Positions 1-64,000 of a DNA stretch of 64,000 nt are shown here, piece after piece. The stretch is from an uncultured Pelagibacteraceae bacterium (GTDB lineage: Bacteria; Pseudomonadota; Alphaproteobacteria; Pelagibacterales; Pelagibacteraceae): contig CACOXS010000003.1 of NCBI GenBank assembly GCA_902631255.1, positions 5,692-69,691 of the forward strand, given 5' to 3'. The translations under genes and the position numbers were made by a program. The notes under the pieces were generated by a model. That model was not told the DNA's origin. It saw only the letters and a program-made list of their open reading frames with translations, and did no database searches. Numbering within the stretch: position 1 is the first letter of the stretch; each line of letters opens with the position of its first letter.

Positions 1-1
1 G

Positions 2-97
2 AAAATTTATCAAAAATTTAAAATAAAGATCAATCTAATTATAGTTATGGCTGCTCTATTATTTTTGTTATCAGTCTTAATATTGTTATATTTTTAA
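2..97 (+). CDS. 3' end of a membrane protein, possibly a LysE-family translocator (partial)
   Basis: Frame 2 reads KIYQKFKIKINLIIVMAALLFLLSVLILLYF*, a hydrophobic C-terminal helix ending 4 nt before the next ATG. Confidence 0.4.
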   Translation, partial: KIYQKFKIKINLIIVMAALLFLLSVLILLYF

Positions 98-101
98 GTT
101 T

Positions 102-650
102 ATGAAAAAATTTTTAACTATTTTCCTAATTTTTTTTTTTAATTTAAGTAGTTTATTTGCAGATGAAAGAATTAAAAAACTTAATCAATTGTTTGATGAT
201 TTAAAAACTCAAAATTACTCAGCCGCATATAAAATTGAACAAGAAATTTGGCAAATATGGAGCACACATCCAAATGATGAAAATTTGACAATGTTATTAA
301 ATAAAGGATCAAGTTTAGTAAATGAATTAAAGTATAATCAAGCAATAGATATATTTTCTAAAGCAATAAATTCGGATCCATTATGGGCTGAGGCATGGAA
401 TAAACGTGCAACTGTATTCTATTTATCTGGTAATTTTGAAAAGTCGCAAAAAGATATTGATAAAGTTTTAGAATTAGAAAAAAGGCATTTCGGCGCTCTT
501 GCTGGACAAGGTCTTGTAAATATTCAATTAAAAAATTATAATAAGGCTATTGAGAGTTATGAAAAAGCTAAAGAGATATATCCCACAATGAAATCACCAG
601 ATATGATGATAAATCAAATTAAAGAACTAATAAAAAAACAATCCATCTAA
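102..650 (+). CDS. Exported tetratricopeptide-repeat protein
   Basis: N-terminal signal peptide; TPR motifs (WAEAWNKRATVFYL, HFGALAGQGLV). Confidence 0.85.
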   Translation: MKKFLTIFLIFFFNLSSLFADERIKKLNQLFDDLKTQNYSAAYKIEQEIWQIWSTHPNDENLTMLLNKGSSLVNELKYNQAIDIFSKAINSDPLWAEAWNKRATVFYLSGNFEKSQKDIDKVLELEKRHFGALAGQGLVNIQLKNYNKAIESYEKAKEIYPTMKSPDMMINQIKELIKKQSI

Positions 651-651
651 G

Positions 652-1764
652 ATGATAGATTATATATTACCATTTTTAATACTTATCATGATTGTGGTAT
701 TTATTCATGAATACGGCCATTATTATTTTGCCAAAAGATATGGTGTTGCAGTAACTGATTTTTCAATTGGATTTGGAAAGGAAATATTTGGTTGGAATGA
801 TAAATCTGGAACTAGATGGAAAATTTGCTGGATACCTCTTGGTGGATATGTAAAATTCTTTGGAGATCGAAATGTTTTTTCACAAGCTGATCAAGAAAAA
901 TTAATAGAAAAATACAACGAAGAAGACAGGAAAAAATTATTCGTTTTAAAGCCACTATATCAAAGAGCTTTAATTGTTTTTGGTGGACCATTAGCAAACT
1001 TCTTACTCGCATTACTAATTTTCTTTTCTATTTACACTTTTGCAGGAAAAGATTTTACTCCTGCAATGATCAATGAGGTACAAAAAGATAGCCCTGCAAT
1101 GATAGGTGGTTTGAAACAAAATGATATTATTTTAGAGATAGATGGAAATGAAGTTAAAAGCATTATGGATGTTTCTAAATTTATAACGTTATCAACAGAT
1201 GATTTTATAGATTTTAAGGTTAAACGTTCATACGACGAAATATTATTAAAAGTAAAACCTAAAATGGTTTTAAGTGAAGATAACCTTGGAAATAAGATTA
1301 ACAAAAGGATTGTTGGAATTAAATTAAGTGCTTACAACAACGAGATAAATCATGTAAAATTAGGACCCGCACAATCTATATATCATGCAGCAAATGAGGT
1401 ATATTTCGTGAGCATATCCTCACTTAAATATATTGGTGCAATGATTTTTGGAAAAGTTGATACTTCACAACTTGGTGGACCCATTAGAATTGCTAAAATT
1501 TCAGGTCAGGTAGCAGAATTTGGTTTATTGGCATTTGTTAGCATGATGGCTTACATTTCTATAAGTTTAGGATTAATTAATTTATTTCCGATACCAATGT
1601 TGGATGGAGGTCATTTAATGTTTTATGCTTTCGAAAAAGTGTTAGGACGTCCTCTATCACAAAAAACGCAAGAGGGTTTTTTTCGAATCGGGATGTTTAT
1701 GCTCTTAACTTTAATGATATTTACTACATTTAATGATCTGAAAGATCTTGGCTTATTTAGTTAA
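652..1764 (+). CDS. rseP: RIP metalloprotease RseP (M50 with PDZ domain)
   Basis: HEYGH zinc motif, FSIGFG, PDZ region, NLFPIPMLDGG. Confidence 0.95.
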   Translation: MIDYILPFLILIMIVVFIHEYGHYYFAKRYGVAVTDFSIGFGKEIFGWNDKSGTRWKICWIPLGGYVKFFGDRNVFSQADQEKLIEKYNEEDRKKLFVLKPLYQRALIVFGGPLANFLLALLIFFSIYTFAGKDFTPAMINEVQKDSPAMIGGLKQNDIILEIDGNEVKSIMDVSKFITLSTDDFIDFKVKRSYDEILLKVKPKMVLSEDNLGNKINKRIVGIKLSAYNNEINHVKLGPAQSIYHAANEVYFVSISSLKYIGAMIFGKVDTSQLGGPIRIAKISGQVAEFGLLAFVSMMAYISISLGLINLFPIPMLDGGHLMFYAFEKVLGRPLSQKTQEGFFRIGMFMLLTLMIFTTFNDLKDLGLFS

Positions 1765-1916
1765 AAAAATTTACATCTTTAAATAACCCTTTAAAATTAA
1801 GGTTTTTTTACTATACCAGATATTGTGTATAACTTTGAGCTAGATACTAAAAAAAGGCTTGATTTATCAATACTTTTGATAAAGATGGTAAATAACCTAA
1901 TAAAACCGGAGCTAAA

Positions 1917-2192
1917 ATGAACAAAAAACAACTAGTTGTCAAATTATCAGGCGCTTTAAACCTAAGTAAAGCTGATGCTGAAAGAACTTTTGACACGATT
2001 ACCAACACTATTTTAGATGCACTAAAAGCTGATGATTCAGTCAAAATTGCAGGATTTGGTACATATAAAGTGGCTAAGAGAAAAGCGAGAGTTGGAAGAA
2101 ACCCTAGGACTGGTGAGCAAATTCAAATTGCTGCATCGCAAAAGGTTAAATTCTTACCTGCCAAAGCTTTAAAAGAAGTATTCAATAAATAG
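1917..2192 (+). CDS. hup: DNA-binding protein HU
   Basis: MNKKQLV start, GFGTY and GRNPRTGE motifs; 91 aa. Confidence 0.95.
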   Translation: MNKKQLVVKLSGALNLSKADAERTFDTITNTILDALKADDSVKIAGFGTYKVAKRKARVGRNPRTGEQIQIAASQKVKFLPAKALKEVFNK

Positions 2193-2200
2193 TTAATTTT

Positions 2201-2236
2201 ACAGCCTTAACGTCAAAAAGCGTTAAGGCTGTTTCT
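2201..2236 (+). terminator. Intrinsic terminator after hup
   Basis: Perfect 12-bp stem ACAGCCTTAACG/CGTTAAGGCTGT followed by TTCT. Confidence 0.8.
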
Positions 2237-2237
2237 A

Positions 2238-2254
2238 TATGCAAAATCTGCATA
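2238..2254. promoter_or_regulatory. Palindromic operator candidate upstream of amtB
   Basis: TATGCA-N5-TGCATA, about 75 bp upstream of the amtB start. Confidence 0.4.
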
Positions 2255-2327
2255 CCCAATTTTCATAATCAGCGTTAGTTTTTAGGAATTATTAAAATAC
2301 AAGCACTCTCAATAACAGGGAGGTCTT

Positions 2328-3629
2328 ATGACTAAATTAATAAAAAAAATAAGTGCGCCGCTTATTAGTTTAATTTTTTTATTGAACATGAGTAGTGCAG
2401 GTATGGCAGATACAACAGTTTCTGCTGAAGTAGGTTTTATTTTTAATACCTTATTATTTTTGATTTGTGGATTTCTAGTAATGTTCATGGCAGCTGGTTT
2501 TGCTATGCTAGAGTCTGGAATGGTTACATCAAAAAGTGTATCCGTTATTTGTGCAAAAAACATAGGGTTGTTCTCAATTGCAGGTATAATGTTCTGGCTT
2601 GTAGGTTATAATTTAGCCTATGGTATCAGTCCAGGTGGATATATTGGAAAATTTATTCCATGGGCAGATGGTAGTAAACTAGATACAGGTTATTCCGATG
2701 GTTCAGATTGGTATTTCCAAATGGTATTCTGTGCAACTACTGTTTCAATCGTATCAGGTACAATGGCTGAAAGAATTAAATTATGGCCATTCTTTACATT
2801 TGCTGCAATTCTATCAGGAATTATTTATCCAATCGTAATGGGTTGGCAGTGGGGTGGAGGCTGGTTAGCAGAATTAGGATTTTCTGATTTTGCTGGTTCA
2901 ACTTTAGTACACTCAACTGGTGGTGCAGCTGCTTTGGCTGGTGCAATGATAATTGGTCCAAGATTAGGAAGATTTACTAAATCTGGGGCTCCAGCACCGC
3001 TTAAACCGTTTGCAGCATCATCAATACCATTAGTAACAATTGGAGTATTTATTTTATGGCTAGGTTGGTTTGGCTTTAATGGTGGTTCACAATTAGCTTT
3101 GGGAACGGCTACAGATGCGATCGCTGTATCAAAAATATTTATCAACACATTCCTTGCTGGTGCAGGTGGTGTTATGGGTGCAGCAGTTATAACAAGATTG
3201 CATTTTGGTAAAACTGACGTAGTTCAAATGTTAAATGGATGCATTGGAGGTTTGGTTGCTGTAACTGCAGAACCATTATTACCATCACCATTAGCTGCAA
3301 TTTTAATTGGTGCTGTGGGTGGATTAATCGTAGTGTATGGTACTAAACTATTATTCTCTTTAAAAATTGATGATGTAGTTGGTGCTATTCCTGCTCACTT
3401 ATTTGCTGGAATTTGGGGTACGTTAATTGTACCTGCAACAAATTCTGGTGCAAATTTTAGTGCTCAGTTGATCGGTGTTTTATCAGTAAACATATTTGTG
3501 TTTATTGTAGCTTACATAGTGTTTAACGCTATCAAAGCAACTATTGGCCTAAGGTTAAGCAAAGAAGGTGAAACCAAAGGTACTGATGTTACTGAAACTG
3601 GTGTGATTGCATATGCAATACGTGACTAA
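2328..3629 (+). CDS. amtB: Ammonium transporter (Amt family)
   Basis: DFAGSTLVH, LWLGWFGFNGGS, IDDVVGAIPAH motifs; RBS AGGGAGG at 2317-2323. Confidence 0.97.
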   Translation: MTKLIKKISAPLISLIFLLNMSSAGMADTTVSAEVGFIFNTLLFLICGFLVMFMAAGFAMLESGMVTSKSVSVICAKNIGLFSIAGIMFWLVGYNLAYGISPGGYIGKFIPWADGSKLDTGYSDGSDWYFQMVFCATTVSIVSGTMAERIKLWPFFTFAAILSGIIYPIVMGWQWGGGWLAELGFSDFAGSTLVHSTGGAAALAGAMIIGPRLGRFTKSGAPAPLKPFAASSIPLVTIGVFILWLGWFGFNGGSQLALGTATDAIAVSKIFINTFLAGAGGVMGAAVITRLHFGKTDVVQMLNGCIGGLVAVTAEPLLPSPLAAILIGAVGGLIVVYGTKLLFSLKIDDVVGAIPAHLFAGIWGTLIVPATNSGANFSAQLIGVLSVNIFVFIVAYIVFNAIKATIGLRLSKEGETKGTDVTETGVIAYAIRD

Positions 3630-3641
3630 TTGTTAACAATA

Positions 3642-3752
3642 AGGGACTCTTCGCTCTCTGTGTATCTCCGCGATTACTCATCGAAGGGTCCCTAAAATTC
3701 TCTCTTAAAGTTAGTTAAACGAAAAAAAGCCCCTCCCTCAAGGGGCTTTTTT
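3642..3752 (+). ncRNA. Candidate structured RNA in the amtB 3' region (two hairpins with CU-rich loops)
   Basis: 12-bp stem 3642-3653/3682-3693 with a 28-nt pyrimidine-rich loop, followed by a terminator hairpin. Confidence 0.45.
3722..3752. terminator. Bidirectional intrinsic terminator between amtB and the GT9 gene
   Basis: AAAAAAAGCCCCT-loop-AGGGGCTTTTTT between convergent genes. Confidence 0.85.
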
Positions 3753-3773
3753 ATTTTCATAAAACTTAAATGA

Positions 3774-4760
3774 TTACAAATTTTCAATCACCTGATTAAA
3801 CACTTCATCGGGCTTAAGACTTTTCATTCCATTTCTATCCCTATTCCAAACATTGTCTATATAATCTTTTGGAACTATTGGAGTAATTTTACTATATTTT
3901 AGCTCACTCACTGGGTCATTGGCTATTAATCCAAACGATTTTATTCCAAGAGCTGCTGCAAGATTTAATGGACCTGAATTATTTCCAAGAAAAAAATCTG
4001 AATTTTTAATTGCTAATATTACTCCTTGTAGATCTTTATTAGAACAATCGATAAAATAATTTTTATTAGACTCAGCAATTATTTTTTTTGCAATATGAGA
4101 TTTTTCAGGGCTACAAACAAGATATATGTAATCAAATAATTTTTTTTTGAACAAAAGATCCGCAAGTTTGATAAAATCTTCCTCATACCACATTTTGTAA
4201 TCTTCAAAAGAATCGACCCCAAAAGCAATTTTCTTTCCATCAACAAGAAGGTCCGAATTATTTTTTTTGAGACTCTCAACATCAATCTCCAAATTTGGAT
4301 ATTCATTCTCTATTTTTATCGAATTTATCTTAAGTAGTTTTTGAGATCTTTCAGAATAATTTAATTTTAAATCCTCCTCATTAAGAAAATTTTTTACAGT
4401 AAGCCATTTCTTTTGGTTTTTAAATCCCGGTCCAATAATATTCTTAATTTTTGCTATTTTAGCTGCGATGGCAGGTTTATTTACTTTATCTAATATATAA
4501 ACAAAATCATATTTCTCAGATTTAAATACTTTTATTAAATTGAATACATCAACCCAATAAAATAAACCCTTTCTGAAATCATTATAAAAAATTTGATTTA
4601 TATGTTTTAGGTCTTTAAGAATATTTTTGGCTTGAGTTTTTTCTCTGACAACCAAATCTATATTTGTTTGATGATGTTGACTGATAGCTTTTATGTAGGG
4701 TAATTGCCAGATTAAATCACCTAATTTATGATGAGTATAAACGATACAAATTTTATTCAT
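3774..4760 (-). CDS. Glycosyltransferase family 9 (heptosyltransferase-like)
   Basis: LGDLIWQLP N-terminal motif and GNNSGPLNLAAALG C-terminal motif. Confidence 0.85.
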   Translation of the reverse strand: MNKICIVYTHHKLGDLIWQLPYIKAISQHHQTNIDLVVREKTQAKNILKDLKHINQIFYNDFRKGLFYWVDVFNLIKVFKSEKYDFVYILDKVNKPAIAAKIAKIKNIIGPGFKNQKKWLTVKNFLNEEDLKLNYSERSQKLLKINSIKIENEYPNLEIDVESLKKNNSDLLVDGKKIAFGVDSFEDYKMWYEEDFIKLADLLFKKKLFDYIYLVCSPEKSHIAKKIIAESNKNYFIDCSNKDLQGVILAIKNSDFFLGNNSGPLNLAAALGIKSFGLIANDPVSELKYSKITPIVPKDYIDNVWNRDRNGMKSLKPDEVFNQVIENL

Positions 4761-4807
4761 TTTTATTTATGTGATTTCAAAAAAAACTATATAATAAATT
4801 TAGTTCT

Positions 4808-5191
4808 ATGAATATAAAATCGTCAAAAACATTAGTCACAGAAGCTTTAAGCGAAATTAAAACAATTTCACCAGACGAAGCATTATCAATGATGAATGAA
4901 GATAAATGTAATCTAATTGATATTAGAGATATAAGAGAACTTGAAAGAGATGGGCGAGTTGAAAATTCAAATCATATCCCGCGAGGAATGTTAGAATTTT
5001 GGTTAGATCCTGATAGTCCATATTTTAAAGATGGTAAATTAGATATGAATAAAGAAATGGTTCTTTTCTGCGCTGGCGGTATGAGATCAGCATTGGCTGC
5101 AAAAACACTCAAAGATATGGGGTTTGAAAAAGTTTCACACATTGATGGTGGGTTTGGGGCTATTAGAAATAGTAAATTTAAGATTGTTTAA
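4808..5191 (+). CDS. Single-domain rhodanese (sulfurtransferase)
   Basis: LIDIRD, IPRGMLEFW, active loop CAGGMRS. Confidence 0.9.
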   Translation: MNIKSSKTLVTEALSEIKTISPDEALSMMNEDKCNLIDIRDIRELERDGRVENSNHIPRGMLEFWLDPDSPYFKDGKLDMNKEMVLFCAGGMRSALAAKTLKDMGFEKVSHIDGGFGAIRNSKFKIV

Positions 5192-5772
5192 GAAACACAC
5201 TCTTCTAAAGCATATTCAAGTCTATCTTGTCCCCAAAAAAGTTTATTGTTGACTATGAAAGTTGGAGCACCGAATACATCATTTTGAAAAGCTTTGTCAG
5301 TTAAACTTTTTAATTCATCTTTTACTTTTTGATTACTTATATCTTCAAAAAATTTTTTTTTATCAATTTTACAATTATCTAAAATTTTGTTTACGTTAGC
5401 TTCGATTGATATATCTATGTTATTTTTCCAATAGGCATCAAAACAGATATCAAAGTATTCACTTTTTTTATTTGCATCAATTGAAATAAATCCTCTCATT
5501 AAATAAAGGGTATTAATTGGAAATTTTTCGTTCCATTTAAAAGATATATTATTTTTGTTAGCTATAATTTCGCAATCATTCTTCATATTTTTCATTTTTC
5601 GCTCATTAAAAGCAGGAGCAGTTATGTTACCTAACTTATGTAAACCACCTAGCAGAATAGGTTTATAATTAAAATCGACCCCATTTTTTTTTTGCATTGA
5701 TTTAATTTTTTTATAGGCAATGTAAGAATATGGACTAATAAAATCGAAGTAAAAATCGATGATTTTACTCAT
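5188..5772 (-). CDS. 2-hydroxychromene-2-carboxylate isomerase / DsbA-like (GST-kappa) protein
   Basis: DFYFDFISPYSY, GAPTF, FWGQDRL; start taken at MSKIIDF. Confidence 0.88.
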   Translation of the reverse strand: MSKIIDFYFDFISPYSYIAYKKIKSMQKKNGVDFNYKPILLGGLHKLGNITAPAFNERKMKNMKNDCEIIANKNNISFKWNEKFPINTLYLMRGFISIDANKKSEYFDICFDAYWKNNIDISIEANVNKILDNCKIDKKKFFEDISNQKVKDELKSLTDKAFQNDVFGAPTFIVNNKLFWGQDRLEYALEECVS

Positions 5773-6238
5773 ATAGGTTAATACTTTTCGCATAAAATAT
5801 TCTAATGAGCCAATAAATAAAAATGCCTATAGGACCAATTAAATAAGTGATTATTAATGGGATGCCAACAAGAACCTTATTGATAAAAAATTTTTGTGAG
5901 TCCCTTACAATCCAGCCACCGACGAATAAATTAATTGATACAAAGTGGATCCAAAATAACATTAAAAAAATATTACTTGAAAACAAACCAGATAAATTAC
6001 TAATACTTAAATATAATTCAAAATTACTATCGAAATCATAAGCATTTAAATAAGCTTTATAAAGTACAAATATATAAGCACCTCCTAATAATGTGATTGG
6101 AAAAATAGAAGTAACGAAATATTTTGTAAAGTTTGATTGTGGAAAAAATATTAATACTAACCAAAAAGGCAAAACTCCCAAATTCACCCAAAAGTAGAGA
6201 ATTTCAATTGTAAAGTAAGCATAAATTTGTTCGATCAT
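5765..6238 (-). CDS. ABA4-like (DUF4281) membrane protein
   Basis: Four hydrophobic segments; WIHFVSINLFVGGW and GPIG motifs. Confidence 0.75.
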   Translation of the reverse strand: MIEQIYAYFTIEILYFWVNLGVLPFWLVLIFFPQSNFTKYFVTSIFPITLLGGAYIFVLYKAYLNAYDFDSNFELYLSISNLSGLFSSNIFLMLFWIHFVSINLFVGGWIVRDSQKFFINKVLVGIPLIITYLIGPIGIFIYWLIRIFYAKSINLYE

Positions 6239-6266
6239 TTTAAATTATATTATATTAGATCTTACA

Positions 6267-6830
6267 ATGATTCCTATAAGAAATAAGAGAAAAACATTAC
6301 AGGTGACTGTAGATGAAATGAGAAATTTTGCTTTAGCATATGTTGAAAAATATGCCCCATCTAAACAACAATTAAGAACATATTTGCTAAAAAAATATCT
6401 TAAATTATCCGTTCCAAATGTAAAAAAACAGGATGTGACAAATTTAATTGATATTGTTTTATCTGATTTAGAAAAAAATAAATTTATTAATGATAAATTT
6501 TATTCTGAAAGTAAAGCCAAAAGTATGATCAGAAGAGGAAGTTCGATTAATAAAATCAGAAACTACTTAATTGGCAAAGGTGTTAATGATGAATTTATAA
6601 AAGATACAGTCAACAAAATTAATGAGGATAATTCAGATCAAGATTTTTTTTCAGCAATTAAAATTTGTAAAAAGAAAAGAATTGGACCAGCTAGGATAGA
6701 TGATAATAGACCGCTTTTTTATAAAAAGGATATCTCTTTATTGGCAAGAAATGGCTTCGATTTTGAGACATCCAAAAAAGTTATGGAATTAAAAAAAGAT
6801 GATTATTTAAAAATAATAAAACTACTTTGA
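6267..6830 (+). CDS. recX: Regulatory protein RecX
   Basis: ALAYVEKY, INDKFYSE, KKKRIGP, LARNGF: alphaproteobacterial RecX pattern. Confidence 0.85.
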   Translation: MIPIRNKRKTLQVTVDEMRNFALAYVEKYAPSKQQLRTYLLKKYLKLSVPNVKKQDVTNLIDIVLSDLEKNKFINDKFYSESKAKSMIRRGSSINKIRNYLIGKGVNDEFIKDTVNKINEDNSDQDFFSAIKICKKKRIGPARIDDNRPLFYKKDISLLARNGFDFETSKKVMELKKDDYLKIIKLL

Positions 6831-6965
6831 TTTTTTTTTCTTTTCTTCTTCAACTAATTGATTGATTTTATTTCTGATATAATTTTTAACATATACAAAT
6901 ACCAATAAACCAAAAATAGACACTGATACAATAATTATAAGTATTATTCTTAATTGCTCATCCAT
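6822..6965 (-). CDS. 47-aa single-pass membrane microprotein (not in ORF track)
   Basis: MDEQLRIILIIIVSVSIFGLLVFVYVKNYIRNKINQLVEEEKKKKSK*; starts 1 nt after the cysQ stop and fills the gap exactly. Confidence 0.6.
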   Translation of the reverse strand: MDEQLRIILIIIVSVSIFGLLVFVYVKNYIRNKINQLVEEEKKKKSK

Positions 6966-6966
6966 A

Positions 6967-7737
6967 TTAGATATTTTTATTTTTTAAGATTAAACTTGGA
7001 TTTTTAAAATTTTTCTTTCCATATTTAATTTCTTTGCCATCAAAATCTGAAATTATTCCTCCAGCATGTTGTAAAATTGCATGACCAGCCGCTATATCCC
7101 ATTCACAAGCTCTCGGCTCAGCCACATATCCATCATATTCGCCAGCAGCAATGACACAAAATTTAAGAGAACTTTTCATTCTTACATATTTTTTTACATT
7201 AAATTTTTTATGTAATTTTTCTATTTCAGGTTTAATATTGTTTGAATTGGAAACAAATTTCACATCATTTTTATCAAAATTTTCAGAACAATTTAAATTC
7301 TTGGTTTCACCATTTGTAAACTCATAGGCATTATTTGGACCATAGGAGTAAAACATTCTTTTTTTTGAAGGGGCATAAATTAATCCAGCTACTGGATTTT
7401 TGTTAATTATTAATCCAGCATTAATTGTAAATTCCTCTAGATTATTTATGTAGTCATAGGTGCCATCTATGGGGTCGATTAGCCAAAAGTTTTCAAGATT
7501 GTTTATTGATTTATTATCAGAGGTCTCCTCTGAAATAATGGGAAGTTCAGGTGTCAATTCTTTAATTTTTTGAGTGACAATTTTATTAACTTCTAAATCT
7601 CCATTACTAACAGGAGTATTATCGGCTTTAATTTTTTTTATAAGTCCTTGTTTTCTTAAATCTAAAGAAATTTTTCCTGCATGAATAAATGTATCAATTA
7701 GATTTTCGACAATCTCTTTTAAATTCAAATTATTCAT
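6967..7737 (-). CDS. cysQ: 3'(2'),5'-bisphosphate nucleotidase CysQ
   Basis: IISEE, FWLIDPIDGT, WDIAAGHAIL inositol-monophosphatase-family motifs. Confidence 0.9.
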   Translation of the reverse strand: MNNLNLKEIVENLIDTFIHAGKISLDLRKQGLIKKIKADNTPVSNGDLEVNKIVTQKIKELTPELPIISEETSDNKSINNLENFWLIDPIDGTYDYINNLEEFTINAGLIINKNPVAGLIYAPSKKRMFYSYGPNNAYEFTNGETKNLNCSENFDKNDVKFVSNSNNIKPEIEKLHKKFNVKKYVRMKSSLKFCVIAAGEYDGYVAEPRACEWDIAAGHAILQHAGGIISDFDGKEIKYGKKNFKNPSLILKNKNI

Positions 7738-7900
7738 TGATCTTTATTAATTCTATATTTTCAGTATTTATTACTTTTTTGCCAACATTTTCAAAATTAA
7801 CTGTCACTTTTTCTTTTATAATTGATTGAACTTGACCTTTACCCCAGTTTTTATTAGAGGGATTGATAACTTTGTCTCCTGGTTCAAAATCTAATATCAT
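7730..7900 (-). CDS. DUF3553-like small beta protein, 56 aa (not in ORF track)
   Basis: [45 protein letters not shown]...; WG.GQVQS and TVNFE motifs; stop overlaps the cysQ start. Confidence 0.8.
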
Positions 7901-7941
7901 TTAATTTAACTTATATTAGAAATAAGTATAAATACCATCAA

Positions 7942-9060
7942 ATGAATCAAGAATTAAATGCAATAGGATTAAACAAGAAACCATCAGACACAAAAGTAGT
8001 TGTTGCAATGTCTGGAGGTGTAGATTCATCAACTGTAGCAGGTATGATGAAAAAAGAAGGATATGACGTAATTGGTATTACTTTAAAACTTTATGACGAT
8101 GCAAAGCAGGTTGCAGAGTCAAGGCAATGTTGTTCTGGTCAAGATATCATGGATGCAAAAAGAGTTGCTCAAAAATTAGATATAGAACATAAAATTTTAT
8201 ATTATCAAAATAAGTTCAAGCAAGGAGTTATAGATAATTTTGTTGACAGTTACTTAAAAGGTGAAACACCTATACCCTGTGTACAATGTAATCAAACAGT
8301 TAAATTCAAAGATTTATTTGAGGTTTCCAAAGAGTTAAATGCTGATGCTTTAATTACTGGGCATTATGTGAAAAGTGTTACTTCAAATAATAATACAAAT
8401 ATGTACAGAGCTATTGATGAAAATAGAGATCAAAGTTATTTTCTTTTCAATACTACTAGAGAACAACTTGATTATTTAAGATTTCCATTGGGCGGTCTTC
8501 ATAAAAATGAAACACGTGAAATTGCAAAAAAACTGGACCTCAATGTTGCTGATAAACCAGACAGCCAGGATATATGTTTTGTGCCTGGTGGAGATTATGC
8601 ATCAGTAATTCAAAAATTTAGACCAGACTCATTTAAAAAAGGAAACATTAAAGATCTTAAAGGTAATGTTATTGGTGTTCATGATGGAATTATAAATTTT
8701 ACTATTGGCCAAAGAAAAGGAATAAAAGTTTCTGACAAAGAAGCTTTGTACGTTATTAAAATAAATTCTGAAAAAAATGAAATAATTGTTGGACCAAAAG
8801 AATATTTAGGAAAGAAAGACATTTTATTAAAAAATGTTAATTTACTTGCAAATGAACAAGAATTTAAATCCAGCATTTTTGTAAAAGTTAGATCTACTGG
8901 TAAATTGCTTAAAGCAAACGTTAACCTAAGTGATCAGAATGGTGCGAATGTAAACCTTGAAAGCCCTGAAGATGGAATATCACCAGGCCAGGCATGTGTT
9001 TTCTATAATAAAGATGCTCTAGGTTATAAAGTATTAGGAGGTGGCTGGATAAAGGAATAA
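7942..9060 (+). CDS. mnmA: tRNA 2-thiouridine(34) synthase MnmA
   Basis: [40 protein letters not shown]. Confidence 0.97.
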
Positions 9061-9061
9061 G

Positions 9062-9145
9062 CTATTTTTTCTTATTTTTTTTTCTAGCTCTTCTTTTTTT
9101 TGACCCCATTTTTCTTCGGCCTCTATGTTTCTTTGGGTAACTCAT
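9062..9145 (-). CDS. 27-aa Lys/Arg-rich peptide (not in ORF track)
   Basis: MSYPKKHRGRRKMGSKKRRARKKNKKK*; AAGGA RBS just upstream of the ATG. Confidence 0.65.
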   Translation of the reverse strand: MSYPKKHRGRRKMGSKKRRARKKNKKK

Positions 9146-9218
9146 TAAATCCTTTTCATTAATTTATTGAATTTTTGATATGGATATAGCATTGTCCTTT
9201 AATCATATCAATTTTTTT

Positions 9219-10394
9219 ATGGGTAAATCTTTTAAGACATTTTTAAAACACACTGCAAAAGATTTTCATAACCAATCCGTAAATCCACCAGTGGTTAGAG
9301 CATCGACAATTATTTTTAAGTCTATGCAACATATAAGAAAAACTCAAAAAAAAGCTCTACGAAATCCAACAGGTAGTCATTTTGATTACGGCAGACAAGG
9401 GACCTCTACTACTTATATATTACAAAAAATTTTAACAAAACTTGAAGAAAGTTATCATGTTTTTACGACACCAACAGGTTTTGGCTCGGTTTTTTTAGCA
9501 ATATTCAGCGTTGTTAGACCTGGAGATGAAATGTTAGTTGCAGATCCAGTTTATAGCCCTACACGAATTTTAACTGAAGATTATCTAAAAGATTTTAATA
9601 TAAAGACAGTTTTTTATAATCCGCATGACCTCAATACATTAAAAAACAATATTACAAAGAAAACAAAATTGATTTTTGTAGAAAATCCTGGGAGCAATAC
9701 TTTTGATTTTCAAGACTTGGGTAAAATTATTTCGATTGCAAAAAAGTATAAGCTATATACTGCAATTGATAATACTTGGGGTACCCCTTATTACTTAAAA
9801 CCAATTAAACTTGGTTTTGATATGTCAATTGTTTCTGCAACTAAATATTATTCTGGACATTCAGATGTTATGGGTGGAAGTTTAGCAGTAAATAAAAGAG
9901 TATTTTCCAAAGTTAAAGCAGCAGAAAAAATTACAGGTCTTAGATTAGGACCTGATGATGCTTATTTAATAACTAGGGGATTAAGAACGTTAGACGTGAG
10001 ATTAGACAGACATAGAGAAAATGCTAAAAAAGTTGCTGCTTTTTTATCAAAAAATAAAAGAATTAAATTGTTATATCCTTTCAAAAAAAATTCACAAAAT
10101 TTTAAAATGTGGAAAAAATATTATTCTGGAGCATCAGGTTTGATGGGATTAAAGATAAAAGCTAAGAATATTAATTCTGTTCGAAAGTTTGTAAATTCAC
10201 TGAAATTGTTTGGCTATGGCTATAGTTGGGGTGGATTTGAGAGTTTAGCGCTTCATCAAGAATTTAGAGAAACTGGTAAAAGAAAATATATGAACTTACC
10301 AAAAGATGAACATTTAGTAAGATTACATATAGGTCTTGAAGATCCTAATGATTTGATTGCTGATATCAAACAAGCTTTAAGACATTTAAGATGA
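9219..10394 (+). CDS. metC: Cystathionine beta-lyase (PLP, trans-sulfuration family)
   Basis: VNPPVVRASTI, YGRQG, DNTW, SATKYYSGHSD, YSWGGFESL; start taken at MGKSF. Confidence 0.9.
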   Translation: MGKSFKTFLKHTAKDFHNQSVNPPVVRASTIIFKSMQHIRKTQKKALRNPTGSHFDYGRQGTSTTYILQKILTKLEESYHVFTTPTGFGSVFLAIFSVVRPGDEMLVADPVYSPTRILTEDYLKDFNIKTVFYNPHDLNTLKNNITKKTKLIFVENPGSNTFDFQDLGKIISIAKKYKLYTAIDNTWGTPYYLKPIKLGFDMSIVSATKYYSGHSDVMGGSLAVNKRVFSKVKAAEKITGLRLGPDDAYLITRGLRTLDVRLDRHRENAKKVAAFLSKNKRIKLLYPFKKNSQNFKMWKKYYSGASGLMGLKIKAKNINSVRKFVNSLKLFGYGYSWGGFESLALHQEFRETGKRKYMNLPKDEHLVRLHIGLEDPNDLIADIKQALRHLR

Positions 10395-11611
10395 GTTCTG
10401 AAAAATTTTTTCACTCAAAAACAGCGATAGTAACTTTATTTGCTGCATGCTTTGTTGTTTTGATTTCTTTGGGTGTCAGACAAACATTTGGTTTGTTCTT
10501 TATGGACTTCAACGAGAGTTTAAAGATAAGCAACACCGCATTTGGTTTTGCGATCGGGATGCAGATGTTAATGTGGGGTATTACAGGTCCTATCTTCGGA
10601 GCTATAGCAGATAAATATGGAGGACATATAGCTATAATCGGAGCATTTATTTTTTATACTTTAGGTGTTTATTTTTTATACACGGGTCCAAACACTGGAA
10701 TATTTTTTCAAATCCATATGGGTTTATTAATCGGAATAGGTCTTGGTGGAACAGCAATAAGTATTCCTATGTCAGTTGTGGGGAAACATTTTCCATTATC
10801 TACAAGAACGATTGCAATGAGTTTTGTTACTGCTGTTGGATCATTTGGTTACTTCCTTTCACCAATTTTTACTAATTTTTCTCTCACAGAGTTTGGTTGG
10901 AACTACACATTATTTGTTTTTTGCTTATTTTTGTTATCCGGTTTAGTTGCAGCATATTTTGTTAGATCCCCATCTAAAACGGAAAGTGTCGAAAAAACTT
11001 CAGATCAATCTTTTAAGGAAGCTCTCTCAGAAGCTTTTAAAACTAAAAGTTATATTTTACTTGTATCAGGGTTTTTTGTATGTGGTTTTCATATAACTTT
11101 GGTTGGAACACATGTACCTAAATATGTAATAGATAGAGGACTTGAGGATTGGACTGCAGCAGCAATTTTATCTTTGATCGGTTTATTTAATATTTTTGGT
11201 TCACTATTAAGTGGCTATCTATCTGCAAAAATGAGTAAGAAAATTATCCTTAGTGCAATTTACTTTTTAAGAGGTGTTTCTATAATTTTTTTTATATTTA
11301 TGCCCGCAAGTAACATTAATGCATTTTTATTTGGTGCAAGTTTTGGTTTTTTATGGCTATCAACAGTGCCTGCAACAAGTGGAATTGTAGCTCACTTGTT
11401 TGGGACAAAATATTTAGGTCTTTTGTATGGAATTGTTTTTTTAAGTCACCAAGTAGGATCTTTCTTTGGCGCTTATCTAGGGGGTTTATTTTATGATCTA
11501 TATGGGTCATATGATTATGCGTGGTATTTAGCAATTGCATTATCAGTTTTTGCAGCAATAATTCATCTACCAATTAAAGAAGAACCAGTTTTAAGACTAA
11601 AAACAGAATAA
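10391..11611 (+). CDS. MFS transporter
   Basis: About 12 hydrophobic helices; GAIADKYG loop motif; FFVCGFH. Confidence 0.9.
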   Translation: MSSEKFFHSKTAIVTLFAACFVVLISLGVRQTFGLFFMDFNESLKISNTAFGFAIGMQMLMWGITGPIFGAIADKYGGHIAIIGAFIFYTLGVYFLYTGPNTGIFFQIHMGLLIGIGLGGTAISIPMSVVGKHFPLSTRTIAMSFVTAVGSFGYFLSPIFTNFSLTEFGWNYTLFVFCLFLLSGLVAAYFVRSPSKTESVEKTSDQSFKEALSEAFKTKSYILLVSGFFVCGFHITLVGTHVPKYVIDRGLEDWTAAAILSLIGLFNIFGSLLSGYLSAKMSKKIILSAIYFLRGVSIIFFIFMPASNINAFLFGASFGFLWLSTVPATSGIVAHLFGTKYLGLLYGIVFLSHQVGSFFGAYLGGLFYDLYGSYDYAWYLAIALSVFAAIIHLPIKEEPVLRLKTE

Positions 11612-11612
11612 T

Positions 11613-12764
11613 TTGAACAGATTAAATCAATTAACAGAGATACATCAGTCAGGAAAACCCTACATTATTTATAAATCTAAAAAAGGATTTAATCTTTATA
11701 CTAATTTTTCAAAAAAAATTATTTTAAATAATAAAAATATTAAAAGTTTTTTAACTAAAAAAAATAAAAAGAAATCAAAAGATACTGACCTTTTTATTGG
11801 TTTCTTTGGATATGAGTTATTGAATAATCTAATTGATGTTAAACTCCCAAAACAGAAGAATTTAAATTTTCCCAAAGGTATTTTCTATAAACCAGAAAAA
11901 AAGATCAAACTAAGTAACAAGTTAAATTATGATTTCGAAGATTTTAAATCAGGTAATTTTAAAATAAATATTAATAGAAAAAATTATACAAAAATATTCA
12001 ATAAATTTAAGAAAAAAATAAAAAGTGGTGAAACATATCAAATTAAAATTTGCACCAAATATAAAACAAAGTCAGAAATTAATCCGTTAGATTTTTTTTC
12101 GAGGTTATCTAATACTAACTTAGCTCCCGAGGCTTTTATGATTAAAGATCATAATTATTCAATAATTAGTTGTTCCCCAGAAACTTTAATTACAAAAAAG
12201 GGGAGTGATATATCTACAAAACCAATAGCTGGAACTGTAAAAAAAACGAAGCATTTAAATAAAATAAAGGCATTAGATTATTTTAGAAAAAATTTAAAAG
12301 AAACCAAAGAACACAATATGATTGTTGATATGGAAAGAAATGATTTATCAAGAATTTGTAAAGTAGGCACTGTAAAATTATCTAAACAAAAAATCGTAGA
12401 AGAATATAAAGACCTTTTTCATTATGTCAGCCTTATCAGGGGTAAATTAAAAAAAAATATAAATAATTTTGAAATCATTAAAGCAATGATGCCTGGTGGT
12501 TCAGTTATTGGGTGTCCAAAGATAAATACGCTTAATCTTTTAAATAATCAGGAAAAAGAAAATAGGAATATTTATACAGGTAGTTTTGGCTACATAAAAT
12601 TCAATGGTGATATGAGATTTAACATAATTATACGTTCAATTATAAATTTTAAAAATATATCTGAAATTTCAGTTGCTTCAGGTGTTGTCGTCGATAGTAA
12701 TGCCAATCATGAATTTAATGAAAACTTTCTAAAAGCTAAAGCGTTAATAGATTTATTTAAATGA
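11613..12764 (+). CDS. pabB: Chorismate-binding enzyme, aminodeoxychorismate synthase component I-like
   Basis: GETYQ, SPETL, KPIAGT, EHNMIVDMERND, PGGSVIGCPK, YTGSFG. Confidence 0.75.
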   Translation: MNRLNQLTEIHQSGKPYIIYKSKKGFNLYTNFSKKIILNNKNIKSFLTKKNKKKSKDTDLFIGFFGYELLNNLIDVKLPKQKNLNFPKGIFYKPEKKIKLSNKLNYDFEDFKSGNFKININRKNYTKIFNKFKKKIKSGETYQIKICTKYKTKSEINPLDFFSRLSNTNLAPEAFMIKDHNYSIISCSPETLITKKGSDISTKPIAGTVKKTKHLNKIKALDYFRKNLKETKEHNMIVDMERNDLSRICKVGTVKLSKQKIVEEYKDLFHYVSLIRGKLKKNINNFEIIKAMMPGGSVIGCPKINTLNLLNNQEKENRNIYTGSFGYIKFNGDMRFNIIIRSIINFKNISEISVASGVVVDSNANHEFNENFLKAKALIDLFK

Positions 12765-13318
12765 TTTATGTAATTGATCATAACGACTCCTTTACTCATA
12801 ATGTAGTTCATCAATTTGCATTGTTTGATAAAGTTGAGTGCGATAACTATGATAAAATTAACGAAAATAAAATAAAGCACGCATCTACAATAATTTTTTC
12901 ACCTGGACCAGGTAATCCAAAAAATTATCCAATCACCTCAAAAATTTATAAAAAATATAAAGGTAAAAAGAAAATCATAGGGATTTGTCTAGGATTTCAA
13001 CATATTTTATTTTGTGAAGGCGCAGAAATTGTTGAACAAAAAAAAATTTATCATGGTTTTCAATCAAATATAAAAGTAATCACTAATAAATCTTTATTCA
13101 AAAAAGGAAAAATATTTAAAGTTGGTAGGTATCATTCTTTAAAATTAAAAGAGCCTTTCAAATCTAATAATTTTGAGATAACTATGAGATGTTTAAATTC
13201 AAAAGTTGCAATGGCATTTGAAAATAAAAAGGAAAAAATTTATGGATTTCAATTTCACCCAGAATCTTTTTTAACTATCAATGGTAACCTACTTATTAAA
13301 AAAATCTTATCGGCTTAA
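12761..13318 (+). CDS. pabA: Glutamine amidotransferase, ADC synthase component II
   Basis: DSFTHN, SPGPGNP, GICLG, RYHSL, QFHPES. Confidence 0.8.
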   Translation: MIYVIDHNDSFTHNVVHQFALFDKVECDNYDKINENKIKHASTIIFSPGPGNPKNYPITSKIYKKYKGKKKIIGICLGFQHILFCEGAEIVEQKKIYHGFQSNIKVITNKSLFKKGKIFKVGRYHSLKLKEPFKSNNFEITMRCLNSKVAMAFENKKEKIYGFQFHPESFLTINGNLLIKKILSA

Positions 13319-14054
13319 AGACTTAAAACAGATAGAATTCCAAGATCTTTGGGGGGATCATGGAATTTTTACAACGATGTGGATTTTTGGCAAACCAGCA
13401 AAAATTTTATTTTTTGACAATCATTTAAAAAACTTAATTTTATCACTAAAAAAATATCGAATTAAAAAGAAATCATTAAGGTCGGATATTTTAGAAATAA
13501 TAAATAAAAATTTATCCAAAAAGAAGAAATATAATCACCTATTGAGAATTGCTATAAATAAAAAAGTAGTTTCAATATCTTTAAGAAAAAGAGTTAAACC
13601 GAAATTAAATTTTAATTTGATATTAGTAAAATTAAAAAGAGAAAAACCAGAGTTTAAAAATCTAAAATATAAAAAGATCTTATCTTATCTATCTAAAATG
13701 GATAACTCCCAATCAGATATTGCATTGGTATCTAATAAGAAATTACTAGAGACCGGAACCTCAAATTTATTATTTGTTAAAGATCAAAAATTTTTTACTC
13801 CCAAAAAGGATTATTATGAGGGAAATACTTATAAATTTTTCAAAACAAAAATAAGAAAGATTTTTAAGAAAGATATTTTACTTAAAGAGATAAAAAATTA
13901 TGATGAAATTTTATTGATAGGATCTGGGAAAGGGGTTGCTTCAGTTAGAACTATTAACGAGCTTAAATGGAAAAGAAAAAACCTAAAAAAATTTAAGTTT
14001 CTGTCAAAAGAATATGATGCAGTTATAAATAAATGCAATTCTTATAGATTTTAA
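13281..14054 (+). CDS. Aminotransferase class IV, probable aminodeoxychorismate lyase
   Basis: GIFTTM and LLETGTSNL class-IV motifs; follows pabBA. Confidence 0.7.
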   Translation: MVTYLLKKSYRLKDLKQIEFQDLWGDHGIFTTMWIFGKPAKILFFDNHLKNLILSLKKYRIKKKSLRSDILEIINKNLSKKKKYNHLLRIAINKKVVSISLRKRVKPKLNFNLILVKLKREKPEFKNLKYKKILSYLSKMDNSQSDIALVSNKKLLETGTSNLLFVKDQKFFTPKKDYYEGNTYKFFKTKIRKIFKKDILLKEIKNYDEILLIGSGKGVASVRTINELKWKRKNLKKFKFLSKEYDAVINKCNSYRF

Positions 14055-14057
14055 TAG

Positions 14058-14456
14058 ATGAAAGATCCAAACAATCCTTGTTTATTTTGTGACGTTAAAA
14101 AAAGTGGATGTGCTCATGAAAATGAATTGGCATATGCAAGTTATGACTCTTTTCCAGTTTCAGAACATCATTGTTTGATTATACCCAAAAGACACATAAA
14201 GGATTATTTTGACTTATCTAATGATGAATTGATTGCATGTAATGATCTTATAAAAGTTATTAAAAAAGAAATAACAAATAAAGATCCGTTAGTTAAAGGA
14301 TTTAATCTAGGCACAAATATAGGAATTGTATCTGGTCAATCTATTTTTCATTGCCACTTTCATCTGATTCCCCGAAGAGAAGGAGATGTTGATAATCCTC
14401 AGGGTGGAGTACGATCAGTTATTCCAAGCAAACAACATTATAAAAGAAATAATTAG
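14058..14456 (+). CDS. HIT-family nucleotide hydrolase
   Basis: CLFC zinc motif, HCLIIPKRH, histidine triad GQSIFHCHFHLIPRR. Confidence 0.92.
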   Translation: MKDPNNPCLFCDVKKSGCAHENELAYASYDSFPVSEHHCLIIPKRHIKDYFDLSNDELIACNDLIKVIKKEITNKDPLVKGFNLGTNIGIVSGQSIFHCHFHLIPRREGDVDNPQGGVRSVIPSKQHYKRNN

Positions 14457-14474
14457 CCTGTTATAAAAGACAAA

Positions 14475-14509
14475 TTGACCCCAGTTTGAGGTTGAACTAT
14501 AAATTCAAC
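14475..14509 (+). promoter_or_regulatory. sigma70-like promoter of aprMBA with overlapping inverted repeat
   Basis: TTGACC(14475)-N17-TATAAA(14498); GTTGAA-N7-TTCAAC (14491-14509) brackets the -10 element. Confidence 0.5.
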
Positions 14510-14556
14510 TATATATAAAACTTTTTAACTAATTCAAAATTTAACAAAAGGCGGAA

Positions 14557-15351
14557 ATGTTAAGTAACAATCCATTTTCAATTTTATCAGAAACCATTTC
14601 ACCCTTTGCAATGCAATCTTTCATTATTGCTATGGTTTTGTTGATTGCAGTAGGAACTATTATTCAAATGATACATCACAAAAATTTGACTTATTTTTTT
14701 AACAACGCGAAAAAAGCAAAGCTTTCAGCAACAAAAAAATTAGGAGTTGGAGAAAAAGTTTCTGTAATTGCTAAAACGACAGTTGTTGATATTGGCACAA
14801 CTTCTGAATTAGGGTTTGGTAAAAGAAGACTTGCCCATGTTCTAGGAATGTATGGCACAATTTTATTTTGGGTGTCTTCAGCTATTTTAGTTTTTTGTTA
14901 CACAGGTGCTGATAAACCAAGTTCCCAAACTTGGTCAATGATTTGGCATGCAGGAGCAATATTAACATGTTTAGGTGGATATTGGTTTTGGTTTTTTTTA
15001 AGAGTTGATGTTTCAGCAGAAGCTCATCCTTGGTATAGGATTATAAAAGCTGATTTATTTGTTTTAGCATTACTTGCGTGTTCAACTTTTGGGTTAGCTT
15101 GGTCATTCACACAATTTAATGGGCAAATAGGTTTGTCTTATTTGTTTTTAATTTTATTTGTTGCATCTAACTTAATTTTATTTGGTGGTGTTTATTGGTC
15201 GAAATTTGCTCACATGTTTTATAAACCTGGAGCAGCTATCCAAAAAAATTTAGCAGAGGCAGATGGGTCTAGAGATAACTTACCTCCACCAGCTGATGCC
15301 CCAGAACAATTTGGCCTGGGTATAAAAAGAGAAGAGCCAAAACATTATTAA
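14557..15351 (+). CDS. aprM: Adenylylsulfate reductase membrane anchor AprM
   Basis: Five TM segments, WSKFAHMFYKP, directly upstream of aprB. Confidence 0.88.
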   Translation: MLSNNPFSILSETISPFAMQSFIIAMVLLIAVGTIIQMIHHKNLTYFFNNAKKAKLSATKKLGVGEKVSVIAKTTVVDIGTTSELGFGKRRLAHVLGMYGTILFWVSSAILVFCYTGADKPSSQTWSMIWHAGAILTCLGGYWFWFFLRVDVSAEAHPWYRIIKADLFVLALLACSTFGLAWSFTQFNGQIGLSYLFLILFVASNLILFGGVYWSKFAHMFYKPGAAIQKNLAEADGSRDNLPPPADAPEQFGLGIKREEPKHY

Positions 15352-15384
15352 TATGTTAATAGAAAAAGGAGAAAAATAAAAATT

Positions 15385-15855
15385 ATGTCAACTTTTGTAT
15401 ACATGACAAGATGTGATGGCTGTGGTCATTGCGTAGATATATGTCCTTCAGACATCATGCACATTGACGAAAATATAAGAAGAGCAAAAAATATTGAACC
15501 AAATTTTTGTTGGGAATGTTATTCGTGTGTTAAAGCATGTCCTAATCATGCAATTGATGTGAGAGGGTATGCTGATTTTGCTCCGATGGGTCACAGCGTT
15601 AGAGTTAGAAGAGAAGAAGAAAAAGGAACTATCTCTTGGAAAATTAAATTTAGAAACGGAACAGAGAAAAACTTCGTTTCACCTATAACCACAAAACCTT
15701 GGGGAAAATTTATTCCTAAACTTGCTGAAGGTGATACTCCTAACCAAGGTGAAATTAATTCACAAAGATTATATAGTGAGCCAGAAGGATTAAACACCAA
15801 TAAGGAATTACCATCGGTTCCAAAAGAGTCTTTTAAAAAAGGTGTTTATTATTAA
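15385..15855 (+). CDS. aprB: Adenylylsulfate reductase beta subunit
   Basis: Two 4Fe-4S motifs, CDGCGHCVDICP and CWECYSCVKACP; RGYADF. Confidence 0.97.
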   Translation: MSTFVYMTRCDGCGHCVDICPSDIMHIDENIRRAKNIEPNFCWECYSCVKACPNHAIDVRGYADFAPMGHSVRVRREEEKGTISWKIKFRNGTEKNFVSPITTKPWGKFIPKLAEGDTPNQGEINSQRLYSEPEGLNTNKELPSVPKESFKKGVYY

Positions 15856-17714
15856 TGGCTAAGCACAAAACACATTATGAGGAGTGTGATGTATTAGTTG
15901 TTGGTGGTGGAATGGCCGGCACAGGAGCAACATTTGAGGCAAGACATTGGGGGAGAGATTTAAAAATTGTTTGTGTTGAAAAAGCAAACATTGATCGAAG
16001 TGGAGCGGTTGCACAAGGTTTATATGCAATCAATTGTTACATGGGTATGCAATGGGATGAAAATCAACCTGAAGACCATGTAAGGTATGCCAGAAATGAT
16101 TTAATGGGAATGGTTAGAGAAGATTTGGGTTATGACATGGCTCGTCATGTAGACTCAACTGTTCATATGTTTGATGAGTGGGGTCTTCCAATGATGAAAA
16201 ACGAAAAAACTGGAAGATATCTAAGAGAAGGTAAATGGCAAATAATGATTCATGGAGAAAGTTATAAGCCAATTGTTGCCGAGGCAGCAAAAAAATCAGC
16301 AGATAAAATTTACAATAGAATAATGATCACTCATTTATTAATGGATGAGTCTCAAGAAAATAGAATTGGTGGTGCAGTTGGTTTTAATATGAGAACAGGT
16401 GATTTTCATGTGTTCAGAGCTAAGGCAGTTATAGTATCAGCTGGTGGAGCATCACATATTTTTAAACCAAGAGCGGTTGGAGAAGGTATGGGAAGAACTT
16501 GGTATGCACCATGGAGTAATGGGTCGGCTTACGCTTTACCTATCGCAGCAGGTGCAAAGATGACTCAAATGGAAAACAGAATTGTATTGTGCAGATTTAA
16601 AGATGGTTATGGACCAGTTGGAGCTTATTTTTTACATTTAAAAACATACACACAAAATGCTAATGGCGAAAATTACGAGAAAAAATGGTATGAACAAACT
16701 AAAGAATTAGTTGGAGAATATATTGATCATCATCCAACTCCCACTTGTTTAAGAAACCATGCCTTTATTCAGGAAGTTGCTGCAGGCGGTGGACCGATAC
16801 ACATGGTAACTAAAGAAGCTTTCCAAGATCCTCATTTAGAAACAGTAGGTTGGGAAAACTTTTTAGGAATGACCGTTGGTCAAGCAGTAGTTTGGGCATC
16901 TCAAAATATTGATCCCAAGTACACAAATCCTGAATTAACAACTTCTGAGCCTTACGTAATGGGATCTCACGCAACCTGCTCTGGCGCTTGGGTAAGTGGA
17001 CCAGAAGATCTATCTCCACCAGAATATTTCTGGGGTTATAACAGAATGCTTACAATCGATGGACTTTTTGGTGCTGGAGATACAGTAGGAGGTAGTGCTC
17101 ATAAATTTTCATCAGGTTCTTTTACTGAAGGAAGATTAGCTGCAAAAGCAGCAGTTAAATATATAGAGGATAAAAAAGCAGAAGGAATAAATGTTACTGA
17201 TAAACAATGTGATGATTTTAAAAAGGCAGTTTATAAACCTTTAGAGACTTACACAGTTGCTCAAAATGAGATCACTGGTGGAACCGTTTCACCAAGCTAT
17301 ATTTCTCCAATACAAGGATTACAAAGACTTCAAAAAATTATGGACGAGTATGTTGGGGGGATTACTTCAAATTACATGACTAACGGCAATATGCTTAAGA
17401 GGGCTCTTGAACTTTTAGAGTGGTTGCAAGAAGATTTGGAAAACGTGGGGGCTGAGGATTATCACCAATTAATGAGAGCTTGGGAGCTTAAACACAGAGC
17501 TCTAACCTCACAATGTGTAACAGAGCATACATTATTTAGAGAAGAAACTCGTTGGCCGGGTTATTATTACAGAGGCGATCATATGAAACTTGATGATGAA
17601 AATTGGCATTGCTTAACAGTTTCTAGAAGAGACCCTAAAACAGGAAAATTTACTCTGGAGAAAGTACCAGTATATCATATCGTTGACGAAAAAGAGAAGA
17701 AGAAGGCTTCGTAA
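15855..17714 (+). CDS. aprA: Adenylylsulfate reductase alpha subunit (FAD)
   Basis: VGGGMAG, RSGAVAQGL, WQIMIHGESYK, RFKDGYGPVGA, HKFSSGS. Confidence 0.97.
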   Translation: MAKHKTHYEECDVLVVGGGMAGTGATFEARHWGRDLKIVCVEKANIDRSGAVAQGLYAINCYMGMQWDENQPEDHVRYARNDLMGMVREDLGYDMARHVDSTVHMFDEWGLPMMKNEKTGRYLREGKWQIMIHGESYKPIVAEAAKKSADKIYNRIMITHLLMDESQENRIGGAVGFNMRTGDFHVFRAKAVIVSAGGASHIFKPRAVGEGMGRTWYAPWSNGSAYALPIAAGAKMTQMENRIVLCRFKDGYGPVGAYFLHLKTYTQNANGENYEKKWYEQTKELVGEYIDHHPTPTCLRNHAFIQEVAAGGGPIHMVTKEAFQDPHLETVGWENFLGMTVGQAVVWASQNIDPKYTNPELTTSEPYVMGSHATCSGAWVSGPEDLSPPEYFWGYNRMLTIDGLFGAGDTVGGSAHKFSSGSFTEGRLAAKAAVKYIEDKKAEGINVTDKQCDDFKKAVYKPLETYTVAQNEITGGTVSPSYISPIQGLQRLQKIMDEYVGGITSNYMTNGNMLKRALELLEWLQEDLENVGAEDYHQLMRAWELKHRALTSQCVTEHTLFREETRWPGYYYRGDHMKLDDENWHCLTVSRRDPKTGKFTLEKVPVYHIVDEKEKKKAS

Positions 17715-17735
17715 CACCATATTTCAAAATTCTTT

Positions 17736-18086
17736 ATGGACCTTTTGAAAAAATCTGATGAGGAGATATTCACGATAGCCAAGCCTTATTGGGAAAATCT
17801 TGTAAGAGCCTCAAATATGAAAGATTATGGCGGCTTTACAAGAGATTTCTCTACCCAAATGCTGTTTGGAGCTAACGAAGTAGAGCTTGGAAAGCAATGG
17901 GCTAACAATAAGATTATCACCAATTTAAATGAGACTTACGAACCTTTCGGAACATTAAGAAGAGGTGATCATATTACTGTATTGATTAAGCAGACTAATA
18001 AGGAAGTACCTGGAGAATTTTTAGGAAGGCTGGTTCTTGGTATTGAGGATGGAGAAGTTAAAATTTTTGGAGCCACAATATATTAA
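17736..18086 (+). CDS. Hypothetical protein, possibly NTF2/SnoaL-like alpha+beta fold
   Basis: 116-aa ORF 21 nt after aprA; helical N-terminus then beta-strand pattern. Confidence 0.7.
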   Translation: MDLLKKSDEEIFTIAKPYWENLVRASNMKDYGGFTRDFSTQMLFGANEVELGKQWANNKIITNLNETYEPFGTLRRGDHITVLIKQTNKEVPGEFLGRLVLGIEDGEVKIFGATIY

Positions 18087-18093
18087 TTAAAGT

Positions 18094-18121
18094 TTGACAA
18101 TTTTTCTGCTGGTGCTATTGA
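18094..18121 (+). promoter_or_regulatory. Candidate sigma70 promoter
   Basis: Perfect TTGACA at 18094, then TGCTATTG extended -10-like element. Confidence 0.35.
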
Positions 18122-18129
18122 GGATGTAG

Positions 18130-18264
18130 ATGCACCTTTCAAATATAAAAATTCTACAAAAAATCTTAAATTATAAAACAGCATTAATTAAAACAGGAAT
18201 TTTTTCAGCTATATTAGCTTGTTGGGGTGTAATATTATTTGGAACTTTTTTAACTTTTAAATAA
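18130..18264 (+). CDS. 44-aa microprotein with C-terminal TM helix (not in ORF track)
   Basis: MHLSNIKILQKILNYKTALIKTGIFSAILACWGVILFGTFLTFK*; GAGGA RBS upstream. Confidence 0.55.
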   Translation: MHLSNIKILQKILNYKTALIKTGIFSAILACWGVILFGTFLTFK

Positions 18265-18290
18265 TTTTTTAAAAAAGTTAATTATTTTAA

Positions 18291-19376
18291 ATGGAAGTAT
18301 TTTTACCAATAGCGCAAGTACATGTTACTGCTATTGAAATTATTTTATTAAGTGCTTTAGTTGGAGTTTTATCAGGACTATTTGGAGTAGGGGGTGGTTT
18401 TTTGATGACACCTTTTTTAATTTTTTTAGGTGTTCCACCAGCTTATGCCGTTGCTAATGAAGCAAATAACATTCTAGCTACCTCTGTTTCTGGATCAACT
18501 ACTCATTATCTAAAAAATACATTGGATTATAAAATGGGTTTTATGATTGTCATTGGTGGTGCAATAGGAACTATTATTGGTATTTATACATTCACATATT
18601 TTAAAGACATTGGTAAAATAGATACTGTTATCTCACTTGCTTACATGTATATCTTGGCAATTATTGGAACTTTAATGCTTGTTGAAAGTCTTGGTGAGAT
18701 TGATAAGGCTAGGAAAAATACTATTATAAAACGAAAATTACACGTTCATTATTGGATACATGGTCTTCCATTTAGGATGAGATTTCCTAAATCAAAATTA
18801 TATGAGAGCGCATTCACGCCAATTATCATTGGTTTATTTGTAGGTTTTATAGCAGCAATTATGGGTATTGGGGGAGCTTTCATATTAGTTCCTGCAATGA
18901 TTTATATAATAGGTATGCCCACAAAATTAGTTCCGGGAACTTCTTTGTTTGTAACTATTTTTGTAAGTGTCATCGTAACTTTTTTACATGCATTCAATTA
19001 TGGATCAATTGATTTAATTTTAGTTTTAATGTTGGTTATTGGTTCGATAATTGGAGTACAAACAGGTCAAAAAATTGGTCAATCAATTGAAAGTTCTGGA
19101 CTAAAAGCGCTATTAGCAGTTTTATTATTAATTGTTGGAATTGCAATTGCGTATGACACATTTTTTGTTGATCATACAATGAATGGTATCACTAAGGTTG
19201 CAGAGAAAGACCTAACCCCATTATCAGTTTTAGTTCAAAAATTTTCTAAAGATATGCCAATTATATATAGTTTATTTTCTATATTCTTTGCTATAGCATT
19301 GGGTGTGGCAGCGGCATTTATTCGAAGATTTTTATCTGATTTAAAAAAAAAGCACTTTAGTAAACCAGCTAAATAA
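18291..19376 (+). CDS. TauE/SafE-family sulfite exporter with C-terminal extension
   Basis: GLFGVGGGFLMTP and MGIGGAFILVP repeats, VPGTSLF. Confidence 0.88.
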   Translation: MEVFLPIAQVHVTAIEIILLSALVGVLSGLFGVGGGFLMTPFLIFLGVPPAYAVANEANNILATSVSGSTTHYLKNTLDYKMGFMIVIGGAIGTIIGIYTFTYFKDIGKIDTVISLAYMYILAIIGTLMLVESLGEIDKARKNTIIKRKLHVHYWIHGLPFRMRFPKSKLYESAFTPIIIGLFVGFIAAIMGIGGAFILVPAMIYIIGMPTKLVPGTSLFVTIFVSVIVTFLHAFNYGSIDLILVLMLVIGSIIGVQTGQKIGQSIESSGLKALLAVLLLIVGIAIAYDTFFVDHTMNGITKVAEKDLTPLSVLVQKFSKDMPIIYSLFSIFFAIALGVAAAFIRRFLSDLKKKHFSKPAK

Positions 19377-19381
19377 AAATT

Positions 19382-20548
19382 TTAAGCACTTCGGTATAAT
19401 TTGGTCATTACGAATTCTCTATGACCTAAAGCTTCAGCACAAGTGAGTCTACCATTGGCAACTTTTAAAGTTGTTTTAATTAATTCATCTCCAGCTTCAG
19501 ATAAATTCATTTCTCTTGAGAGAATTTTTGAAACATCACAATCAATATGTTCTCCCATAGATTTAACTGTTAAAGGGTTTGCAGTTAATTTTATAACTGG
19601 TTCAATTGGGTTACCAACAATATTACCCTGACCAGTAGGGAATAGATGAATATTAAATCCCGCAGCTGCTTGTAGCGTTACACACTCCGCCGCAGCAGAT
19701 GAAGTATCCATGAAGTATAGACCTTTTCCTTTTTTTGGTTCTTCAGCTGGTTCCAAAACATCAACAAATTTACAATTTCCTATTTTTTGAAAATTTCCAA
19801 AAGCTTTTTCTTCAATAGTCGTTAAACCACCTGCTATATTTCCTGCAGTTGGTTGACTTTCAGAAAGGTCATCCGTTGCTTCTTTCAAAATAAAATCGTT
19901 ATAGGCACTCCAAGTCTTCATAAACTTATCTGAAGCTTCTTTTGTTGCACCTCTTGTAGCACAAACTTTTTCTGCTCCTGTCAGTTCTGATGTTTCCCCA
20001 AAACATAAATGAACTCCAAGTGGCTCAAGTTTATCCATTAAATTTCCAACAGTTGGATTGGAAGCTAAACCGGAAGTGGTATCAGACTCACCACATTTTA
20101 CTGAAATCCATAAATCACTTATCGGGCATTCTTCTCTCTGTATTTCAGAGGCCCACATAACAAATTCTTGAGCTTTTTTTGAAGCTTTCATTACAGTTCC
20201 AATATCACCAGTACGTTCAATATGGAAACCTTCAACTGGCTTTCCAGTTTTCGCAATTCCATCTACTATTCTTTTAGTCCATTTGGGTTCAATACCAATC
20301 ACAATTACTGCCGCAACATTTGGGTTGCTACCAGTTCCAATCATTGTTCTAAAATGCAATTCTAAATCTGCTCCAAATTGTAATCTTCCATAAGAATGGG
20401 GAAGAGCTATTGTTCCTTTAATGTTATTTGCAACTGCTTCAGCACATGCGTTTGAAATATCATCAACAGGTAAAATAATTACATGGTTTCTTGTACCTGC
20501 TCTACCATTTTCTCTTTTATAACCTAAAAAACTTTTTGGAATTTCCAT
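19382..20548 (-). CDS. suyB: (R)-sulfolactate sulfo-lyase beta subunit (UxaA family)
   Basis: [48 protein letters not shown]; paired with a SAF subunit in a sulfonate context. Confidence 0.85.
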
Positions 20549-20552
20549 CTAA

Positions 20553-20837
20553 TTACCACTTTTTTGTTTTGACATTATGAACGTGCACGTGTTGACCTTT
20601 TTTAATTGCTTTGACTACTTTACCTATATCGTGACCGTATTTTAGAATCGTATCTCCTTCATTTAAATCAATCATTGCAATTTTATGGCCTAAAGGGATT
20701 TCATCTGCTGATTGAATGTTTACTGAGCTGTCATTCTCCATAATCCAACAATTACAATCTTGTTTTGGAGTAATTTTTTCTATAACGACTACACCAACAT
20801 TGTCTTTTTTGTCGTGAATTATAATATCTGTTGACAT
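20553..20837 (-). CDS. suyA: Sulfolactate sulfo-lyase alpha subunit (SAF domain)
   Basis: DNVGVVV, IPLGHKIA, KYGHDIG, HVHVHN. Confidence 0.85.
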   Translation of the reverse strand: MSTDIIIHDKKDNVGVVVIEKITPKQDCNCWIMENDSSVNIQSADEIPLGHKIAMIDLNEGDTILKYGHDIGKVVKAIKKGQHVHVHNVKTKKW

Positions 20838-20952
20838 TTATATAGTGTCGATTTGTTTGTTTGAATTTTCTAAAATCTTATATATTAATCGCAAAAATTA
20901 ACAATTAATTTTTATAAAAATTGTTCTAAAGTAATTTAGAAAGGTTCTACAA

Positions 20953-22737
20953 ATGACTAAAATGACAACTGAGGAAGCTTTTGTAAAAGTTTTACAAATG
21001 CATGGTATTGAACACGCTTTTGGAATTATTGGTTCTGCGTTCATGCCTATATCTGATATTTTCCCAGATGCAGGAATTACTTTTTGGGATGTAGCACACG
21101 AAACAAACGGTGGTTTGATTGCCGATGGTTACACAAGATCTACTGGAAAAATGTCTATGGTCATTGCACAAAATGGACCAGGCATAACAGGATTAGTAAC
21201 GCCAATAAAAACTGCATATTGGAATCACACACCTTTACTATTAGTAACCCCGCAAGCTGCAAATAAAACTATGGGACAAGGTGGTTTTCAAGAAGTAGAA
21301 CAAATGAATTTATTTAAAGATATGGTTTGTTATCAAGAGGAAGTAAGAGATCCCTCAAGAATGGCCGAAGTTTTGAATAGAGTAATAGAAAAAGCAATAA
21401 GAGGTTCTGCACCAGCACAAATAAATGTACCGAGAGATTATTGGACCCAAGTTATAGATATAGAATTACCACCAATAGTTAGATTGGAAAGACAAGGTGG
21501 TGGAGCCGAAGCAATAGATAAAGCTGCAAAACTTTTATCAAATGCAAAATTTCCTGTAATTTTATCTGGAGCAGGTGTTGTTATTGGCGGTGCAATTGAG
21601 GAAACTAAAAAACTTGCTGAAAAACTAGATTCACCTGTTTGCTCAGGATACCAACACAATGATAGTTTTCCTGGAAGTCATCCCTTAGCAGTTGGACCAT
21701 TGGGATATAATGGATCAAAAGCTGCCATGGAATTAATTTCCAAAGCCGATGTAGTTTTAGCTTTAGGAACAAGATTAAATCCTTTTTCAACTCTACCAGG
21801 TTATGGAATTGATTATTGGCCAAAAAAAGCAAGTATAATTCAAGTTGATATGAATCCAGATAGAATTGGATTAACTAAAAAAGTTACAGTTGGAATTAGT
21901 GGTGATGCAAAATTAGTGGCAACGCAGATTTTAGAAAAATTGTCTTCAAATGCAGGCGATACGGATAGACAAAAAAGAAAAGATTTAATTCACCAAACAA
22001 AATCAGCATGGTTACAAAAATTATCAAGTTTAGATCATGAAGATGATGATGAAGGAACAGTTTGGAATAAAGAAGCTAGAGAAAGAGACGCAGATAGAAT
22101 GTCACCAAGACAAGCTTGGCGAGCAATCCAAGCAGGTATGCCTGAGGATGTGATTATATCAAGTGATATTGGAAATAACTGCGCAATTGGAAATGCTTAT
22201 CCAACATTTGAAAAGCCAAGAAAATATTTAGCACCAGGTTTATTTGGTCCTTGTGGTTATGGTTTTCCATCGATCTTGGGTGCAAAGATAGGTTGTCCCG
22301 ATACACCAGTTATCGGTTTTGCAGGAGATGGTGCATTTGGAATTAGTATGAACGAGATGAGTTCATGTGCTAGAGAAGAATGGCCAGCAATTACAATGGT
22401 AATTTTTAGAAACTATCAGTGGGGTGCAGAAAAAAGAAATACAACTCTTTGGTTTGATAATAATTTTGTAGGAACCGAACTTGATCCTGAATTAAGTTTC
22501 GCAAAAGTAGCAGATGCTTGTGGTTTAAAAGGCATTACTGTGAAAACGATGGAAGAAACTACTGCAGCCATTAAACAGTCTTGTGAAGATCAAAAGAAAG
22601 GTATTACAACATTCATAGAAGTAATTCTAAATCAAGAGCTTGGTGAACCATTTAGAAGAGATGCTATGAAAAAGCCAGTAAGAGTAGCTGGTATTAAAAA
22701 AGAAGATATGAAGAAGCAACCTTCTTTGATTTCTTAA
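20953..22737 (+). CDS. xsc: Sulfoacetaldehyde acetyltransferase (ThDP)
   Basis: MTTEEAFVKVLQMHGIEHAFGIIGSA, GDGAFG, NYQWGAEKRN, LGEPFRRDAM: Xsc signatures. Confidence 0.95.
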   Translation: MTKMTTEEAFVKVLQMHGIEHAFGIIGSAFMPISDIFPDAGITFWDVAHETNGGLIADGYTRSTGKMSMVIAQNGPGITGLVTPIKTAYWNHTPLLLVTPQAANKTMGQGGFQEVEQMNLFKDMVCYQEEVRDPSRMAEVLNRVIEKAIRGSAPAQINVPRDYWTQVIDIELPPIVRLERQGGGAEAIDKAAKLLSNAKFPVILSGAGVVIGGAIEETKKLAEKLDSPVCSGYQHNDSFPGSHPLAVGPLGYNGSKAAMELISKADVVLALGTRLNPFSTLPGYGIDYWPKKASIIQVDMNPDRIGLTKKVTVGISGDAKLVATQILEKLSSNAGDTDRQKRKDLIHQTKSAWLQKLSSLDHEDDDEGTVWNKEARERDADRMSPRQAWRAIQAGMPEDVIISSDIGNNCAIGNAYPTFEKPRKYLAPGLFGPCGYGFPSILGAKIGCPDTPVIGFAGDGAFGISMNEMSSCAREEWPAITMVIFRNYQWGAEKRNTTLWFDNNFVGTELDPELSFAKVADACGLKGITVKTMEETTAAIKQSCEDQKKGITTFIEVILNQELGEPFRRDAMKKPVRVAGIKKEDMKKQPSLIS

Positions 22738-22776
22738 GATCTTTTAATTAACAAGCAATTATCGTAATCTTTCTTT

Positions 22777-24081
22777 ATGGAAGTAGTTAATGATAATAGT
22801 TGCAGTTGGGTTAATGATTTAGATCTAAGAACAAATATCCAAACACTTTCGTCTGATTTGAGTTGCGAATGGTTAGTCGTAGGTGCAGGCTATACAGGAC
22901 TATCAGCTGCAAGAAAATTAGGTCAGCTTTATCCAAATCAAAAAATTTTATTAGTTGATGCTCAATTAGCAGGAGAGGGTGCGAGTTCCAGAAATTCTGG
23001 TTATTTAGTTGATACTACACTTAATGATGGTTTCACTTCTAATAAAGAATTAGAAAATTATAAAAAAAAATCTGATATTTATAAATTAGGTATAGATGCA
23101 GTTAAAAAATTCATTAAGGAATATCAGGTTGATTGTGATTGGAATGAGTGTGGAAAATATTTTGCATCATCAAATATTGAGGATAAAAAAAACTTAAATA
23201 ATTTTTCAGACACTCTGTCTAAACTGGGATTTGAGCATAATTTGTTATTTCAAAAAGATCTTACAAAAAGATTGGGTACTAACTTCTATAATATTGCTCT
23301 TCACACCAAAGGGGGAATTTTATTACATCCAGGCAAATTAGTAAGAGCAATGATTGATACATTGCCTGAGAATGTAATACTTTATGAGAATTCATTGTTA
23401 TTAAACTGGAAAAAGATTAATGGTTTAATAGATTGTAATTTCAAAAATGGCTCAATTAAATCAAAAAAAATAATCTTTGCCACTAATGGATTTCTTAAGT
23501 CTTTAGGTATCAAGGCAAATTATAATTTTCCAATTACCTTAACCGCAAGCATGACAAGGCCTTTAACTGAAAAAGAATTTAAATTAATTGGAGAACCAAA
23601 AGAGTGGGGTGTTTTACCTGTTAGACCAATGGGTGCAACGATTAGAATGACCAAAGATCGAAGAATTTTAATAAGAAATACTGCAGAAGTTCACAATCCA
23701 TCCCAGATGTCTAAAATTAATTTGGTAAAAAGATCTATAAAGCAAAAGATCGGTATTAAAAAAAGATTTCCACAATTGCCAGATGATATTATTCAATCAA
23801 CTTGGTCAGGAATTGTCTCAAGGACCAGAAATAGTTCTCAAATTTTTGAAAAAATTCAAGAAAACATATTTGTTGCAGGCTGTTACAATGGTTCAGGTAT
23901 TGGGGTAGGGACATTGTTTGGTGAACAAATTGCTATTAAAGCTAGTAATGAACACACAAAAGAAATTGAAACGATTGAGGCAAGAAATAAACCAACTTGG
24001 TTACCACCACAACCTTTTTTGGATTTAGGAGTAAAAGCCAGACTTATGTATGAAAGGTTTCGAGCTAGATCTGAAATTTAA
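22777..24081 (+). CDS. FAD-dependent amine oxidoreductase (DAO/PuuB-like)
   Basis: VVGAGYTGLSAA, GASSRNSG, CYNGSGIG. Confidence 0.85.
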   Translation: MEVVNDNSCSWVNDLDLRTNIQTLSSDLSCEWLVVGAGYTGLSAARKLGQLYPNQKILLVDAQLAGEGASSRNSGYLVDTTLNDGFTSNKELENYKKKSDIYKLGIDAVKKFIKEYQVDCDWNECGKYFASSNIEDKKNLNNFSDTLSKLGFEHNLLFQKDLTKRLGTNFYNIALHTKGGILLHPGKLVRAMIDTLPENVILYENSLLLNWKKINGLIDCNFKNGSIKSKKIIFATNGFLKSLGIKANYNFPITLTASMTRPLTEKEFKLIGEPKEWGVLPVRPMGATIRMTKDRRILIRNTAEVHNPSQMSKINLVKRSIKQKIGIKKRFPQLPDDIIQSTWSGIVSRTRNSSQIFEKIQENIFVAGCYNGSGIGVGTLFGEQIAIKASNEHTKEIETIEARNKPTWLPPQPFLDLGVKARLMYERFRARSEI

Positions 24082-24084
24082 CCT

Positions 24085-24108
24085 GGGAGTTCTGTTGCCA
24101 GGTGCCCC
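24085..24108 (-). repeat. GCAA-tetraloop hairpin repeat, copy 1
   Basis: Minus strand GGGGCAC-CTG-GCAA-CAG-AACTCCC; near-identical copy at 24487-24510. Confidence 0.75.
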
Positions 24109-24169
24109 GAACTTTGTACCATTATTCGCAAATAATTTGAATTGAAAAGTCTTAAAATAGACTCTCAGT

Positions 24170-24191
24170 GCGGTACTAGTGCGGTCGAATT
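24170..24191. repeat. Two GCGGT repeats at 11-bp period
   Basis: GCGGTACTAGT GCGGTCGAATT; cores at 24170 and 24181. Confidence 0.8.
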
Positions 24192-24211
24192 TTCCATGCT
24201 ACACTTATTAT

Positions 24212-24400
24212 ATGATTTGGGTTTTAATTACATTGGGTTTGTTTGCATTTGCTTGGGCTCTGCTAGCAGATGGTCCTTGGTTATCAGATAAAAAAAAAGA
24301 AAAAATGCAAGAAAGCAAAACAAATAAACTTGTTCTAATTATAGGTTTTATATTTGCTGTAATTTTTATTATTGGAACACTTTCAGAGGTATTTAAATAG
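24212..24400 (+). CDS. 62-aa two-TM small membrane protein
   Basis: MIWVLITLGLFAFAWALLA-charged loop-LVLIIGFIFAVIFIIGTL; ATG start preferred over the GTG inside the repeats. Confidence 0.65.
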   Translation: MIWVLITLGLFAFAWALLADGPWLSDKKKEKMQESKTNKLVLIIGFIFAVIFIIGTLSEVFK

Positions 24401-24432
24401 CGGTCAAACTGCGGTACAACTGCGGTCAAACT
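24400..24432. repeat. Three GCGGT repeats at 11-bp period
   Basis: GCGGTCAAACT GCGGTACAACT GCGGTCAAACT; cores at 24400, 24411 and 24422. Confidence 0.85.
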
Positions 24433-24486
24433 ACAACTCTTTTTTAAAATAACGTTGATACTGCAAACTAAATTAACAAATGAGTA

Positions 24487-24510
24487 GGGGCGTTCTGTTG
24501 CCAGATGCCC
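24487..24510 (-). repeat. GCAA-tetraloop hairpin repeat, copy 2
   Basis: Minus strand GGGCAT-CTG-GCAA-CAG-AACGCCCC, directly after the stop of the 39-aa ORF. Confidence 0.75.
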
Positions 24511-24512
24511 TG

Positions 24513-24632
24513 TTATAAATTCATATCAGGCCAGTCTTTGTCATTATATCTATCAAGCTCTTTTTTAGTAAAGGGCCTGAATAATACCCAAGCAACAACA
24601 ATTACCAAAGCCAATAGAATTAATGTTTGCAT
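24513..24632 (-). CDS. 39-aa membrane microprotein, paralog A (not in ORF track)
   Basis: MQTLILLALVIVVAWVLFRPFTKKELDRYNDKDWPDMNL*; starts 3 nt after the M23 stop; homologous to 43437-43556. Confidence 0.7.
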   Translation of the reverse strand: MQTLILLALVIVVAWVLFRPFTKKELDRYNDKDWPDMNL

Positions 24633-24635
24633 AAT

Positions 24636-25439
24636 TTAGTTTATTACGGACATAGGATCTAGTCTAGTTTGAAACCAGTTAACTCTAAAATCGAGATGTG
24701 GACCAGTTGACCTTCCAGTTGAACCAACTGTTCCAATTATATCCCCTTGATTAATTTTATCTCCAACTGACACCATTACATTTTCAAGATGTGAGTAAAT
24801 AGTTGATATGCCATGACCATGATCCATAATTATTGTTCCACCAGTATAATAAAGATCATCTTCTGCCATAGTAACGATACCTGATCCAGATGATTTGATC
24901 ATAGTTCCTTGTTTTGCAGCAATATCAATTCCATAATGAGGCCATTTAGGTTTACCATTTAAAATTCTCTGGCTTCCATAGACACCACTAATGATACCTT
25001 CAACTGGCATAATAAATTGATTTTTGAAAAAGGGTAAATCTGAGTTTATTGCTCTTGCTTCACCAATTTTATTATTTTCCTCTTTAATTCTTTTATAAAC
25101 AGATTCTGGAGGAGTAACTTTACTTTCTTCTAAACCATCAATCCTTTGAATATTATATTTTCTTTTTAAAACTTTTTTTGTAATTCTATCTTTTTTTCCA
25201 TTAATTATTTTTGTTATAGTTAAATCAAATTTTCGATCTCTATCTATTCCAAAAACAAAATAACCTTCTTTTGATACTTTAACTTCTTTTTTGCCAATAA
25301 TAATTTTAGCTGATGGGTCTGTTAAACCAACTATGAAATGTCCTTGTAAAAATTTTCCCTTAAATTCAACAGCATTTAGATTAGTTGTGGTAAAAAAAAT
25401 TATTACAAATAAAAGTCTAGATATTATTTTGCAGTCCAT
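24636..25439 (-). CDS. M23-family metallopeptidase
   Basis: HYGIDIA, YSHL, GRSTGPHL motifs; signal peptide. Confidence 0.9.
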   Translation of the reverse strand: MDCKIISRLLFVIIFFTTTNLNAVEFKGKFLQGHFIVGLTDPSAKIIIGKKEVKVSKEGYFVFGIDRDRKFDLTITKIINGKKDRITKKVLKRKYNIQRIDGLEESKVTPPESVYKRIKEENNKIGEARAINSDLPFFKNQFIMPVEGIISGVYGSQRILNGKPKWPHYGIDIAAKQGTMIKSSGSGIVTMAEDDLYYTGGTIIMDHGHGISTIYSHLENVMVSVGDKINQGDIIGTVGSTGRSTGPHLDFRVNWFQTRLDPMSVIN

Positions 25440-26191
25440 CCACCATCAACCAATAAAGAAGTACCTGTAATCATTGATGCTGCATCAGAAGCTAGAAATA
25501 CCACGGCAGTTGCTACTTCAGATAATTCAGCAAATCTTCCAAGAGGAATATTGTTCAACATATCTCTTTTAAATTTTTTGTCTTTTAAAAACTTCTTCGT
25601 CATGGGGGTGACAACAAATGTTGGACAAACAGTATTAACTCTAATGTTAAATTTTGCTAGATCTATTGACATACCTTTTGTTAAACCCTCTAAACCAAAT
25701 TTATTCATATTATAAACACTTCTTATTGGTCCACCTACATGACCCATTTGTGATGACATATTAACAATACTACCACCAATTTTTTTTCTATTTTTTGATT
25801 TTATCATTTTAAGTGCACATAAATGTGCAAGATTAAACGTGGCTATTGTATTTATCTTAACCATATGTTCCATATCTTTAGTTTTTACTTTTGTAAAATG
25901 TGCAGGTCTATTATTGCCAGCGTTATTTATAAGAATATCTAGTTTAGATTGTTTGTTAATGATTTCTTTAATTTCATTATAATTTGTAATGTCACAAACA
26001 TAAGATTTACACTTTGTTTTAAATTTTTTTATTTTCTTTGAAACCTCATCTAAATCTTTTTTGGTTCTACTAATAATTATTAAATTTGCTCCTGCTTCTG
26101 CTAGAGCTATAGCGCAAGCTCTACCAATACCTTTACCCGCACCTGTTACGATTGCAGTCTTATTTTTGAAGTTATAATTTTTTAAGAACAT
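25424..26191 (-). CDS. SDR oxidoreductase, HpsO-like (candidate dihydroxypropanesulfonate 2-dehydrogenase)
   Basis: TGAGKGIG, catalytic YxxxK (YNMNK); SSQMGHVGG and RVNTVCPTF recall HpsO-type SDRs; SDR call is firm, substrate is inferred. Confidence 0.6.
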   Translation of the reverse strand: MFLKNYNFKNKTAIVTGAGKGIGRACAIALAEAGANLIIISRTKKDLDEVSKKIKKFKTKCKSYVCDITNYNEIKEIINKQSKLDILINNAGNNRPAHFTKVKTKDMEHMVKINTIATFNLAHLCALKMIKSKNRKKIGGSIVNMSSQMGHVGGPIRSVYNMNKFGLEGLTKGMSIDLAKFNIRVNTVCPTFVVTPMTKKFLKDKKFKRDMLNNIPLGRFAELSEVATAVVFLASDAASMITGTSLLVDGGWTAK

Positions 26192-26784
26192 TATAAAAAT
26201 AATATTTTAATATCAGTGTAAATCAACTCAATAGCAACAATTAGTATTGCCAATAAACCAGCCCATGCAATCCACTTATATTTCTTAATCCAATTGGAAA
26301 TTAATGTTGCAGCAGTAGCCATTAAAACAATTGATAAAACTAGACCAAAAATTAGCAAATAATAATGATCACCAGCTGCCCCAGCAACACCCAAAACATT
26401 GTCCAAACTCATTGTAAAGTCGGCCAATAAAATTGTCCAAATAGCTTTTAAGAAACTTGAATTGTCTACTTTTATATCACTATCGTGATTAGATCCTTTC
26501 ACAACATCAACATACAATTTGTAAACTATATAAAGTAAAAGAAGACCACCAATTAACCTTAAACCTGTAATTTGTAGTAGGTAAGCAGTTAATAAAGTTA
26601 AAATAATTCTTAAAACTACAGCACCACCTATACCCCAAAAAATAATCTTTTTTCTTTGTTCTAATGGAAATTTTGATGCGACCATCCCAATGATGATTGC
26701 ATTGTCGCCAGCTAAAACTAGATCGATTAAAATAATTTGTGTTAGAATAGTAATTTGTTCTGGAGTAATTAAATCTGTGAACAT
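26191..26784 (-). CDS. TerC-family membrane protein (YjbE type)
   Basis: IDLVLAGDNAIII, ADFTMSLDNVLGVAGAA. Confidence 0.92.
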   Translation of the reverse strand: MFTDLITPEQITILTQIILIDLVLAGDNAIIIGMVASKFPLEQRKKIIFWGIGGAVVLRIILTLLTAYLLQITGLRLIGGLLLLYIVYKLYVDVVKGSNHDSDIKVDNSSFLKAIWTILLADFTMSLDNVLGVAGAAGDHYYLLIFGLVLSIVLMATAATLISNWIKKYKWIAWAGLLAILIVAIELIYTDIKILFL

Positions 26785-28379
26785 TAACTTCTAAGTATCA
26801 TATCAGCACCTTTTTCTGCAATCATTATTGTAGGTGCATTAGTGTTACCTGAAGTTATATTTGGCATTATTGAAGCGTCAATCACTCTAAGATTATTTAA
26901 ACCTTTCACCTTAAGTTTTTCATCTACTACGGCCATCTCATCTTGCCCCATTTTACAAGTACCCACTGGATGAAAAATAGTTTGAGTAAATTCTGAACCA
27001 GCTTTTACAAGCTCTTCATCATCATTAATATCTATTCCTGGTCTATATTCTTCTGGTTTATATTTCTTAAATGTTTCTGACTCCATGATAATTTTTCTTG
27101 TTAGTTTTAAACCTTTTGCTGCAACCATACGATCATGGTCGGTTGAGAGATAATTGAGTTTTACTTTTGCATAAATTCTAGAATCTTTATCTGTTATATT
27201 TACATGACCTCTGCTAGTCGGTCTTATATTAGAGACAGTTGGAGTGAATGCATGAAAGTCATGATTTTTCGTTGCACCTAATGTATCCATACTCATTGGC
27301 TGTACATGCCACTGAAGATCTGGCAATTCTAAAGATGGATCGCTTTTGGCAAACATACACATTTGGCTAGCACCCATAGTCATTGGACCGCTACGATTAA
27401 AAACATACTCAAGCCCAATCATTAGCTTTCCAAACAGACTATTAATCTTTTTATTTAAAGATTTTAATCCATGAACTTTGTAGATTGGTCTAAACATAAG
27501 GTGATCTTGAAGATTCTCTCCAACTCCTTTTAAATCGTTAACGATGTCAATTCCTAAGTCTTTTAATTTTTTTGAATTTCCAATTCCAGATGTTTGTAAA
27601 ATCTGTGGAGAACCAATAGATCCTGAGGAAAGAATCACCTCTCTATTTGTTGAGACTTTTTTAAGTTCATTTTCCTGCCAATACTCGACACTTTTAGCAG
27701 TTTTATTTTCGAAGTTGATTTTCTTTACATGAGCATTAGTAATTATCTTCAAATTATTTCTATTTTTAATAGGATTTAAATATCCAACAGCAGTGCTACA
27801 TCTAAAACCATCTTTTTCAGTGACTTGAAAATAACCACAACCATGATTATCACCAGTATTAAAATCTTTTGTCTTCGGGATTCCAAATTCTTCTGCAGCA
27901 TTTTGAAATTCATTTAATAATGGCAACTGAATTCTTTGATCAGAGACAGAAAGTGGCCCCCCAACACCATGAAAATCATCTTTGCCTCGCTCTTGATTTT
28001 CCGCTTTGATAAAATAAGGAAGAACATCATCCCAACCCCAACCAGTATTTCCTAATTGTCGCCAAACATCATAATCTCTGCTTTGTCCTCTGATATAAAG
28101 CAGTCCGTTGATCGAAGAGCTCCCACCTAAAGTTTTTCCTCTTGGATAACGAATTGATCGATTATTCATTGTCTCATCAGGTTCTGTTTTGTAACACCAA
28201 TCAACAGATGGATTGTGCATTGTTTTAAAATATCCAACAGGAATATGTATCCACGGATAATTGTCTTTACCCCCAGCTTCGATCAATAAAACTTTATTTT
28301 GAGAATTTTCAGAAAGTCTATTTGCTAGAACACATCCAGCCGATCCAGCACCAATAATTATAAAATCAAAGTTTTCCAT
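26784..28379 (-). CDS. GMC-family FAD dehydrogenase (choline-dehydrogenase-like; candidate isethionate dehydrogenase)
   Basis: GAGSAG, RGKTLGGSSSING, GENLQDH, HPVGTCKMG, GNTNAP. Confidence 0.85.
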   Translation of the reverse strand: MENFDFIIIGAGSAGCVLANRLSENSQNKVLLIEAGGKDNYPWIHIPVGYFKTMHNPSVDWCYKTEPDETMNNRSIRYPRGKTLGGSSSINGLLYIRGQSRDYDVWRQLGNTGWGWDDVLPYFIKAENQERGKDDFHGVGGPLSVSDQRIQLPLLNEFQNAAEEFGIPKTKDFNTGDNHGCGYFQVTEKDGFRCSTAVGYLNPIKNRNNLKIITNAHVKKINFENKTAKSVEYWQENELKKVSTNREVILSSGSIGSPQILQTSGIGNSKKLKDLGIDIVNDLKGVGENLQDHLMFRPIYKVHGLKSLNKKINSLFGKLMIGLEYVFNRSGPMTMGASQMCMFAKSDPSLELPDLQWHVQPMSMDTLGATKNHDFHAFTPTVSNIRPTSRGHVNITDKDSRIYAKVKLNYLSTDHDRMVAAKGLKLTRKIIMESETFKKYKPEEYRPGIDINDDEELVKAGSEFTQTIFHPVGTCKMGQDEMAVVDEKLKVKGLNNLRVIDASIMPNITSGNTNAPTIMIAEKGADMILRS

Positions 28380-28511
28380 TACAAGTTGAATAATTTTTTA
28401 ATAAATCTTTTTAAATCATCTTTACACTCATATTAATCAATTGTCACTTGTGTCAGGTTTGTTTTTCTGATTGTATGTATTTGTTAAATTTAACTAACAA
28501 GAGGGAAAATA

Positions 28512-29606
28512 ATGAAAAAAATCATTTCAATGTTATTTGCATCTGTCTTAGTGCTTGGATTTATTTCTAATGCTAATGCTGCAAAAACACTAAAATGTCA
28601 GACTGTTCTTAACACTAAAGCTGATGAAGTTAAAATGTTAAAGGACTTTACTGATACAGTAACTGAATTAACAGCTGGTTCGTTAAAATTCGAAATTTTA
28701 CCTGCGGGCGCTGTTGTTGGAGTTAAGGAAACTCTTGATGCTGTAGATAAAGGTCTGATCGATTGTGGATTCGCATGGACACACTATTGGTCAGGTGATC
28801 ATCCTGCCGCTATGCTATTTGGATCTCCAGTAGCTGGTGGTGGAGTTGGTATCGACAATATCGCATTCCTTTCATGGTTCCAATACGGTGGTGGTAAAGA
28901 ATTATACGACCAACTTTGGAAAGAAATGGGAAGAGACATCAAAGGATTTATGATTCAACCAGTTGGTCCAGAAGCTTTAGGTTGGTTTCCAAAACCAATT
29001 AAGGATATGGCTGACTTTAGAAAATATAAGTTTAGAACTCCTCCAGGAATTCCAGGACAAACTTATAAAGACATTGGTATAGCATCTGTTGCAATGGGTG
29101 GTGGAGATATTCTTCCAGCTCTTGAGGCAGGTACGATCGATGCTGCTGAGTGGTGTTGTCCAAAACCAGACTTAACATTTGGTTTCCAAAAAGTATTAAA
29201 GCACTATTACTTACAAGGTTTACACCAAGTAGTCGTAAATGCTGACTTTTATATTACTGGAAAAACTTATAAAGCTATGACCGCTCATGAGAAGAAGTCA
29301 CTTGAAGTAGCTGCTAATGCATCATTAGCGAAATCTTTAAGTTACAGAATCTATGAGAATGGTAAAGCGTTACAAGAGCTAACTACTAAACATGGAGTAA
29401 TTTTAGAAGATACACCTTCAGATTATTTCACAGAATACATGGCTGCAGCAAAAGCTTCTTTAAATAAGAATGCTAAAGAGAACAAATTTTTCAATGAAGT
29501 TTATAATTCAATGAAAAACTTTGCTGATATTGCTGTTCCTTTCTGGAGTGGTGCTCAAATGTCTAATGCGAAGCTAGGAATGGCTCACGCGGCGACATTA
29601 AAGTAA
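28512..29606 (+). CDS. dctP: TRAP transporter substrate-binding protein (DctP, TakP-like)
   Basis: Signal peptide, LPAGAVV, FRTP, ALEAGTIDAAEW; RBS GAGGG. Confidence 0.9.
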   Translation: MKKIISMLFASVLVLGFISNANAAKTLKCQTVLNTKADEVKMLKDFTDTVTELTAGSLKFEILPAGAVVGVKETLDAVDKGLIDCGFAWTHYWSGDHPAAMLFGSPVAGGGVGIDNIAFLSWFQYGGGKELYDQLWKEMGRDIKGFMIQPVGPEALGWFPKPIKDMADFRKYKFRTPPGIPGQTYKDIGIASVAMGGGDILPALEAGTIDAAEWCCPKPDLTFGFQKVLKHYYLQGLHQVVVNADFYITGKTYKAMTAHEKKSLEVAANASLAKSLSYRIYENGKALQELTTKHGVILEDTPSDYFTEYMAAAKASLNKNAKENKFFNEVYNSMKNFADIAVPFWSGAQMSNAKLGMAHAATLK

Positions 29607-29628
29607 TCAGTAATTAATCTTGATTTTT

Positions 29629-29663
29629 TAGAGCGGACTTTAAAAGTCCGCTCTAGTTTTTTT
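29629..29663 (+). terminator. Intra-operon stem-loop/terminator after dctP
   Basis: 12-bp stem TAGAGCGGACTT/AAGTCCGCTCTA followed by GTTTTTTT. Confidence 0.8.
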
Positions 29664-29675
29664 AACTAAAATTTT

Positions 29676-30296
29676 ATGGCAGACGAACCCAGTAAATTAG
29701 ATATCTCTGATGAAATGATTGCCGAAAGGCGAGGCGGGTCGGGAAAAATGCCTGATGACATGCCGTTATGGATGGCAAAATCTATAATAAATATTGATAA
29801 ATTTAGTAAGTGGATTGGTAATATTGTTTGTTGGATACTGATGCCACTCATTTTTGCAATGACCTATGAAGTACTTGCACGAAAATTATTTTTAGCTCCA
29901 ACGATCTGGGCTTATGACATTAGCCGTTTTTTATATGGTGCATTATTTATGCTTGGTGCAGGATACGCTCTTTCTAGAGGAGTTCATATAAGGGCAGATT
30001 TTTTATACAGAAATTTTAAAATAAAAAACCAAGGTCTAATTGATTTTTGGTTATATCTTTTATTTTATTTTCCAGGCTTAATTGTTTTTCTTTATATGAC
30101 AATAGGCTTTGTTGGAGAGTCTATTCAAAGAGGTGAGAGGGGCATGGATACTACTTGGATGCCGTATATGTGGCCAATCAAAACATGTTTGTTAATTGGA
30201 ATAATTTTTTTATTAATCCAAGGTGTTTCAGAATTATTTAAGAGTTACTGGGCAGCAAAAAAAGGTGAATGGCCAGGAGAAGAAAGTAAAAAATGA
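29676..30296 (+). CDS. dctQ: TRAP small permease
   Basis: Four TM segments; YEVLAR, APTIWAYD, HIRAD. Confidence 0.9.
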   Translation: MADEPSKLDISDEMIAERRGGSGKMPDDMPLWMAKSIINIDKFSKWIGNIVCWILMPLIFAMTYEVLARKLFLAPTIWAYDISRFLYGALFMLGAGYALSRGVHIRADFLYRNFKIKNQGLIDFWLYLLFYFPGLIVFLYMTIGFVGESIQRGERGMDTTWMPYMWPIKTCLLIGIIFLLIQGVSELFKSYWAAKKGEWPGEESKK

Positions 30297-31627
30297 TTGC
30301 TGAATTAATAGACCCGGCAATTTTAGGTTTCGTTCTTGTAGGCGTGATGCTTTTTGCAATATTTGTCGGATTTCCCATTTCATTTACACTAATATTTCTA
30401 GGATTTGTTTTTGGATACTTAGGTTTTGGAAAATTGGTTTTTTATTTGATGACACTACAATTTTCCATGGTTATGACCGAACAAACTCTTGCCGCCGTAC
30501 CGCTCTTTGTCTTTATGGGTATTATGATGGAACAAGCTGGTTTAATGGAAAGATTATTTTCATCATTCCAAATGATGTTAGCAAAAGTAAAAGGATCTTT
30601 ATATTATGCAGTTTTATTTGTTTCGGTAATATTTGCTGCTGCAACAGGTATTGTTGGTGCATCAGTTACAATTTTAGGAATAATGGCTGCAAAATCCATG
30701 AATAGATCCGGATATGACGTTAAACTTGCGGCTGGAACAATCACTGCAGGTGGAACTTTGGGAATATTAATTCCACCTAGTATCATGCTTGTGGTAATGG
30801 GGCCAATCATGGAAATTCCAGTTATAGACTTATTTGCAGCTGCGATTATACCAGGAATTCTTCTTGCAAGTTTGTACGCAGCTTACACAACAATCAGATG
30901 CATGATAAATCCAAAACTGGGTCCAGTTTTACCTGAAGATATGAGGGCAGCTAGTATGAAAGAAGTATGGATTGAATTCTTTCTTGGATTAGTTCCTCCT
31001 GCTGCATTAGTTTTTGCTGCTTTAGGAAGTATTTTATTTGGTTTTGCTACACCTACTGAAGCAGCAGGATGTGGTGCAATGGGAGCTCTTTTATTATCTT
31101 TAGCATATAAAAAATTAACTCTACCAAAACTTCAAGAGGCTTTAGTTAAAACTCTTGAAATCACAGCTTTGATTATGGTCTTAGTTGCTGCCTCTAATTT
31201 TTTTGGTGCAGTTTTTGCAAGATTAGGAACACCAACATTGTTAACTGAATTTTTACTAGGTTTAGAAATGAACAAATATTTAATTCTAGCAATGATAATG
31301 GTTATGATATTCTTATTAGGCTGGCCTCTTGAATGGGTACCTATTGTAATGATTATTATTCCAATAATTTTACCTCTAGTTGAGGCACTTGGATTTAATT
31401 TAACTTGGTTTGCAATATTAGTCGCGGTTAATTTACAAACCGCCTGGCTTTCACCACCTGTAGCCCTATCAGCTTATTTTTTAAAAGGAGTTGTTCCTGA
31501 GTGGGATTTAAAAGATATTTATTATGGAATGATGCAATTTATGGTTCTACAAATCATAGGATTAATCTTAATTGTAATATTCCCCAAGATCGCTCTTTGG
31601 CTACCTACTCTCTTATATGGACAATAG
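30293..31627 (+). CDS. dctM: TRAP large permease
   Basis: LAAVPLF, GTLGILIPPS, ATPTEAA, LSPPVA. Confidence 0.93.
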   Translation: MIAELIDPAILGFVLVGVMLFAIFVGFPISFTLIFLGFVFGYLGFGKLVFYLMTLQFSMVMTEQTLAAVPLFVFMGIMMEQAGLMERLFSSFQMMLAKVKGSLYYAVLFVSVIFAAATGIVGASVTILGIMAAKSMNRSGYDVKLAAGTITAGGTLGILIPPSIMLVVMGPIMEIPVIDLFAAAIIPGILLASLYAAYTTIRCMINPKLGPVLPEDMRAASMKEVWIEFFLGLVPPAALVFAALGSILFGFATPTEAAGCGAMGALLLSLAYKKLTLPKLQEALVKTLEITALIMVLVAASNFFGAVFARLGTPTLLTEFLLGLEMNKYLILAMIMVMIFLLGWPLEWVPIVMIIIPIILPLVEALGFNLTWFAILVAVNLQTAWLSPPVALSAYFLKGVVPEWDLKDIYYGMMQFMVLQIIGLILIVIFPKIALWLPTLLYGQ

Positions 31628-31652
31628 AATTTTAAAGTTTTATATAGTTTAG

Positions 31653-33110
31653 GTGAGTCAACAAAAAACAAAAAAAACACTCATTAATTGGGATTTAGTT
31701 ACTGTTAACCCTAATAACAAAACATGGGATTGGAAAGATCTGTTTTGTTTTTGGGGAGTTAATATTCAGAGTGTTATTGGATTTTCATTAATTGCATCTT
31801 TATACTTAATTTATAATTTAAATACTGCGGTAGTTCTTTTTGGAACAATTTTAGGAACTTTTTTTGTTTATATATTTTGTAACTTAATTGGAAAACCATC
31901 ACAGAAATTTGGATTACCATTTGTTGTCTTATTAAGATCGTCATTAGGATTTAGAGGCGCCCAATATTTTGGGTTGTTGAGAAGTATTGTTGGAATATTT
32001 ATGTTTGGTATCCAAACATACTTTTTATCAAAAGCGATTGGTTTCTTAATTAGAGTTTTAATGTACTCAGTAGATAATTCAATTTTACAAAAAGAAATTT
32101 TATTAGTTTTTTTCATAGGATTAAACATTATCGATTGGGCTGCTATATTGATTTCAATTATACTGCAAACTTACTTATTTAGTGTTGGAATGAATTATAA
32201 CAAAAAATTAATCAAGTTTTCTGCATTAACGATTTATGCCGCAATGATAATGTTTTTCTTTATTGTTTTATTATCTGATGTAAAATTAACTGCTCAATCT
32301 TTTATAGATGTTTTGGATTTTCAAAATATCTTTAACCCAAACAATATTGGTCCAATAATTACAGTTGCAGGGACTACATTTACCTTTTTTTCTATTATAA
32401 TTTTATCATTTGGTGATTTTTCTAGATACATTAAAAATGAAAAAGAGCTAAAAAAAGGTAATTTAAGCTTAATTTTAAATTTAATAATTTTTTCGTTTTT
32501 TGCGTTATTTATTGTTACAGGTGCAGATGCATTTCAGAATTTAAATGAGCAAAATGTAGAAATGATCTTAACTAACCCGACAGATATAATTGGAAAATTA
32601 GATAATATTCTTTTGGTTTCTTTAGCTTTAATTTTTATTATTATTGCCTCTGCATCAACAAATTTAATAGCAAACTTTATTCCCTCTCAATATACATTGA
32701 TTAATTTTAACCCTTCATCTTTTTCTTTAAAAAGCGCAAGTTATTTAATTGCTATTTTCGGATTTATTATAGGAGTCTTTTGGTTAACTTTTTTAAGCCA
32801 GGTTGGGGTCTTATCTTATATCGATACGATCGGTGCTTTTTTTGGTCCTCTATTCGGATTAATGATTGCTGATTTTTATTTGATTAAAAAAGGAAAATTA
32901 GAAAACAAAGATATATACTCACTTGAAACTAGTGGCACTTATTATTATTCAGGAGGATGGCACCTAAAAGGAGTTTATTCTTTAATATTAGGTTTTATTT
33001 TTTCTGCTTCAACAATTTGGAACACCAATTTTATGTTTTTACAATCTTACTCATGGATTATTGGTGCTTTTGTTGCAGCTCTTGTTTATTACCTCTTAGC
33101 TAGAGAGTAG
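31653..33110 (+). CDS. NCS1-family (cytosine/allantoin-type) permease
   Basis: About 12 TM segments; RSSLGFRG, DFSRY, STNLIANF, IADFYLI; GTG start. Confidence 0.85.
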   Translation: MSQQKTKKTLINWDLVTVNPNNKTWDWKDLFCFWGVNIQSVIGFSLIASLYLIYNLNTAVVLFGTILGTFFVYIFCNLIGKPSQKFGLPFVVLLRSSLGFRGAQYFGLLRSIVGIFMFGIQTYFLSKAIGFLIRVLMYSVDNSILQKEILLVFFIGLNIIDWAAILISIILQTYLFSVGMNYNKKLIKFSALTIYAAMIMFFFIVLLSDVKLTAQSFIDVLDFQNIFNPNNIGPIITVAGTTFTFFSIIILSFGDFSRYIKNEKELKKGNLSLILNLIIFSFFALFIVTGADAFQNLNEQNVEMILTNPTDIIGKLDNILLVSLALIFIIIASASTNLIANFIPSQYTLINFNPSSFSLKSASYLIAIFGFIIGVFWLTFLSQVGVLSYIDTIGAFFGPLFGLMIADFYLIKKGKLENKDIYSLETSGTYYYSGGWHLKGVYSLILGFIFSASTIWNTNFMFLQSYSWIIGAFVAALVYYLLARE

Positions 33111-33114
33111 TATT

Positions 33115-33867
33115 ATGGATAAAATTTCTTTTAATTTTAAAGACAGAACTGCAATTGTCACTGGTGGTGCACAAGGCTTTGGTTTAGATATCACAAAAAG
33201 ATTAATAAGGTCAGGCGCAAGTGTAATTATATGGGACAATGATCAGAAAATGGTCGAAAAAGCAATTGAAGATATTAAAAGTCCCAATCTAAGTTTTAAT
33301 ATTGTTGATATTTCAAATTATTCTAAAGTTGAAGAATGTGTGCAAGAAATCACTAATCAAAAAAATATCGATATATTGATTAATAACGCTGGTATTACCG
33401 GTCCAACAGCAACTTTGTGGGAATATGATATTGAGATGTGGAAAAAGGTTGTTGATATAAATTTAATGGGCACTTTTAATTGTTGTCGAACAATTGTGCC
33501 AAATATGATCAAAAATAATTATGGCAGGATAGTTAATGTTGCCTCAGTAGCAGGTAAAGATGGCAATGCAAACGCCAGTGCTTATAGCGTTGGAAAAGCT
33601 GGAGCAATTGGACTAACAAAATCATTAGGTAAAGAGCTTGCGGATAAGAATATAGCAGTAAATGCCGTTACTCCCGCAGGTGCTAAAACCAGAATTTTGG
33701 ACCAAATGACCAAAGAGCACGTCCAAAGAATGTTATCAAAAGTGCCAAGAGGACGATTTCTTGAGGTCGAAGAGTTTACCTCTTTAGTCTGCTGGTTATC
33801 TTCAGAAGAAAATACATTCTCAACTGCTGCAGTTTTTGATATCAGTGGGGGTCGTTCGACCTATTAA
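33115..33867 (+). CDS. SDR oxidoreductase resembling 2-keto-3-deoxy-L-rhamnonate dehydrogenase (LRA5 type)
   Basis: TGGAQGFG, NNAGITGP, AYSVGK, C-terminal VFDISGGRSTY. Confidence 0.7.
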   Translation: MDKISFNFKDRTAIVTGGAQGFGLDITKRLIRSGASVIIWDNDQKMVEKAIEDIKSPNLSFNIVDISNYSKVEECVQEITNQKNIDILINNAGITGPTATLWEYDIEMWKKVVDINLMGTFNCCRTIVPNMIKNNYGRIVNVASVAGKDGNANASAYSVGKAGAIGLTKSLGKELADKNIAVNAVTPAGAKTRILDQMTKEHVQRMLSKVPRGRFLEVEEFTSLVCWLSSEENTFSTAAVFDISGGRSTY

Positions 33868-34001
33868 CTTCTTGGTTTTATCTCAACTATCTTCGTTTGA
33901 TTTAGTTTGGCCCTGCCAAATTTTACATCTTTTGACATCACTGGAGCAAAAATCATTATTGACCAGTAGATTAATAGAATAAAAATGGAAATTGTCTTCA
34001 T
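33864..34001 (-). CDS. 45-aa microprotein with N-terminal hydrophobic helix (not in ORF track)
   Basis: MKTISIFILLIYWSIMIFAPVMSKDVKFGRAKLNQTKIVEIKPRS*; stop overlaps the SDR stop. Confidence 0.5.
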   Translation of the reverse strand: MKTISIFILLIYWSIMIFAPVMSKDVKFGRAKLNQTKIVEIKPRS

Positions 34002-34083
34002 AATTAATATATACGATTAGAAATTGATTTTTGATTGTTTAAATTTTGTCAAAATAATGTATTAACAATTTTTTTAAAAATTT

Positions 34084-34734
34084 ATGAAAATAATTTTAAA
34101 ACTTTTAATCAGTCTCTTTTTATTTACTGAGATAGGTGGAGCTAGTGAAATAAAAGTATTTGAATTTACCGAAACTGAACTTTCAAAGCTTGAGGTCAGA
34201 AAGGTGAGAGGGGCGGAGAATAAAACAAATTATTCGGTTGGATCCAATGAAAATGGCAATTTTTTAAAATCAGTTGCTGATAATGCTGCTTCTGGTTTAG
34301 GAAAAGAAGTGAAAATTGACCTTAACAAGACACCTTTTATAAATATTACATGGAAAGTTGAAAAAGATTTATCCGGTATAAAAGAGAATACAAAAAAAGG
34401 ACATGATTTTGCAGCCAGAGTATTTGCAGTAAAAAAGACTGGTGCAACACCACTTTCTAATAGGGCAATAAACTATGTTTTCTCAAGTAATAATGAAATT
34501 GGATTTAGTTCACCAAGCCCATATACCAAAAAGTCTATAGATAATGTTTTATCTACTACTAAAAATAATCTCAATCAGTGGGTTACTGTCAAAGCAAATG
34601 TCAAAGAGGATTTTAAAAATTTCCACAATTTAGATGTTAATGAATTAGATGGGCTAGCTATAATGTCTGATACTGATAATTCTAAAATGAAAGCTATAGC
34701 ATATTTTCAAAATATCTATTTTTCAGCAAATTAG
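34084..34734 (+). CDS. DUF3047-family exported protein
   Basis: Signal peptide; WKVEK, DFAARV, AIMSDTDNS. Confidence 0.8.
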   Translation: MKIILKLLISLFLFTEIGGASEIKVFEFTETELSKLEVRKVRGAENKTNYSVGSNENGNFLKSVADNAASGLGKEVKIDLNKTPFINITWKVEKDLSGIKENTKKGHDFAARVFAVKKTGATPLSNRAINYVFSSNNEIGFSSPSPYTKKSIDNVLSTTKNNLNQWVTVKANVKEDFKNFHNLDVNELDGLAIMSDTDNSKMKAIAYFQNIYFSAN

Positions 34735-34758
34735 ATAATTATTTGATATAATTTTCCT

Positions 34759-35181
34759 ATGCATGAAAATTTTTTTCATAAATTAAAAGTCTATTATGAA
34801 GATACAGATTCTGGCGGAGTGGTTTATTATGCAAATTATTTAAAGTATTTAGAAAGAGCAAGAACAGAGGCTCTATTTTCAATAGGTTTTAGTAATAAGA
34901 AAGTTCAAGAACAATTTGGTTCATCAATAATCGTCAAGTCTTGTAACATCGAGTATAAAAAATCAGCTTTTTTAGAGGATGAATTAACAATTAGATCTTT
35001 TGTTAAATCTATAACCAAAACCTCTTTTTTTATGAACCAAATCATTACAAAAAGTGGGGAAATAATAGTTGAAGCACAAGTTCATTTAGTTTTTGTAAAC
35101 AAAGATGGCAAACCAGTTAAAATTCCTGAGGATATATACTCAAAATTTAAACCTTACTTTTGTGATACAATCAAAGCATAG
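34759..35181 (+). CDS. ybgC: YbgC/FadM-family acyl-CoA thioesterase
   Basis: VYYEDTDSGGVVYYANYLKYLERARTE. Confidence 0.9.
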   Translation: MHENFFHKLKVYYEDTDSGGVVYYANYLKYLERARTEALFSIGFSNKKVQEQFGSSIIVKSCNIEYKKSAFLEDELTIRSFVKSITKTSFFMNQIITKSGEIIVEAQVHLVFVNKDGKPVKIPEDIYSKFKPYFCDTIKA

Positions 35182-35851
35182 AAAATTTTTTTGCTTTTTT
35201 AAATAAACTGTTAATCATTAAAGGTGTTATAACTTTTGTATTAACATTTCTAGGACTTGGATGATAACAAGCAATTAATATTCTTTTATCAGGTAATAGA
35301 TATTTTTTCCCATGTTTAAATTTAAATTTTTTATTTATATTAAATTTCTTTTTGTAGATTTTAAGACAATTATCAAAAGCAACTTTACCTAATGCTACAA
35401 TTACTTTAAGTTTTTTTAATTGTTCTAATTCACTAATAAAATAATTTGAGCATTTGATAAGTTCATTATTTTTAGGTTTATCTCCCGGGGGAACGCATTT
35501 GAGTATATTAGTAATGTAAGTAGATTTTAATTTTAACCCATCATTTTTATTTTCTGAAAAATTTTGATTTGATATATTTACTTTATGGAGACTTTTAAAT
35601 AAAAAATCCCCTGATTTATCACCAGTAAAAGCTCTGCCTGTTCTAGTTCCACCATGGGCTGCGGGAGCTAAACCTATAATCATTAATTTTGCATTGACGT
35701 CACCAAAACCAGTAACAGGCTTTCCCCAATATTTTTCATTTATATTTTGTTTTCGTTTTTCTAATGAAATTTTTTTTATGAAATTAAATAAACGTGGACA
35801 TTTTTTACATTTAATTATTGTGTTATTTAATTTTTTGAATTTAATGTTCAT
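35171..35851 (-). CDS. Uracil-DNA glycosylase family 5 (UdgB)
   Basis: CKKCPRL Fe-S ligands, GLAPAAHGGTRTGRAFTGD, YHPSPRN. Confidence 0.9.
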   Translation of the reverse strand: MNIKFKKLNNTIIKCKKCPRLFNFIKKISLEKRKQNINEKYWGKPVTGFGDVNAKLMIIGLAPAAHGGTRTGRAFTGDKSGDFLFKSLHKVNISNQNFSENKNDGLKLKSTYITNILKCVPPGDKPKNNELIKCSNYFISELEQLKKLKVIVALGKVAFDNCLKIYKKKFNINKKFKFKHGKKYLLPDKRILIACYHPSPRNVNTKVITPLMINSLFKKAKKFSML

Positions 35852-35853
35852 TG

Positions 35854-36411
35854 ATGAAATTACTTAAGATTATATTAATTATATTTTTCGCTTTAACAAT
35901 TGAAATAAAAGCAGATACAGAAAAAGAAATTATAAACAACCTTCAAAAAGGTGGTAATTTAATTTTTATTAGACATGCTTATGCCCCAGGTAATGGTGAT
36001 CCAGAAAACTTTGATATCAATAATTGTGAGACGCAAAGAAATTTGAGTCAATCAGGAAAATTACAATCAAAAAAAATTGGAAATTTTTTTAAAGAAAATA
36101 ATATTCCTATTAAATTAGTAATTTCAAGTGAATGGTGCAGGTGTAAAGAAACGGCTTTGATTGCTTTTAAAAATTATCAAACAGAAAATTTTCTCAATTC
36201 TTTTTACAGCGCAAAATTTGCAAAAAATAGAAAAATGCAAATGAAAAAGCTTAAAGATTATGTAAAAAGTTGGAATGGTGATAAAAATATAGTGTTAGTC
36301 ACTCATTATGTAGTAATATCAGAAGCTCTTAATTATGCACCAAGTTCAGGAGAAATTGTGATTGCTGATAAAAATTTTAAAAAGTTGAATAGTATAGAAA
36401 TTGATTATTAA
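35854..36411 (+). CDS. Exported histidine-phosphatase-family protein
   Basis: IFIRHA, QRNLS, SSEWCRCKETA, VTH; signal peptide. Confidence 0.85.
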   Translation: MKLLKIILIIFFALTIEIKADTEKEIINNLQKGGNLIFIRHAYAPGNGDPENFDINNCETQRNLSQSGKLQSKKIGNFFKENNIPIKLVISSEWCRCKETALIAFKNYQTENFLNSFYSAKFAKNRKMQMKKLKDYVKSWNGDKNIVLVTHYVVISEALNYAPSSGEIVIADKNFKKLNSIEIDY

Positions 36412-36416
36412 AGATT

Positions 36417-36542
36417 ATGTCCTCAAAGAGAGCAATGAAACAAGCACAAAAACAAGCTTATGCAAGACACAGAAGTAACATTACTCAAAATCGATTTGGT
36501 CAAAAAAAAAGAAACTTTACAAAAAAAGGTAAAAAAAATTAA
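36417..36542 (+). CDS. 41-aa basic peptide (not in ORF track)
   Basis: MSSKRAMKQAQKQAYARHRSNITQNRFGQKKRNFTKKGKKN*; fills the gap, 4-nt stop overlap with the convergent gene. Confidence 0.55.
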   Translation: MSSKRAMKQAQKQAYARHRSNITQNRFGQKKRNFTKKGKKN

Positions 36543-36961
36543 CTTTCACTATCAAATTTTTCCACTTTTTTACATGTAGAAATTTTAGAAATTCCCTCTT
36601 CATCATTTAAAACAGTTTTCATATAAATTTCTTGTTTGCCTTTTTCAAAAAGTATTTGAGTATAAAATTGTGGATATCCATGTTTGTGAGTTAAAATTTT
36701 TCCATTTTCCTCGTAAATATTTCTTACATATGAGTTTGATTTTTTTACACTGAGATCTGTTAATCTGTATTTTTGATAAGTTTTTTCTTTGTACACATAG
36801 TTTCTGACCATGATTAATTGATTTAAATTAAGTATGTACTCATTTTTTAAAAACTCATCTTGTTTGTCGTCACAAGCGCTCATTACTATGATCTCAGATT
36901 TTGCACTTTGTATGGGTAAAATGAGTAATAAAAAAATGATAAAATATTTAACTTTTTTCAT
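36539..36961 (-). CDS. Hypothetical exported protein
   Basis: Signal peptide, two Cys, 140 aa. Confidence 0.7.
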   Translation of the reverse strand: MKKVKYFIIFLLLILPIQSAKSEIIVMSACDDKQDEFLKNEYILNLNQLIMVRNYVYKEKTYQKYRLTDLSVKKSNSYVRNIYEENGKILTHKHGYPQFYTQILFEKGKQEIYMKTVLNDEEGISKISTCKKVEKFDSES

Positions 36962-37121
36962 GTTTGTCAGCTAAAAATAAACTTATTAAAAATATAGCTG
37001 TCCAGCCAAGTCCCAAAAGACCTTTATATACATTGGTGTCTGCACTCCATATTTTAAGAAATATAGCTCCAAAGATAAGGCCTATTATGTAAATAATTGA
37101 TACTATTGTAGTTCTACTCAT
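36948..37121 (-). CDS. 57-aa two-TM microprotein (not in ORF track)
   Basis: MSRTTIVSIIYIIGLIFGAIFLKIWSADTNVYKGLLGLGWTAIFLISLFLADKHEKS*; overlaps both neighbours, suggesting translational coupling. Confidence 0.7.
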   Translation of the reverse strand: MSRTTIVSIIYIIGLIFGAIFLKIWSADTNVYKGLLGLGWTAIFLISLFLADKHEKS

Positions 37122-37365
37122 TTTTTAAACTTTTTTTAAAAAGAGAAATACCATTTTCAATTTTATATGTATAGGACTCTTCAAAACTTTCTAATTGCCA
37201 TCCAGACAATCTAGCTTTAATTGTTTTAAGATTTTCTATTTTCCATTGATCTGAAGTATTCTCTTGTTTCCAAATTTTTTTTTCATTATTATTTCTGCCA
37301 CAGCCATAACAATATCCAGTTTTAGGATCAGTTTTACAAATACTTATACATGGCGAAACAATCAT
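37114..37365 (-). CDS. DUF1289-family Cys-rich protein
   Basis: SPCISICKTDPKTGYCYGCGR..E...W; start taken at MIVSPC. Confidence 0.85.
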   Translation of the reverse strand: MIVSPCISICKTDPKTGYCYGCGRNNNEKKIWKQENTSDQWKIENLKTIKARLSGWQLESFEESYTYKIENGISLFKKSLKNE

Positions 37366-37454
37366 AATAATCATTATAGAGGAAATATTATAAATTTTAC
37401 AACAAATGTCGTTGGACAAATAGTTTCAATAATATATAAAACTTCAAGAATTGT

Positions 37455-37539
37455 GGGGCGATGGCGGAATTGGTAGACGCGTCGGTCTTAGGAACCGATA
37501 GAGCAATCTGTGAAGGTTCGAGTCCTTTTCGCCCTACCA
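37455..37539 (+). tRNA. tRNA-Leu(TAG)
   Basis: Acceptor GGGGCGA/TCGCCCT, anticodon arm TCGGT-CTTAGGA-ACCGA, long variable arm, GGTTCGAG, 3' CCA. Confidence 0.97.
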
Positions 37540-37549
37540 TCAAGAGATT

Positions 37550-38983
37550 ATGAAAGTAACAATAGAAAATAAAAAAGGTTTAAATAAAGACTTAAAAGTA
37601 TTCATAGATAAAAAAACTATGAGTATTCACATGGATCAAAGGTATGAGGAAATTAAAGGAACTGTAAACCTTAAAGGTTTTAGACCCGGAAAAGTACCAA
37701 AGGAAATTTTAAAAAGACAATTTGGAAAAGCAGTTTTTGGCGAAGTTTTAGATAAAGTTATTAAAGACACTTCAACTAAAGCTTTAAAAGAAAATAATAT
37801 AAAACCTGCTGGTCAACCTAAGTTGGATCTTAAAACTTACGGAGAAGATAAAGATCTTGAATATATTATTTCAGTAACAGAACTTCCAAAGGTTGAAGTA
37901 AAACCAATAGAGAATATTAAGTTTGATGAGTATTCAGTAAAAATAGATGAAACTGAGGCAGATAAAAGAATAAAAGAGATAGCAAAAAATCAACCAAACT
38001 TTAAAGAAGCTCCAAAAGACACAATTGCAAAAGAAGGTGATTTGGTAGCCTTTGATTATAAAGCCACTATTGATGACAAGCCATTTAAAGGTGGTGAAGG
38101 TAAAAATACACAATTAACTTTGGGTAAAGATTTATTTTTAAAAGGTTTTGATAAACAACTAATGGGTGTCAAAGTAGGTGATGAAAAAACTGTTGAAGCC
38201 ACTTTGCCTGAAAACTTTCCTGAAAAAGAATTAATAAATAAAAAAGCAAAATTTGAATGTAAAATAACTATATTAAAAAATCCTGAACCAGTAAAAATCG
38301 ATGATGAATTTGCAAAAAATTTTGGTGCAAAAGATTTGAAAGACTTAAAATCTTTAATTTCAAAACAAATAAACCATGAATATAAAAATTCTCTTGAGCG
38401 TTTCTCTAAAAATCAAATTTTAAAAGAGATAGAAAAATTTAATATAAAAGATATTCCAAAAAATTTAATTGATGAAGAAGTAAAGATACTTTCTCAAGGA
38501 ATGTCTGAGGAAGATGCAAAAAAAAGTAGGAAAAATTTTGAAGAAATAGCTAAAAAAAGAATTAAAGTTGGATTAGTTTTAAATGAATTTGGTGAGCAAA
38601 ATCAAATCAAGGTAACAGAACAGGAACTACAAGCTGAAGTTCAAAAACAAATTAGAATGATGCCAGGTCAAGAAAAAATGGTCATGGATTTTTATCAAAA
38701 AAATCCTTCAGCATTATCTAGCTTGAGAGGCACAGTCTACGAAGAAAAAATTTTAAAATTAATAAAAGAAAAAGCAAAACCAAACAAGAAAGAAGTTTCA
38801 AAAGAAGAAGCAGAAAAAATTTTAAAACAATCTCAAATGCAAGAATATAGTCATGCAAATGAGGGCAAAGAAAAAACCGAAAAGAAGGTTGAGACTAAAA
38901 AACCTACAACGAACAAAACTAAAACAAAAACCTCAAAAACAAAGTCACCAGTTAAAAAAACAAAAAAAGTTAGTAAAAAGTAA
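37550..38983 (+). CDS. tig: Trigger factor
   Basis: GFRPGKVP motif, FKBP domain; position tRNA-Leu-tig-clpP. Confidence 0.96.
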
Positions 38984-39015
38984 TTTCAAGTTGTATAAGT
39001 AAAACGAATCAACTT

Positions 39016-39627
39016 ATGACAAATAAAATATCTGAACACATGAGCACGTTAGTCCCTATGGTTGTTGAACAATCAAGTAAGGGAGAAAGGGCGTATGATA
39101 TTTACTCAAGATTGTTAAAAGAGAGAATAATTTTTTTAACAGGACAAATTAACGATAATGTTGCTTCTCTAGTTACTGCTCAACTTTTATTTTTGGAGGC
39201 AGAAGACCCTAAAAAAGAAATTTATTTATATATTAATAGTCCTGGCGGGTTAGTAACAGCGGGTCTTGGTATCTACGATACAATGCAATATGTAAAGCCA
39301 GATATTTCCACATTATGTATCGGTCAAGCAGCATCAATGGGATCATTTTTACTTTCAGCTGGAAAAAAAGGTAAAAGATTTTCATTACCAAATTCAAGAA
39401 TAATGGTTCATCAACCATCTGCTGGTTTTCAAGGACAAGCAACTGATATTGAGATTCATGCTAATGAAGTTTTATCTTTAAAAAAAAGATTGAATGAAAT
39501 TTATTCAAAACATACAGGTAAATCAGTAGACGAAATCAAATCTGCCTTAGAAAGAGATAACTTCATGACCGCTGATGCTGCCAAGTCATTTGGCTTGATA
39601 GATGAAGTGGTAGAAAAAAGATCTTAA
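39016..39627 (+). CDS. clpP: ATP-dependent Clp protease proteolytic subunit
   Basis: [33 protein letters not shown]. Confidence 0.98.
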
Positions 39628-39716
39628 TACACAAGATATTGACATCAAATTATTAGAAACTTGATTAACATAAGTCTCTTATAATAGAGTAATTAAATTG
39701 ATTCGTTATAAAAACT

Positions 39717-40985
39717 ATGAATACAAATAACAAAAATATTTTATATTGTTCTTTCTGCGGAAAGAGTCAACACGAAGTTAGAAAACTTATTGCAGGCCCA
39801 ACTGTTTTTATCTGCGATGAGTGTGTTGAACTTTGTATGGATATCATCAAAGAGGAGAGCAAAGATACTTTTGTAAAACATCAAGATGGTTTACCTTCAC
39901 CAAAAGAGATTTGTTCAGTTTTAGATGATTATGTAATTGGACAATCTCACGCAAAAAAAGTTTTATCTGTTGCAGTTCATAATCATTACAAAAGACTAAA
40001 TTACGAAAATAAGACAAGTAAAAATGTAGAACTTGCTAAATCAAATATTCTATTAGTTGGCCCGACTGGATGTGGAAAAACATTATTAGCACAAACACTT
40101 GCTAGAATTTTAGATGTTCCGTTCACAATGGCTGATGCAACAACTTTAACCGAGGCAGGTTATGTTGGTGAAGATGTTGAAAATATTATTCTAAAGTTAT
40201 TACAAGCCGCGGACTATAATGTTGAAAAGGCACAACGTGGGATTGTTTACATAGATGAAGTTGATAAAATTAGTAGAAAATCTGAGAACCCATCTATAAC
40301 TAGAGATGTTTCAGGTGAAGGTGTACAACAAGCGCTTTTAAAAATTATGGAAGGAACAATAGCAAGTGTGCCACCACAAGGTGGAAGAAAACATCCTCAG
40401 CAAGAATTTTTACAAGTTGATACAACAAATATTTTATTTATTTGTGGTGGTGCTTTTGCAGGATTAGATAAAATCATATCACAAAGAGACAAGGGAACTT
40501 CAATCGGTTTTGGTGCTGATGTAAAAAATACTCAAGATAAAAAGACTGGTGAGTGGATGAAAGGTTTAGAACCTGAAGACTTACTAAGATACGGACTTAT
40601 CCCAGAATTTATTGGTCGATTACCGATGATTGCTACTTTGGACGATTTAGACGAAAAATCTTTAATTAAGATATTACAAGAGCCAAAGAATTCTTTAACA
40701 AAACAATATCAAGAATTATTTAAATTAGATGGTGCAAAACTAAGTTTTAAAGAAAGTGCATTAAAAGAAATTGCCCTTAAAGCAATTAGAAAAAAAACTG
40801 GAGCAAGAGGTTTAAGGTCAATTTTGGAAAATATTTTACTTAAGACGATGTACGATTTACCGAGTCAAGAAAATATTAAAGAAGTCATAGTTGATGCTGC
40901 ATCAGTAAAAGGGCAATCGCAACCAATAATAGTTCATTCAGAATCGGACGATAAATCAAAGTCTAACAAGACCTCAGCGGCGTAA
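39717..40985 (+). CDS. clpX: ATP-dependent Clp protease ATPase ClpX
   Basis: CSFCGK zinc finger, [23 protein letters not shown] loop. Confidence 0.98.
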
Positions 40986-41011
40986 TATCCTTAATAAATA
41001 AGAAAAAGGTA

Positions 41012-41038
41012 TTGCAATATAATTTATAATATCCATAT
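41012..41038 (+). promoter_or_regulatory. Candidate sigma32-type promoter for lon
   Basis: TTGCAA-N15-CCATAT immediately upstream of the lon ATG. Confidence 0.35.
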
Positions 41039-41046
41039 TCATACTC

Positions 41047-43425
41047 ATGGACGTTAAAATTTCATTACCTTTATTACCGCTAAGAGACATAGTGGTGTTC
41101 CCAAGCATGGTGATTCCTCTCTTTGTAGGTAGAGATAAATCTATTTCTGCCCTTAATGAAGTAATGAAAAAAGATAAAAAAATTATTTTAGTAACCCAAA
41201 AAAATTCAGAAATCGATGATCCAAAAAAGACAGACATTTTTATGTATGGTTGTGAAGGTAGTATTCTTCAACTTTTAAAATTACCAGATGGAACTGTAAA
41301 AGTTTTAGTGGAAGGAATAAAAAGAGTTAAAATTTTAGATTTCAAGGACAATGAAAAATTCATTACTTGTGAATTTACTCACTATAATGATGTTTTAAGT
41401 AAAGATGAAGATTTATATCCACTAGCAGCAACAGCTTTAAGAAGATTAGAAAAATTAACATCAATTAACAAAAAAATTTCTAATGAAACAATTAATTCTA
41501 TTAAACAATTAAAAGATCCTTCTCAGATTGCCGATAATATTGCATCTCACATAACCGCAACTATTTCAGAGAAACAACAAATTTTTGAGACCGTAGATGT
41601 TAAGAAAAGATTAAATTCAATAATCAAGATAATGGAGAACGAGACTAGCATAATTGGTGTTGAAAAAAGAATTCGTGGCAGAGTTAAAACACAAATGGAA
41701 AAAACTCAAAGAGAATATTATTTAAATGAACAATTGAAAGCTATCCAAAAAGAGTTGGGTGAAATTGAGGATGGAAAAGATGAAAATACTAGTCTCAATA
41801 AAGCAATAATTAAAGCAAGAATGCCAAAAGAAGTTGAAAAAAAATGCTTACAAGAATTAAAAAAATTAAAAAACATGAGTCCAATGTCAGCTGAGGCAAC
41901 AGTTGTAAGAAATTATTTAGATTGGATGACAGAACTTCCATGGCATAAAAAAAGTGCTGTAGATATTGATCTTAAAAAAGCTTTAGAAATTTTAGATAAA
42001 GATCACTTTGGTCTAGAAAAAGTAAAAGAGAGAATTATTGAATTTCTAGCTGTTCAAAAAAGAATGGAAAAAATCAAGGGTCCCATTTTATGTTTAGTTG
42101 GTCCCCCTGGTGTAGGTAAAACATCATTAGGAAAATCAATAGCAAAAGCTACTAATAGAGAATTTGTAAGAATGTCAGTTGGTGGTATGAGAGATGAAGC
42201 AGAAATAAGAGGGCATAGAAGAACATACATAGGTTCTCTACCTGGTAAAATAATTCAAATGATGAAAAAAGCTGGTACAAAAAATCCATTAATTCTCTTA
42301 GATGAGATTGATAAAATTGGTAATGATTATCGAGGTGACCCATCTTCAGCATTACTTGAAGCATTAGACCCTGAACAAAATACAACTTTTAACGATCATT
42401 ACCTTGAAGTTGATTATGATTTATCTGATGTTATGTTTGTAACAACAGCTAACACTTTAAATATTCTTCCACCTTTATTAGATAGAATGGAAGTCATAAG
42501 ACTCGCGGGTTATACAGAAGATGAAAAAATAAATATTGCAAATAAATATTTATTACCAAAACAAATTAAAGATAATGGTGTTAAAGAAAAAGAGATGAGT
42601 TTACAAAATGACATTATTCAAGAAATTATCAGAAGCTACACGAAGGAGTCTGGTGTTAGAAATTTGGAAAGAGAAATTTCTAAAGTTGCTAGAAAAGTAG
42701 TGAAGAAAGTTGTTTCTGGAGAGGAAAAAGAAGTTAAGATTAATAAAGAAAATTTGTCAGATTTTTTAGGTGTTCCCAAGTTTAAATCAGGTGAATTGGA
42801 AACTGAAAATAGAGTAGGAATAGTTACTGGATTGGCATGGACTGAATACGGTGGAGAAATTTTGAAAATTGAAACTGCTACAATGCCAGGAAAAGGAAGA
42901 ATGCAAATAACAGGTAAGCTTGGAGACGTAATGCAAGAGTCAGTAAAAGCTGCAAAATCTTTTGTTAGATCTAAATGTTTAGAGTATGGAATAATACCTC
43001 CATTGTTTGAGAAAAAAGACTTTCATATTCACGTTCCAGAGGGTGCTACACCAAAAGATGGTCCATCTGCAGGAATTGGTATGGTTACTTCCATAGTATC
43101 TTCTATAACAAACATTCCAGTTAAAAGAGATGTTGCAATGACAGGTGAGGTTACTTTAACAGGTCAAGTATTACCAATTGGTGGCTTAAAAGAAAAACTT
43201 ATTGCAGCACATAGAGCGGGAATTAAAGAAGTTTTAATTCCTAAAGAAAATGAGAAAGATTTAGTTGATATGCCAAAAAAAATAATTGATGAAATTAAAA
43301 TAACCCCTGTAGAGTATGCTGATGAAGTTTTAAAGATTGCTTTAACTAAGGAGCTCAAAAAAACAGAGTGGGTCGAAGTTGATATTTCTAAAAAAGACGA
43401 CAAGTCTCAAGCAAGTATTCAATAA
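41047..43425 (+). CDS. lon: Endopeptidase La
   Basis: LPLRDIVVFP, GPPGVGKTS, PKDGPSAG. Confidence 0.98.
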   Translation: MDVKISLPLLPLRDIVVFPSMVIPLFVGRDKSISALNEVMKKDKKIILVTQKNSEIDDPKKTDIFMYGCEGSILQLLKLPDGTVKVLVEGIKRVKILDFKDNEKFITCEFTHYNDVLSKDEDLYPLAATALRRLEKLTSINKKISNETINSIKQLKDPSQIADNIASHITATISEKQQIFETVDVKKRLNSIIKIMENETSIIGVEKRIRGRVKTQMEKTQREYYLNEQLKAIQKELGEIEDGKDENTSLNKAIIKARMPKEVEKKCLQELKKLKNMSPMSAEATVVRNYLDWMTELPWHKKSAVDIDLKKALEILDKDHFGLEKVKERIIEFLAVQKRMEKIKGPILCLVGPPGVGKTSLGKSIAKATNREFVRMSVGGMRDEAEIRGHRRTYIGSLPGKIIQMMKKAGTKNPLILLDEIDKIGNDYRGDPSSALLEALDPEQNTTFNDHYLEVDYDLSDVMFVTTANTLNILPPLLDRMEVIRLAGYTEDEKINIANKYLLPKQIKDNGVKEKEMSLQNDIIQEIIRSYTKESGVRNLEREISKVARKVVKKVVSGEEKEVKINKENLSDFLGVPKFKSGELETENRVGIVTGLAWTEYGGEILKIETATMPGKGRMQITGKLGDVMQESVKAAKSFVRSKCLEYGIIPPLFEKKDFHIHVPEGATPKDGPSAGIGMVTSIVSSITNIPVKRDVAMTGEVTLTGQVLPIGGLKEKLIAAHRAGIKEVLIPKENEKDLVDMPKKIIDEIKITPVEYADEVLKIALTKELKKTEWVEVDISKKDDKSQASIQ

Positions 43426-43436
43426 AAAATTTATTC

Positions 43437-43556
43437 ATGGAATTATATATAATTTTATTAATTGTAGTTTTTGTTACTTATTATTTAACAAGACCAACAT
43501 CTAAAACAGAGAAAGATAATTTTAACTCTAAAAATAATTGGAGAGGTGGATTTTAA
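43437..43556 (+). CDS. 39-aa membrane microprotein, paralog B (not in ORF track)
   Basis: MELYIILLIVVFVTYYLTRPTSKTEKDNFNSKNNWRGGF*; 11 nt after the lon stop; homologous to 24513-24632. Confidence 0.7.
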   Translation: MELYIILLIVVFVTYYLTRPTSKTEKDNFNSKNNWRGGF

Positions 43557-43590
43557 AAAATTATCTTTTATTTATAACAACTAATTAATC

Positions 43591-43618
43591 TTGACCTTAT
43601 TTTACTAAAAGATATAAC
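43591..43618 (+). promoter_or_regulatory. sigma70-like promoter of the tRNA-Val/tRNA-Asp pair
   Basis: TTGACC-N16-TATAAC, 15 nt upstream of tRNA-Val. Confidence 0.55.
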
Positions 43619-43633
43619 CAACATTTTGGTTTT

Positions 43634-43709
43634 GGGCGGTTAGCTCAGTTGGTAGAGCATCTCGTTTACACCGAGGGGGTCAAAGGTTCGAGTCCTTTAC
43701 TGCCCACCA
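43634..43709 (+). tRNA. tRNA-Val(TAC)
   Basis: 76 nt cloverleaf; anticodon loop TTTACAC; GGTTCGAG; 3' CCA. Confidence 0.97.
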
Positions 43710-43723
43710 AAAGAATCAAAAGT

Positions 43724-43800
43724 GGGGGTGTAGCTCAGTTGGTTAGAGCGATCGCCTGTCACGCGATAGGTCGAGGGTTCGAGTCCCTTCACTCCCGCCA
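43724..43800 (+). tRNA. tRNA-Asp(GTC)
   Basis: 77 nt; anticodon arm ATCGC-CTGTCAC-GCGAT; 3' CCA. Confidence 0.97.
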
Positions 43801-43906
43801 CTTATTTAATTTAAAGCTGATAATCGTTATCAAATGAGCTGCATATTTTGAATAATGTGACCTAACACCACTTCATCTGGCTTTAAAAAATGATATATAT
43901 TCCACC

Positions 43907-44275
43907 ATGACAGCGGAATTTTTAAAAGATTATTTACCTATCATATTATTCCTAATTATAGCATTAGGACTTAGTTGTGCTTTTATAGTAATTAATTTTA
44001 TCTTATCTCCAAAAAATCCAGATCCAGAAAAGTTATCAGCTTATGAATGTGGATTTGAACCATTCCAGGATTCAAGAATGGAATTTGATGTCAGATTTTA
44101 TTTAGTTGCAATTTTATTTATTATTTTTGACCTTGAAATTGCATTTTTATTTCCGTGGGCAATTTCTTTGGGAAATATTGGTATCTTGGGTTTTACGTCA
44201 ATGATGATTTTTTTATTCATACTTACAATTGGATTTATTTATGAATGGAAAAAAGGTGCATTAGACTGGGAATAA
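43907..44275 (+). CDS. nuoA: NADH-quinone oxidoreductase subunit A
   Basis: [18 protein letters not shown]. Confidence 0.97.
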
Positions 44276-44287
44276 AATTTTTTTAAA

Positions 44288-44803
44288 ATGAATAATAAAT
44301 TAGATCAAGTACCTGATGAATTTAAACAACTTGCAGAAGATTTTGGTAAGAATGGATTTATAACTACTTCATTAGAAAATTTAGTAAATTGGTCAAGATC
44401 TGGATCTTTGCATTGGATGACTTTTGGTCTTGCCTGCTGTGCTGTTGAAATGATGCAAACAGCCATGCCAAGATATGATCTTGAGAGGTTTGGTGCTGCT
44501 CCAAGGGGATCACCTAGACAATCTGATGTTATGATTGTTGCAGGTACTTTAACAAATAAGATGGCACCCGCATTAAGAAAAGTTTATGATCAAATGCCAG
44601 AACCAAGATATGTTATATCAATGGGAAGTTGCGCAAATGGTGGAGGGTATTATCATTATTCATATTCTGTTGTAAGGGGTTGTGATCGTATTGTGCCCGT
44701 AGATGTTTATGTACCAGGTTGTCCACCTTCTGCCGAAGCATTGTTATATGGAATTATGCAATTACAAAAAAAAATTAGAAATAAAGGATCTTTTAACAGG
44801 TAA
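44288..44803 (+). CDS. nuoB: NADH-quinone oxidoreductase subunit B
   Basis: [14 protein letters not shown]. Confidence 0.97.
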
Positions 44804-44804
44804 A

Positions 44805-45410
44805 ATGAATAATTTAATTGATTTAGAGAAAAAGATAAATTCAGAACTTACGACAAAAATCAATAAGACTTCTATTAAACATAATCAAATTTATGTTGAA
44901 ATTGATAAAGATGATTTAATTGACGTTGTCTTATTTATAAAAACAAACAAAGATACTAAGTTTAGACAGCTTATTGATATTACAGTTGTAGATTATCCTG
45001 AGGAAACCCAAAGATTTAAGATTGTGTATTTATTTTTAAGTCACGAGTTTAATCATAGAATGATCTTAAGTTATTCTATCAATGAAAACGAGCTTATCTC
45101 CTCTCTAACATCTGTATTTCCATCAGCTAATTGGATGGAAAGAGAAGTTTTTGATATGTATGGCGTAAATTTTAAAAATCATCCTGATTTAAGAAGAATT
45201 TTGACTGACTATGGTTTTGAAGGTCACCCATTAAGAAAAGATTTTCCTTTGACTGGTCATTCGGAAGTTAGATATAGCGAAGAAAAAAAAAAAGTTATCA
45301 ATGAACCTGTAAAACTAGAACAAAATTATAGAAATTTTGATTACGAAAGTCCTTGGGAAGGAACAAAATATATAAAAGAAATATCAAAAACTAATGACAA
45401 AAAAAATTAA
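44805..45410 (+). CDS. nuoC: NADH-quinone oxidoreductase subunit C
   Basis: [34 protein letters not shown]; start taken at MNNLID. Confidence 0.95.
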
Positions 45411-46569
45411 AAATTTAAATTTGAATTTTGGTCCACAACATCCTGCTGCCCATGGTGTATTAAGACTAATTCTTGAACTGGATGGTGAGGTTGTAGAAAA
45501 AGCAGACCCGCATATTGGTTTGTTACATCGAGGAACAGAAAAATTAATTGAAAATAAAACATATATGCAAGCCGTTCCATATTTTGATCGACTTGATTAT
45601 GTTGCTCCCATGAACCAAGAACATGCTTTTGCCTTAGCTATAGAAAAAATCCTAGATATCGATGTTCCAATAAGAGCACAATATATAAGAGTTATGTTTT
45701 GTGAAATCGGAAGAATACTAAGTCATATATTAAATGTTACAACTCAAGCTTTAGATGTGGGTGCTTTAACACCATCATTATGGGGATTTGAGGAAAGAGA
45801 GACACTAATGACTTTTTACGAACGAGCATCTGGATCAAGATTACACGCAAATTATTTCAGAGCTGGTGGAGTTCATCAAGATTTACCAGCTGGTTTAGAA
45901 AACGATATAGCGAAATTTTGTGAAACTTTTCCAAAAATAATAAATGATCTTGAGAACCTTTTAACCGATAATAGAATATTTAAGCAAAGAAATGTAGATA
46001 TTGGAGTGGTAACCAAAGATGACGCTTTAGACTATTCTTTTAGTGGTGTAATGATTAGAGGTTCTGGGGTCCCTTGGGATTTAAGAAAATCTCAACCCTA
46101 TGATTGTTATGATCAATTAGATTTTAAAATTCCAGTAGGTAAAAATGGTGATTGTTACGATCGATATTTATGTAGAATTGAGGAAATGAAAGAAAGTGTA
46201 TCAATCATAAAACAATGTTTAGCGAGGATGGAAAAAGGTCCAATTAAAACTTTTGATGGTAAAATATCTCCACCATCTAAAGCAGAAATAAAACAATCTA
46301 TGGAAGCACTGATACATCACTTTAAATTATTTACCGAGGGATATCGTGTCCCAAAAGATGAAATTTATACTGCCGTTGAAGCACCTAAAGGAGAATTTGG
46401 TGTTTATTTAATCTCAGATGGATCAAGTAAACCTTATAAGTGCAAGATAAGAGCGCCAGGATTTTCACATTTACAATCAATGGATTATTTAATTAAAGGT
46501 CACATGTTAGCAGATGTGCCTGCTGTTCTTGGTTCACTTGATATAGTTTTTGGGGAGGTCGATAGATGA
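45394..46569 (+). CDS. nuoD: NADH-quinone oxidoreductase subunit D
   Basis: [16 protein letters not shown]-terminal FGEVDR. Confidence 0.98.
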
Positions 46570-47174
46570 GTTTAAGAAGACCTGCAAAAAACCAACCTGA
46601 AAATTTTGAATTTAACCCTTCTTCACTAGAGGCTGCAAAAAGTATTGTTGCCAAATATCCAGAAGGTAAACAACAAAGTGCTGTGATGGCATTATTATAC
46701 ATTGCTCAAAAACAAAATGAGAACTGGATACCTTTAGCTGCAATGAAATACATCGCAAAATTTTTAAATATGCCATACATAAAAGTATATGAAGTTGCTA
46801 CTTTCTATAGCATGTATAATTTATCACCAGTAGGTAAATATTTTATTCAAGTGTGTACCACAACCCCATGCATGATAAGAGGTGCAAACAAATTAGTCGA
46901 GGCATGTAAAGAAAAAATTTCAGAGGATGAGTCAGTCCTTTCAAATGATAAAAGTTGTTCATGGATGGAAGTTGAGTGTCTTGGTGCATGTGTTAATGCA
47001 CCGATGATGCAAATTAATGATGACTATTATGAAGATCTTGATAAAGAAAAAACTTTAAAAATTTTAGATAAAATTCTAAATGGAGAAAAACCAACACCTG
47101 GCTCATATAGGGGAAGAATAAATAATGAACCAGAAAATAATAGAAAAACATTAATGGATTTAAAAAATGCTTAA
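46566..47174 (+). CDS. nuoE: NADH-quinone oxidoreductase subunit E
   Basis: CTTTPC and CLGAC 2Fe-2S motifs. Confidence 0.97.
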
Positions 47175-48495
47175 GGATCAAGATAGAATTTTTCAAAACT
47201 TATACAATGATTTGGGACCCGACCTAACCTCATCTCAAAAAAGAGGTGATTGGGTTAACACCAAAGAAATAACAGATAAGGGCAGAGACTGGATTATAAA
47301 TGAAATCAAAGACTCTCAACTTAGAGGAAGAGGTGGCGCAGGTTTTCCAACAGGTTTAAAATGGTCTTTTGCACCAAAAGAGGTTGGCTCTAGACCCCAT
47401 TATTTAGTGATCAATGGAGATGAGTCTGAGCCAGGCACTTGTAAAGATAGAGATATTTTAAGATTTGAACCTCATAAATTAATCGAAGGTTGTTTGATTG
47501 CATCTTATGCAATTCAAGCACATGTTTGTTACATTTATATAAGAGGGGAATATTTTGTAGACGGGCAAAAGCTACAAGCAGCAATTGATGAAGCCTATGA
47601 AAAAAAACTATTAGGTAAAAACGCTGCAGGCACTGGGTGGGATCTGGATATATATATTCACTATGGAGCTGGAGCATATATTTGTGGAGAAGAAACTGCA
47701 TTACTCGAAAGTATTGAGGGAAAAAAAGGTCAACCAAGATTAAAACCTCCTTTTCCAGCACTAATTGGACTTTATGGTTGCCCAACAATAATTAATAATG
47801 TGGAAACTATAGCTGTTGTACCAACAATATTAAGAAGAGGTGGGAAATGGTTTGCATCTTTGGGAAGAGAAAAAAATACAGGTACCAAAATTTTTTGTAT
47901 ATCTGGAAACGTAAATAATCCTTGTAATGTTGAGGAAGAAATGAACATTCCATTAAAAGAACTAATTGAAGTACATGCTGGTGGTGTCATAGGTGGCTGG
48001 GATAATTTACAAGCTGTTATACCTGGTGGATCATCAATGCCATTGATACCAAAAGATAAATGTGAGACTTTAACTATGGACTTTGACTCATTAATGGCTG
48101 AAAAAAGTGGATTAGGAACAGCTGGTGTAGTTGTTATTAACAAAGATCAAGACATCATAAAATGTATGGCCAGAATTGCTAGATTTTATAAACATGAAAG
48201 TTGTGGGCAATGTACACCTTGTAGGGAAGGTTCAGGTTGGATGTGGAGAATGCTTGAAAGAATGGCAAAAGGTGAAGCATCTAAAGATGAGATAGACATG
48301 TTGGGTGATGTTACAAAACAAATAGAAGGTCATACGATTTGTGCATTTGGTGAAGGTTCATCTTGGCCAGTTCAAGGTTTATTAAGACATTTCAAAGATG
48401 AAATTAAAAAAAGAAATAAATTTGATCCAATTGTAAAAGAAAATAAAAATATACCTTATTTAGTAGATCAACACTTATTGGATAAAAATGCTTAA
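47167..48495 (+). CDS. nuoF: NADH-quinone oxidoreductase subunit F
   Basis: [28 protein letters not shown]. Confidence 0.98.
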
Positions 48496-50521
48496 ATTAA
48501 AAGTTAATGATATTGAAGTAGAGGTTGAGGAAGGTTTAACTGTTCTTCAGGCTTGTGAAAAAGCGGGCGCAGAAATACCAAGATTTTGTTATCACGAAAA
48601 ATTATCAATAGCTGGTAACTGCAGAATGTGTTTAGTTGAAATGGAAAAATCTCCAAAACCAATAGCCTCATGTGCAATGCCCGCTGCAGATGGAATGGTT
48701 ATAAAAACTAATACTCCAAAAATAGAGAAATCAAGAAAAGGTGTGATGGAGTTTTTATTAGCAAATCATCCGTTGGATTGTCCAGTGTGTGATCAGGGTG
48801 GGGAATGTGATCTTCAAGATCAATCGATGTTTTATGGAATAGATAAGTCAAGATTTAAAGAAAACAAAAGAGCAGTGCCTGAGAAAAATATGGGTCCACT
48901 GATCAAAACTCAAATGACAAGATGTATCCATTGTACAAGGTGTGTGAGATTTGCAACCGAGATAGCTGGAGTTCCTGAATTAGGTGCAATTGGAAGGGGT
49001 GAGGATATGCAAATTACTACATATTTAGAGCAATCAGTTCAATCAGAACTATCAGGAAACGTAATTGATCTTTGTCCAGTAGGAGCTCTGACATCTAAGC
49101 CTTATGTTTTTGAAGCAAGACCATGGGAATTAAAAAAAACGCAAACAATTGATGTAATGGATGCAGTTGGTTCAAATATTCGAGTTGATACCTATGACTG
49201 GGAAGTAAAAAGAGTTTTGCCTGTTATAAATGAGGACATAAATGAAGAGTGGATTTCAGATAAAACAAGATATGCTTGCGATGGATTATTAAATCAAAGA
49301 TTAGACACTCCGTATATAAAGTATAATAATAAATTTGAAAAAGCTTCTTGGGACGAGGTTTACAAAATTATCAAATCAAAAATAGAAAATGCAAACAAAG
49401 ATAAAATTTGTGGGTTTGTTGGTGATCTAACAAATATGGAGACAAGTTTTATTTTAAAAGAATTTTTAGAAAGAACAATTGGTACGAAAAAATATGATTT
49501 TAGACCTACAAAAAGATTTATCGACAATTCAAAAAGAGAAAATTATTTATTCAATTCATCGATAAACGGAATTGAAGAAGCAGATTTAATTTTATTGATA
49601 GGCACTAATCCTAGATTTGAAGCAACAATGATTAATGCGCGAATTCGAAAAGCATATTTAAGTAATAATACCAAAGTTGTTTCTTTAAACGATCTTGGAG
49701 ACTTAACTTACAGCTATCAAAGTTTAAATGGGAAGGCAAAAACTATCAAAGATATATTTGAAAATAAAAATGAATTGTCAAAAGAAATTATTGAGTCAAA
49801 AAAACCAATGATTGTGTTTGGAGAGTCTTTTTTTAAAATAAAATCAGCAAGTCATTTATTTAATTTATCAAAAAAATTTTTATCCAAGAATAATAAATTG
49901 AATGATGATTGGAATCCAATAAACATATTATCAGTTGATGCAGCTACAATTGGAAATCTAGATTTAGATATCATTGATAAAAATGATAAAATTCTAGATG
50001 AACTTCATGAAAATAAATTTGAAATTATTTTTTTACTTGGTCAAGATAATTTAGATTTTAAGAAGAAAGATGAATTTATTATTTATCAAGGAAGTCATGG
50101 AGATAGAGGCGCAGAAATTGCAGATATAATTTTACCAGGTGCTGCTTATACTGAACAATCTGGACATTACACTAATTTGGAAGGTAAATTACAAAAAGCT
50201 TATAAAGCATCTTACCCCCCAGGTGATGCTAAAGAGGACTGGCAAATTATTAATGATCTCGCTGAGGTTATGAATAATAGAAAACTTTTTAATGATAAAG
50301 ATGAACTCGAAAGTAGTATGTTTAACTATTTAAAGATGAACAAAGACCAGCAAAATACAGAATTAGAAGATAAATTAAATGAAAGTGATTTTGCTGATGA
50401 ATTTTTAAAAGTTGATTATAAAGACTACTATTTTTCTAATGTAATTGCACGTTCATCAAAAACTATGCTTGAATGTAATAACGCAAAAATTGATTTAAAA
50501 AAAACAGGGACAGAAGGTTAA
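48488..50521 (+). CDS. nuoG: NADH-quinone oxidoreductase subunit G
   Basis: [32 protein letters not shown]. Confidence 0.98.
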
Positions 50522-50524
50522 TTC

Positions 50525-51523
50525 ATGGAATACTTAAATATTATTTTTCAAGAAAGTTACAAAATTTTATTTTTATTAGTGCCTGTTTTAGTTTCAGTCG
50601 CTATGATCGTGTGGTTAGATCGAAGAGTTTGGGCTTTTGTTCAAAAAAGACAAGGTCCAAATGTTGTTGGTCCATTTGGCTTATTACAATCCCTAGCAGA
50701 TGCCCTAAAATATATTTTCAAGGAAATTATAATACCTGCTAGTTCAAACAAAGTAATTTTTATTCTTGCTCCAATAATAACAATGACTCTAGCTCTAATA
50801 GCATGGGCTGTAATTCCTTTTGGTGTTGAACAAGTATTAGCAGATATAAATGTTGGAATTTTATATATTTTTGCTGTCTCATCATTAGGTGTGTACGGGA
50901 TAATAATGGGTGGATGGGCGTCGAATTCAAAATATCCTTTTTTAGGAGCAATTAGATCTGCTGCACAAATGGTATCTTATGAAGTATCTATTGGTATCAT
51001 TATAATTAATGTTTTATTATGCGTTGGATCTCTAAACTTGAATGATATTGTAGTTGCTCAAAAAGAAATGTGGTTTGTAATACCATTGTTTCCAATGTTT
51101 GTAATTTTTTTTATATCAGCTTTAGCTGAAACGAATAGACCACCTTTTGATTTACCAGAAGCAGAGGCTGAATTAGTTGCGGGTTACCAAACAGAATATT
51201 CTGGGATGATGTATGCAATGTTTTGGTTAGGAGAGTATGCAAATATTTTGTTAATGTGTGCACTAGGGTCAATTTTATTTTTAGGAGGCTGGTTATCTCC
51301 AATCGATCTTTATCCTTTTAATTTAATACCTGGCGCTCTTTGGTTAATTTTCAAAATTTTATTTTTATTTATTCTTTTTGCGTTGGTCAAAGCGATTGTT
51401 CCAAGATATAGATATGATCAATTAATGAGACTAGGTTGGAAAATATTTTTACCATTATCTTTAACTTATGTTGTTTTGACGGCAAGTTATCTTTTTTACT
51501 TTAATCTTTTACCTACAATATAA
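50525..51523 (+). CDS. nuoH: NADH-quinone oxidoreductase subunit H
   Basis: [28 protein letters not shown]. Confidence 0.98.
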
Positions 51524-52009
51524 ATGAAAATATCAAGATTTTTTAAAACAATATTAATGACCGATTTTATTAGTGGGCTTTTTATTGCTGTAAAGGAACT
51601 CTTCAAATCAAAAAAAACAATAAATTATCCATTTGAAAAAGGCAAAATTAGTCCAAGATATAGAGGTGAACACGCATTGAGAAGATATCCTAATGGAGAA
51701 GAAAGATGTATAGCTTGTAAATTATGTGAAGCTGTTTGCCCTGCTCAAGCAATTACAATTGAATCTGCCGAAAGAGCTGATGGAAGCAGAAAAACTACAC
51801 GCTATGATATTGATATGATGAAATGTATTTATTGTGGATTATGTGAAGAGTCTTGTCCTGTAGATGCAATTGTACAAGGACCAAATTTTGAATTTTCAAC
51901 TGAAACTCGTGAAGAACTCTATTATACAAAAGAAAAACTCCTAGATAACGGAGATAGATGGGAAAATGTTTTAGCGGCAAATATTAAATCAGACAATCCA
52001 TACAGATAA
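51524..52009 (+). CDS. nuoI: NADH-quinone oxidoreductase subunit I
   Basis: [12 protein letters not shown] and [12 protein letters not shown]. Confidence 0.98.
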
Positions 52010-52012
52010 TTT

Positions 52013-52645
52013 ATGATTGCACATGCAATATTTTTTTATGTCTTTTCTGTAATTGCAGTTGTTTCTGCCATAATGGTAACTGTTTCTAAAAACACAGTTC
52101 ATTCAGTTTTTTTTTTAATTCTTGATTTTATAAGTATATCTTGCCTCTTCATAATGATTGGTGCCGAATTTTTGGGGATGATTATGTTGATAGTTTATGT
52201 TGGTGCAGTTGCAGTGCTATTTTTGTTTGTTGTAATGATGCTTAATGTTGCTCAACAAAAAAATCAGTGGTTTGTTTCAAAAGATAGCTCAAGACATATC
52301 CCTATAGGATTATTAATCAGTGTAATAATATTTTTTGAATTGATAATTGTAATAGGTGGCTGGAAATATAAACCTGATTTATTTAATTCTACAAAATCAT
52401 CACTAGAAAATGGGGTAAGCAACACTCATTCACTGGGTCAGGTTTTATACACTGATTATATACACGTGTTTCAAATTAGTGGGATGATACTTTTGATTGC
52501 TATGATAGGAGCAATAGTACTTACTTTTAGACAAAGAGAGGGTGTTAAAAAACAAAGTTATTTAAAACAAATATCTAGAGAAAGGACTGAAGGTGTGGAA
52601 GTACTTGAAGTTGCATCTAATAAAGGAGTAAAAATAGATGATTGA
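52013..52645 (+). CDS. nuoJ: NADH-quinone oxidoreductase subunit J
   Basis: [17 protein letters not shown]; operon position. Confidence 0.96.
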
Positions 52646-52949
52646 TATAGGTTTAGGTCACTATTTAACTTTAGGTGCTGTTATTTTTAGTATTGGAATA
52701 ATTGGTATATTTCTTAATAGAAAAAATATTATTGTAATCTTGATGAGTATTGAACTTATCTTATTAGCTGTAAATATTAATTTAGTATCTTTTTCAATTT
52801 ATTTAGGAGATCTTTCTGGTCAAGTGTTTACCCTCTTTATACTAACTGTTGCCGCAGCTGAGGCTGCAATTGGTCTTGCGATCATAGTTGTTTATTTTAG
52901 AAACTCTGGAACTATTCGAGTAGAGGAGATAGATAAACTAAAAGGTTAA
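52638..52949 (+). CDS. nuoK: NADH-quinone oxidoreductase subunit K
   Basis: [17 protein letters not shown]. Confidence 0.97.
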
Positions 52950-52950
52950 A

Positions 52951-54864
52951 ATGGAAATTTCAATTATAGCATTACCATTAATTGCTTCAATTATTTCAGG
53001 ATTTTTTGGAAAATTGATAGGAGATAGAAGTTCAGAAATAATTACCAGCCTATTGGTATCTATTTCAGCAATTTTTTCTGTTCTCGTTTTGTATGAGGTT
53101 GTTGTCAATCAATATCAAGAGAACATCATCATAGCGACATGGATTAGCTCTGGATCGCTTGAAGTAAATTGGTCAATGAAAATTGATTCATTATCTGCTG
53201 TGATGTTAGTTGTTGTTACATCAGTTTCTGCCTTAGTTCATATTTATTCAATCGGTTACATGTCTCACGACCCGCATAAACCAAGATTTATGGCTTACTT
53301 ATCTTTATTTACATTTGCAATGCTGATGTTAGTTACTGCAGATAATTTTATTCAATTATTTTTTGGTTGGGAAGGTGTAGGCTTATGTTCGTATTTTTTA
53401 ATAGGATTTTGGTTTAAAAAAGAATCAGCTAACAAAGCTGCAATTAAAGCATTTGTAGTAAATAGAGTGGGTGATTTTGGATTTGCTCTAGGAATATTTT
53501 TAATTTTTTATTTATTTGGAACTGTAAATTATACTGAGGTTTTTGCTGAAATTCCAAACATTGCAGATAAAAATTTGGTATTTTTAGGTATCACATTTAA
53601 TGCAGTAGATTTGATTTGTTTACTTTTATTCATTGGTGCAATGGGTAAATCAGCACAAATTTTACTTCATACTTGGTTACCAGACGCTATGGAAGGGCCA
53701 ACACCTGTTTCTGCCTTAATTCATGCCGCCACTATGGTAACAGCAGGAGTTTTTTTAGTTGTAAGGTGTTCACCAATTTATGAATACTCTGATTTAGCTT
53801 TAAATATCATTACAATTGTTGGTATGAGTACTGCATTCTTTGCTGCAACAGTGGCTCTGGTACAAAATGATATTAAAAAAATAATTGCGTATTCTACTTG
53901 TAGCCAATTAGGTTACATGTTTTTTGCTACTGGCGTAGGAGCATATAATGTTGCAATGTTTCATTTATTCACTCACGCGTTTTTTAAAGCACTATTATTT
54001 TTAGGATCTGGTTCAGTTATTCATGCTTTTAAAGACGAACAAAATATAAATAATATGGGCGGTGTGTGGAAAAAACTTCCATACACCTATTCACTGATGA
54101 TTATAGGAACGCTGGCTTTAACGGGGTTTCCATTTTTGTCAGGTTTTTATTCTAAGGATGCAATAATTGAATTTGCTTATTTGAGAGGAAATACAACAGG
54201 TTATTATGCTGCTGGTATAGGTATTTTTACAGCATTTCTTACATCAATTTATTCTTGGAGATTAATTTTTAAAACTTTTCATGGTGAGTATAATAATAAA
54301 GAGATTAAGATAGATGAGACGCACGAGTCTCCTATCGTGATGTTGATACCTCTAGTTTTATTATCAGTTGGTGCAATATTTGCAGGATTTTTATTTAAAG
54401 AATTATTTATCGGTTATGAGGGTCTAAATAATTTTTGGCGTGACTCAATATTTTTTCTAAAACCATTAAGCACTGATCACCCACCACTATGGTTTTTATT
54501 ACTTACTCCAACTTTGGTAATATTATCTATTCCACTAGCGTATTATTTATTCCTTAAAAATAGAAATTTACCTGAACGATTAGCTAGTATAAATAAACCG
54601 CTTTATCAATTTTTGTTAAATAAATGGTATTTTGATGAACTTTATGATGTTTTATTTGTTAAACCATCAAAAAAATTAGGTTTATTTTTATGGAAGTTCT
54701 TTGATTTGAAAATTATCGATGGGTTTGGTCCAGACGGTATTTCGTCGATGATCAAAAAATTTTCAGTAAAAGCTAATAAATTTCAAAGTGGGTATATATA
54801 TCAATATGCTTTTGTAATGTTACTTGGTTTTTCTGCTTTATTAACATTCTTAATTGTAAAATAA
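52951..54864 (+). CDS. nuoL: NADH-quinone oxidoreductase subunit L
   Basis: GWEGVG, WLPDAMEGPTPVSALIHAATMV, HAFFKALLF. Confidence 0.98.
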   Translation: MEISIIALPLIASIISGFFGKLIGDRSSEIITSLLVSISAIFSVLVLYEVVVNQYQENIIIATWISSGSLEVNWSMKIDSLSAVMLVVVTSVSALVHIYSIGYMSHDPHKPRFMAYLSLFTFAMLMLVTADNFIQLFFGWEGVGLCSYFLIGFWFKKESANKAAIKAFVVNRVGDFGFALGIFLIFYLFGTVNYTEVFAEIPNIADKNLVFLGITFNAVDLICLLLFIGAMGKSAQILLHTWLPDAMEGPTPVSALIHAATMVTAGVFLVVRCSPIYEYSDLALNIITIVGMSTAFFAATVALVQNDIKKIIAYSTCSQLGYMFFATGVGAYNVAMFHLFTHAFFKALLFLGSGSVIHAFKDEQNINNMGGVWKKLPYTYSLMIIGTLALTGFPFLSGFYSKDAIIEFAYLRGNTTGYYAAGIGIFTAFLTSIYSWRLIFKTFHGEYNNKEIKIDETHESPIVMLIPLVLLSVGAIFAGFLFKELFIGYEGLNNFWRDSIFFLKPLSTDHPPLWFLLLTPTLVILSIPLAYYLFLKNRNLPERLASINKPLYQFLLNKWYFDELYDVLFVKPSKKLGLFLWKFFDLKIIDGFGPDGISSMIKKFSVKANKFQSGYIYQYAFVMLLGFSALLTFLIVK

Positions 54865-56348
54865 TGAACTTTCCTATCCTTTCCTCTTTGATTTTATTAC
54901 CATCAATTGGAGCTTTATTCTTATTTTTTACCAAAAGTGATAAAAAAAATAATTTTACTGGAAAATATGTTGCTTTATTTACTTCAGCAGTAAATTTTTT
55001 TTTATCGATTTATCTATGGATATTATTTGATCCAACAACTTCTGAGTTTCAATTTGTTGAGGAAAGAATTTGGATTAAAGATTTAATAAATTACAAGGTA
55101 GGTGTTGATGGTATTTCAATTTTGTTTATTTTACTCACAACATTTATTACACCACTTTGTATTGTATCGGTAAATAATTCAATCAAAGAGAGACTAAGTG
55201 AATTTTTGATAGCTGTACTTATCATGGAGTCTTTTATGATCGGTGTATTCTGCTCTTTAGACCTTGTTATTTTTTATTTATTTTTTGAGGCAGGTTTAAT
55301 TCCCATGTTTTTAATTATTGGTATCTGGGGTGGTGCCAGAAGAGTTTATTCAGCATTTAAATTTTTTTTGTATACCTTGCTTGGTTCAGTTTTAATGTTA
55401 GTAGCTATAATTACAATTTATTGGCTGAATGGAACTACAGATGTAGTTGAACTTTATAATTCTGGAATTGATATAAAGTATCAAAATCTTTTATGGTTAG
55501 CTTTTTTTAGCTCTTTTGCAGTTAAAACTCCTATGTGGCCAGTTCATACATGGTTACCAGATGCTCATGTTGAAGCACCAACAGCAGGATCTGTTTTATT
55601 AGCAGCTATATTATTAAAAATGGCAGGTTATGGTTTTATCAGATTTTCTCTTGGATTGTTTCCGACAGCATCAGAAATCTTCACCCCATTGATTTACACA
55701 CTCAGTGTAATTGCGATTATTTTTACTTCTTTCATAGCTTTAATGCAGGAAGATATGAAAAAGCTAATTGCTTATTCATCAGTTGCCCATATGGGTTATG
55801 TTACTTTAGGAATTTTTACTATTCAGCAACAAGGTATTGAGGGAAGTATTATTCAGATGATCAGTCATGGACTAGTTTCTGCAGCACTTTTTTTATGTGT
55901 AGGTGTTGTTTATGACAGAATGCATTCAAGACTTATAAATACCTATGGTGGAATCGTGAGTATTATTCCAAAATATTCTATTTTGTTTATGTTATTTACT
56001 TTAGCAGCTCTAGGCCTACCTGGAACAAGTGGTTTTGTTGGGGAGTTTTTAATTTTGATGGGCGCATTTAAGGATAATTTTTTAGTAGCCGTGATTGCCA
56101 GCTTAGGGGTAATTATTGGCGCTGCATATATGCTTTGGTTATATAAAAGAGTAGTTTTTGGAAAATTAATAAATACAGATTTGAAACAGATGTTTGATTT
56201 AAATAGATCTGAGTTATTTATTTTATCTTGTTTAGCTGTACCAACTCTATTTTTTGGATTTTATCCAGATCCTCTAATTAACACAATTGAGGTTTCTATC
56301 TCAGATTTAATTGATCAATATAATTTTAAATTAGCAAGTAAAACATAA
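54864..56348 (+). CDS. nuoM: NADH-quinone oxidoreductase subunit M
   Basis: WLPDAHVEAPTAGS, AYSSVAHMG. Confidence 0.98.
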   Translation: MNFPILSSLILLPSIGALFLFFTKSDKKNNFTGKYVALFTSAVNFFLSIYLWILFDPTTSEFQFVEERIWIKDLINYKVGVDGISILFILLTTFITPLCIVSVNNSIKERLSEFLIAVLIMESFMIGVFCSLDLVIFYLFFEAGLIPMFLIIGIWGGARRVYSAFKFFLYTLLGSVLMLVAIITIYWLNGTTDVVELYNSGIDIKYQNLLWLAFFSSFAVKTPMWPVHTWLPDAHVEAPTAGSVLLAAILLKMAGYGFIRFSLGLFPTASEIFTPLIYTLSVIAIIFTSFIALMQEDMKKLIAYSSVAHMGYVTLGIFTIQQQGIEGSIIQMISHGLVSAALFLCVGVVYDRMHSRLINTYGGIVSIIPKYSILFMLFTLAALGLPGTSGFVGEFLILMGAFKDNFLVAVIASLGVIIGAAYMLWLYKRVVFGKLINTDLKQMFDLNRSELFILSCLAVPTLFFGFYPDPLINTIEVSISDLIDQYNFKLASKT

Positions 56349-57766
56349 TGGAAAATTTACAATTAGTATTACCCGAAATATTTTTATCTTTGTCGATAAT
56401 GTTTTTATTAATATTAGGTGTATTTAAAAAAAATAGCTCAAGACTTGTTCAGAGTCTTTCTTTAGCTGTTTTAATTATAACCGCTGTTATTACTTTTAAT
56501 GAAACAATTGGTATTAACGAAACAAAAATATTTAATAATAGTATTATTATTGATTATTTATCTTCTTTAATGAAGATAATCACTTTATTAGCTGCTTTCT
56601 TAGTCCTAATCATTTCTTCAAACTATCTTAAAACTTTTCAAATCTTTAAGATTGAGTATCCAATATTAATTTTAAGTTCTGTATTAGGAATGATGGTTAT
56701 GATTAATTCTAATGACTTAATAGTATTTTACATGGGTCTTGAGCTTCAGTCATTGGCCTTATATGTTTTAGCAACATTCAATAGAGATCAAATCAAATCT
56801 TCTGAAGCGGGACTTAAATATTTTGTTTTAAGTGCCTTATCCTCTGGTTTGTTGCTATATGGTTGCTCTTTAATATATGGGTTTACTGGCTCTACCAACT
56901 TTAATGTGATAGCTGATCAATTGAACTCTAATGAGTATGCTTTAACATTTGGTATTGTATTTATTTTAGTAGGACTAGCGTTCAAAATTTCTGCTGTTCC
57001 TTTTCATATGTGGGCCCCAGATGTTTACGAAGGTTCACCAACTTCAGTGACATTATTTTTTACAATGGTTCCAAAAATAGCAGCATTAACAGTATTTATT
57101 AGATTTTTATATGTCCCATTTTTAAATCTGATTGATCAGTGGCAAATGATTTTAATTTTTTTATCGATCGCATCAATGCTATTTGGTGCTATTGCAGCCA
57201 TAGGACAAACAAATTTGAAAAGACTTGTTGCATATAGCTCCATAGGTCATGTTGGTTACGCTCTAGCTGGTGTAGCGGCAGGTACTAATGATGGCATTCA
57301 AAGTTCAGTAATTTATATAACCATATATATACTAATGAACTTAGGATTATTTTCATGCTTGTTAATGTTGAAACGAGACAATAACTATTACGAAAAAATA
57401 GATGATTTGTCAGGATTATCTAAAAATCATCCAATGCTAGCGTTATCATTACTAATAATTTTATTTTCACTAGCTGGGATCCCTCCTTTAGCTGGTTTTT
57501 TTGCTAAGTTTTATGTTTTTAAAGCAGTCATTGAACAATCAATGTATTTTTTAGCAATCGTTGGTTTATTATCAACAGTCGTTGCAGCTTTTTATTATTT
57601 AAGGTTAATTAAAATTATGTATTTTGATGAGCAAAAAGAAAAATATGATACTGATCATGGTTTTTGGTTAAAATTTTCTTTAACAGCATCTACATTGTTA
57701 ATTCTGATATACTTCATATTTCCGAGCCAATTAATAGAGGTAGTTTCCAGAATTGACATAATTTAA
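56348..57766 (+). CDS. nuoN: NADH-quinone oxidoreductase subunit N
   Basis: EAGLKYF, PFHMWAPDVYEG, SLAGIPP. Confidence 0.98.
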   Translation: MENLQLVLPEIFLSLSIMFLLILGVFKKNSSRLVQSLSLAVLIITAVITFNETIGINETKIFNNSIIIDYLSSLMKIITLLAAFLVLIISSNYLKTFQIFKIEYPILILSSVLGMMVMINSNDLIVFYMGLELQSLALYVLATFNRDQIKSSEAGLKYFVLSALSSGLLLYGCSLIYGFTGSTNFNVIADQLNSNEYALTFGIVFILVGLAFKISAVPFHMWAPDVYEGSPTSVTLFFTMVPKIAALTVFIRFLYVPFLNLIDQWQMILIFLSIASMLFGAIAAIGQTNLKRLVAYSSIGHVGYALAGVAAGTNDGIQSSVIYITIYILMNLGLFSCLLMLKRDNNYYEKIDDLSGLSKNHPMLALSLLIILFSLAGIPPLAGFFAKFYVFKAVIEQSMYFLAIVGLLSTVVAAFYYLRLIKIMYFDEQKEKYDTDHGFWLKFSLTASTLLILIYFIFPSQLIEVVSRIDII

Positions 57767-58308
57767 TGAAATTCAGAATTTTAAGATTTAAAAAATTAAG
57801 AAGTACGAATGATACAGCCATAAGAATGGTTAAAAGTTCCAATTTAAATTATGGAATGATAATTGCTGATAGCCAAAGTAATGGACGTGGGCAGTACGGA
57901 AGAAAATGGATTTCATTTAAAGGCAATTTATTTGTAAGTTTTTTTTATAATTTAGAAAATATGGATTTAAATTTCACTAAAATAACAAAATTAAATTGTA
58001 TATTAGTAAAAAAACTAATTTCAAAATATTACAAAAAAAGAATTGTATATAAAAAACCAAATGATTTGTTAATTAAAGGAAAAAAAATTTGTGGAATTCT
58101 CCAAGAGATAATAAACAAACAAAATCAAAAATTTTTAATACTTGGAATTGGAATTAATTTAATAAAAAACCCTATAATTAGCAACTATCCAACTACTAAT
58201 TTAAATGATTTAATTAATAAAAAAATTTCTAAAAGAAATATTGAGATACAATTGAAAAAAATTTTTGAAAAAAATTTAGAAATTTATAAACATAAAAAAA
58301 ATAAATAA
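57766..58308 (+). CDS. birA: Biotin-protein ligase (short, no HTH)
   Basis: STN, GRGQYGRKW, KPND, KKICGIL, GIGIN. Confidence 0.9.
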   Translation: MKFRILRFKKLRSTNDTAIRMVKSSNLNYGMIIADSQSNGRGQYGRKWISFKGNLFVSFFYNLENMDLNFTKITKLNCILVKKLISKYYKKRIVYKKPNDLLIKGKKICGILQEIINKQNQKFLILGIGINLIKNPIISNYPTTNLNDLINKKISKRNIEIQLKKIFEKNLEIYKHKKNK

Positions 58309-58312
58309 TTAT

Positions 58313-59059
58313 ATGTATATTTTGGGTGATATTGGAAATTCAGATACAAAGATATTTTTAGTCAACAAAAAAGATAGAATTTTAAAAAGAACAAGTTTAA
58401 TTTCAAAAAATACCAATAATAAAAATTTGGACAAAAAAATTAAATTTTTGATTAAAGATATTAAGAAAGTAGAGAAAATCCTTTTTTGTAGTGTTGTACC
58501 AAAATCTTTTTATTTGATTAAAAAATATTTTCATAAAAAAACCAAAATTAGATGTTATGAAATTAAAAATCTTAATTTGAGTTCATTAATTAAGATCAAA
58601 GTTAATTATAAACAGGCCGGTTCAGATCGTTTAGCTAATGCAATTAGTCTACAAAATGGTAAAGACAATTTTATAATTTTAGATTTTGGTACTGCCACCA
58701 CATTTGATGTAGTTGAAAAAAAATATTATAGAGGTGGTATAATAGCCCCTGGAGTTAAAATATCGCTTGATACTTTGTCTGACAAAGCCTCATTGATACC
58801 TCAAATAAATTTAAAGAAGATAAGAAATATAGTTGGCAACAATACAATTTCGGCAGTGCGTTCAGGTTTTTTTTGGGGTTATATAGGACTAATTGACAAT
58901 ATTATTAATTTGATTAAGAAAGAAACTAGAAAATCTTTCAAACTTGTAATTACTGGTGGTTACTCTGATTTGTTTAGAAAATCATTAAAGACTCGTGTAA
59001 TACAAAATAAAGATATCACAATTAAAGGATTAATTAAAATTGCTAAGTTAATAAAATAA
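58313..59059 (+). CDS. coaX: Type III pantothenate kinase
   Basis: DIGNS, GSDR, DFGTATT, ITGG. Confidence 0.93.
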   Translation: MYILGDIGNSDTKIFLVNKKDRILKRTSLISKNTNNKNLDKKIKFLIKDIKKVEKILFCSVVPKSFYLIKKYFHKKTKIRCYEIKNLNLSSLIKIKVNYKQAGSDRLANAISLQNGKDNFIILDFGTATTFDVVEKKYYRGGIIAPGVKISLDTLSDKASLIPQINLKKIRNIVGNNTISAVRSGFFWGYIGLIDNIINLIKKETRKSFKLVITGGYSDLFRKSLKTRVIQNKDITIKGLIKIAKLIK

Positions 59060-60718
59060 ATGAAAAAAGAATTATTATTTTGTCCACTAGGAGGTTCAGG
59101 TGAAATTGGAATGAACATGAATCTTTTTGGTTATGGTGAGCCTGGAAATCATAAATGGATAATGGTAGATATTGGAGTAACTTTTGCTGATGATACAATA
59201 CCGGGCATTGATCTTATATATCCAGATCCTGGATTTATTGTTGAAAGAAAAGATAATTTATTAGGAATAATATTAACACACGCACATGAGGATCATATTG
59301 GAGCAATTGCGCACTTATGGCCAAAATTAAAATGTAAGATTTTCGCAACTCCGTTTACCGCTGTATTAATTAAGGAAAAATTTAAAGAAAAACACATCGA
59401 TATAACAAAAGATTTGCAGATAGTTGAGTTAAATGGAAATGTGCTATTGGAAGATTTTGAAATCGAGTACATTACTTTAACCCATTCTATTTTAGAACCT
59501 AATGGATTAAGAATTAAAACTCCCGCAGGTGTTGTTTTACATACTGGTGACTGGAAAGTTGATCCAAATCCCCTAATAGGTGACGAAATAAATGCGAAAA
59601 GATTAAAAGAAATAGGTGATGAAGGTGTATTAGCAATGATTTGTGACTCTACAAATGTTTTTAGTGCTGGCAGATCAGGCTCAGAGTTAGATGTAAGAAA
59701 AAATTTATTAAATATAATGAGTCGTTTAAAAAAAAGAATTATAGTGACATCTTTTGCTTCAAACGTTGCTAGAATGGAGACAGCCTTTTATTGTGCTGAA
59801 CAAACTGGAAGACAAATTTCACTAGTTGGAAGATCTATGCATAGAATTTATAAAGCAGCAAGACAATGTGGATATTTACAAAATACCATTGATCCAATTG
59901 ATTCAAGAGAAGCTAAAAATTTTGCTAGAGAAAAAATAGTTTATTTGTGCACAGGAAGCCAAGGTGAACCAATGGGTGCAATGATGAGGATATCAAATTA
60001 CACACATCCTGATGTTTTTATTGAAAAAGGTGATGCAGTAATCTTCTCATCAAAGATAATTCCAGGAAATGAGAAAAAACTCTATAAATTACACAATCAG
60101 TTAGTCAAAGATGGAATTGAGGTTATCTCAGAAGAAACAGAATTTATACACGTCTCTGGACATCCAAATCGTGAGGATCTTAAAGATATGTATCAATGGG
60201 TTAAACCAAAATGTGTAATTCCTGTTCATGGAGAGCACAGACACATGATTGAACACATAAATTTTGCTAAAGAAATGCAAGTGCCTCATCCGGTTCAAGT
60301 TGAAAATGGTGATATAGTTAAGCTATACCCTGGAGAAGCACCCGAGGTATATGATAAAGCGCCCAGCGGAAGATTGTATTTAGATGGAAATGTGAGTGTA
60401 GAAGAGGATTCTCAATCAATCAAAGATAGAAAAAATTTAAGTAGCAATGGATATTTGGAAGTCACTATATTAATAACACCTAAAGGAAATATTCATAACA
60501 ACCCTGTCACAACATTTAAAGGTTTGCCCATTTATGAAAAAGATGAATTTCTTTATGGGTTAGAAGACGAAATTGAAAAAACAACAAGATCCTTTAAACT
60601 TGGAAGTAGACAGCAAGAAAGTAATTTAATAGACGCTCTTAAAATTGCTTGTAGAAAATTTACAAAAGAAAAAACAGGAAAAAGACCATATACTAATATT
60701 AATTTAGTAAGGATTTAA
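59060..60718 (+). CDS. rnj: Ribonuclease J
   Basis: PLGGSGEIGMN, THAHEDHIG, TGSQGEP, HVSGH, PVHGE. Confidence 0.96.
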   Translation: MKKELLFCPLGGSGEIGMNMNLFGYGEPGNHKWIMVDIGVTFADDTIPGIDLIYPDPGFIVERKDNLLGIILTHAHEDHIGAIAHLWPKLKCKIFATPFTAVLIKEKFKEKHIDITKDLQIVELNGNVLLEDFEIEYITLTHSILEPNGLRIKTPAGVVLHTGDWKVDPNPLIGDEINAKRLKEIGDEGVLAMICDSTNVFSAGRSGSELDVRKNLLNIMSRLKKRIIVTSFASNVARMETAFYCAEQTGRQISLVGRSMHRIYKAARQCGYLQNTIDPIDSREAKNFAREKIVYLCTGSQGEPMGAMMRISNYTHPDVFIEKGDAVIFSSKIIPGNEKKLYKLHNQLVKDGIEVISEETEFIHVSGHPNREDLKDMYQWVKPKCVIPVHGEHRHMIEHINFAKEMQVPHPVQVENGDIVKLYPGEAPEVYDKAPSGRLYLDGNVSVEEDSQSIKDRKNLSSNGYLEVTILITPKGNIHNNPVTTFKGLPIYEKDEFLYGLEDEIEKTTRSFKLGSRQQESNLIDALKIACRKFTKEKTGKRPYTNINLVRI

Positions 60719-60963
60719 TGAGTCCAACTGGCTTAGCTATTATCTATATTATTATCTGGTGGATTGTTTTTTTTGCAATTTTACCAATAGATGTTGAAAG
60801 GAAAAAAATAGTTAAAGTAGATGGTGAAGATCCGGGTTCACCAGAAAATCCTAAAATGTTAAAAAAATTCCTTTATTGTACTGGAATAACAACAATTATA
60901 TTCATAGCCATTTATTTATTAATGAAATTTGAATATTTAAATTTAAGAAATATAATCATTTAA
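60718..60963 (+). CDS. DUF1467-family small membrane protein
   Basis: IYIIIWWIVFFAILP, DPGSPENP; usual position before proS. Confidence 0.85.
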   Translation: MSPTGLAIIYIIIWWIVFFAILPIDVERKKIVKVDGEDPGSPENPKMLKKFLYCTGITTIIFIAIYLLMKFEYLNLRNIII

Positions 60964-60964
60964 C

Positions 60965-62299
60965 ATGTATATTTCTAAATCTTTTATTCCTATTTTAAAA
61001 AATAATCCCTCAGAAGCAAAAATAAAGTCTCACCAGCTAATGTTAAGAGTTGGAATGATAAAACAATCTTCAGCAGGCATATACTCTTGGTTGCCACTTG
61101 GTTTTAAAGTAATGAAAAAAATTGAAAGAATTGTCAGAGAAGAGCAAAATAAAATAGGTGCACAAGAAATACTAATGCCCACAATACAATCCAGCGAGAT
61201 TTGGAAAGAGAGTGGACGTTATGAGGATTATGGTGAGGAAATGTTACGAATAAAAGATCGTCAAGATCGAGAAATGCTTTACGGACCAACAAACGAGGAA
61301 TTAGTAACTGATATTTTTAGATCTTCTCTAAAATCATATAAATCATTACCTCAACTTCTTTATCACATTCAATGGAAATTTAGAGATGAAATCAGACCAA
61401 GATTTGGAATTATGCGATGTCGGGAATTCTATATGAAGGATGCATACTCTTTTGACATCACAGATGAAGATGCTTTATTTTCTTATAATAAATTTTTCTT
61501 ATCTTATTTAAAAACTTTTAAAAGATTAGATCTTACAGCAATTCCAATGGCAGCTGATACGGGCCCGATCGGTGGAAATCTTTCTCATGAATTTATTATT
61601 CTAGCAGAAACTGGAGAGAGTAAAATTTATGCAGATAAAAGAATATTTGACTTAAATTTTGAGGGAACAAAACTTGAAGTTAAATCCCTATTTGATTTGA
61701 GAAATCAATATGAAAAATTTTATTCAGTTACTGATGATAAATTTAAAGAGGGTGAGTTTAATGAAAAAGTTTCAGAGGAAAATAGATTGAAAACAAAAGG
61801 TATAGAAGTTGGTCATATTTTTTATTTTGGAGATAAATACTCCAAACCAATGGATGCAGCAGTCGATTTACCTGGAGGAAAAAAAGACTACGTTAAAATG
61901 GGATCTTACGGCATAGGAGTTTCAAGGTTAGTAGGAGCAATTATAGAGGCAAAATATGACGAAAAAAATGAAATCATGAAATGGCCAATTTCTGTTGCAC
62001 CATATGATATTGCGATAATTCCTATGATTAATAAAAATGATACATCTGCACTTGATAGAGCAAACAAAATAAGTTTTGAGTTAAATCAAAATAATATTGA
62101 TGCGATTATTGATGATACTGATGAAAATTTATCTTCAAAAATAAAAAAAATGAATTTGATTGGTGCTCCTTATCAAATAATTATTGGAAAACAAACCGAA
62201 GGTGATTTATTTGAATTTAAAGAAATAAATAAAGAATCTCAAAAAATTAATTTGAGAGAAATTATTAAGATTATAAATAAACAAAAAGCTCACAATTGA
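60965..62299 (+). CDS. proS: Proline-tRNA ligase (short form without insertion domain)
   Basis: GPTNEE, KFRDEIRPRFG, IEVGHIF, MGSYGIGVSR. Confidence 0.97.
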   Translation: MYISKSFIPILKNNPSEAKIKSHQLMLRVGMIKQSSAGIYSWLPLGFKVMKKIERIVREEQNKIGAQEILMPTIQSSEIWKESGRYEDYGEEMLRIKDRQDREMLYGPTNEELVTDIFRSSLKSYKSLPQLLYHIQWKFRDEIRPRFGIMRCREFYMKDAYSFDITDEDALFSYNKFFLSYLKTFKRLDLTAIPMAADTGPIGGNLSHEFIILAETGESKIYADKRIFDLNFEGTKLEVKSLFDLRNQYEKFYSVTDDKFKEGEFNEKVSEENRLKTKGIEVGHIFYFGDKYSKPMDAAVDLPGGKKDYVKMGSYGIGVSRLVGAIIEAKYDEKNEIMKWPISVAPYDIAIIPMINKNDTSALDRANKISFELNQNNIDAIIDDTDENLSSKIKKMNLIGAPYQIIIGKQTEGDLFEFKEINKESQKINLREIIKIINKQKAHN

Positions 62300-63528
62300 T
62301 TTCAACTTTAGAAAAAGAAATTACACTTAGATTTTTAAAAGCAAGAAAAAAAGACGGCTTTTTAAATGTTATATCTATTTTTTCATTTATTGGAATAAGC
62401 TTAGGAGTTGCAGTCCTAATTATTGTGATGTCAGTAATGAATGGATTTAGATCCGAGTTAATAAATAAGATAGTTGGTTTTAATGCTCATATAACTATTG
62501 ATACTTATGAAAATCAAATTCAAATTGACAAAGTAAAGAATACTAATCTCAATCTTATTGCGAGTGAAATGATATTAAGCAACTCAGGAGAAGCAATAAT
62601 TATTAAAAAAGATACCTCTAAAGGTATTATTTTAAGAGGTTATTCCAGAGAAGATTTTCCTAAACTAAAGATAATAAAAGATAAAACATTTGTAGGGAAT
62701 AAAAGTAATTTAACAGGTAACTATATCTCTTTAGGTAAAGAATTAAGTTTCACATTGAATCTTAAGCTCGGTGATGACGTATCAATAATGTCATCATCAG
62801 GTGTAGATACAATAATTGGTAGTATCCCAAAGAAAAAATCTTTTACTATTGTTTCACTGTTTGAAAGCGGCTTAGCAGATTTTGATAATAATGTAGCATT
62901 TATTAATATTGATACTCTTGATGAATTTATGAATCTCTCAAAAAATGATAGAAAACTAGAAGTTTATTTAAAGGATCCTCAAAAGATTGAAAATCAAAAA
63001 GAGATCGTTCAAAAAATATTTCCTAATGATTTTGTTTATAGTTGGGCCGATACTAACAGCTCTTTATTCTCAGCTTTAAAAGTAGAACGAAATGTAATGT
63101 TTATCATATTATCTCTTATAATTATTGTTGCAGCTTTCAATATTATTTCAGGCTTGACGATATTGGTAAAAAACAAAACTAGAGATATTGCTATTTTAAA
63201 ATCTATTGGTGTATTAAATAAATCTATTATAAAGATATTTTTTTTAGTTGGTATAATAATAGGTACAACCGCTACATTGTTTGGAATAATATTAGGGGTT
63301 ACATTTTCTATGTATGTTGAAAATGTTAGAAAATTTCTTAGTGATGTTTTTAATATAAGTTTATTTCCTGAAGAAATATATTTCTTAAGCACAATGCCGT
63401 CTGAAATAAACCCATCTTCTATTTTTATTATTTCATTGTGTTCAATTTTTATAACAATAATTGTGTCTATATTCCCAGCTATGAAGGCGGCCAAACTAGA
63501 TCCAATAAAAGCATTAAAATATGAGTAA
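62296..63528 (+). CDS. lolC: Lipoprotein-releasing ABC permease LolC/E
   Basis: LIIVMSVMNGF, VAAFNIIS, DIAILKSIG; TTG start. Confidence 0.92.
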   Translation: MISTLEKEITLRFLKARKKDGFLNVISIFSFIGISLGVAVLIIVMSVMNGFRSELINKIVGFNAHITIDTYENQIQIDKVKNTNLNLIASEMILSNSGEAIIIKKDTSKGIILRGYSREDFPKLKIIKDKTFVGNKSNLTGNYISLGKELSFTLNLKLGDDVSIMSSSGVDTIIGSIPKKKSFTIVSLFESGLADFDNNVAFINIDTLDEFMNLSKNDRKLEVYLKDPQKIENQKEIVQKIFPNDFVYSWADTNSSLFSALKVERNVMFIILSLIIIVAAFNIISGLTILVKNKTRDIAILKSIGVLNKSIIKIFFLVGIIIGTTATLFGIILGVTFSMYVENVRKFLSDVFNISLFPEEIYFLSTMPSEINPSSIFIISLCSIFITIIVSIFPAMKAAKLDPIKALKYE

Positions 63529-64000
63529 TTTAATTCAGTTATCAAAAATTAGTAAAAACTTTTTAAGTTTAAAAAGGATAAATGTTTTAAAAAAAATTTC
63601 ATATAAATTTAAGTCTGGAAAAATTTATTCCCTAATAGGACCCTCAGGCTCAGGTAAATCAACTTTATTAAATTTATTGTCCTTAATAGATCGACCAAGT
63701 TCAGGATCTATAATAATTGATAATAAAAAGATTGATCCAAACAATTCTCAAAAAAATGATCTATTAAGAGCTAATAAAATCGGGATAATTTATCAACAAG
63801 ATAATCTTCTTTCTGATTTTACAGCAATAGAAAACTTAACCTTAGCTAGTTTAGCAACCGGTAAAAATAAAGAGGACGCTTCAAATATATCAAAAATAAT
63901 GCTCAAAAAAGTTGGTCTAGCAAAAAGATTAAATCACTACCCTTCACAATTATCTGGTGGTGAGAAACAAAGAGTATCGATTGCTAGAGCTTTAATAAAT
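63521..64000 (+). CDS. lolD: Lipoprotein-releasing ABC ATPase LolD (partial, runs off window)
   Basis: MSNLIQL start overlapping the lolC stop; Walker A GPSGSGKST; signature LSGGEKQRV. Confidence 0.92.
   Translation, partial: MSNLIQLSKISKNFLSLKRINVLKKISYKFKSGKIYSLIGPSGSGKSTLLNLLSLIDRPSSGSIIIDNKKIDPNNSQKNDLLRANKIGIIYQQDNLLSDFTAIENLTLASLATGKNKEDASNISKIMLKKVGLAKRLNHYPSQLSGGEKQRVSIARALIN

What the first reader, a model, noticed from the sequence alone, without database searches (positions are those of the whole stretch)
14058..14456. HIT hydrolase next to aprMBA may replace the missing ATP sulfurylase
Seen: the gene immediately before aprM is a HIT protein with the hydrolase-type triad HCHFH, and no sat occurs in the window. 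Established: oxidative Apr makes APS from sulfite and AMP, and sat normally lies in this position (sat-aprMBA). HIT-superfamily proteins can cleave APS, either hydrolytically (Hint/Fhit: AMP + sulfate) or phosphorolytically (APS:phosphate adenylyltransferase, HxHxQ type). Inference: this HIT protein closes the cycle by releasing sulfate and recycling AMP, giving a minimal Sat-independent sulfite oxidation route with electrons passing through AprM. Caveat: it is 3 nt downstream of the pab operon and may belong to that unit.
Basis: inference. Interest (0 to 1): 0.72.

Follow-up and report, generated by a model that had tools for sequence, protein, structure and literature searches.

The report
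HIT gene beside SAR11 APS reductase
A small HIT-family nucleotide hydrolase gene sits just upstream of the sulfite-oxidising APS reductase genes of a SAR11 ocean bacterium that lacks ATP sulfurylase; the same HIT subfamily is tied to these genes in other SAR11 and in unrelated sulfur oxidisers, so it is a good untested candidate for releasing sulfate from APS, but it is an optional accessory, not a strict stand-in for ATP sulfurylase.

Summary
Window 14058-14456(+) encodes a 132-aa HIT protein (FHCHFHLIPR), 3 nt after pabC and 100 nt before aprM-aprB-aprA. No sat was found in this 57%-complete genome, nor in its two nearest 96-99%-complete relatives. Sat occurs in only 6 of 150 Pelagibacteraceae genomes.

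- For: the HIT orthologue occurs in 80 of 99 apr-positive family genomes and in none of 51 apr-negative ones.
- For: in a second SAR11 genus it lies elsewhere in the same sulfite island, as third gene of suyAB.
- For: in Woeseiaceae, Gallionella and other Proteobacteria the same subfamily lies inside apr operons.
- Against replacement: those non-SAR11 genomes all keep sat, and at least 14 apr-positive, sat-negative SAR11 genomes lack the HIT.
- Against: in this genus it is coupled to pabC, upstream of a conserved promoter-like element before aprM.
- Against: many of its closest relatives are fused to HNH or other nuclease domains.

Best reading: a conserved but dispensable accessory of oxidative AprMBA, most likely an APS (or APS-derived adenylate) hydrolase. 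Chemistry is untested. This scan noted the same idea earlier on other SAR11 and sulfur-oxidiser DNA; no paper in the searched library describes it.

The parts
14058..14456 (+). HIT-family protein, 132 aa (P0001): CxFC zinc-type motif (C8, C11), H38, H46, G93-Q94, triad H98/H100/H102, and a subfamily tail GDVxxPxGGVRxVIP
   Evidence: for family, motifs and fold; for dN/dS 0.05-0.15
11613..14054 (+). pabB (11613-12764), pabA-type glutamine amidotransferase (12761-13318) and pabC-like class IV aminotransferase (13281-14054). The HIT gene is coupled to the end of this unit
   Evidence: Pfam and NCBIfam. The pabC-HIT gap is -4 to +9 nt in all 30 loci of the genus
14457..14556 (+). HIT-aprM spacer with a conserved promoter-like element (GGTTGAAC, 16 nt, TATAAA, about 14489-14518). 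The element is also kept in a relative that lacks the HIT
   Evidence: The spacer is 91-114 nt in 30 loci; alignment A2. Promoter function is inferred, not shown
14557..15351 (+). aprM-type membrane anchor, 264 aa
   Evidence: Weak match to the membrane part of QmoC (NF038018, E 2.4e-4). Conserved position before aprBA in all lineage-I loci examined
15385..17714 (+). aprB (15385-15855) and aprA (15855-17714), the APS reductase
   Evidence: PF12139 at E 5.7e-32; FAD_binding_2 and Succ_DH_flav_C. 72-76% identical to AprA of sulfur oxidisers
17736..18086 (+). Conserved 116-aa protein of no known family. It follows aprA in SAR11 and in most alpha-, beta- and gammaproteobacterial lineage-I apr loci examined, but not in the Woeseiaceae-type loci
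   Evidence: No Pfam or NCBIfam match. 45-59% identical copies sit after aprA in L061-L067, L104, L115, L123 and L125
18291..19376 (+). TauE/SafE-type sulfite exporter
   Evidence: PF01925 at E 2.5e-45
19382..20837 (-). suyB (19382-20548) and suyA (20553-20837), sulfolactate sulfo-lyase type. In the second SAR11 genus the HIT gene is the third gene of this operon
   Evidence: PF20629 and PF04295; synteny
20953..22737 (+). xsc-type thiamine-diphosphate enzyme (sulfoacetaldehyde acetyltransferase type), a source of sulfite
   Evidence: TPP_enzyme N, M and C domains; conserved in the island

Best explanation
The gene encodes a catalytically complete, Fhit-branch HIT nucleotide hydrolase. It belongs to a subfamily that has become a conserved but dispensable accessory of the oxidative AprMBA sulfite-oxidation module.

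Most likely mechanism (inferred):
1. AprBA condenses sulfite with AMP to APS and passes two electrons through AprM to the quinone pool.
2. The HIT enzyme attacks the alpha-phosphate of APS with His100, releases sulfate, and forms a covalent AMP-enzyme.
3. That intermediate is resolved by water, giving back AMP. Resolution by phosphate, giving ADP, is less likely.

This is a pyrophosphate-independent, irreversible exit for APS. In Sat-less SAR11 it would be the principal dedicated exit. In sulfur oxidisers that keep Sat it would be a bypass or safety valve.

Shown: the fold and motifs, the absence of sat, and the gene linkage. Inferred: the substrate and the physiological role.
For: (1) Enzyme. 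HIT domain, intact triad and upstream His, conserved Gln94; pLDDT 93 model closest to ST2152, Fhit and B. subtilis Hit. dN/dS is 0.05-0.15.

(2) Precedent. Fhit is an adenylylsulfate sulfohydrolase (EC 3.6.2.1). Hint4 and DcpS both hydrolyse and phosphorolyse APS (PMC4613722 and its reference 11).

(3) The gap is real. Sat is in 6 of 150 Pelagibacteraceae genomes and never next to apr there. The literature agrees that most SAR11 lack it (PMC10356861, PMC5069961).

(4) Co-occurrence. The orthologue is in 80 of 99 apr-positive and 0 of 51 apr-negative family genomes.

(5) Four different gene arrangements link the subfamily to apr or the sulfite island:
- pabC-HIT then aprMBA in this genus (30 of 30 loci, plus 34 named Pelagibacteraceae loci).
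- suyA-suyB-HIT, with start and stop sharing a base, convergent on aprMBA-orf116-tauE in a second SAR11 genus.
- aprM-aprB-aprA-HIT in Woeseiaceae and one further proteobacterial MAG.
- aprMBA-orf116-SlyD-like-TPR-HIT in Gallionella, a gammaproteobacterium and a MAG labelled Nitrospirota.

(6) Seven of 46 non-SAR11 loci of the subfamily have aprA within 10 kb. About 0.02 would be expected by chance.

(7) On the tree the apr-linked copies fall in three supported clades separated by unlinked or nuclease-fused members.

(8) At the position where HIT-type Ap4A phosphorylases carry Gly-Ser, this protein has Gly-Gln like the hydrolases. This mildly favours hydrolysis.
Against: - No activity has been measured.
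- The HIT is missing from two apr-positive genomes of this genus, with pabC running straight into aprM. One of these, G124, is unpublished.
- It is also missing from 12 of 23 apr-positive genomes of the second genus and from 2 of 2 of a third. Apart from G002 of the third genus, none of these has sat. Some other enzyme must therefore be able to clear APS.
- Every tested non-SAR11 genome with an apr-linked HIT also has sat.
- Five of seven sampled lineage-I apr genomes have a subfamily HIT that is not near apr and has housekeeping neighbours.
- In this genus the gene is coupled to pabC and lies upstream of a conserved promoter-like element before aprM.
- Many of the closest relatives are HNH, ResIII or PLD fusions. 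SAR11 itself has paralogues, 45-57% identical, fused or adjacent to HNH genes. The ancestral substrate may therefore be a nucleic-acid adenylate or a dinucleotide.
- Related genomes are not independent samples.
Confidence: 0.45

Rival explanations
1. Metabolite-repair enzyme of the APS pathway. High APS flux yields side products such as adenosine 5'-phosphoramidate (from APS plus ammonia) or other adenylylated amines. The HIT enzyme hydrolyses these back to AMP. Bulk APS would be cleared by another route.
For: Fhit and Hint enzymes hydrolyse AMP-NH2, and Fhit itself makes it from APS and ammonia (PMC4613722). This role fits three observations: coexistence with sat in Woeseiaceae and Gallionella, dispensability in many SAR11, and strict confinement to apr-positive genomes in the family.
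Against: No evidence that such by-products accumulate in these bacteria. This reading leaves the APS exit in SAR11 unexplained. Sequence cannot separate phosphoramidase from sulfohydrolase activity. The protein also lacks the Hint-type C-terminus: it has HLIPRR rather than the HxxGG form seen in the genome's own second, Hint-like HIT.
Confidence: 0.2
2. The real APS consumer in SAR11 is something else and this HIT is peripheral. Candidates are the ubiquitous Hint-type HIT (in G000 at C2:84470-84736), or the small NMNAT-like nucleotidyltransferase with its APS-kinase-like neighbour. That pair sits directly before aprM in two other SAR11 genera.
For: The 126-aa nucleotidyltransferase is present in 96 of 99 apr-positive family genomes, a wider coverage than the HIT. 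It lies immediately upstream of aprM in the second and third genera, and next to an APS-kinase-like gene in this genus. It has a weak PF01747 match (E 0.005). The Hint-type paralogue is in 145 of 150 genomes.
Against: The nucleotidyltransferase is also in about 10 apr-negative genomes. Its best matches are NMN adenylyltransferases, far below cut-offs. At 126 aa it is far smaller than the roughly 400-aa Sat proteins found here. It was not found in the window's own incomplete assembly. The Hint-type paralogue shows no association with apr.
Confidence: 0.15
3. General housekeeping nucleotide hydrolase (for example an Ap3A or Ap4A hydrolase) that merely rides on the pabBAC operon in this genus. 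Its nearness to apr would be conserved synteny without shared function.
For: The pabC-HIT gap is -4 to +9 nt in 30 of 30 loci, followed by a separate promoter-like element before aprM. One source annotates it as 'Ap4A HIT family hydrolase'. Subfamily members in other bacteria have unrelated neighbours.
Against: The second SAR11 genus has no pabB orthologue, yet it keeps the HIT in the same sulfite island behind suyB. The subfamily is embedded in apr operons in at least three unrelated lineages. It is never found in apr-negative SAR11.
Confidence: 0.12
4. Nucleic-acid or defence-related HIT, for example one that removes 5'-adenylate from DNA or RNA or degrades a signalling nucleotide, like its HNH-fused relatives.
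For: Many of the closest cluster representatives carry the HIT domain at the C-terminus of longer proteins. HNH was detected in 11 of 86, and ResIII helicase, PLD and NUDIX domains also occur. SAR11 paralogues are fused or adjacent to HNH proteins that resemble PtuB and restriction nucleases. The suyB-linked clade groups with the HNH-adjacent paralogues.
Against: The apr-linked copies are stand-alone, with no nuclease partner in the island. Their linkage is to sulfur genes in four different arrangements. They are core-like within this genus (68 of 70 assessable genomes) rather than patchy like defence genes.
Confidence: 0.08

Closest known systems
Fhit (bis(5'-adenosyl)-triphosphatase; also adenylylsulfate sulfohydrolase, EC 3.6.2.1)
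   Same: Same fold, and an HxHxHxxPR...GD type C-terminus. The Gln before the triad is conserved. Foldseek E is about 1e-8 to 1e-9, including the Fhit complex with an adenosine/sulfate analogue. Fhit's documented hydrolysis of APS to AMP plus sulfate (PMC4613722) is the reaction proposed here.
   Different: Only 21-26% identical. It is bacterial, carries an N-terminal CxFC motif, and has a subfamily-specific tail (GDVxxPxGGVRxVIP) in place of Fhit's long loop. Fhit has no known link to APS reductase.
APAT, the adenylylsulfate:phosphate adenylyltransferase ('ADP sulfurylase') of Thiobacillus denitrificans (GalT branch of the HIT superfamily; recalled from Bruser et al. 2000, not held in the library)
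   Same: A HIT-superfamily enzyme proposed to take APS from oxidative APS reductase as an alternative to Sat. This is the same pathway logic.
   Different: As recalled, APAT is a large two-domain GalT-type protein with an HxHxQ motif and works by phosphorolysis. This protein is a 132-aa single-domain HxHxH enzyme. It is not a member of that branch.
HIT-type Ap4A phosphorylase Rv2613c (PDB 3ANO) and the M. avium homologue (6AF2); NCBIfam NF052622
   Same: This is the best-scoring NCBIfam model for the apr-linked copies from Gallionella and the second SAR11 genus, and the second best for this protein. Shared motif pattern NxGxxAG...HxHxHxxPRxxGD. It shows that HxHxH enzymes can use phosphate as acceptor.
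   Different: Scores of 44-66 bits lie far below the 290-bit cut-off. It lacks the roughly 60-residue N-terminal extension. It has Gly-Gln where the phosphorylases have Gly-Ser, the residue targeted in the S147Q mutant structure 3WO5.
sat-aprMBA operon of purple sulfur bacteria (Allochromatium vinosum; PMC3779200)
   Same: Same aprM-aprB-aprA module (AprA about 72-75% identical in lineage-I relatives), with a gene for an APS-metabolising enzyme directly upstream of aprM.
   Different: The upstream gene here is a HIT hydrolase coupled to pabC, not Sat. No substrate-level ATP would be gained if it hydrolyses APS.

Membership tests
HIT superfamily (Pfam PF01230) | Match to the family model above the curated cut-off | tested here: met
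   65.9 bits against a cut-off of 21.5, E 5.4e-18
HIT superfamily (Pfam PF01230) | Histidine triad HxHxHxx with hydrophobic x, plus the upstream His and a Gln/Asn for nucleotide binding | tested here: met
   H98-C-H100-F-H102-L-I. H38 and Q94 are invariant and H98, H100 and H102 are conserved in at least 90% of 86 relatives
HIT superfamily (Pfam PF01230) | Alpha+beta HIT fold | tested here: met
   pLDDT 93.2 model. Foldseek probability 1.00 to more than 40 solved HIT structures, TM about 0.7
Fhit branch | HxHxHxxPR followed by an acidic Gly-Asp segment, rather than the Hint-type HxHxHxxGG | tested here: met
   The protein has HCHFHLIPRREGD. The genome's other HIT has HLHFHIFGG
Fhit branch | Activity on ApnA or APS | not testable with these tools
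   Needs an enzyme assay
Hint branch (purine nucleoside phosphoramidase; NF007965, NF045834) | Score above the curated cut-off | tested here: not met
   27.8 bits against 206, and 52.2 bits against 130
HIT-type Ap4A phosphorylase (NF052622, Rv2613c type) | Score above the curated cut-off | tested here: not met
   44.1 bits against 290
HIT-type Ap4A phosphorylase (NF052622, Rv2613c type) | Gly-Ser in place of the hydrolase Gln before the triad | tested here: not met
   The protein has SGQSIFH. 3ANO and 6AF2 have AGGSLAEH
GalT-branch APS:phosphate adenylyltransferase (APAT) | Two-domain GalT-type protein with an HxHxQ motif | tested here: not met
   A single 132-aa domain with HxHxH and no GalT domain match. 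The APAT features are recalled from the literature, not checked against a sequence
ATP sulfurylase (Sat, PF01747) | Match to the family model | tested here: not met
   No match in the protein or anywhere in the assembly

The most novel reading that the evidence does not exclude
A dedicated, apr-linked HIT subfamily is a third, so far unrecognised route for APS turnover in sulfite oxidation, beside Sat and APAT. It would be an APS sulfohydrolase that makes the AprMBA pathway irreversible and independent of pyrophosphate. In Sat-less SAR11, the most abundant marine heterotrophs, it would be the main way that organosulfonate sulfur is returned to seawater as sulfate.
Probability: 0.25. Interest if true: 0.8.

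Novelty: new variant of a known kind. Interest (0 to 1): 0.6.

Why it matters
SAR11 oxidises sulfite released from taurine, sulfolactate and related algal sulfonates with AprMBA. Yet nearly all SAR11 lack ATP sulfurylase, so the pathway as drawn ends at APS. Papers acknowledge this gap (PMC10356861, PMC5069961, PMC12636525). If this HIT enzyme cleaves APS, the route is closed and AMP is recycled. The energy yield of the pathway would then be fixed: electrons only if it hydrolyses, half an ATP per sulfite if it phosphorolyses. A step in the marine sulfur budget would gain a marker gene.

The recurrent linkage in Gallionella and Woeseiaceae suggests a general accessory function of oxidative APS reductases that has not been described. 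The candidate is small, soluble and easy to assay, so the question is directly testable.

Tried and rejected
- Single-sequence AlphaFold gave an unusable model (pLDDT 39). It was replaced by the alignment-based model.
- Consensus promoter and terminator scans were no better than shuffles in this AT-rich DNA.
- The word-indexed homologue search returned only near-identical SAR11 proteins.
- The supplementary files of the Pelagibacter sulfur-limitation study hold no entry for the HIT or apr genes. An earlier scan note that the gene is barely expressed therefore could not be checked.
- A random sample of 400 Pseudomonadota genomes showed co-occurrence of the subfamily with lineage-I AprA (5 of 7) but no adjacency, and housekeeping neighbours. 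Linkage outside SAR11 only became visible in the targeted scan of species genomes.
- AU tests could not decide between one ancient apr-linked HIT clade and repeated recruitment (p 0.10 and 0.29). A larger test did not finish.
- G146, the one apr-negative genome of this genus, is uninformative because its pabB orthologue is missing too, which suggests an assembly gap.
- The 126-aa nucleotidyltransferase was considered as a 'mini-Sat'. Its only sulfurylase signal is E 0.005, and its better matches are NMN adenylyltransferases. It is kept as a rival, not adopted.
- No complex prediction was run, because no claim of protein-protein binding is made.

Full report
**The object.** Window 14058-14456(+) is a 132-aa ORF. 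It matches Pfam HIT (PF01230, 65.9 bits, E 5.4e-18) and carries the triad H98-C-H100-F-H102-L-I-P-R. A model built on 86 relatives has pLDDT 93.2. Its closest solved structures are S. tokodaii ST2152, human Fhit (including the adenosine/sulfate complex 3FIT), B. subtilis Hit and the Ap4A phosphorylase Rv2613c. The C-terminus HLIPRREGD is of the Fhit/bacterial Hit type. It differs from the Hint type (HxxGG), which the same genome carries in a second, unrelated HIT gene on contig C2. Curated NCBIfam models for HinT, purine nucleoside phosphoramidase and actinobacterial Ap4A phosphorylase are all matched far below their cut-offs. Pairwise dN/dS against nine orthologues is 0.05-0.15, so the gene is maintained by selection.

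**Its surroundings.** The + strand reads as follows:
- a PLP Cys/Met enzyme, an MFS transporter, then pabB, pabA and pabC;
- the HIT gene, then a 100-nt spacer;
- aprM, aprB, aprA, a conserved 116-aa ORF and a TauE sulfite exporter.

These meet suyB-suyA on the opposite strand, and xsc follows on the + strand. The taxon is Pelagibacteraceae (SAR11); named relatives include Candidatus Pelagibacter communis HTCC9565.

**Is sat missing?** The window's own assembly has no PF01747 match but is only 57% complete. The same search found sat in 6 of 150 family genomes that are at least 85% complete. It found sat in 2 of 74 genomes of this genus, never beside apr. It did not find sat in the two nearest relatives, G120 and G143, which are 99% and 96% complete. 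The literature agrees that most SAR11 lack sat (PMC10356861, PMC5069961). It also agrees that AprAB is a core gene under strong purifying selection, thought to remove sulfite (PMC12636525). Sat upstream of aprM is seen in three of seven sampled non-SAR11 lineage-I loci and in A. vinosum (PMC3779200).

**Co-occurrence in the family.** AprA is present in 99 of the 150 sampled genomes. A HIT orthologue (E below 1e-30) is present in 80 genomes, all of them apr-positive, and in none of the 51 apr-negative genomes. The apr-negative genomes have only the Hint-type paralogue at E 1e-4 to 1e-9.

In this genus 68 of 74 genomes have the orthologue.
- Four of the six exceptions have the region at contig ends or missing altogether.
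- Two are real losses in which pabC is followed directly by aprM: G121, and G124, which is unpublished.

In a second genus only 11 of 23 apr-positive genomes have it, and one of these (G112) looks like a contaminating contig of the first genus. The HIT-less loci there are otherwise identical. A third genus (2 of 2 apr-positive genomes) lacks it. Apart from G002 of that third genus, none of these HIT-less apr-positive genomes has sat.

**The pab caveat.** In all 30 fetched loci of this genus the pabC-HIT gap is -4 to +9 nt and the HIT-aprM spacer is 91-114 nt. The spacer holds a conserved promoter-like element, TTGAAC, 16 nt, then TATAAA, which is also retained in HIT-less G121. In this genus the HIT is therefore probably transcribed with pabBAC, and aprMBA probably has its own promoter. 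This is inference.

The second genus has no pabB orthologue. There the HIT is the third gene of the suyA-suyB operon, with its start sharing a base with the suyB stop, convergent on aprMBA-orf116-tauE. The constant partner is thus the sulfite island, not pab.

**Outside SAR11.** A scan of one genome per prokaryotic species with a subfamily alignment returned 80 loci: 34 Pelagibacteraceae, all with the arrangement above, and 46 others. Seven of the 46 have aprA within 10 kb:
- Woeseiaceae (L101) and a proteobacterial MAG (L113) have aprM-aprB-aprA-HIT, with the HIT overlapping the end of aprA.
- Two Gallionella MAGs, a gammaproteobacterium and a MAG labelled Nitrospirota have aprMBA-orf116-SlyD-like-TPR-HIT. 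In L115 the TPR and HIT genes overlap by 4 nt.
- A Rokubacteria MAG has sat-aprBA with the HIT 4.7 kb away.

About 9% of sampled Pseudomonadota genomes have aprA, and 20 kb is about 0.6% of a genome. Chance would therefore give about 0.02 such loci.

On a 74-sequence tree the apr-linked copies form three supported clades: Woeseiaceae/Gallionella (SH-aLRT 99), this SAR11 genus (98), and the suyB-linked SAR11 clade. Unlinked or nuclease-fused members lie between them. AU tests do not reject a single apr-linked clade (p 0.10 and 0.29). Whether this is one old association or several recruitments stays open. Either history indicates a functional tie.

**Why 'replacement of Sat' is too strong.**
- All five tested non-SAR11 genomes with an apr-linked HIT also encode Sat elsewhere.
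- So do sampled sulfur oxidisers whose subfamily HIT is unlinked and has housekeeping neighbours.
- Within SAR11 the gene is dispensable in at least 14 apr-positive, sat-negative genomes.
- A small NMNAT-like nucleotidyltransferase lies directly before aprM in the other two genera. In this genus it lies beside an APS-kinase-like gene. It covers 96 of 99 apr-positive genomes, though also about 10 apr-negative ones.

**Relatives with another context.** In a library of clusters at 50% identity, 82 representatives score E below 1e-30. Many of these closest relatives are longer proteins with the HIT domain at the C-terminus. HNH was recognised in 11 of 86 examined, and ResIII helicase, PLD and NUDIX fusions also occur. 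SAR11 genomes themselves hold paralogues, 45-57% identical, that are fused to HNH domains or adjacent to HNH proteins. The subfamily therefore did not evolve solely for sulfur metabolism.

**Mechanism.** Fhit is a documented APS sulfohydrolase. Hint4 and DcpS both hydrolyse and phosphorolyse APS (PMC4613722 and its reference 11). The proposed reaction is attack of His100 on the alpha-phosphate of APS, release of sulfate, and hydrolysis of the AMP-enzyme to AMP. The HIT-type Ap4A phosphorylases have Gly-Ser where this protein, like the hydrolases, has Gly-Gln. This mildly favours hydrolysis, but sequence cannot settle hydrolase against phosphorylase, or APS against AMP-NH2.

**Verdict.** The functional link to APS reductase is well supported by comparative genomics, at about 0.8. 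APS as the substrate is plausible, at about 0.45. A role as the obligatory substitute for Sat is unlikely, at about 0.25 even for 'principal exit in SAR11'.

No paper in the searchable library mentions apr genes together with HIT proteins, or Pelagibacter together with histidine triad. Earlier notes of this scan on other SAR11 and sulfur-oxidiser DNA reached similar readings. I re-derived the linkage, the dispensability and the coexistence with sat independently here.

Claims that rest on the unpublished genome G124: only that it is the second of two genomes of this genus in which the HIT is absent between pabC and aprM.

Noticed in passing
L035:2902-3573 (G026), also L036-L041 and L045: In two other SAR11 genera the slot between the MFS gene and aprM does not hold pabB-pabA-pabC. 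It holds a 221-223-aa CADD/CT610-type 4-aminobenzoate synthase (PDB 1RCW at E 1.1e-46, 8VA9 at 2.2e-46). G026 has no pabB orthologue. This looks like an in-place non-orthologous replacement of pABA synthesis next to apr.
   Followed up: partly
L035:3596-3976; L045:2322-3103; G120:C4:102353-103124: A 126-aa HxGH nucleotidyltransferase lies directly before aprM in two SAR11 genera. Its best weak matches are NMN adenylyltransferases, with a faint ATP-sulfurylase signal. In this genus it lies beside a roughly 135-aa APS-kinase-like gene. It is present in 96 of 99 apr-positive and about 10 apr-negative family genomes. In one apr-negative genus it appears as 260-289-aa reading frames.
   Followed up: partly
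L049:5211-6200, L050:4452-5444, L051-L053; also L106, L119, L140, L146: HNH-HIT fusion proteins (about 330-390 aa), or HIT genes next to 335-351-aa HNH proteins, occur in some SAR11 genomes and in Yoonia, Marinobacter, Zhengella and Rhodobacteraceae. The HNH parts resemble PtuB and restriction nucleases. This is an undescribed nuclease-HIT module, possibly for defence or DNA repair.
   Followed up: partly
window 17736-18086: A 116-aa protein of no known family directly follows aprA in SAR11 and, at 45-59% identity, in most alpha-, beta- and gammaproteobacterial lineage-I apr loci examined. There it is usually followed by a SlyD-like FKBP isomerase of about 170 aa. It is probably an unrecognised Apr accessory subunit or maturation factor.
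   Followed up: partly
window 6967-7737 (-): A CysQ-like 3'(2'),5'-bisphosphate nucleotidase (TIGR01331, 197 bits against a cut-off of 228.8) lies 6 kb upstream of the HIT gene. It is another enzyme of adenosine-sulfate nucleotide metabolism in a genome without sulfate assimilation.
   Followed up: no
window 14457-14556: The HIT-aprM spacer has a conserved block, TGTTATTAAnGACAAATTGACC...GGTTGAACTATnAATTCAACTATA, with a small inverted repeat (GTTGAA/TTCAAC). This could be a promoter plus an operator for aprMBA. The core survives in a relative that has lost the HIT gene.
   Followed up: partly
L046 (G093:C1:134336-134929), G117:C1:192506-193021: The rare sat genes of this SAR11 genus (2 of 74 genomes, about 340 aa) lie hundreds of kb from aprMBA. 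They coexist with the HIT, so even where SAR11 has Sat it is not part of the apr locus.
   Followed up: no

Follow-up and report, generated by a model that had tools for sequence, protein, structure and literature searches.

The aprMBA, suyAB and xsc neighbourhood of an uncultured Pelagibacter and candidate enzymes for the exit of APS

Genes of the locus

The window, that is the whole stretch of 64,000 nt that was analysed, comes from a Pelagibacter assembly which is 57% complete. All genes named here are intact open reading frames at the positions given; those listed by an earlier sequence-only reading of this DNA are all present, and their family matches were checked gene by gene. Within its range that reading had passed over three features, namely orf116 (17736-18086, plus strand), an M23 peptidase gene (24636-25439, minus strand) and a short ORF between the DAO gene and the M23 gene (24179-24400).

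The membrane anchor gene of a lineage I APS reductase, aprM (14557..15351, plus strand), was recognised by homology to AprM of other aprMBA loci; its product has no Pfam match and is 42-52% identical to that of the gene which precedes aprBA in other Proteobacteria. The other two subunits pass their NCBIfam equivalog cut-offs: AprB (15385..15855, plus strand), with two 4Fe-4S motifs at residues 10 and 42, scores 188 bits against 136 for TIGR02060, and the FAD subunit AprA (15855..17714, plus strand), in which the FAD motif is present, scores 989 against 642 bits for TIGR02061. As in lineage I AprMBA, aprM precedes aprB-aprA and is read in the same direction. A conserved accessory gene of one aprMBA subtype, orf116, lies directly after aprA in all the loci of Pelagibacterales that were examined and in 11 of 80 loci outside Pelagibacterales, and as a lead its product is NTF2-like/DUF4019-like. 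Since all 11 of the outside loci also carry sat, we ruled out orf116 as a substitute for Sat.

Next stands a gene for a TauE/SafE-family exporter with a putative substrate (18291..19376, plus strand; PF01925, 155 bits, above cut-off), homologues of which (41-52% identity) neighbour apr in a few further Alphaproteobacteria. This lineage has no YeiH/SuyZ-like exporter behind suyB; the exporter is dispensable, being absent from some congeners, and as the near-identical genomes G100 and G139 are among these we rejected an assembly artefact as the cause.

The genes suyB (19382..20548, minus strand) and suyA (20553..20837, minus strand) encode the large and small subunits of a sulfolactate sulfo-lyase. 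SuyB is 65% identical to the UxaA-family lyase of the Cupriavidus hpsNOP cluster and 69% to that of a Paracoccus suyAB cluster, and SuyA 43-49% to its counterparts in the two. The proteins belong to SuyAB as a split UxaA-family pair highly identical to the SuyAB of DHPS clusters, and would hence cleave sulfolactate. A divergent spacer of 115 nt (20838..20952) is common to suyAB and xsc. Its length and part of its sequence are conserved: it measures 110-117 nt, with conserved blocks, in 18 of 20 closed congeners. The sulfoacetaldehyde acetyltransferase gene xsc (20953..22737, plus strand) encodes a ThDP motif and exceeds the TIGR03457 cut-off (969 against 676 bits); it was found in 145 of 150 congeners.

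The product of the following gene (22777..24081, plus strand) is a DAO/PuuB-like FAD oxidoreductase, above the Pfam cut-off for the DAO family. The sequence-only reading had listed this amine oxidoreductase as a member of the module, but a place as a core enzyme is not supported. Its gene occurs in 19 of 20 closed congeners, yet the nearest relatives, G100 and G139, lack it, and it is a frequent but dispensable neighbour. An identification as TauY was rejected, the protein being 21% identical (E 1e-14) to TauY of a tauABC-tauXY-xsc cluster, with no match to TauX.

On the minus strand the M23 peptidoglycan peptidase (PF01551), unrelated to sulfur, forms the tail of a GMC-terC-SDR unit. The SDR dehydrogenase SDR1 (25424..26191, minus strand), of uncertain substrate, has the catalytic triad in the expected spacing (S147, Y160, K164); its earlier label as an HpsO-like SDR is weakly supported. 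It is no orthologue of HpsO: the Cupriavidus protein has S-L-Q, with Gln two past the catalytic Ser, whereas in SDR1 S147 is followed by QM, with Gln at +1, and the identity to Cupriavidus HpsO is 27%, against 49% for a real HpsO in locus L330. A SAR11 SDR of 29% identity, which may or may not be SDR1, was nonetheless reported as active on R-DHPS (PMC11131964). SDR1 is 57-60% identical to the SDR1 of most closed congeners and 88% to that of G101. The TerC/YjbE membrane protein (26191..26784, minus strand) passes the TIGR03717 cut-off, and terC stands beside the TRAP transporter of this locus in 3 of 8 non-SAR11 loci. Outside the range of the earlier reading, SDR2 (33115..33867, plus strand) occupies the slot of an HpsP homologue in other congeners; in G004, G031, G054, G104 and G116 this slot, which comes after an NCS1 permease, is taken by a Zn dehydrogenase of 334 aa with 41% identity to Cupriavidus HpsP. 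For SDR1, DctP and the HIT protein described below, PDB searches gave no closely related structure.

The GMC flavin dehydrogenase (26784..28379, minus strand) is above its Pfam cut-off. Beside it lie the TRAP genes dctP (28512..29606, plus strand), dctQ (29676..30296, plus strand; PF04290) and dctM (30293..31627, plus strand; TIGR00786 above cut-off). Synteny, 83-96% identity to the syntenic congeners and the occurrence of DctP homologues in hpsN/hpsP clusters suggest that dctP is orthologous to SAR11_0864, which binds isethionate and R/S-DHPS (PMC11485210, PMC13335735).

Conservation of the block and the second cluster

Our main comparison set consisted of 20 closed (single-contig) congeners; 20 further congeners were added, the counts from which are biased since they were partly picked for short aprA-xsc spacing. 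The genes aprMBA-orf116-tauE adjoin suyBA and xsc in 18 of the 20 closed congeners, and the clustering is also kept in all six loci of a sister genus; it is therefore not due to chance. The locus has the usual layout of the genus Pelagibacter and represents mostly known biology. Among Pelagibacterales outside the genus, xsc was found in 17/17 aprA-bearing and 0/9 aprA-lacking genomes, in accordance with the earlier proposal that C2 and C3 desulfonation feed one sulfite sink. This idea is already in print: Apr has been proposed to dispose of the sulfite from SuyAB and Xsc (PMC12636525, PMC5069961), and one of these papers ranks aprAB with the core genes on which purifying selection is strongest and names suyAB and xsc as sources of the sulfite (PMC12636525). 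Neither suyB nor xsc lies within 8 kb of any of 80 aprMBA loci outside SAR11, and the family f202 has apr and xsc without suyB, hence the C2 and C3 linkage reflects the history of the lineage no less than necessity.

The sequence-only reading regarded hpsN, pta and tpa as steps without genes and advised a search for these, ack and sat elsewhere in the genome. The assembly at hand is uninformative in this respect (hpsN, sat, pta, tauA, ackA), as it is 57% complete and lacks even hisD; its PTA_PTB match falls on the C-terminal part of a frame of 715 aa, like the malic-enzyme-length matches in congeners. The congeners do carry hpsN, tpa and a pta-like gene, in a second conserved cluster with tauABC (ald-tpa / tauABC-comC-like-pta-like-hpsN in G101, G021 and G004), which is full length in G100 and G139. 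Their HpsN is 58% and their HpsP 41% identical to the Cupriavidus proteins. A search of four closed congeners for acetate kinase found none, and sat is treated below.

Pelagibacter ubique HTCC1062 has the same aprMBA, suyAB, xsc and SAR11_0864-0866, a sulfite sink likewise proposed to be Apr, and an hpsN that is also unlinked (PMC5069961, PMC12636525, PMC11485210, PMC11131964), and the IMG gene numbers in the supplement of PMC11131964 agree with the layouts of G004 and G104. The present lineage differs from it by the missing YeiH/SuyZ-like exporter, another SDR1 subtype and SDR2 in place of HpsP. The order aprM-aprB-aprA and the AprM anchor are shared with the sat-aprMBA operon of the Allochromatium vinosum type (PMC2211403), but here sat is lacking and the sulfite comes from sulfonates. 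Compared with the Cupriavidus pinatubonensis hpsNOP-suyAB and Paracoccus suyAB-suyZ clusters, whose SuyB is 65-69% identical, the SAR11 hps genes are scattered, there is no true HpsO and no LacI regulator, and sulfite would pass to Apr instead of a molybdo-oxidase. In Ruegeria pomeroyi iseJ-iseKLM (SPO2356-2359; PMC4334477) a flavin dehydrogenase likewise sits beside a TRAP transporter feeding Xsc; at our locus no IclR regulator was seen and the binding protein falls in the SAR11_0864 cluster; the likeness is one of gene context.

It is improbable that the block is one co-regulated module for energy conservation, as the sequence-only reading had it, in which DAO, SDR, TerC and GMC are all new sulfonate enzymes. 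The tight conserved linkage and the conserved divergent suyA/xsc spacer would fit this, as would the links of GMC and terC to TRAP in other taxa and the drop of both aprBA and SAR11_0864/0865 transcripts in sulfur-limited stationary phase, but this drop hits unrelated genes too (PMC5069961). Moreover the block holds at least five transcription units and is divided by the cell-wall peptidase and a variable slot, with up to 13 kb of cargo between xsc and the M23 gene in congeners; apr is 34-40 kb from xsc in 2 of 20 closed genomes, TRAP is more than 20 kb away or absent in 6 of 20, DAO is missing in the nearest relatives, and half of the pathway sits in the second cluster. When the sequence was scanned for promoters and terminators, matches were no more frequent than in shuffles (78 vs 90). 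All bins are covered by metatranscriptome contigs from four studies; these were set aside, as contigs can neither rank genes nor show co-transcription. Rather unlikely, too, is the usual annotation of the GMC protein as choline dehydrogenase (BetA) with an incidental placement. Its best NCBIfam matches are indeed choline dehydrogenase models, and its identity to rhizobial GMC proteins, whose context is unknown, is 53%, against 47-54% for sulfonate-linked ones; the score is nevertheless below the BetA cut-off (508 vs 732 bits), IseJ is itself a flavin enzyme encoded beside TRAP, and the GMC gene adjoins the same TRAP in 7 of 8 non-SAR11 loci of several families, also with hpsN/hpsP. The GMC protein, proposed before as a candidate for a sulfonate step lacking a gene, is the best candidate for an isethionate dehydrogenase, in an IseJ-like role suggested by its context beside a sulfonate TRAP and together with Xsc.

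The exit of APS

ATP sulfurylase is the only known enzyme of the pathway that is truly absent. No sat was found in the window, as claimed earlier, or in the 57%-complete assembly; it is present in 9 of 150 congeners, where it is only 23-26% identical to apr-linked Sat, and in none of the 20 single-contig ones. Outside SAR11, sat lies within 8 kb in 51 of 80 aprMBA loci. That SAR11 retain APS reductase without ATP sulfurylase has been remarked in papers since 2008-2016.

We consider the most likely exit, with a probability a little short of even, to be discharge of APS by a small putative HxGH nucleotidyltransferase encoded elsewhere. This 124-aa protein (for example L251:1489-1863) occurs in 25/25 near-closed congeners; it is absent from the 57%-complete assembly, and searches of G139 and G002 (91-92% complete) did not find it either. 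Its gene is distant from apr in Pelagibacter but adjoins aprMBA in two further lineages of SAR11, and elsewhere ends a Sat-less sulfate-assimilation operon. As in Sat and bifunctional PAPS synthase, the protein has the HxGH fold and is combined with an APS-kinase-like domain, as a partner or in a fusion, but it is one third as long as Sat, without PUA domain or PF01747 match and with a sub-threshold PF01467 match. The predicted model (pLDDT 87) has a HUP nucleotidyltransferase fold with HxxH; it superposes on Thermus Sat with Z 8.3 (rmsd 3.4 over 117 residues), and in sequence and fold is closer to NMNAT/PPAT (Z about 10). A limited literature search found nothing published on the kinase/nucleotidyltransferase pair, a weak indication that it is new.

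The protein fits the role of Sat better than the HIT-family nucleotide hydrolase (14058..14456, plus strand; PF01230), which is a weak candidate. That the latter replaces Sat by hydrolysing or phosphorolysing APS, with no ATP or only ADP gained, is unlikely. Its gene, 100 nt upstream of aprM, is in this place in 39 of 40 congeners (20/20 closed; 19/20 of the further ones, partly chosen for short spacing), a 45-50% homologue stands at a second position, after suyB, in 4 of 6 sister-genus loci, and APS is a substrate of Fhit and of some HIT proteins (PMC4613722). Against this, no orthologue was found in 10/10 aprA-bearing f202 genomes and 2/7 sister-genus genomes or at any of the 80 outside aprMBA loci, those without nearby sat included, and the gene closes a pab operon, 3 nt after pabC. 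The APS:phosphate adenylyltransferases (APAT) of the GalT branch carry the motif HxHxQ; the HIT protein has the hydrolase-type motif HCHFHLI, and we rejected it as an APAT. The HIT gene lies outside the range of the earlier reading. We also give little credence to a reading in which sulfite is chiefly exported by TauE/YeiH while Apr makes a little APS/PAPS for sulfation with the APS-kinase-like protein. Exporter genes do sit in the block, in congeners the genes for the nucleotidyltransferase and the APS-kinase-like protein are usually paired and overlap, and a fused form adjoins a sulfotransferase in G296. But AprM is kept, which implies membrane electron transfer, aprAB are very strongly conserved, YeiH is dispensable and apr tracks xsc.

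Proposed pathway

We regard it as likely that the locus, with its several transcription units, is the core neighbourhood for organosulfonate use in Pelagibacter and serves the following pathway. The TRAP transporter would import isethionate and DHPS, as its presumed orthologue binds both. DHPS would be converted to sulfolactate by HpsN of the second cluster and sulfolactate split by SuyAB to pyruvate and sulfite; taurine may enter through TauABC and Tpa of that cluster and isethionate probably through the GMC enzyme, both giving sulfoacetaldehyde, from which Xsc would form acetyl phosphate and sulfite. The acetyl phosphate may be taken by the Pta-like protein. As is established in outline for Apr of lineage I, AprBA would turn sulfite and AMP into APS, passing two electrons via AprM to the membrane; the APS would be discharged by the nucleotidyltransferase or, far less probably, the HIT protein, and TauE may export sulfite or sulfate.

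SAR11 are the ocean's commonest bacteria, and the sulfonates are of algal and animal origin. The main gain of the pathway is likely carbon and detoxification, with a modest energy gain as a by-product; energy conservation from sulfite in SAR11 is plausible. The locus being ordinary for Pelagibacter, its weight lies in the question of the APS exit. The comparison yields two small candidate proteins, the nucleotidyltransferase and the HIT protein, and one enzyme likely misannotated as choline dehydrogenase. Should the nucleotidyltransferase prove to be an ATP sulfurylase, the enzyme would have a new, minimal form in it. Further, we speculate, somewhat more tentatively than for the APS exit itself, that the NMNAT-like protein is a miniature ATP sulfurylase giving ATP per sulfonate sulfur and that GMC is the isethionate dehydrogenase. 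If so, each sulfonate sulfur would give respiratory electrons and substrate-level ATP, and the most abundant heterotroph of the sea would draw energy from sulfonate sulfur.

Gene content and conservation of the apr-suy-xsc block

The sequence-only reading had placed a single energy module, leading both C2 and C3 sulfonates to sulfite, at 14557-31627. Every gene that it listed is intact and correctly named at the family level, which confirms the gene observation, and its interpretation is partly supported overall. By strand the genes form at least five units, aprMBA-orf116-tauE (+), suyAB (-), xsc and the FAD oxidoreductase gene DAO (+), GMC-terC-SDR1-M23 (-) and dctPQM (+), of which orf116 and the M23 peptidase gene had been left out. 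The closed congeners syntenic with the window bear the name Ca. Pelagibacter, which makes the source a SAR11 genome. As the window comes from a 722 kb assembly (57% complete, GC about 30%), in which the absence of a gene is weakly informative, we compared relatives, and the locus is ordinary for the genus.

Among Pelagibacter congeners xsc is found in 145 of 150, and in 18 of the 20 closed genomes it lies 4-8 kb from aprMBA-orf116-tauE with suyBA in between, the distance from apr being 34-40 kb in the remaining two. The TRAP genes are within 20 kb in 14/20, and the region from xsc to the M23 gene contains variable cargo. The core block is retained in the sister genus, another Pelagibacterales family keeps apr and xsc with suyB absent, and xsc is missing from genera lacking aprA (0/9). 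At 80 aprMBA loci from outside SAR11, neither suyB nor xsc was found within 8 kb, and sat was present at 51. Hence apr follows desulfonation within the order, and the compact block is a Pelagibacteraceae arrangement; the counts are descriptive, since kin are not independent. A role for Apr as the outlet for sulfite that organosulfur degradation releases, in the absence of sat, was stated previously (PMC5069961), and another paper makes the same statement and names suyAB and xsc (PMC12636525).

Some further features were observed. TauE is paired with an Alph_Pro_TM (PF09608) gene beside aprMBA in several unrelated Alphaproteobacteria (L132, L136, L174, L226), SAR11 retaining TauE alone. In most congeners dctM is followed by an NCS1-family permease gene (31653-33110), which separates the TRAP genes from the HpsP/SDR2 slot. 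Syntenic in congeners, 4-8 kb upstream of aprM, are a CysQ-like inositol-monophosphatase-family gene and a Cys/Met PLP enzyme (6967-7737 and 9180-10394); the CysQ-like product could recycle PAP/PAPS. A 23-nt direct repeat (24085-24107 and 24488-24510) flanks a short ORF (24179-24400) and looks like the 3' terminus of an alphaproteobacterial tmRNA, matching RF01849 weakly (E 0.003) and short of the gathering score. It was seen at this site in 0/46 related loci, has two further copies 2.4 kb apart on contig C1, and is possibly the scar of a tmRNA-targeting element.

Sulfonate oxidation steps

The hpsN, pta and tpa steps had been taken to lack genes, which does not hold in the congeners. A second hisD-family gene is present in all 25 near-closed congeners, and one tested copy shares 58% identity with Cupriavidus HpsN. 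Ahead of this gene, which is the last of its cluster, come genes for alanine dehydrogenase, a class III aminotransferase (by context a putative Tpa), TauABC, a ComC-like dehydrogenase and a Pta-like protein. The cluster is complete in G100 and G139, the nearest relatives (91-100% identity to the window's proteins), and the three steps are therefore assigned.

SAR11_0864 is known to bind isethionate and both DHPS enantiomers (PMC11485210, PMC13335735), and SAR11 HpsN, HpsP and an HpsO-like SDR, encoded by unclustered genes, oxidise DHPS in vitro. The strongest case among the unassigned genes is the GMC dehydrogenase. In eight non-SAR11 Alphaproteobacteria the binding protein is 68-77% identical, and a GMC gene adjoins it in seven; the same loci carry hpsP (6), hpsN (5) and terC (3). 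Because DHPS is covered by Hps enzymes at these loci and isethionate is another ligand of the transporter, the best reading of GMC is an IseJ-like role, which is somewhat probable, sequence identity alone being no proof.

SDR1 shares 27% identity with HpsO and lacks the spacing of the Gln on which HpsO specificity depends; promiscuous DHPS oxidation is possible. Some genomes have two tandem SDR1 paralogues in its slot (L052:11744-13272 in G004, L144, L147, L149), which suggests two subtypes with different substrates. SDR2 sits where an HpsP homologue occurs in five congeners. DAO, with 21% identity to a TauY, is missing from G100 and G139 and is an accessory gene. A YeiH/SuyZ-like exporter follows suyB in 20/20 closed congeners and is naturally absent in the window's lineage.

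Candidates for APS removal

By established chemistry, reverse Apr in SAR11 would deliver two electrons per sulfite to the quinone pool whatever the route of APS removal, pyrophosphorolysis of APS adding one ATP and hydrolysis none. Divergent copies of Sat were found in 9/150 congeners, none of them next to apr where seen, and neither of two SAR11 genomes tested had CysD. The nine Sat-family genes (L102-L110; 340-370 aa, 23-26% to apr-linked Sat), one adjoining a glycerophosphotransferase, suggest surface-polymer islands. The HIT gene upstream of aprM (14058..14456) is nearly fixed in the genus; many apr-bearing relatives lack it, as do all the outside loci.

All 18 apr loci of the other two SAR11 lineages encode an HxGH nucleotidyltransferase of 124-131 aa, whose gene immediately precedes aprM in one lineage and in the other follows orf116 together with an APS-kinase-like gene; none of six apr-less relatives has it. 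All 25 near-closed Pelagibacter genomes encode it unlinked to apr, overlapping a kinase-like gene in the copies read; it was found in G100, and not in the window's assembly, G139 or G002. Two small genomes from a different family (85-89% complete, with neither Sat nor CysD found) have it as the last gene of an operon that comprises cbiX, uroporphyrinogen methylase, sulfite reductase, PAPS reductase, DUF2061 and the kinase-like gene. These loci (L286:3267-8404 and L287:1354-6539) are from streamlined 1.1-1.2 Mb Alphaproteobacteria and pertain to assimilatory sulfate reduction, ending in the kinase/nucleotidyltransferase pair. G296, where Sat and CysD are absent, has it as a fusion with the kinase, adjoining a sulfotransferase gene. 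The predicted fold is common to Sat, NMNAT and PPAT and leaves the substrate undecided; APS chemistry is needed in all three separate contexts. The analysis provides two testable leads, one inside the window and the other outside it.
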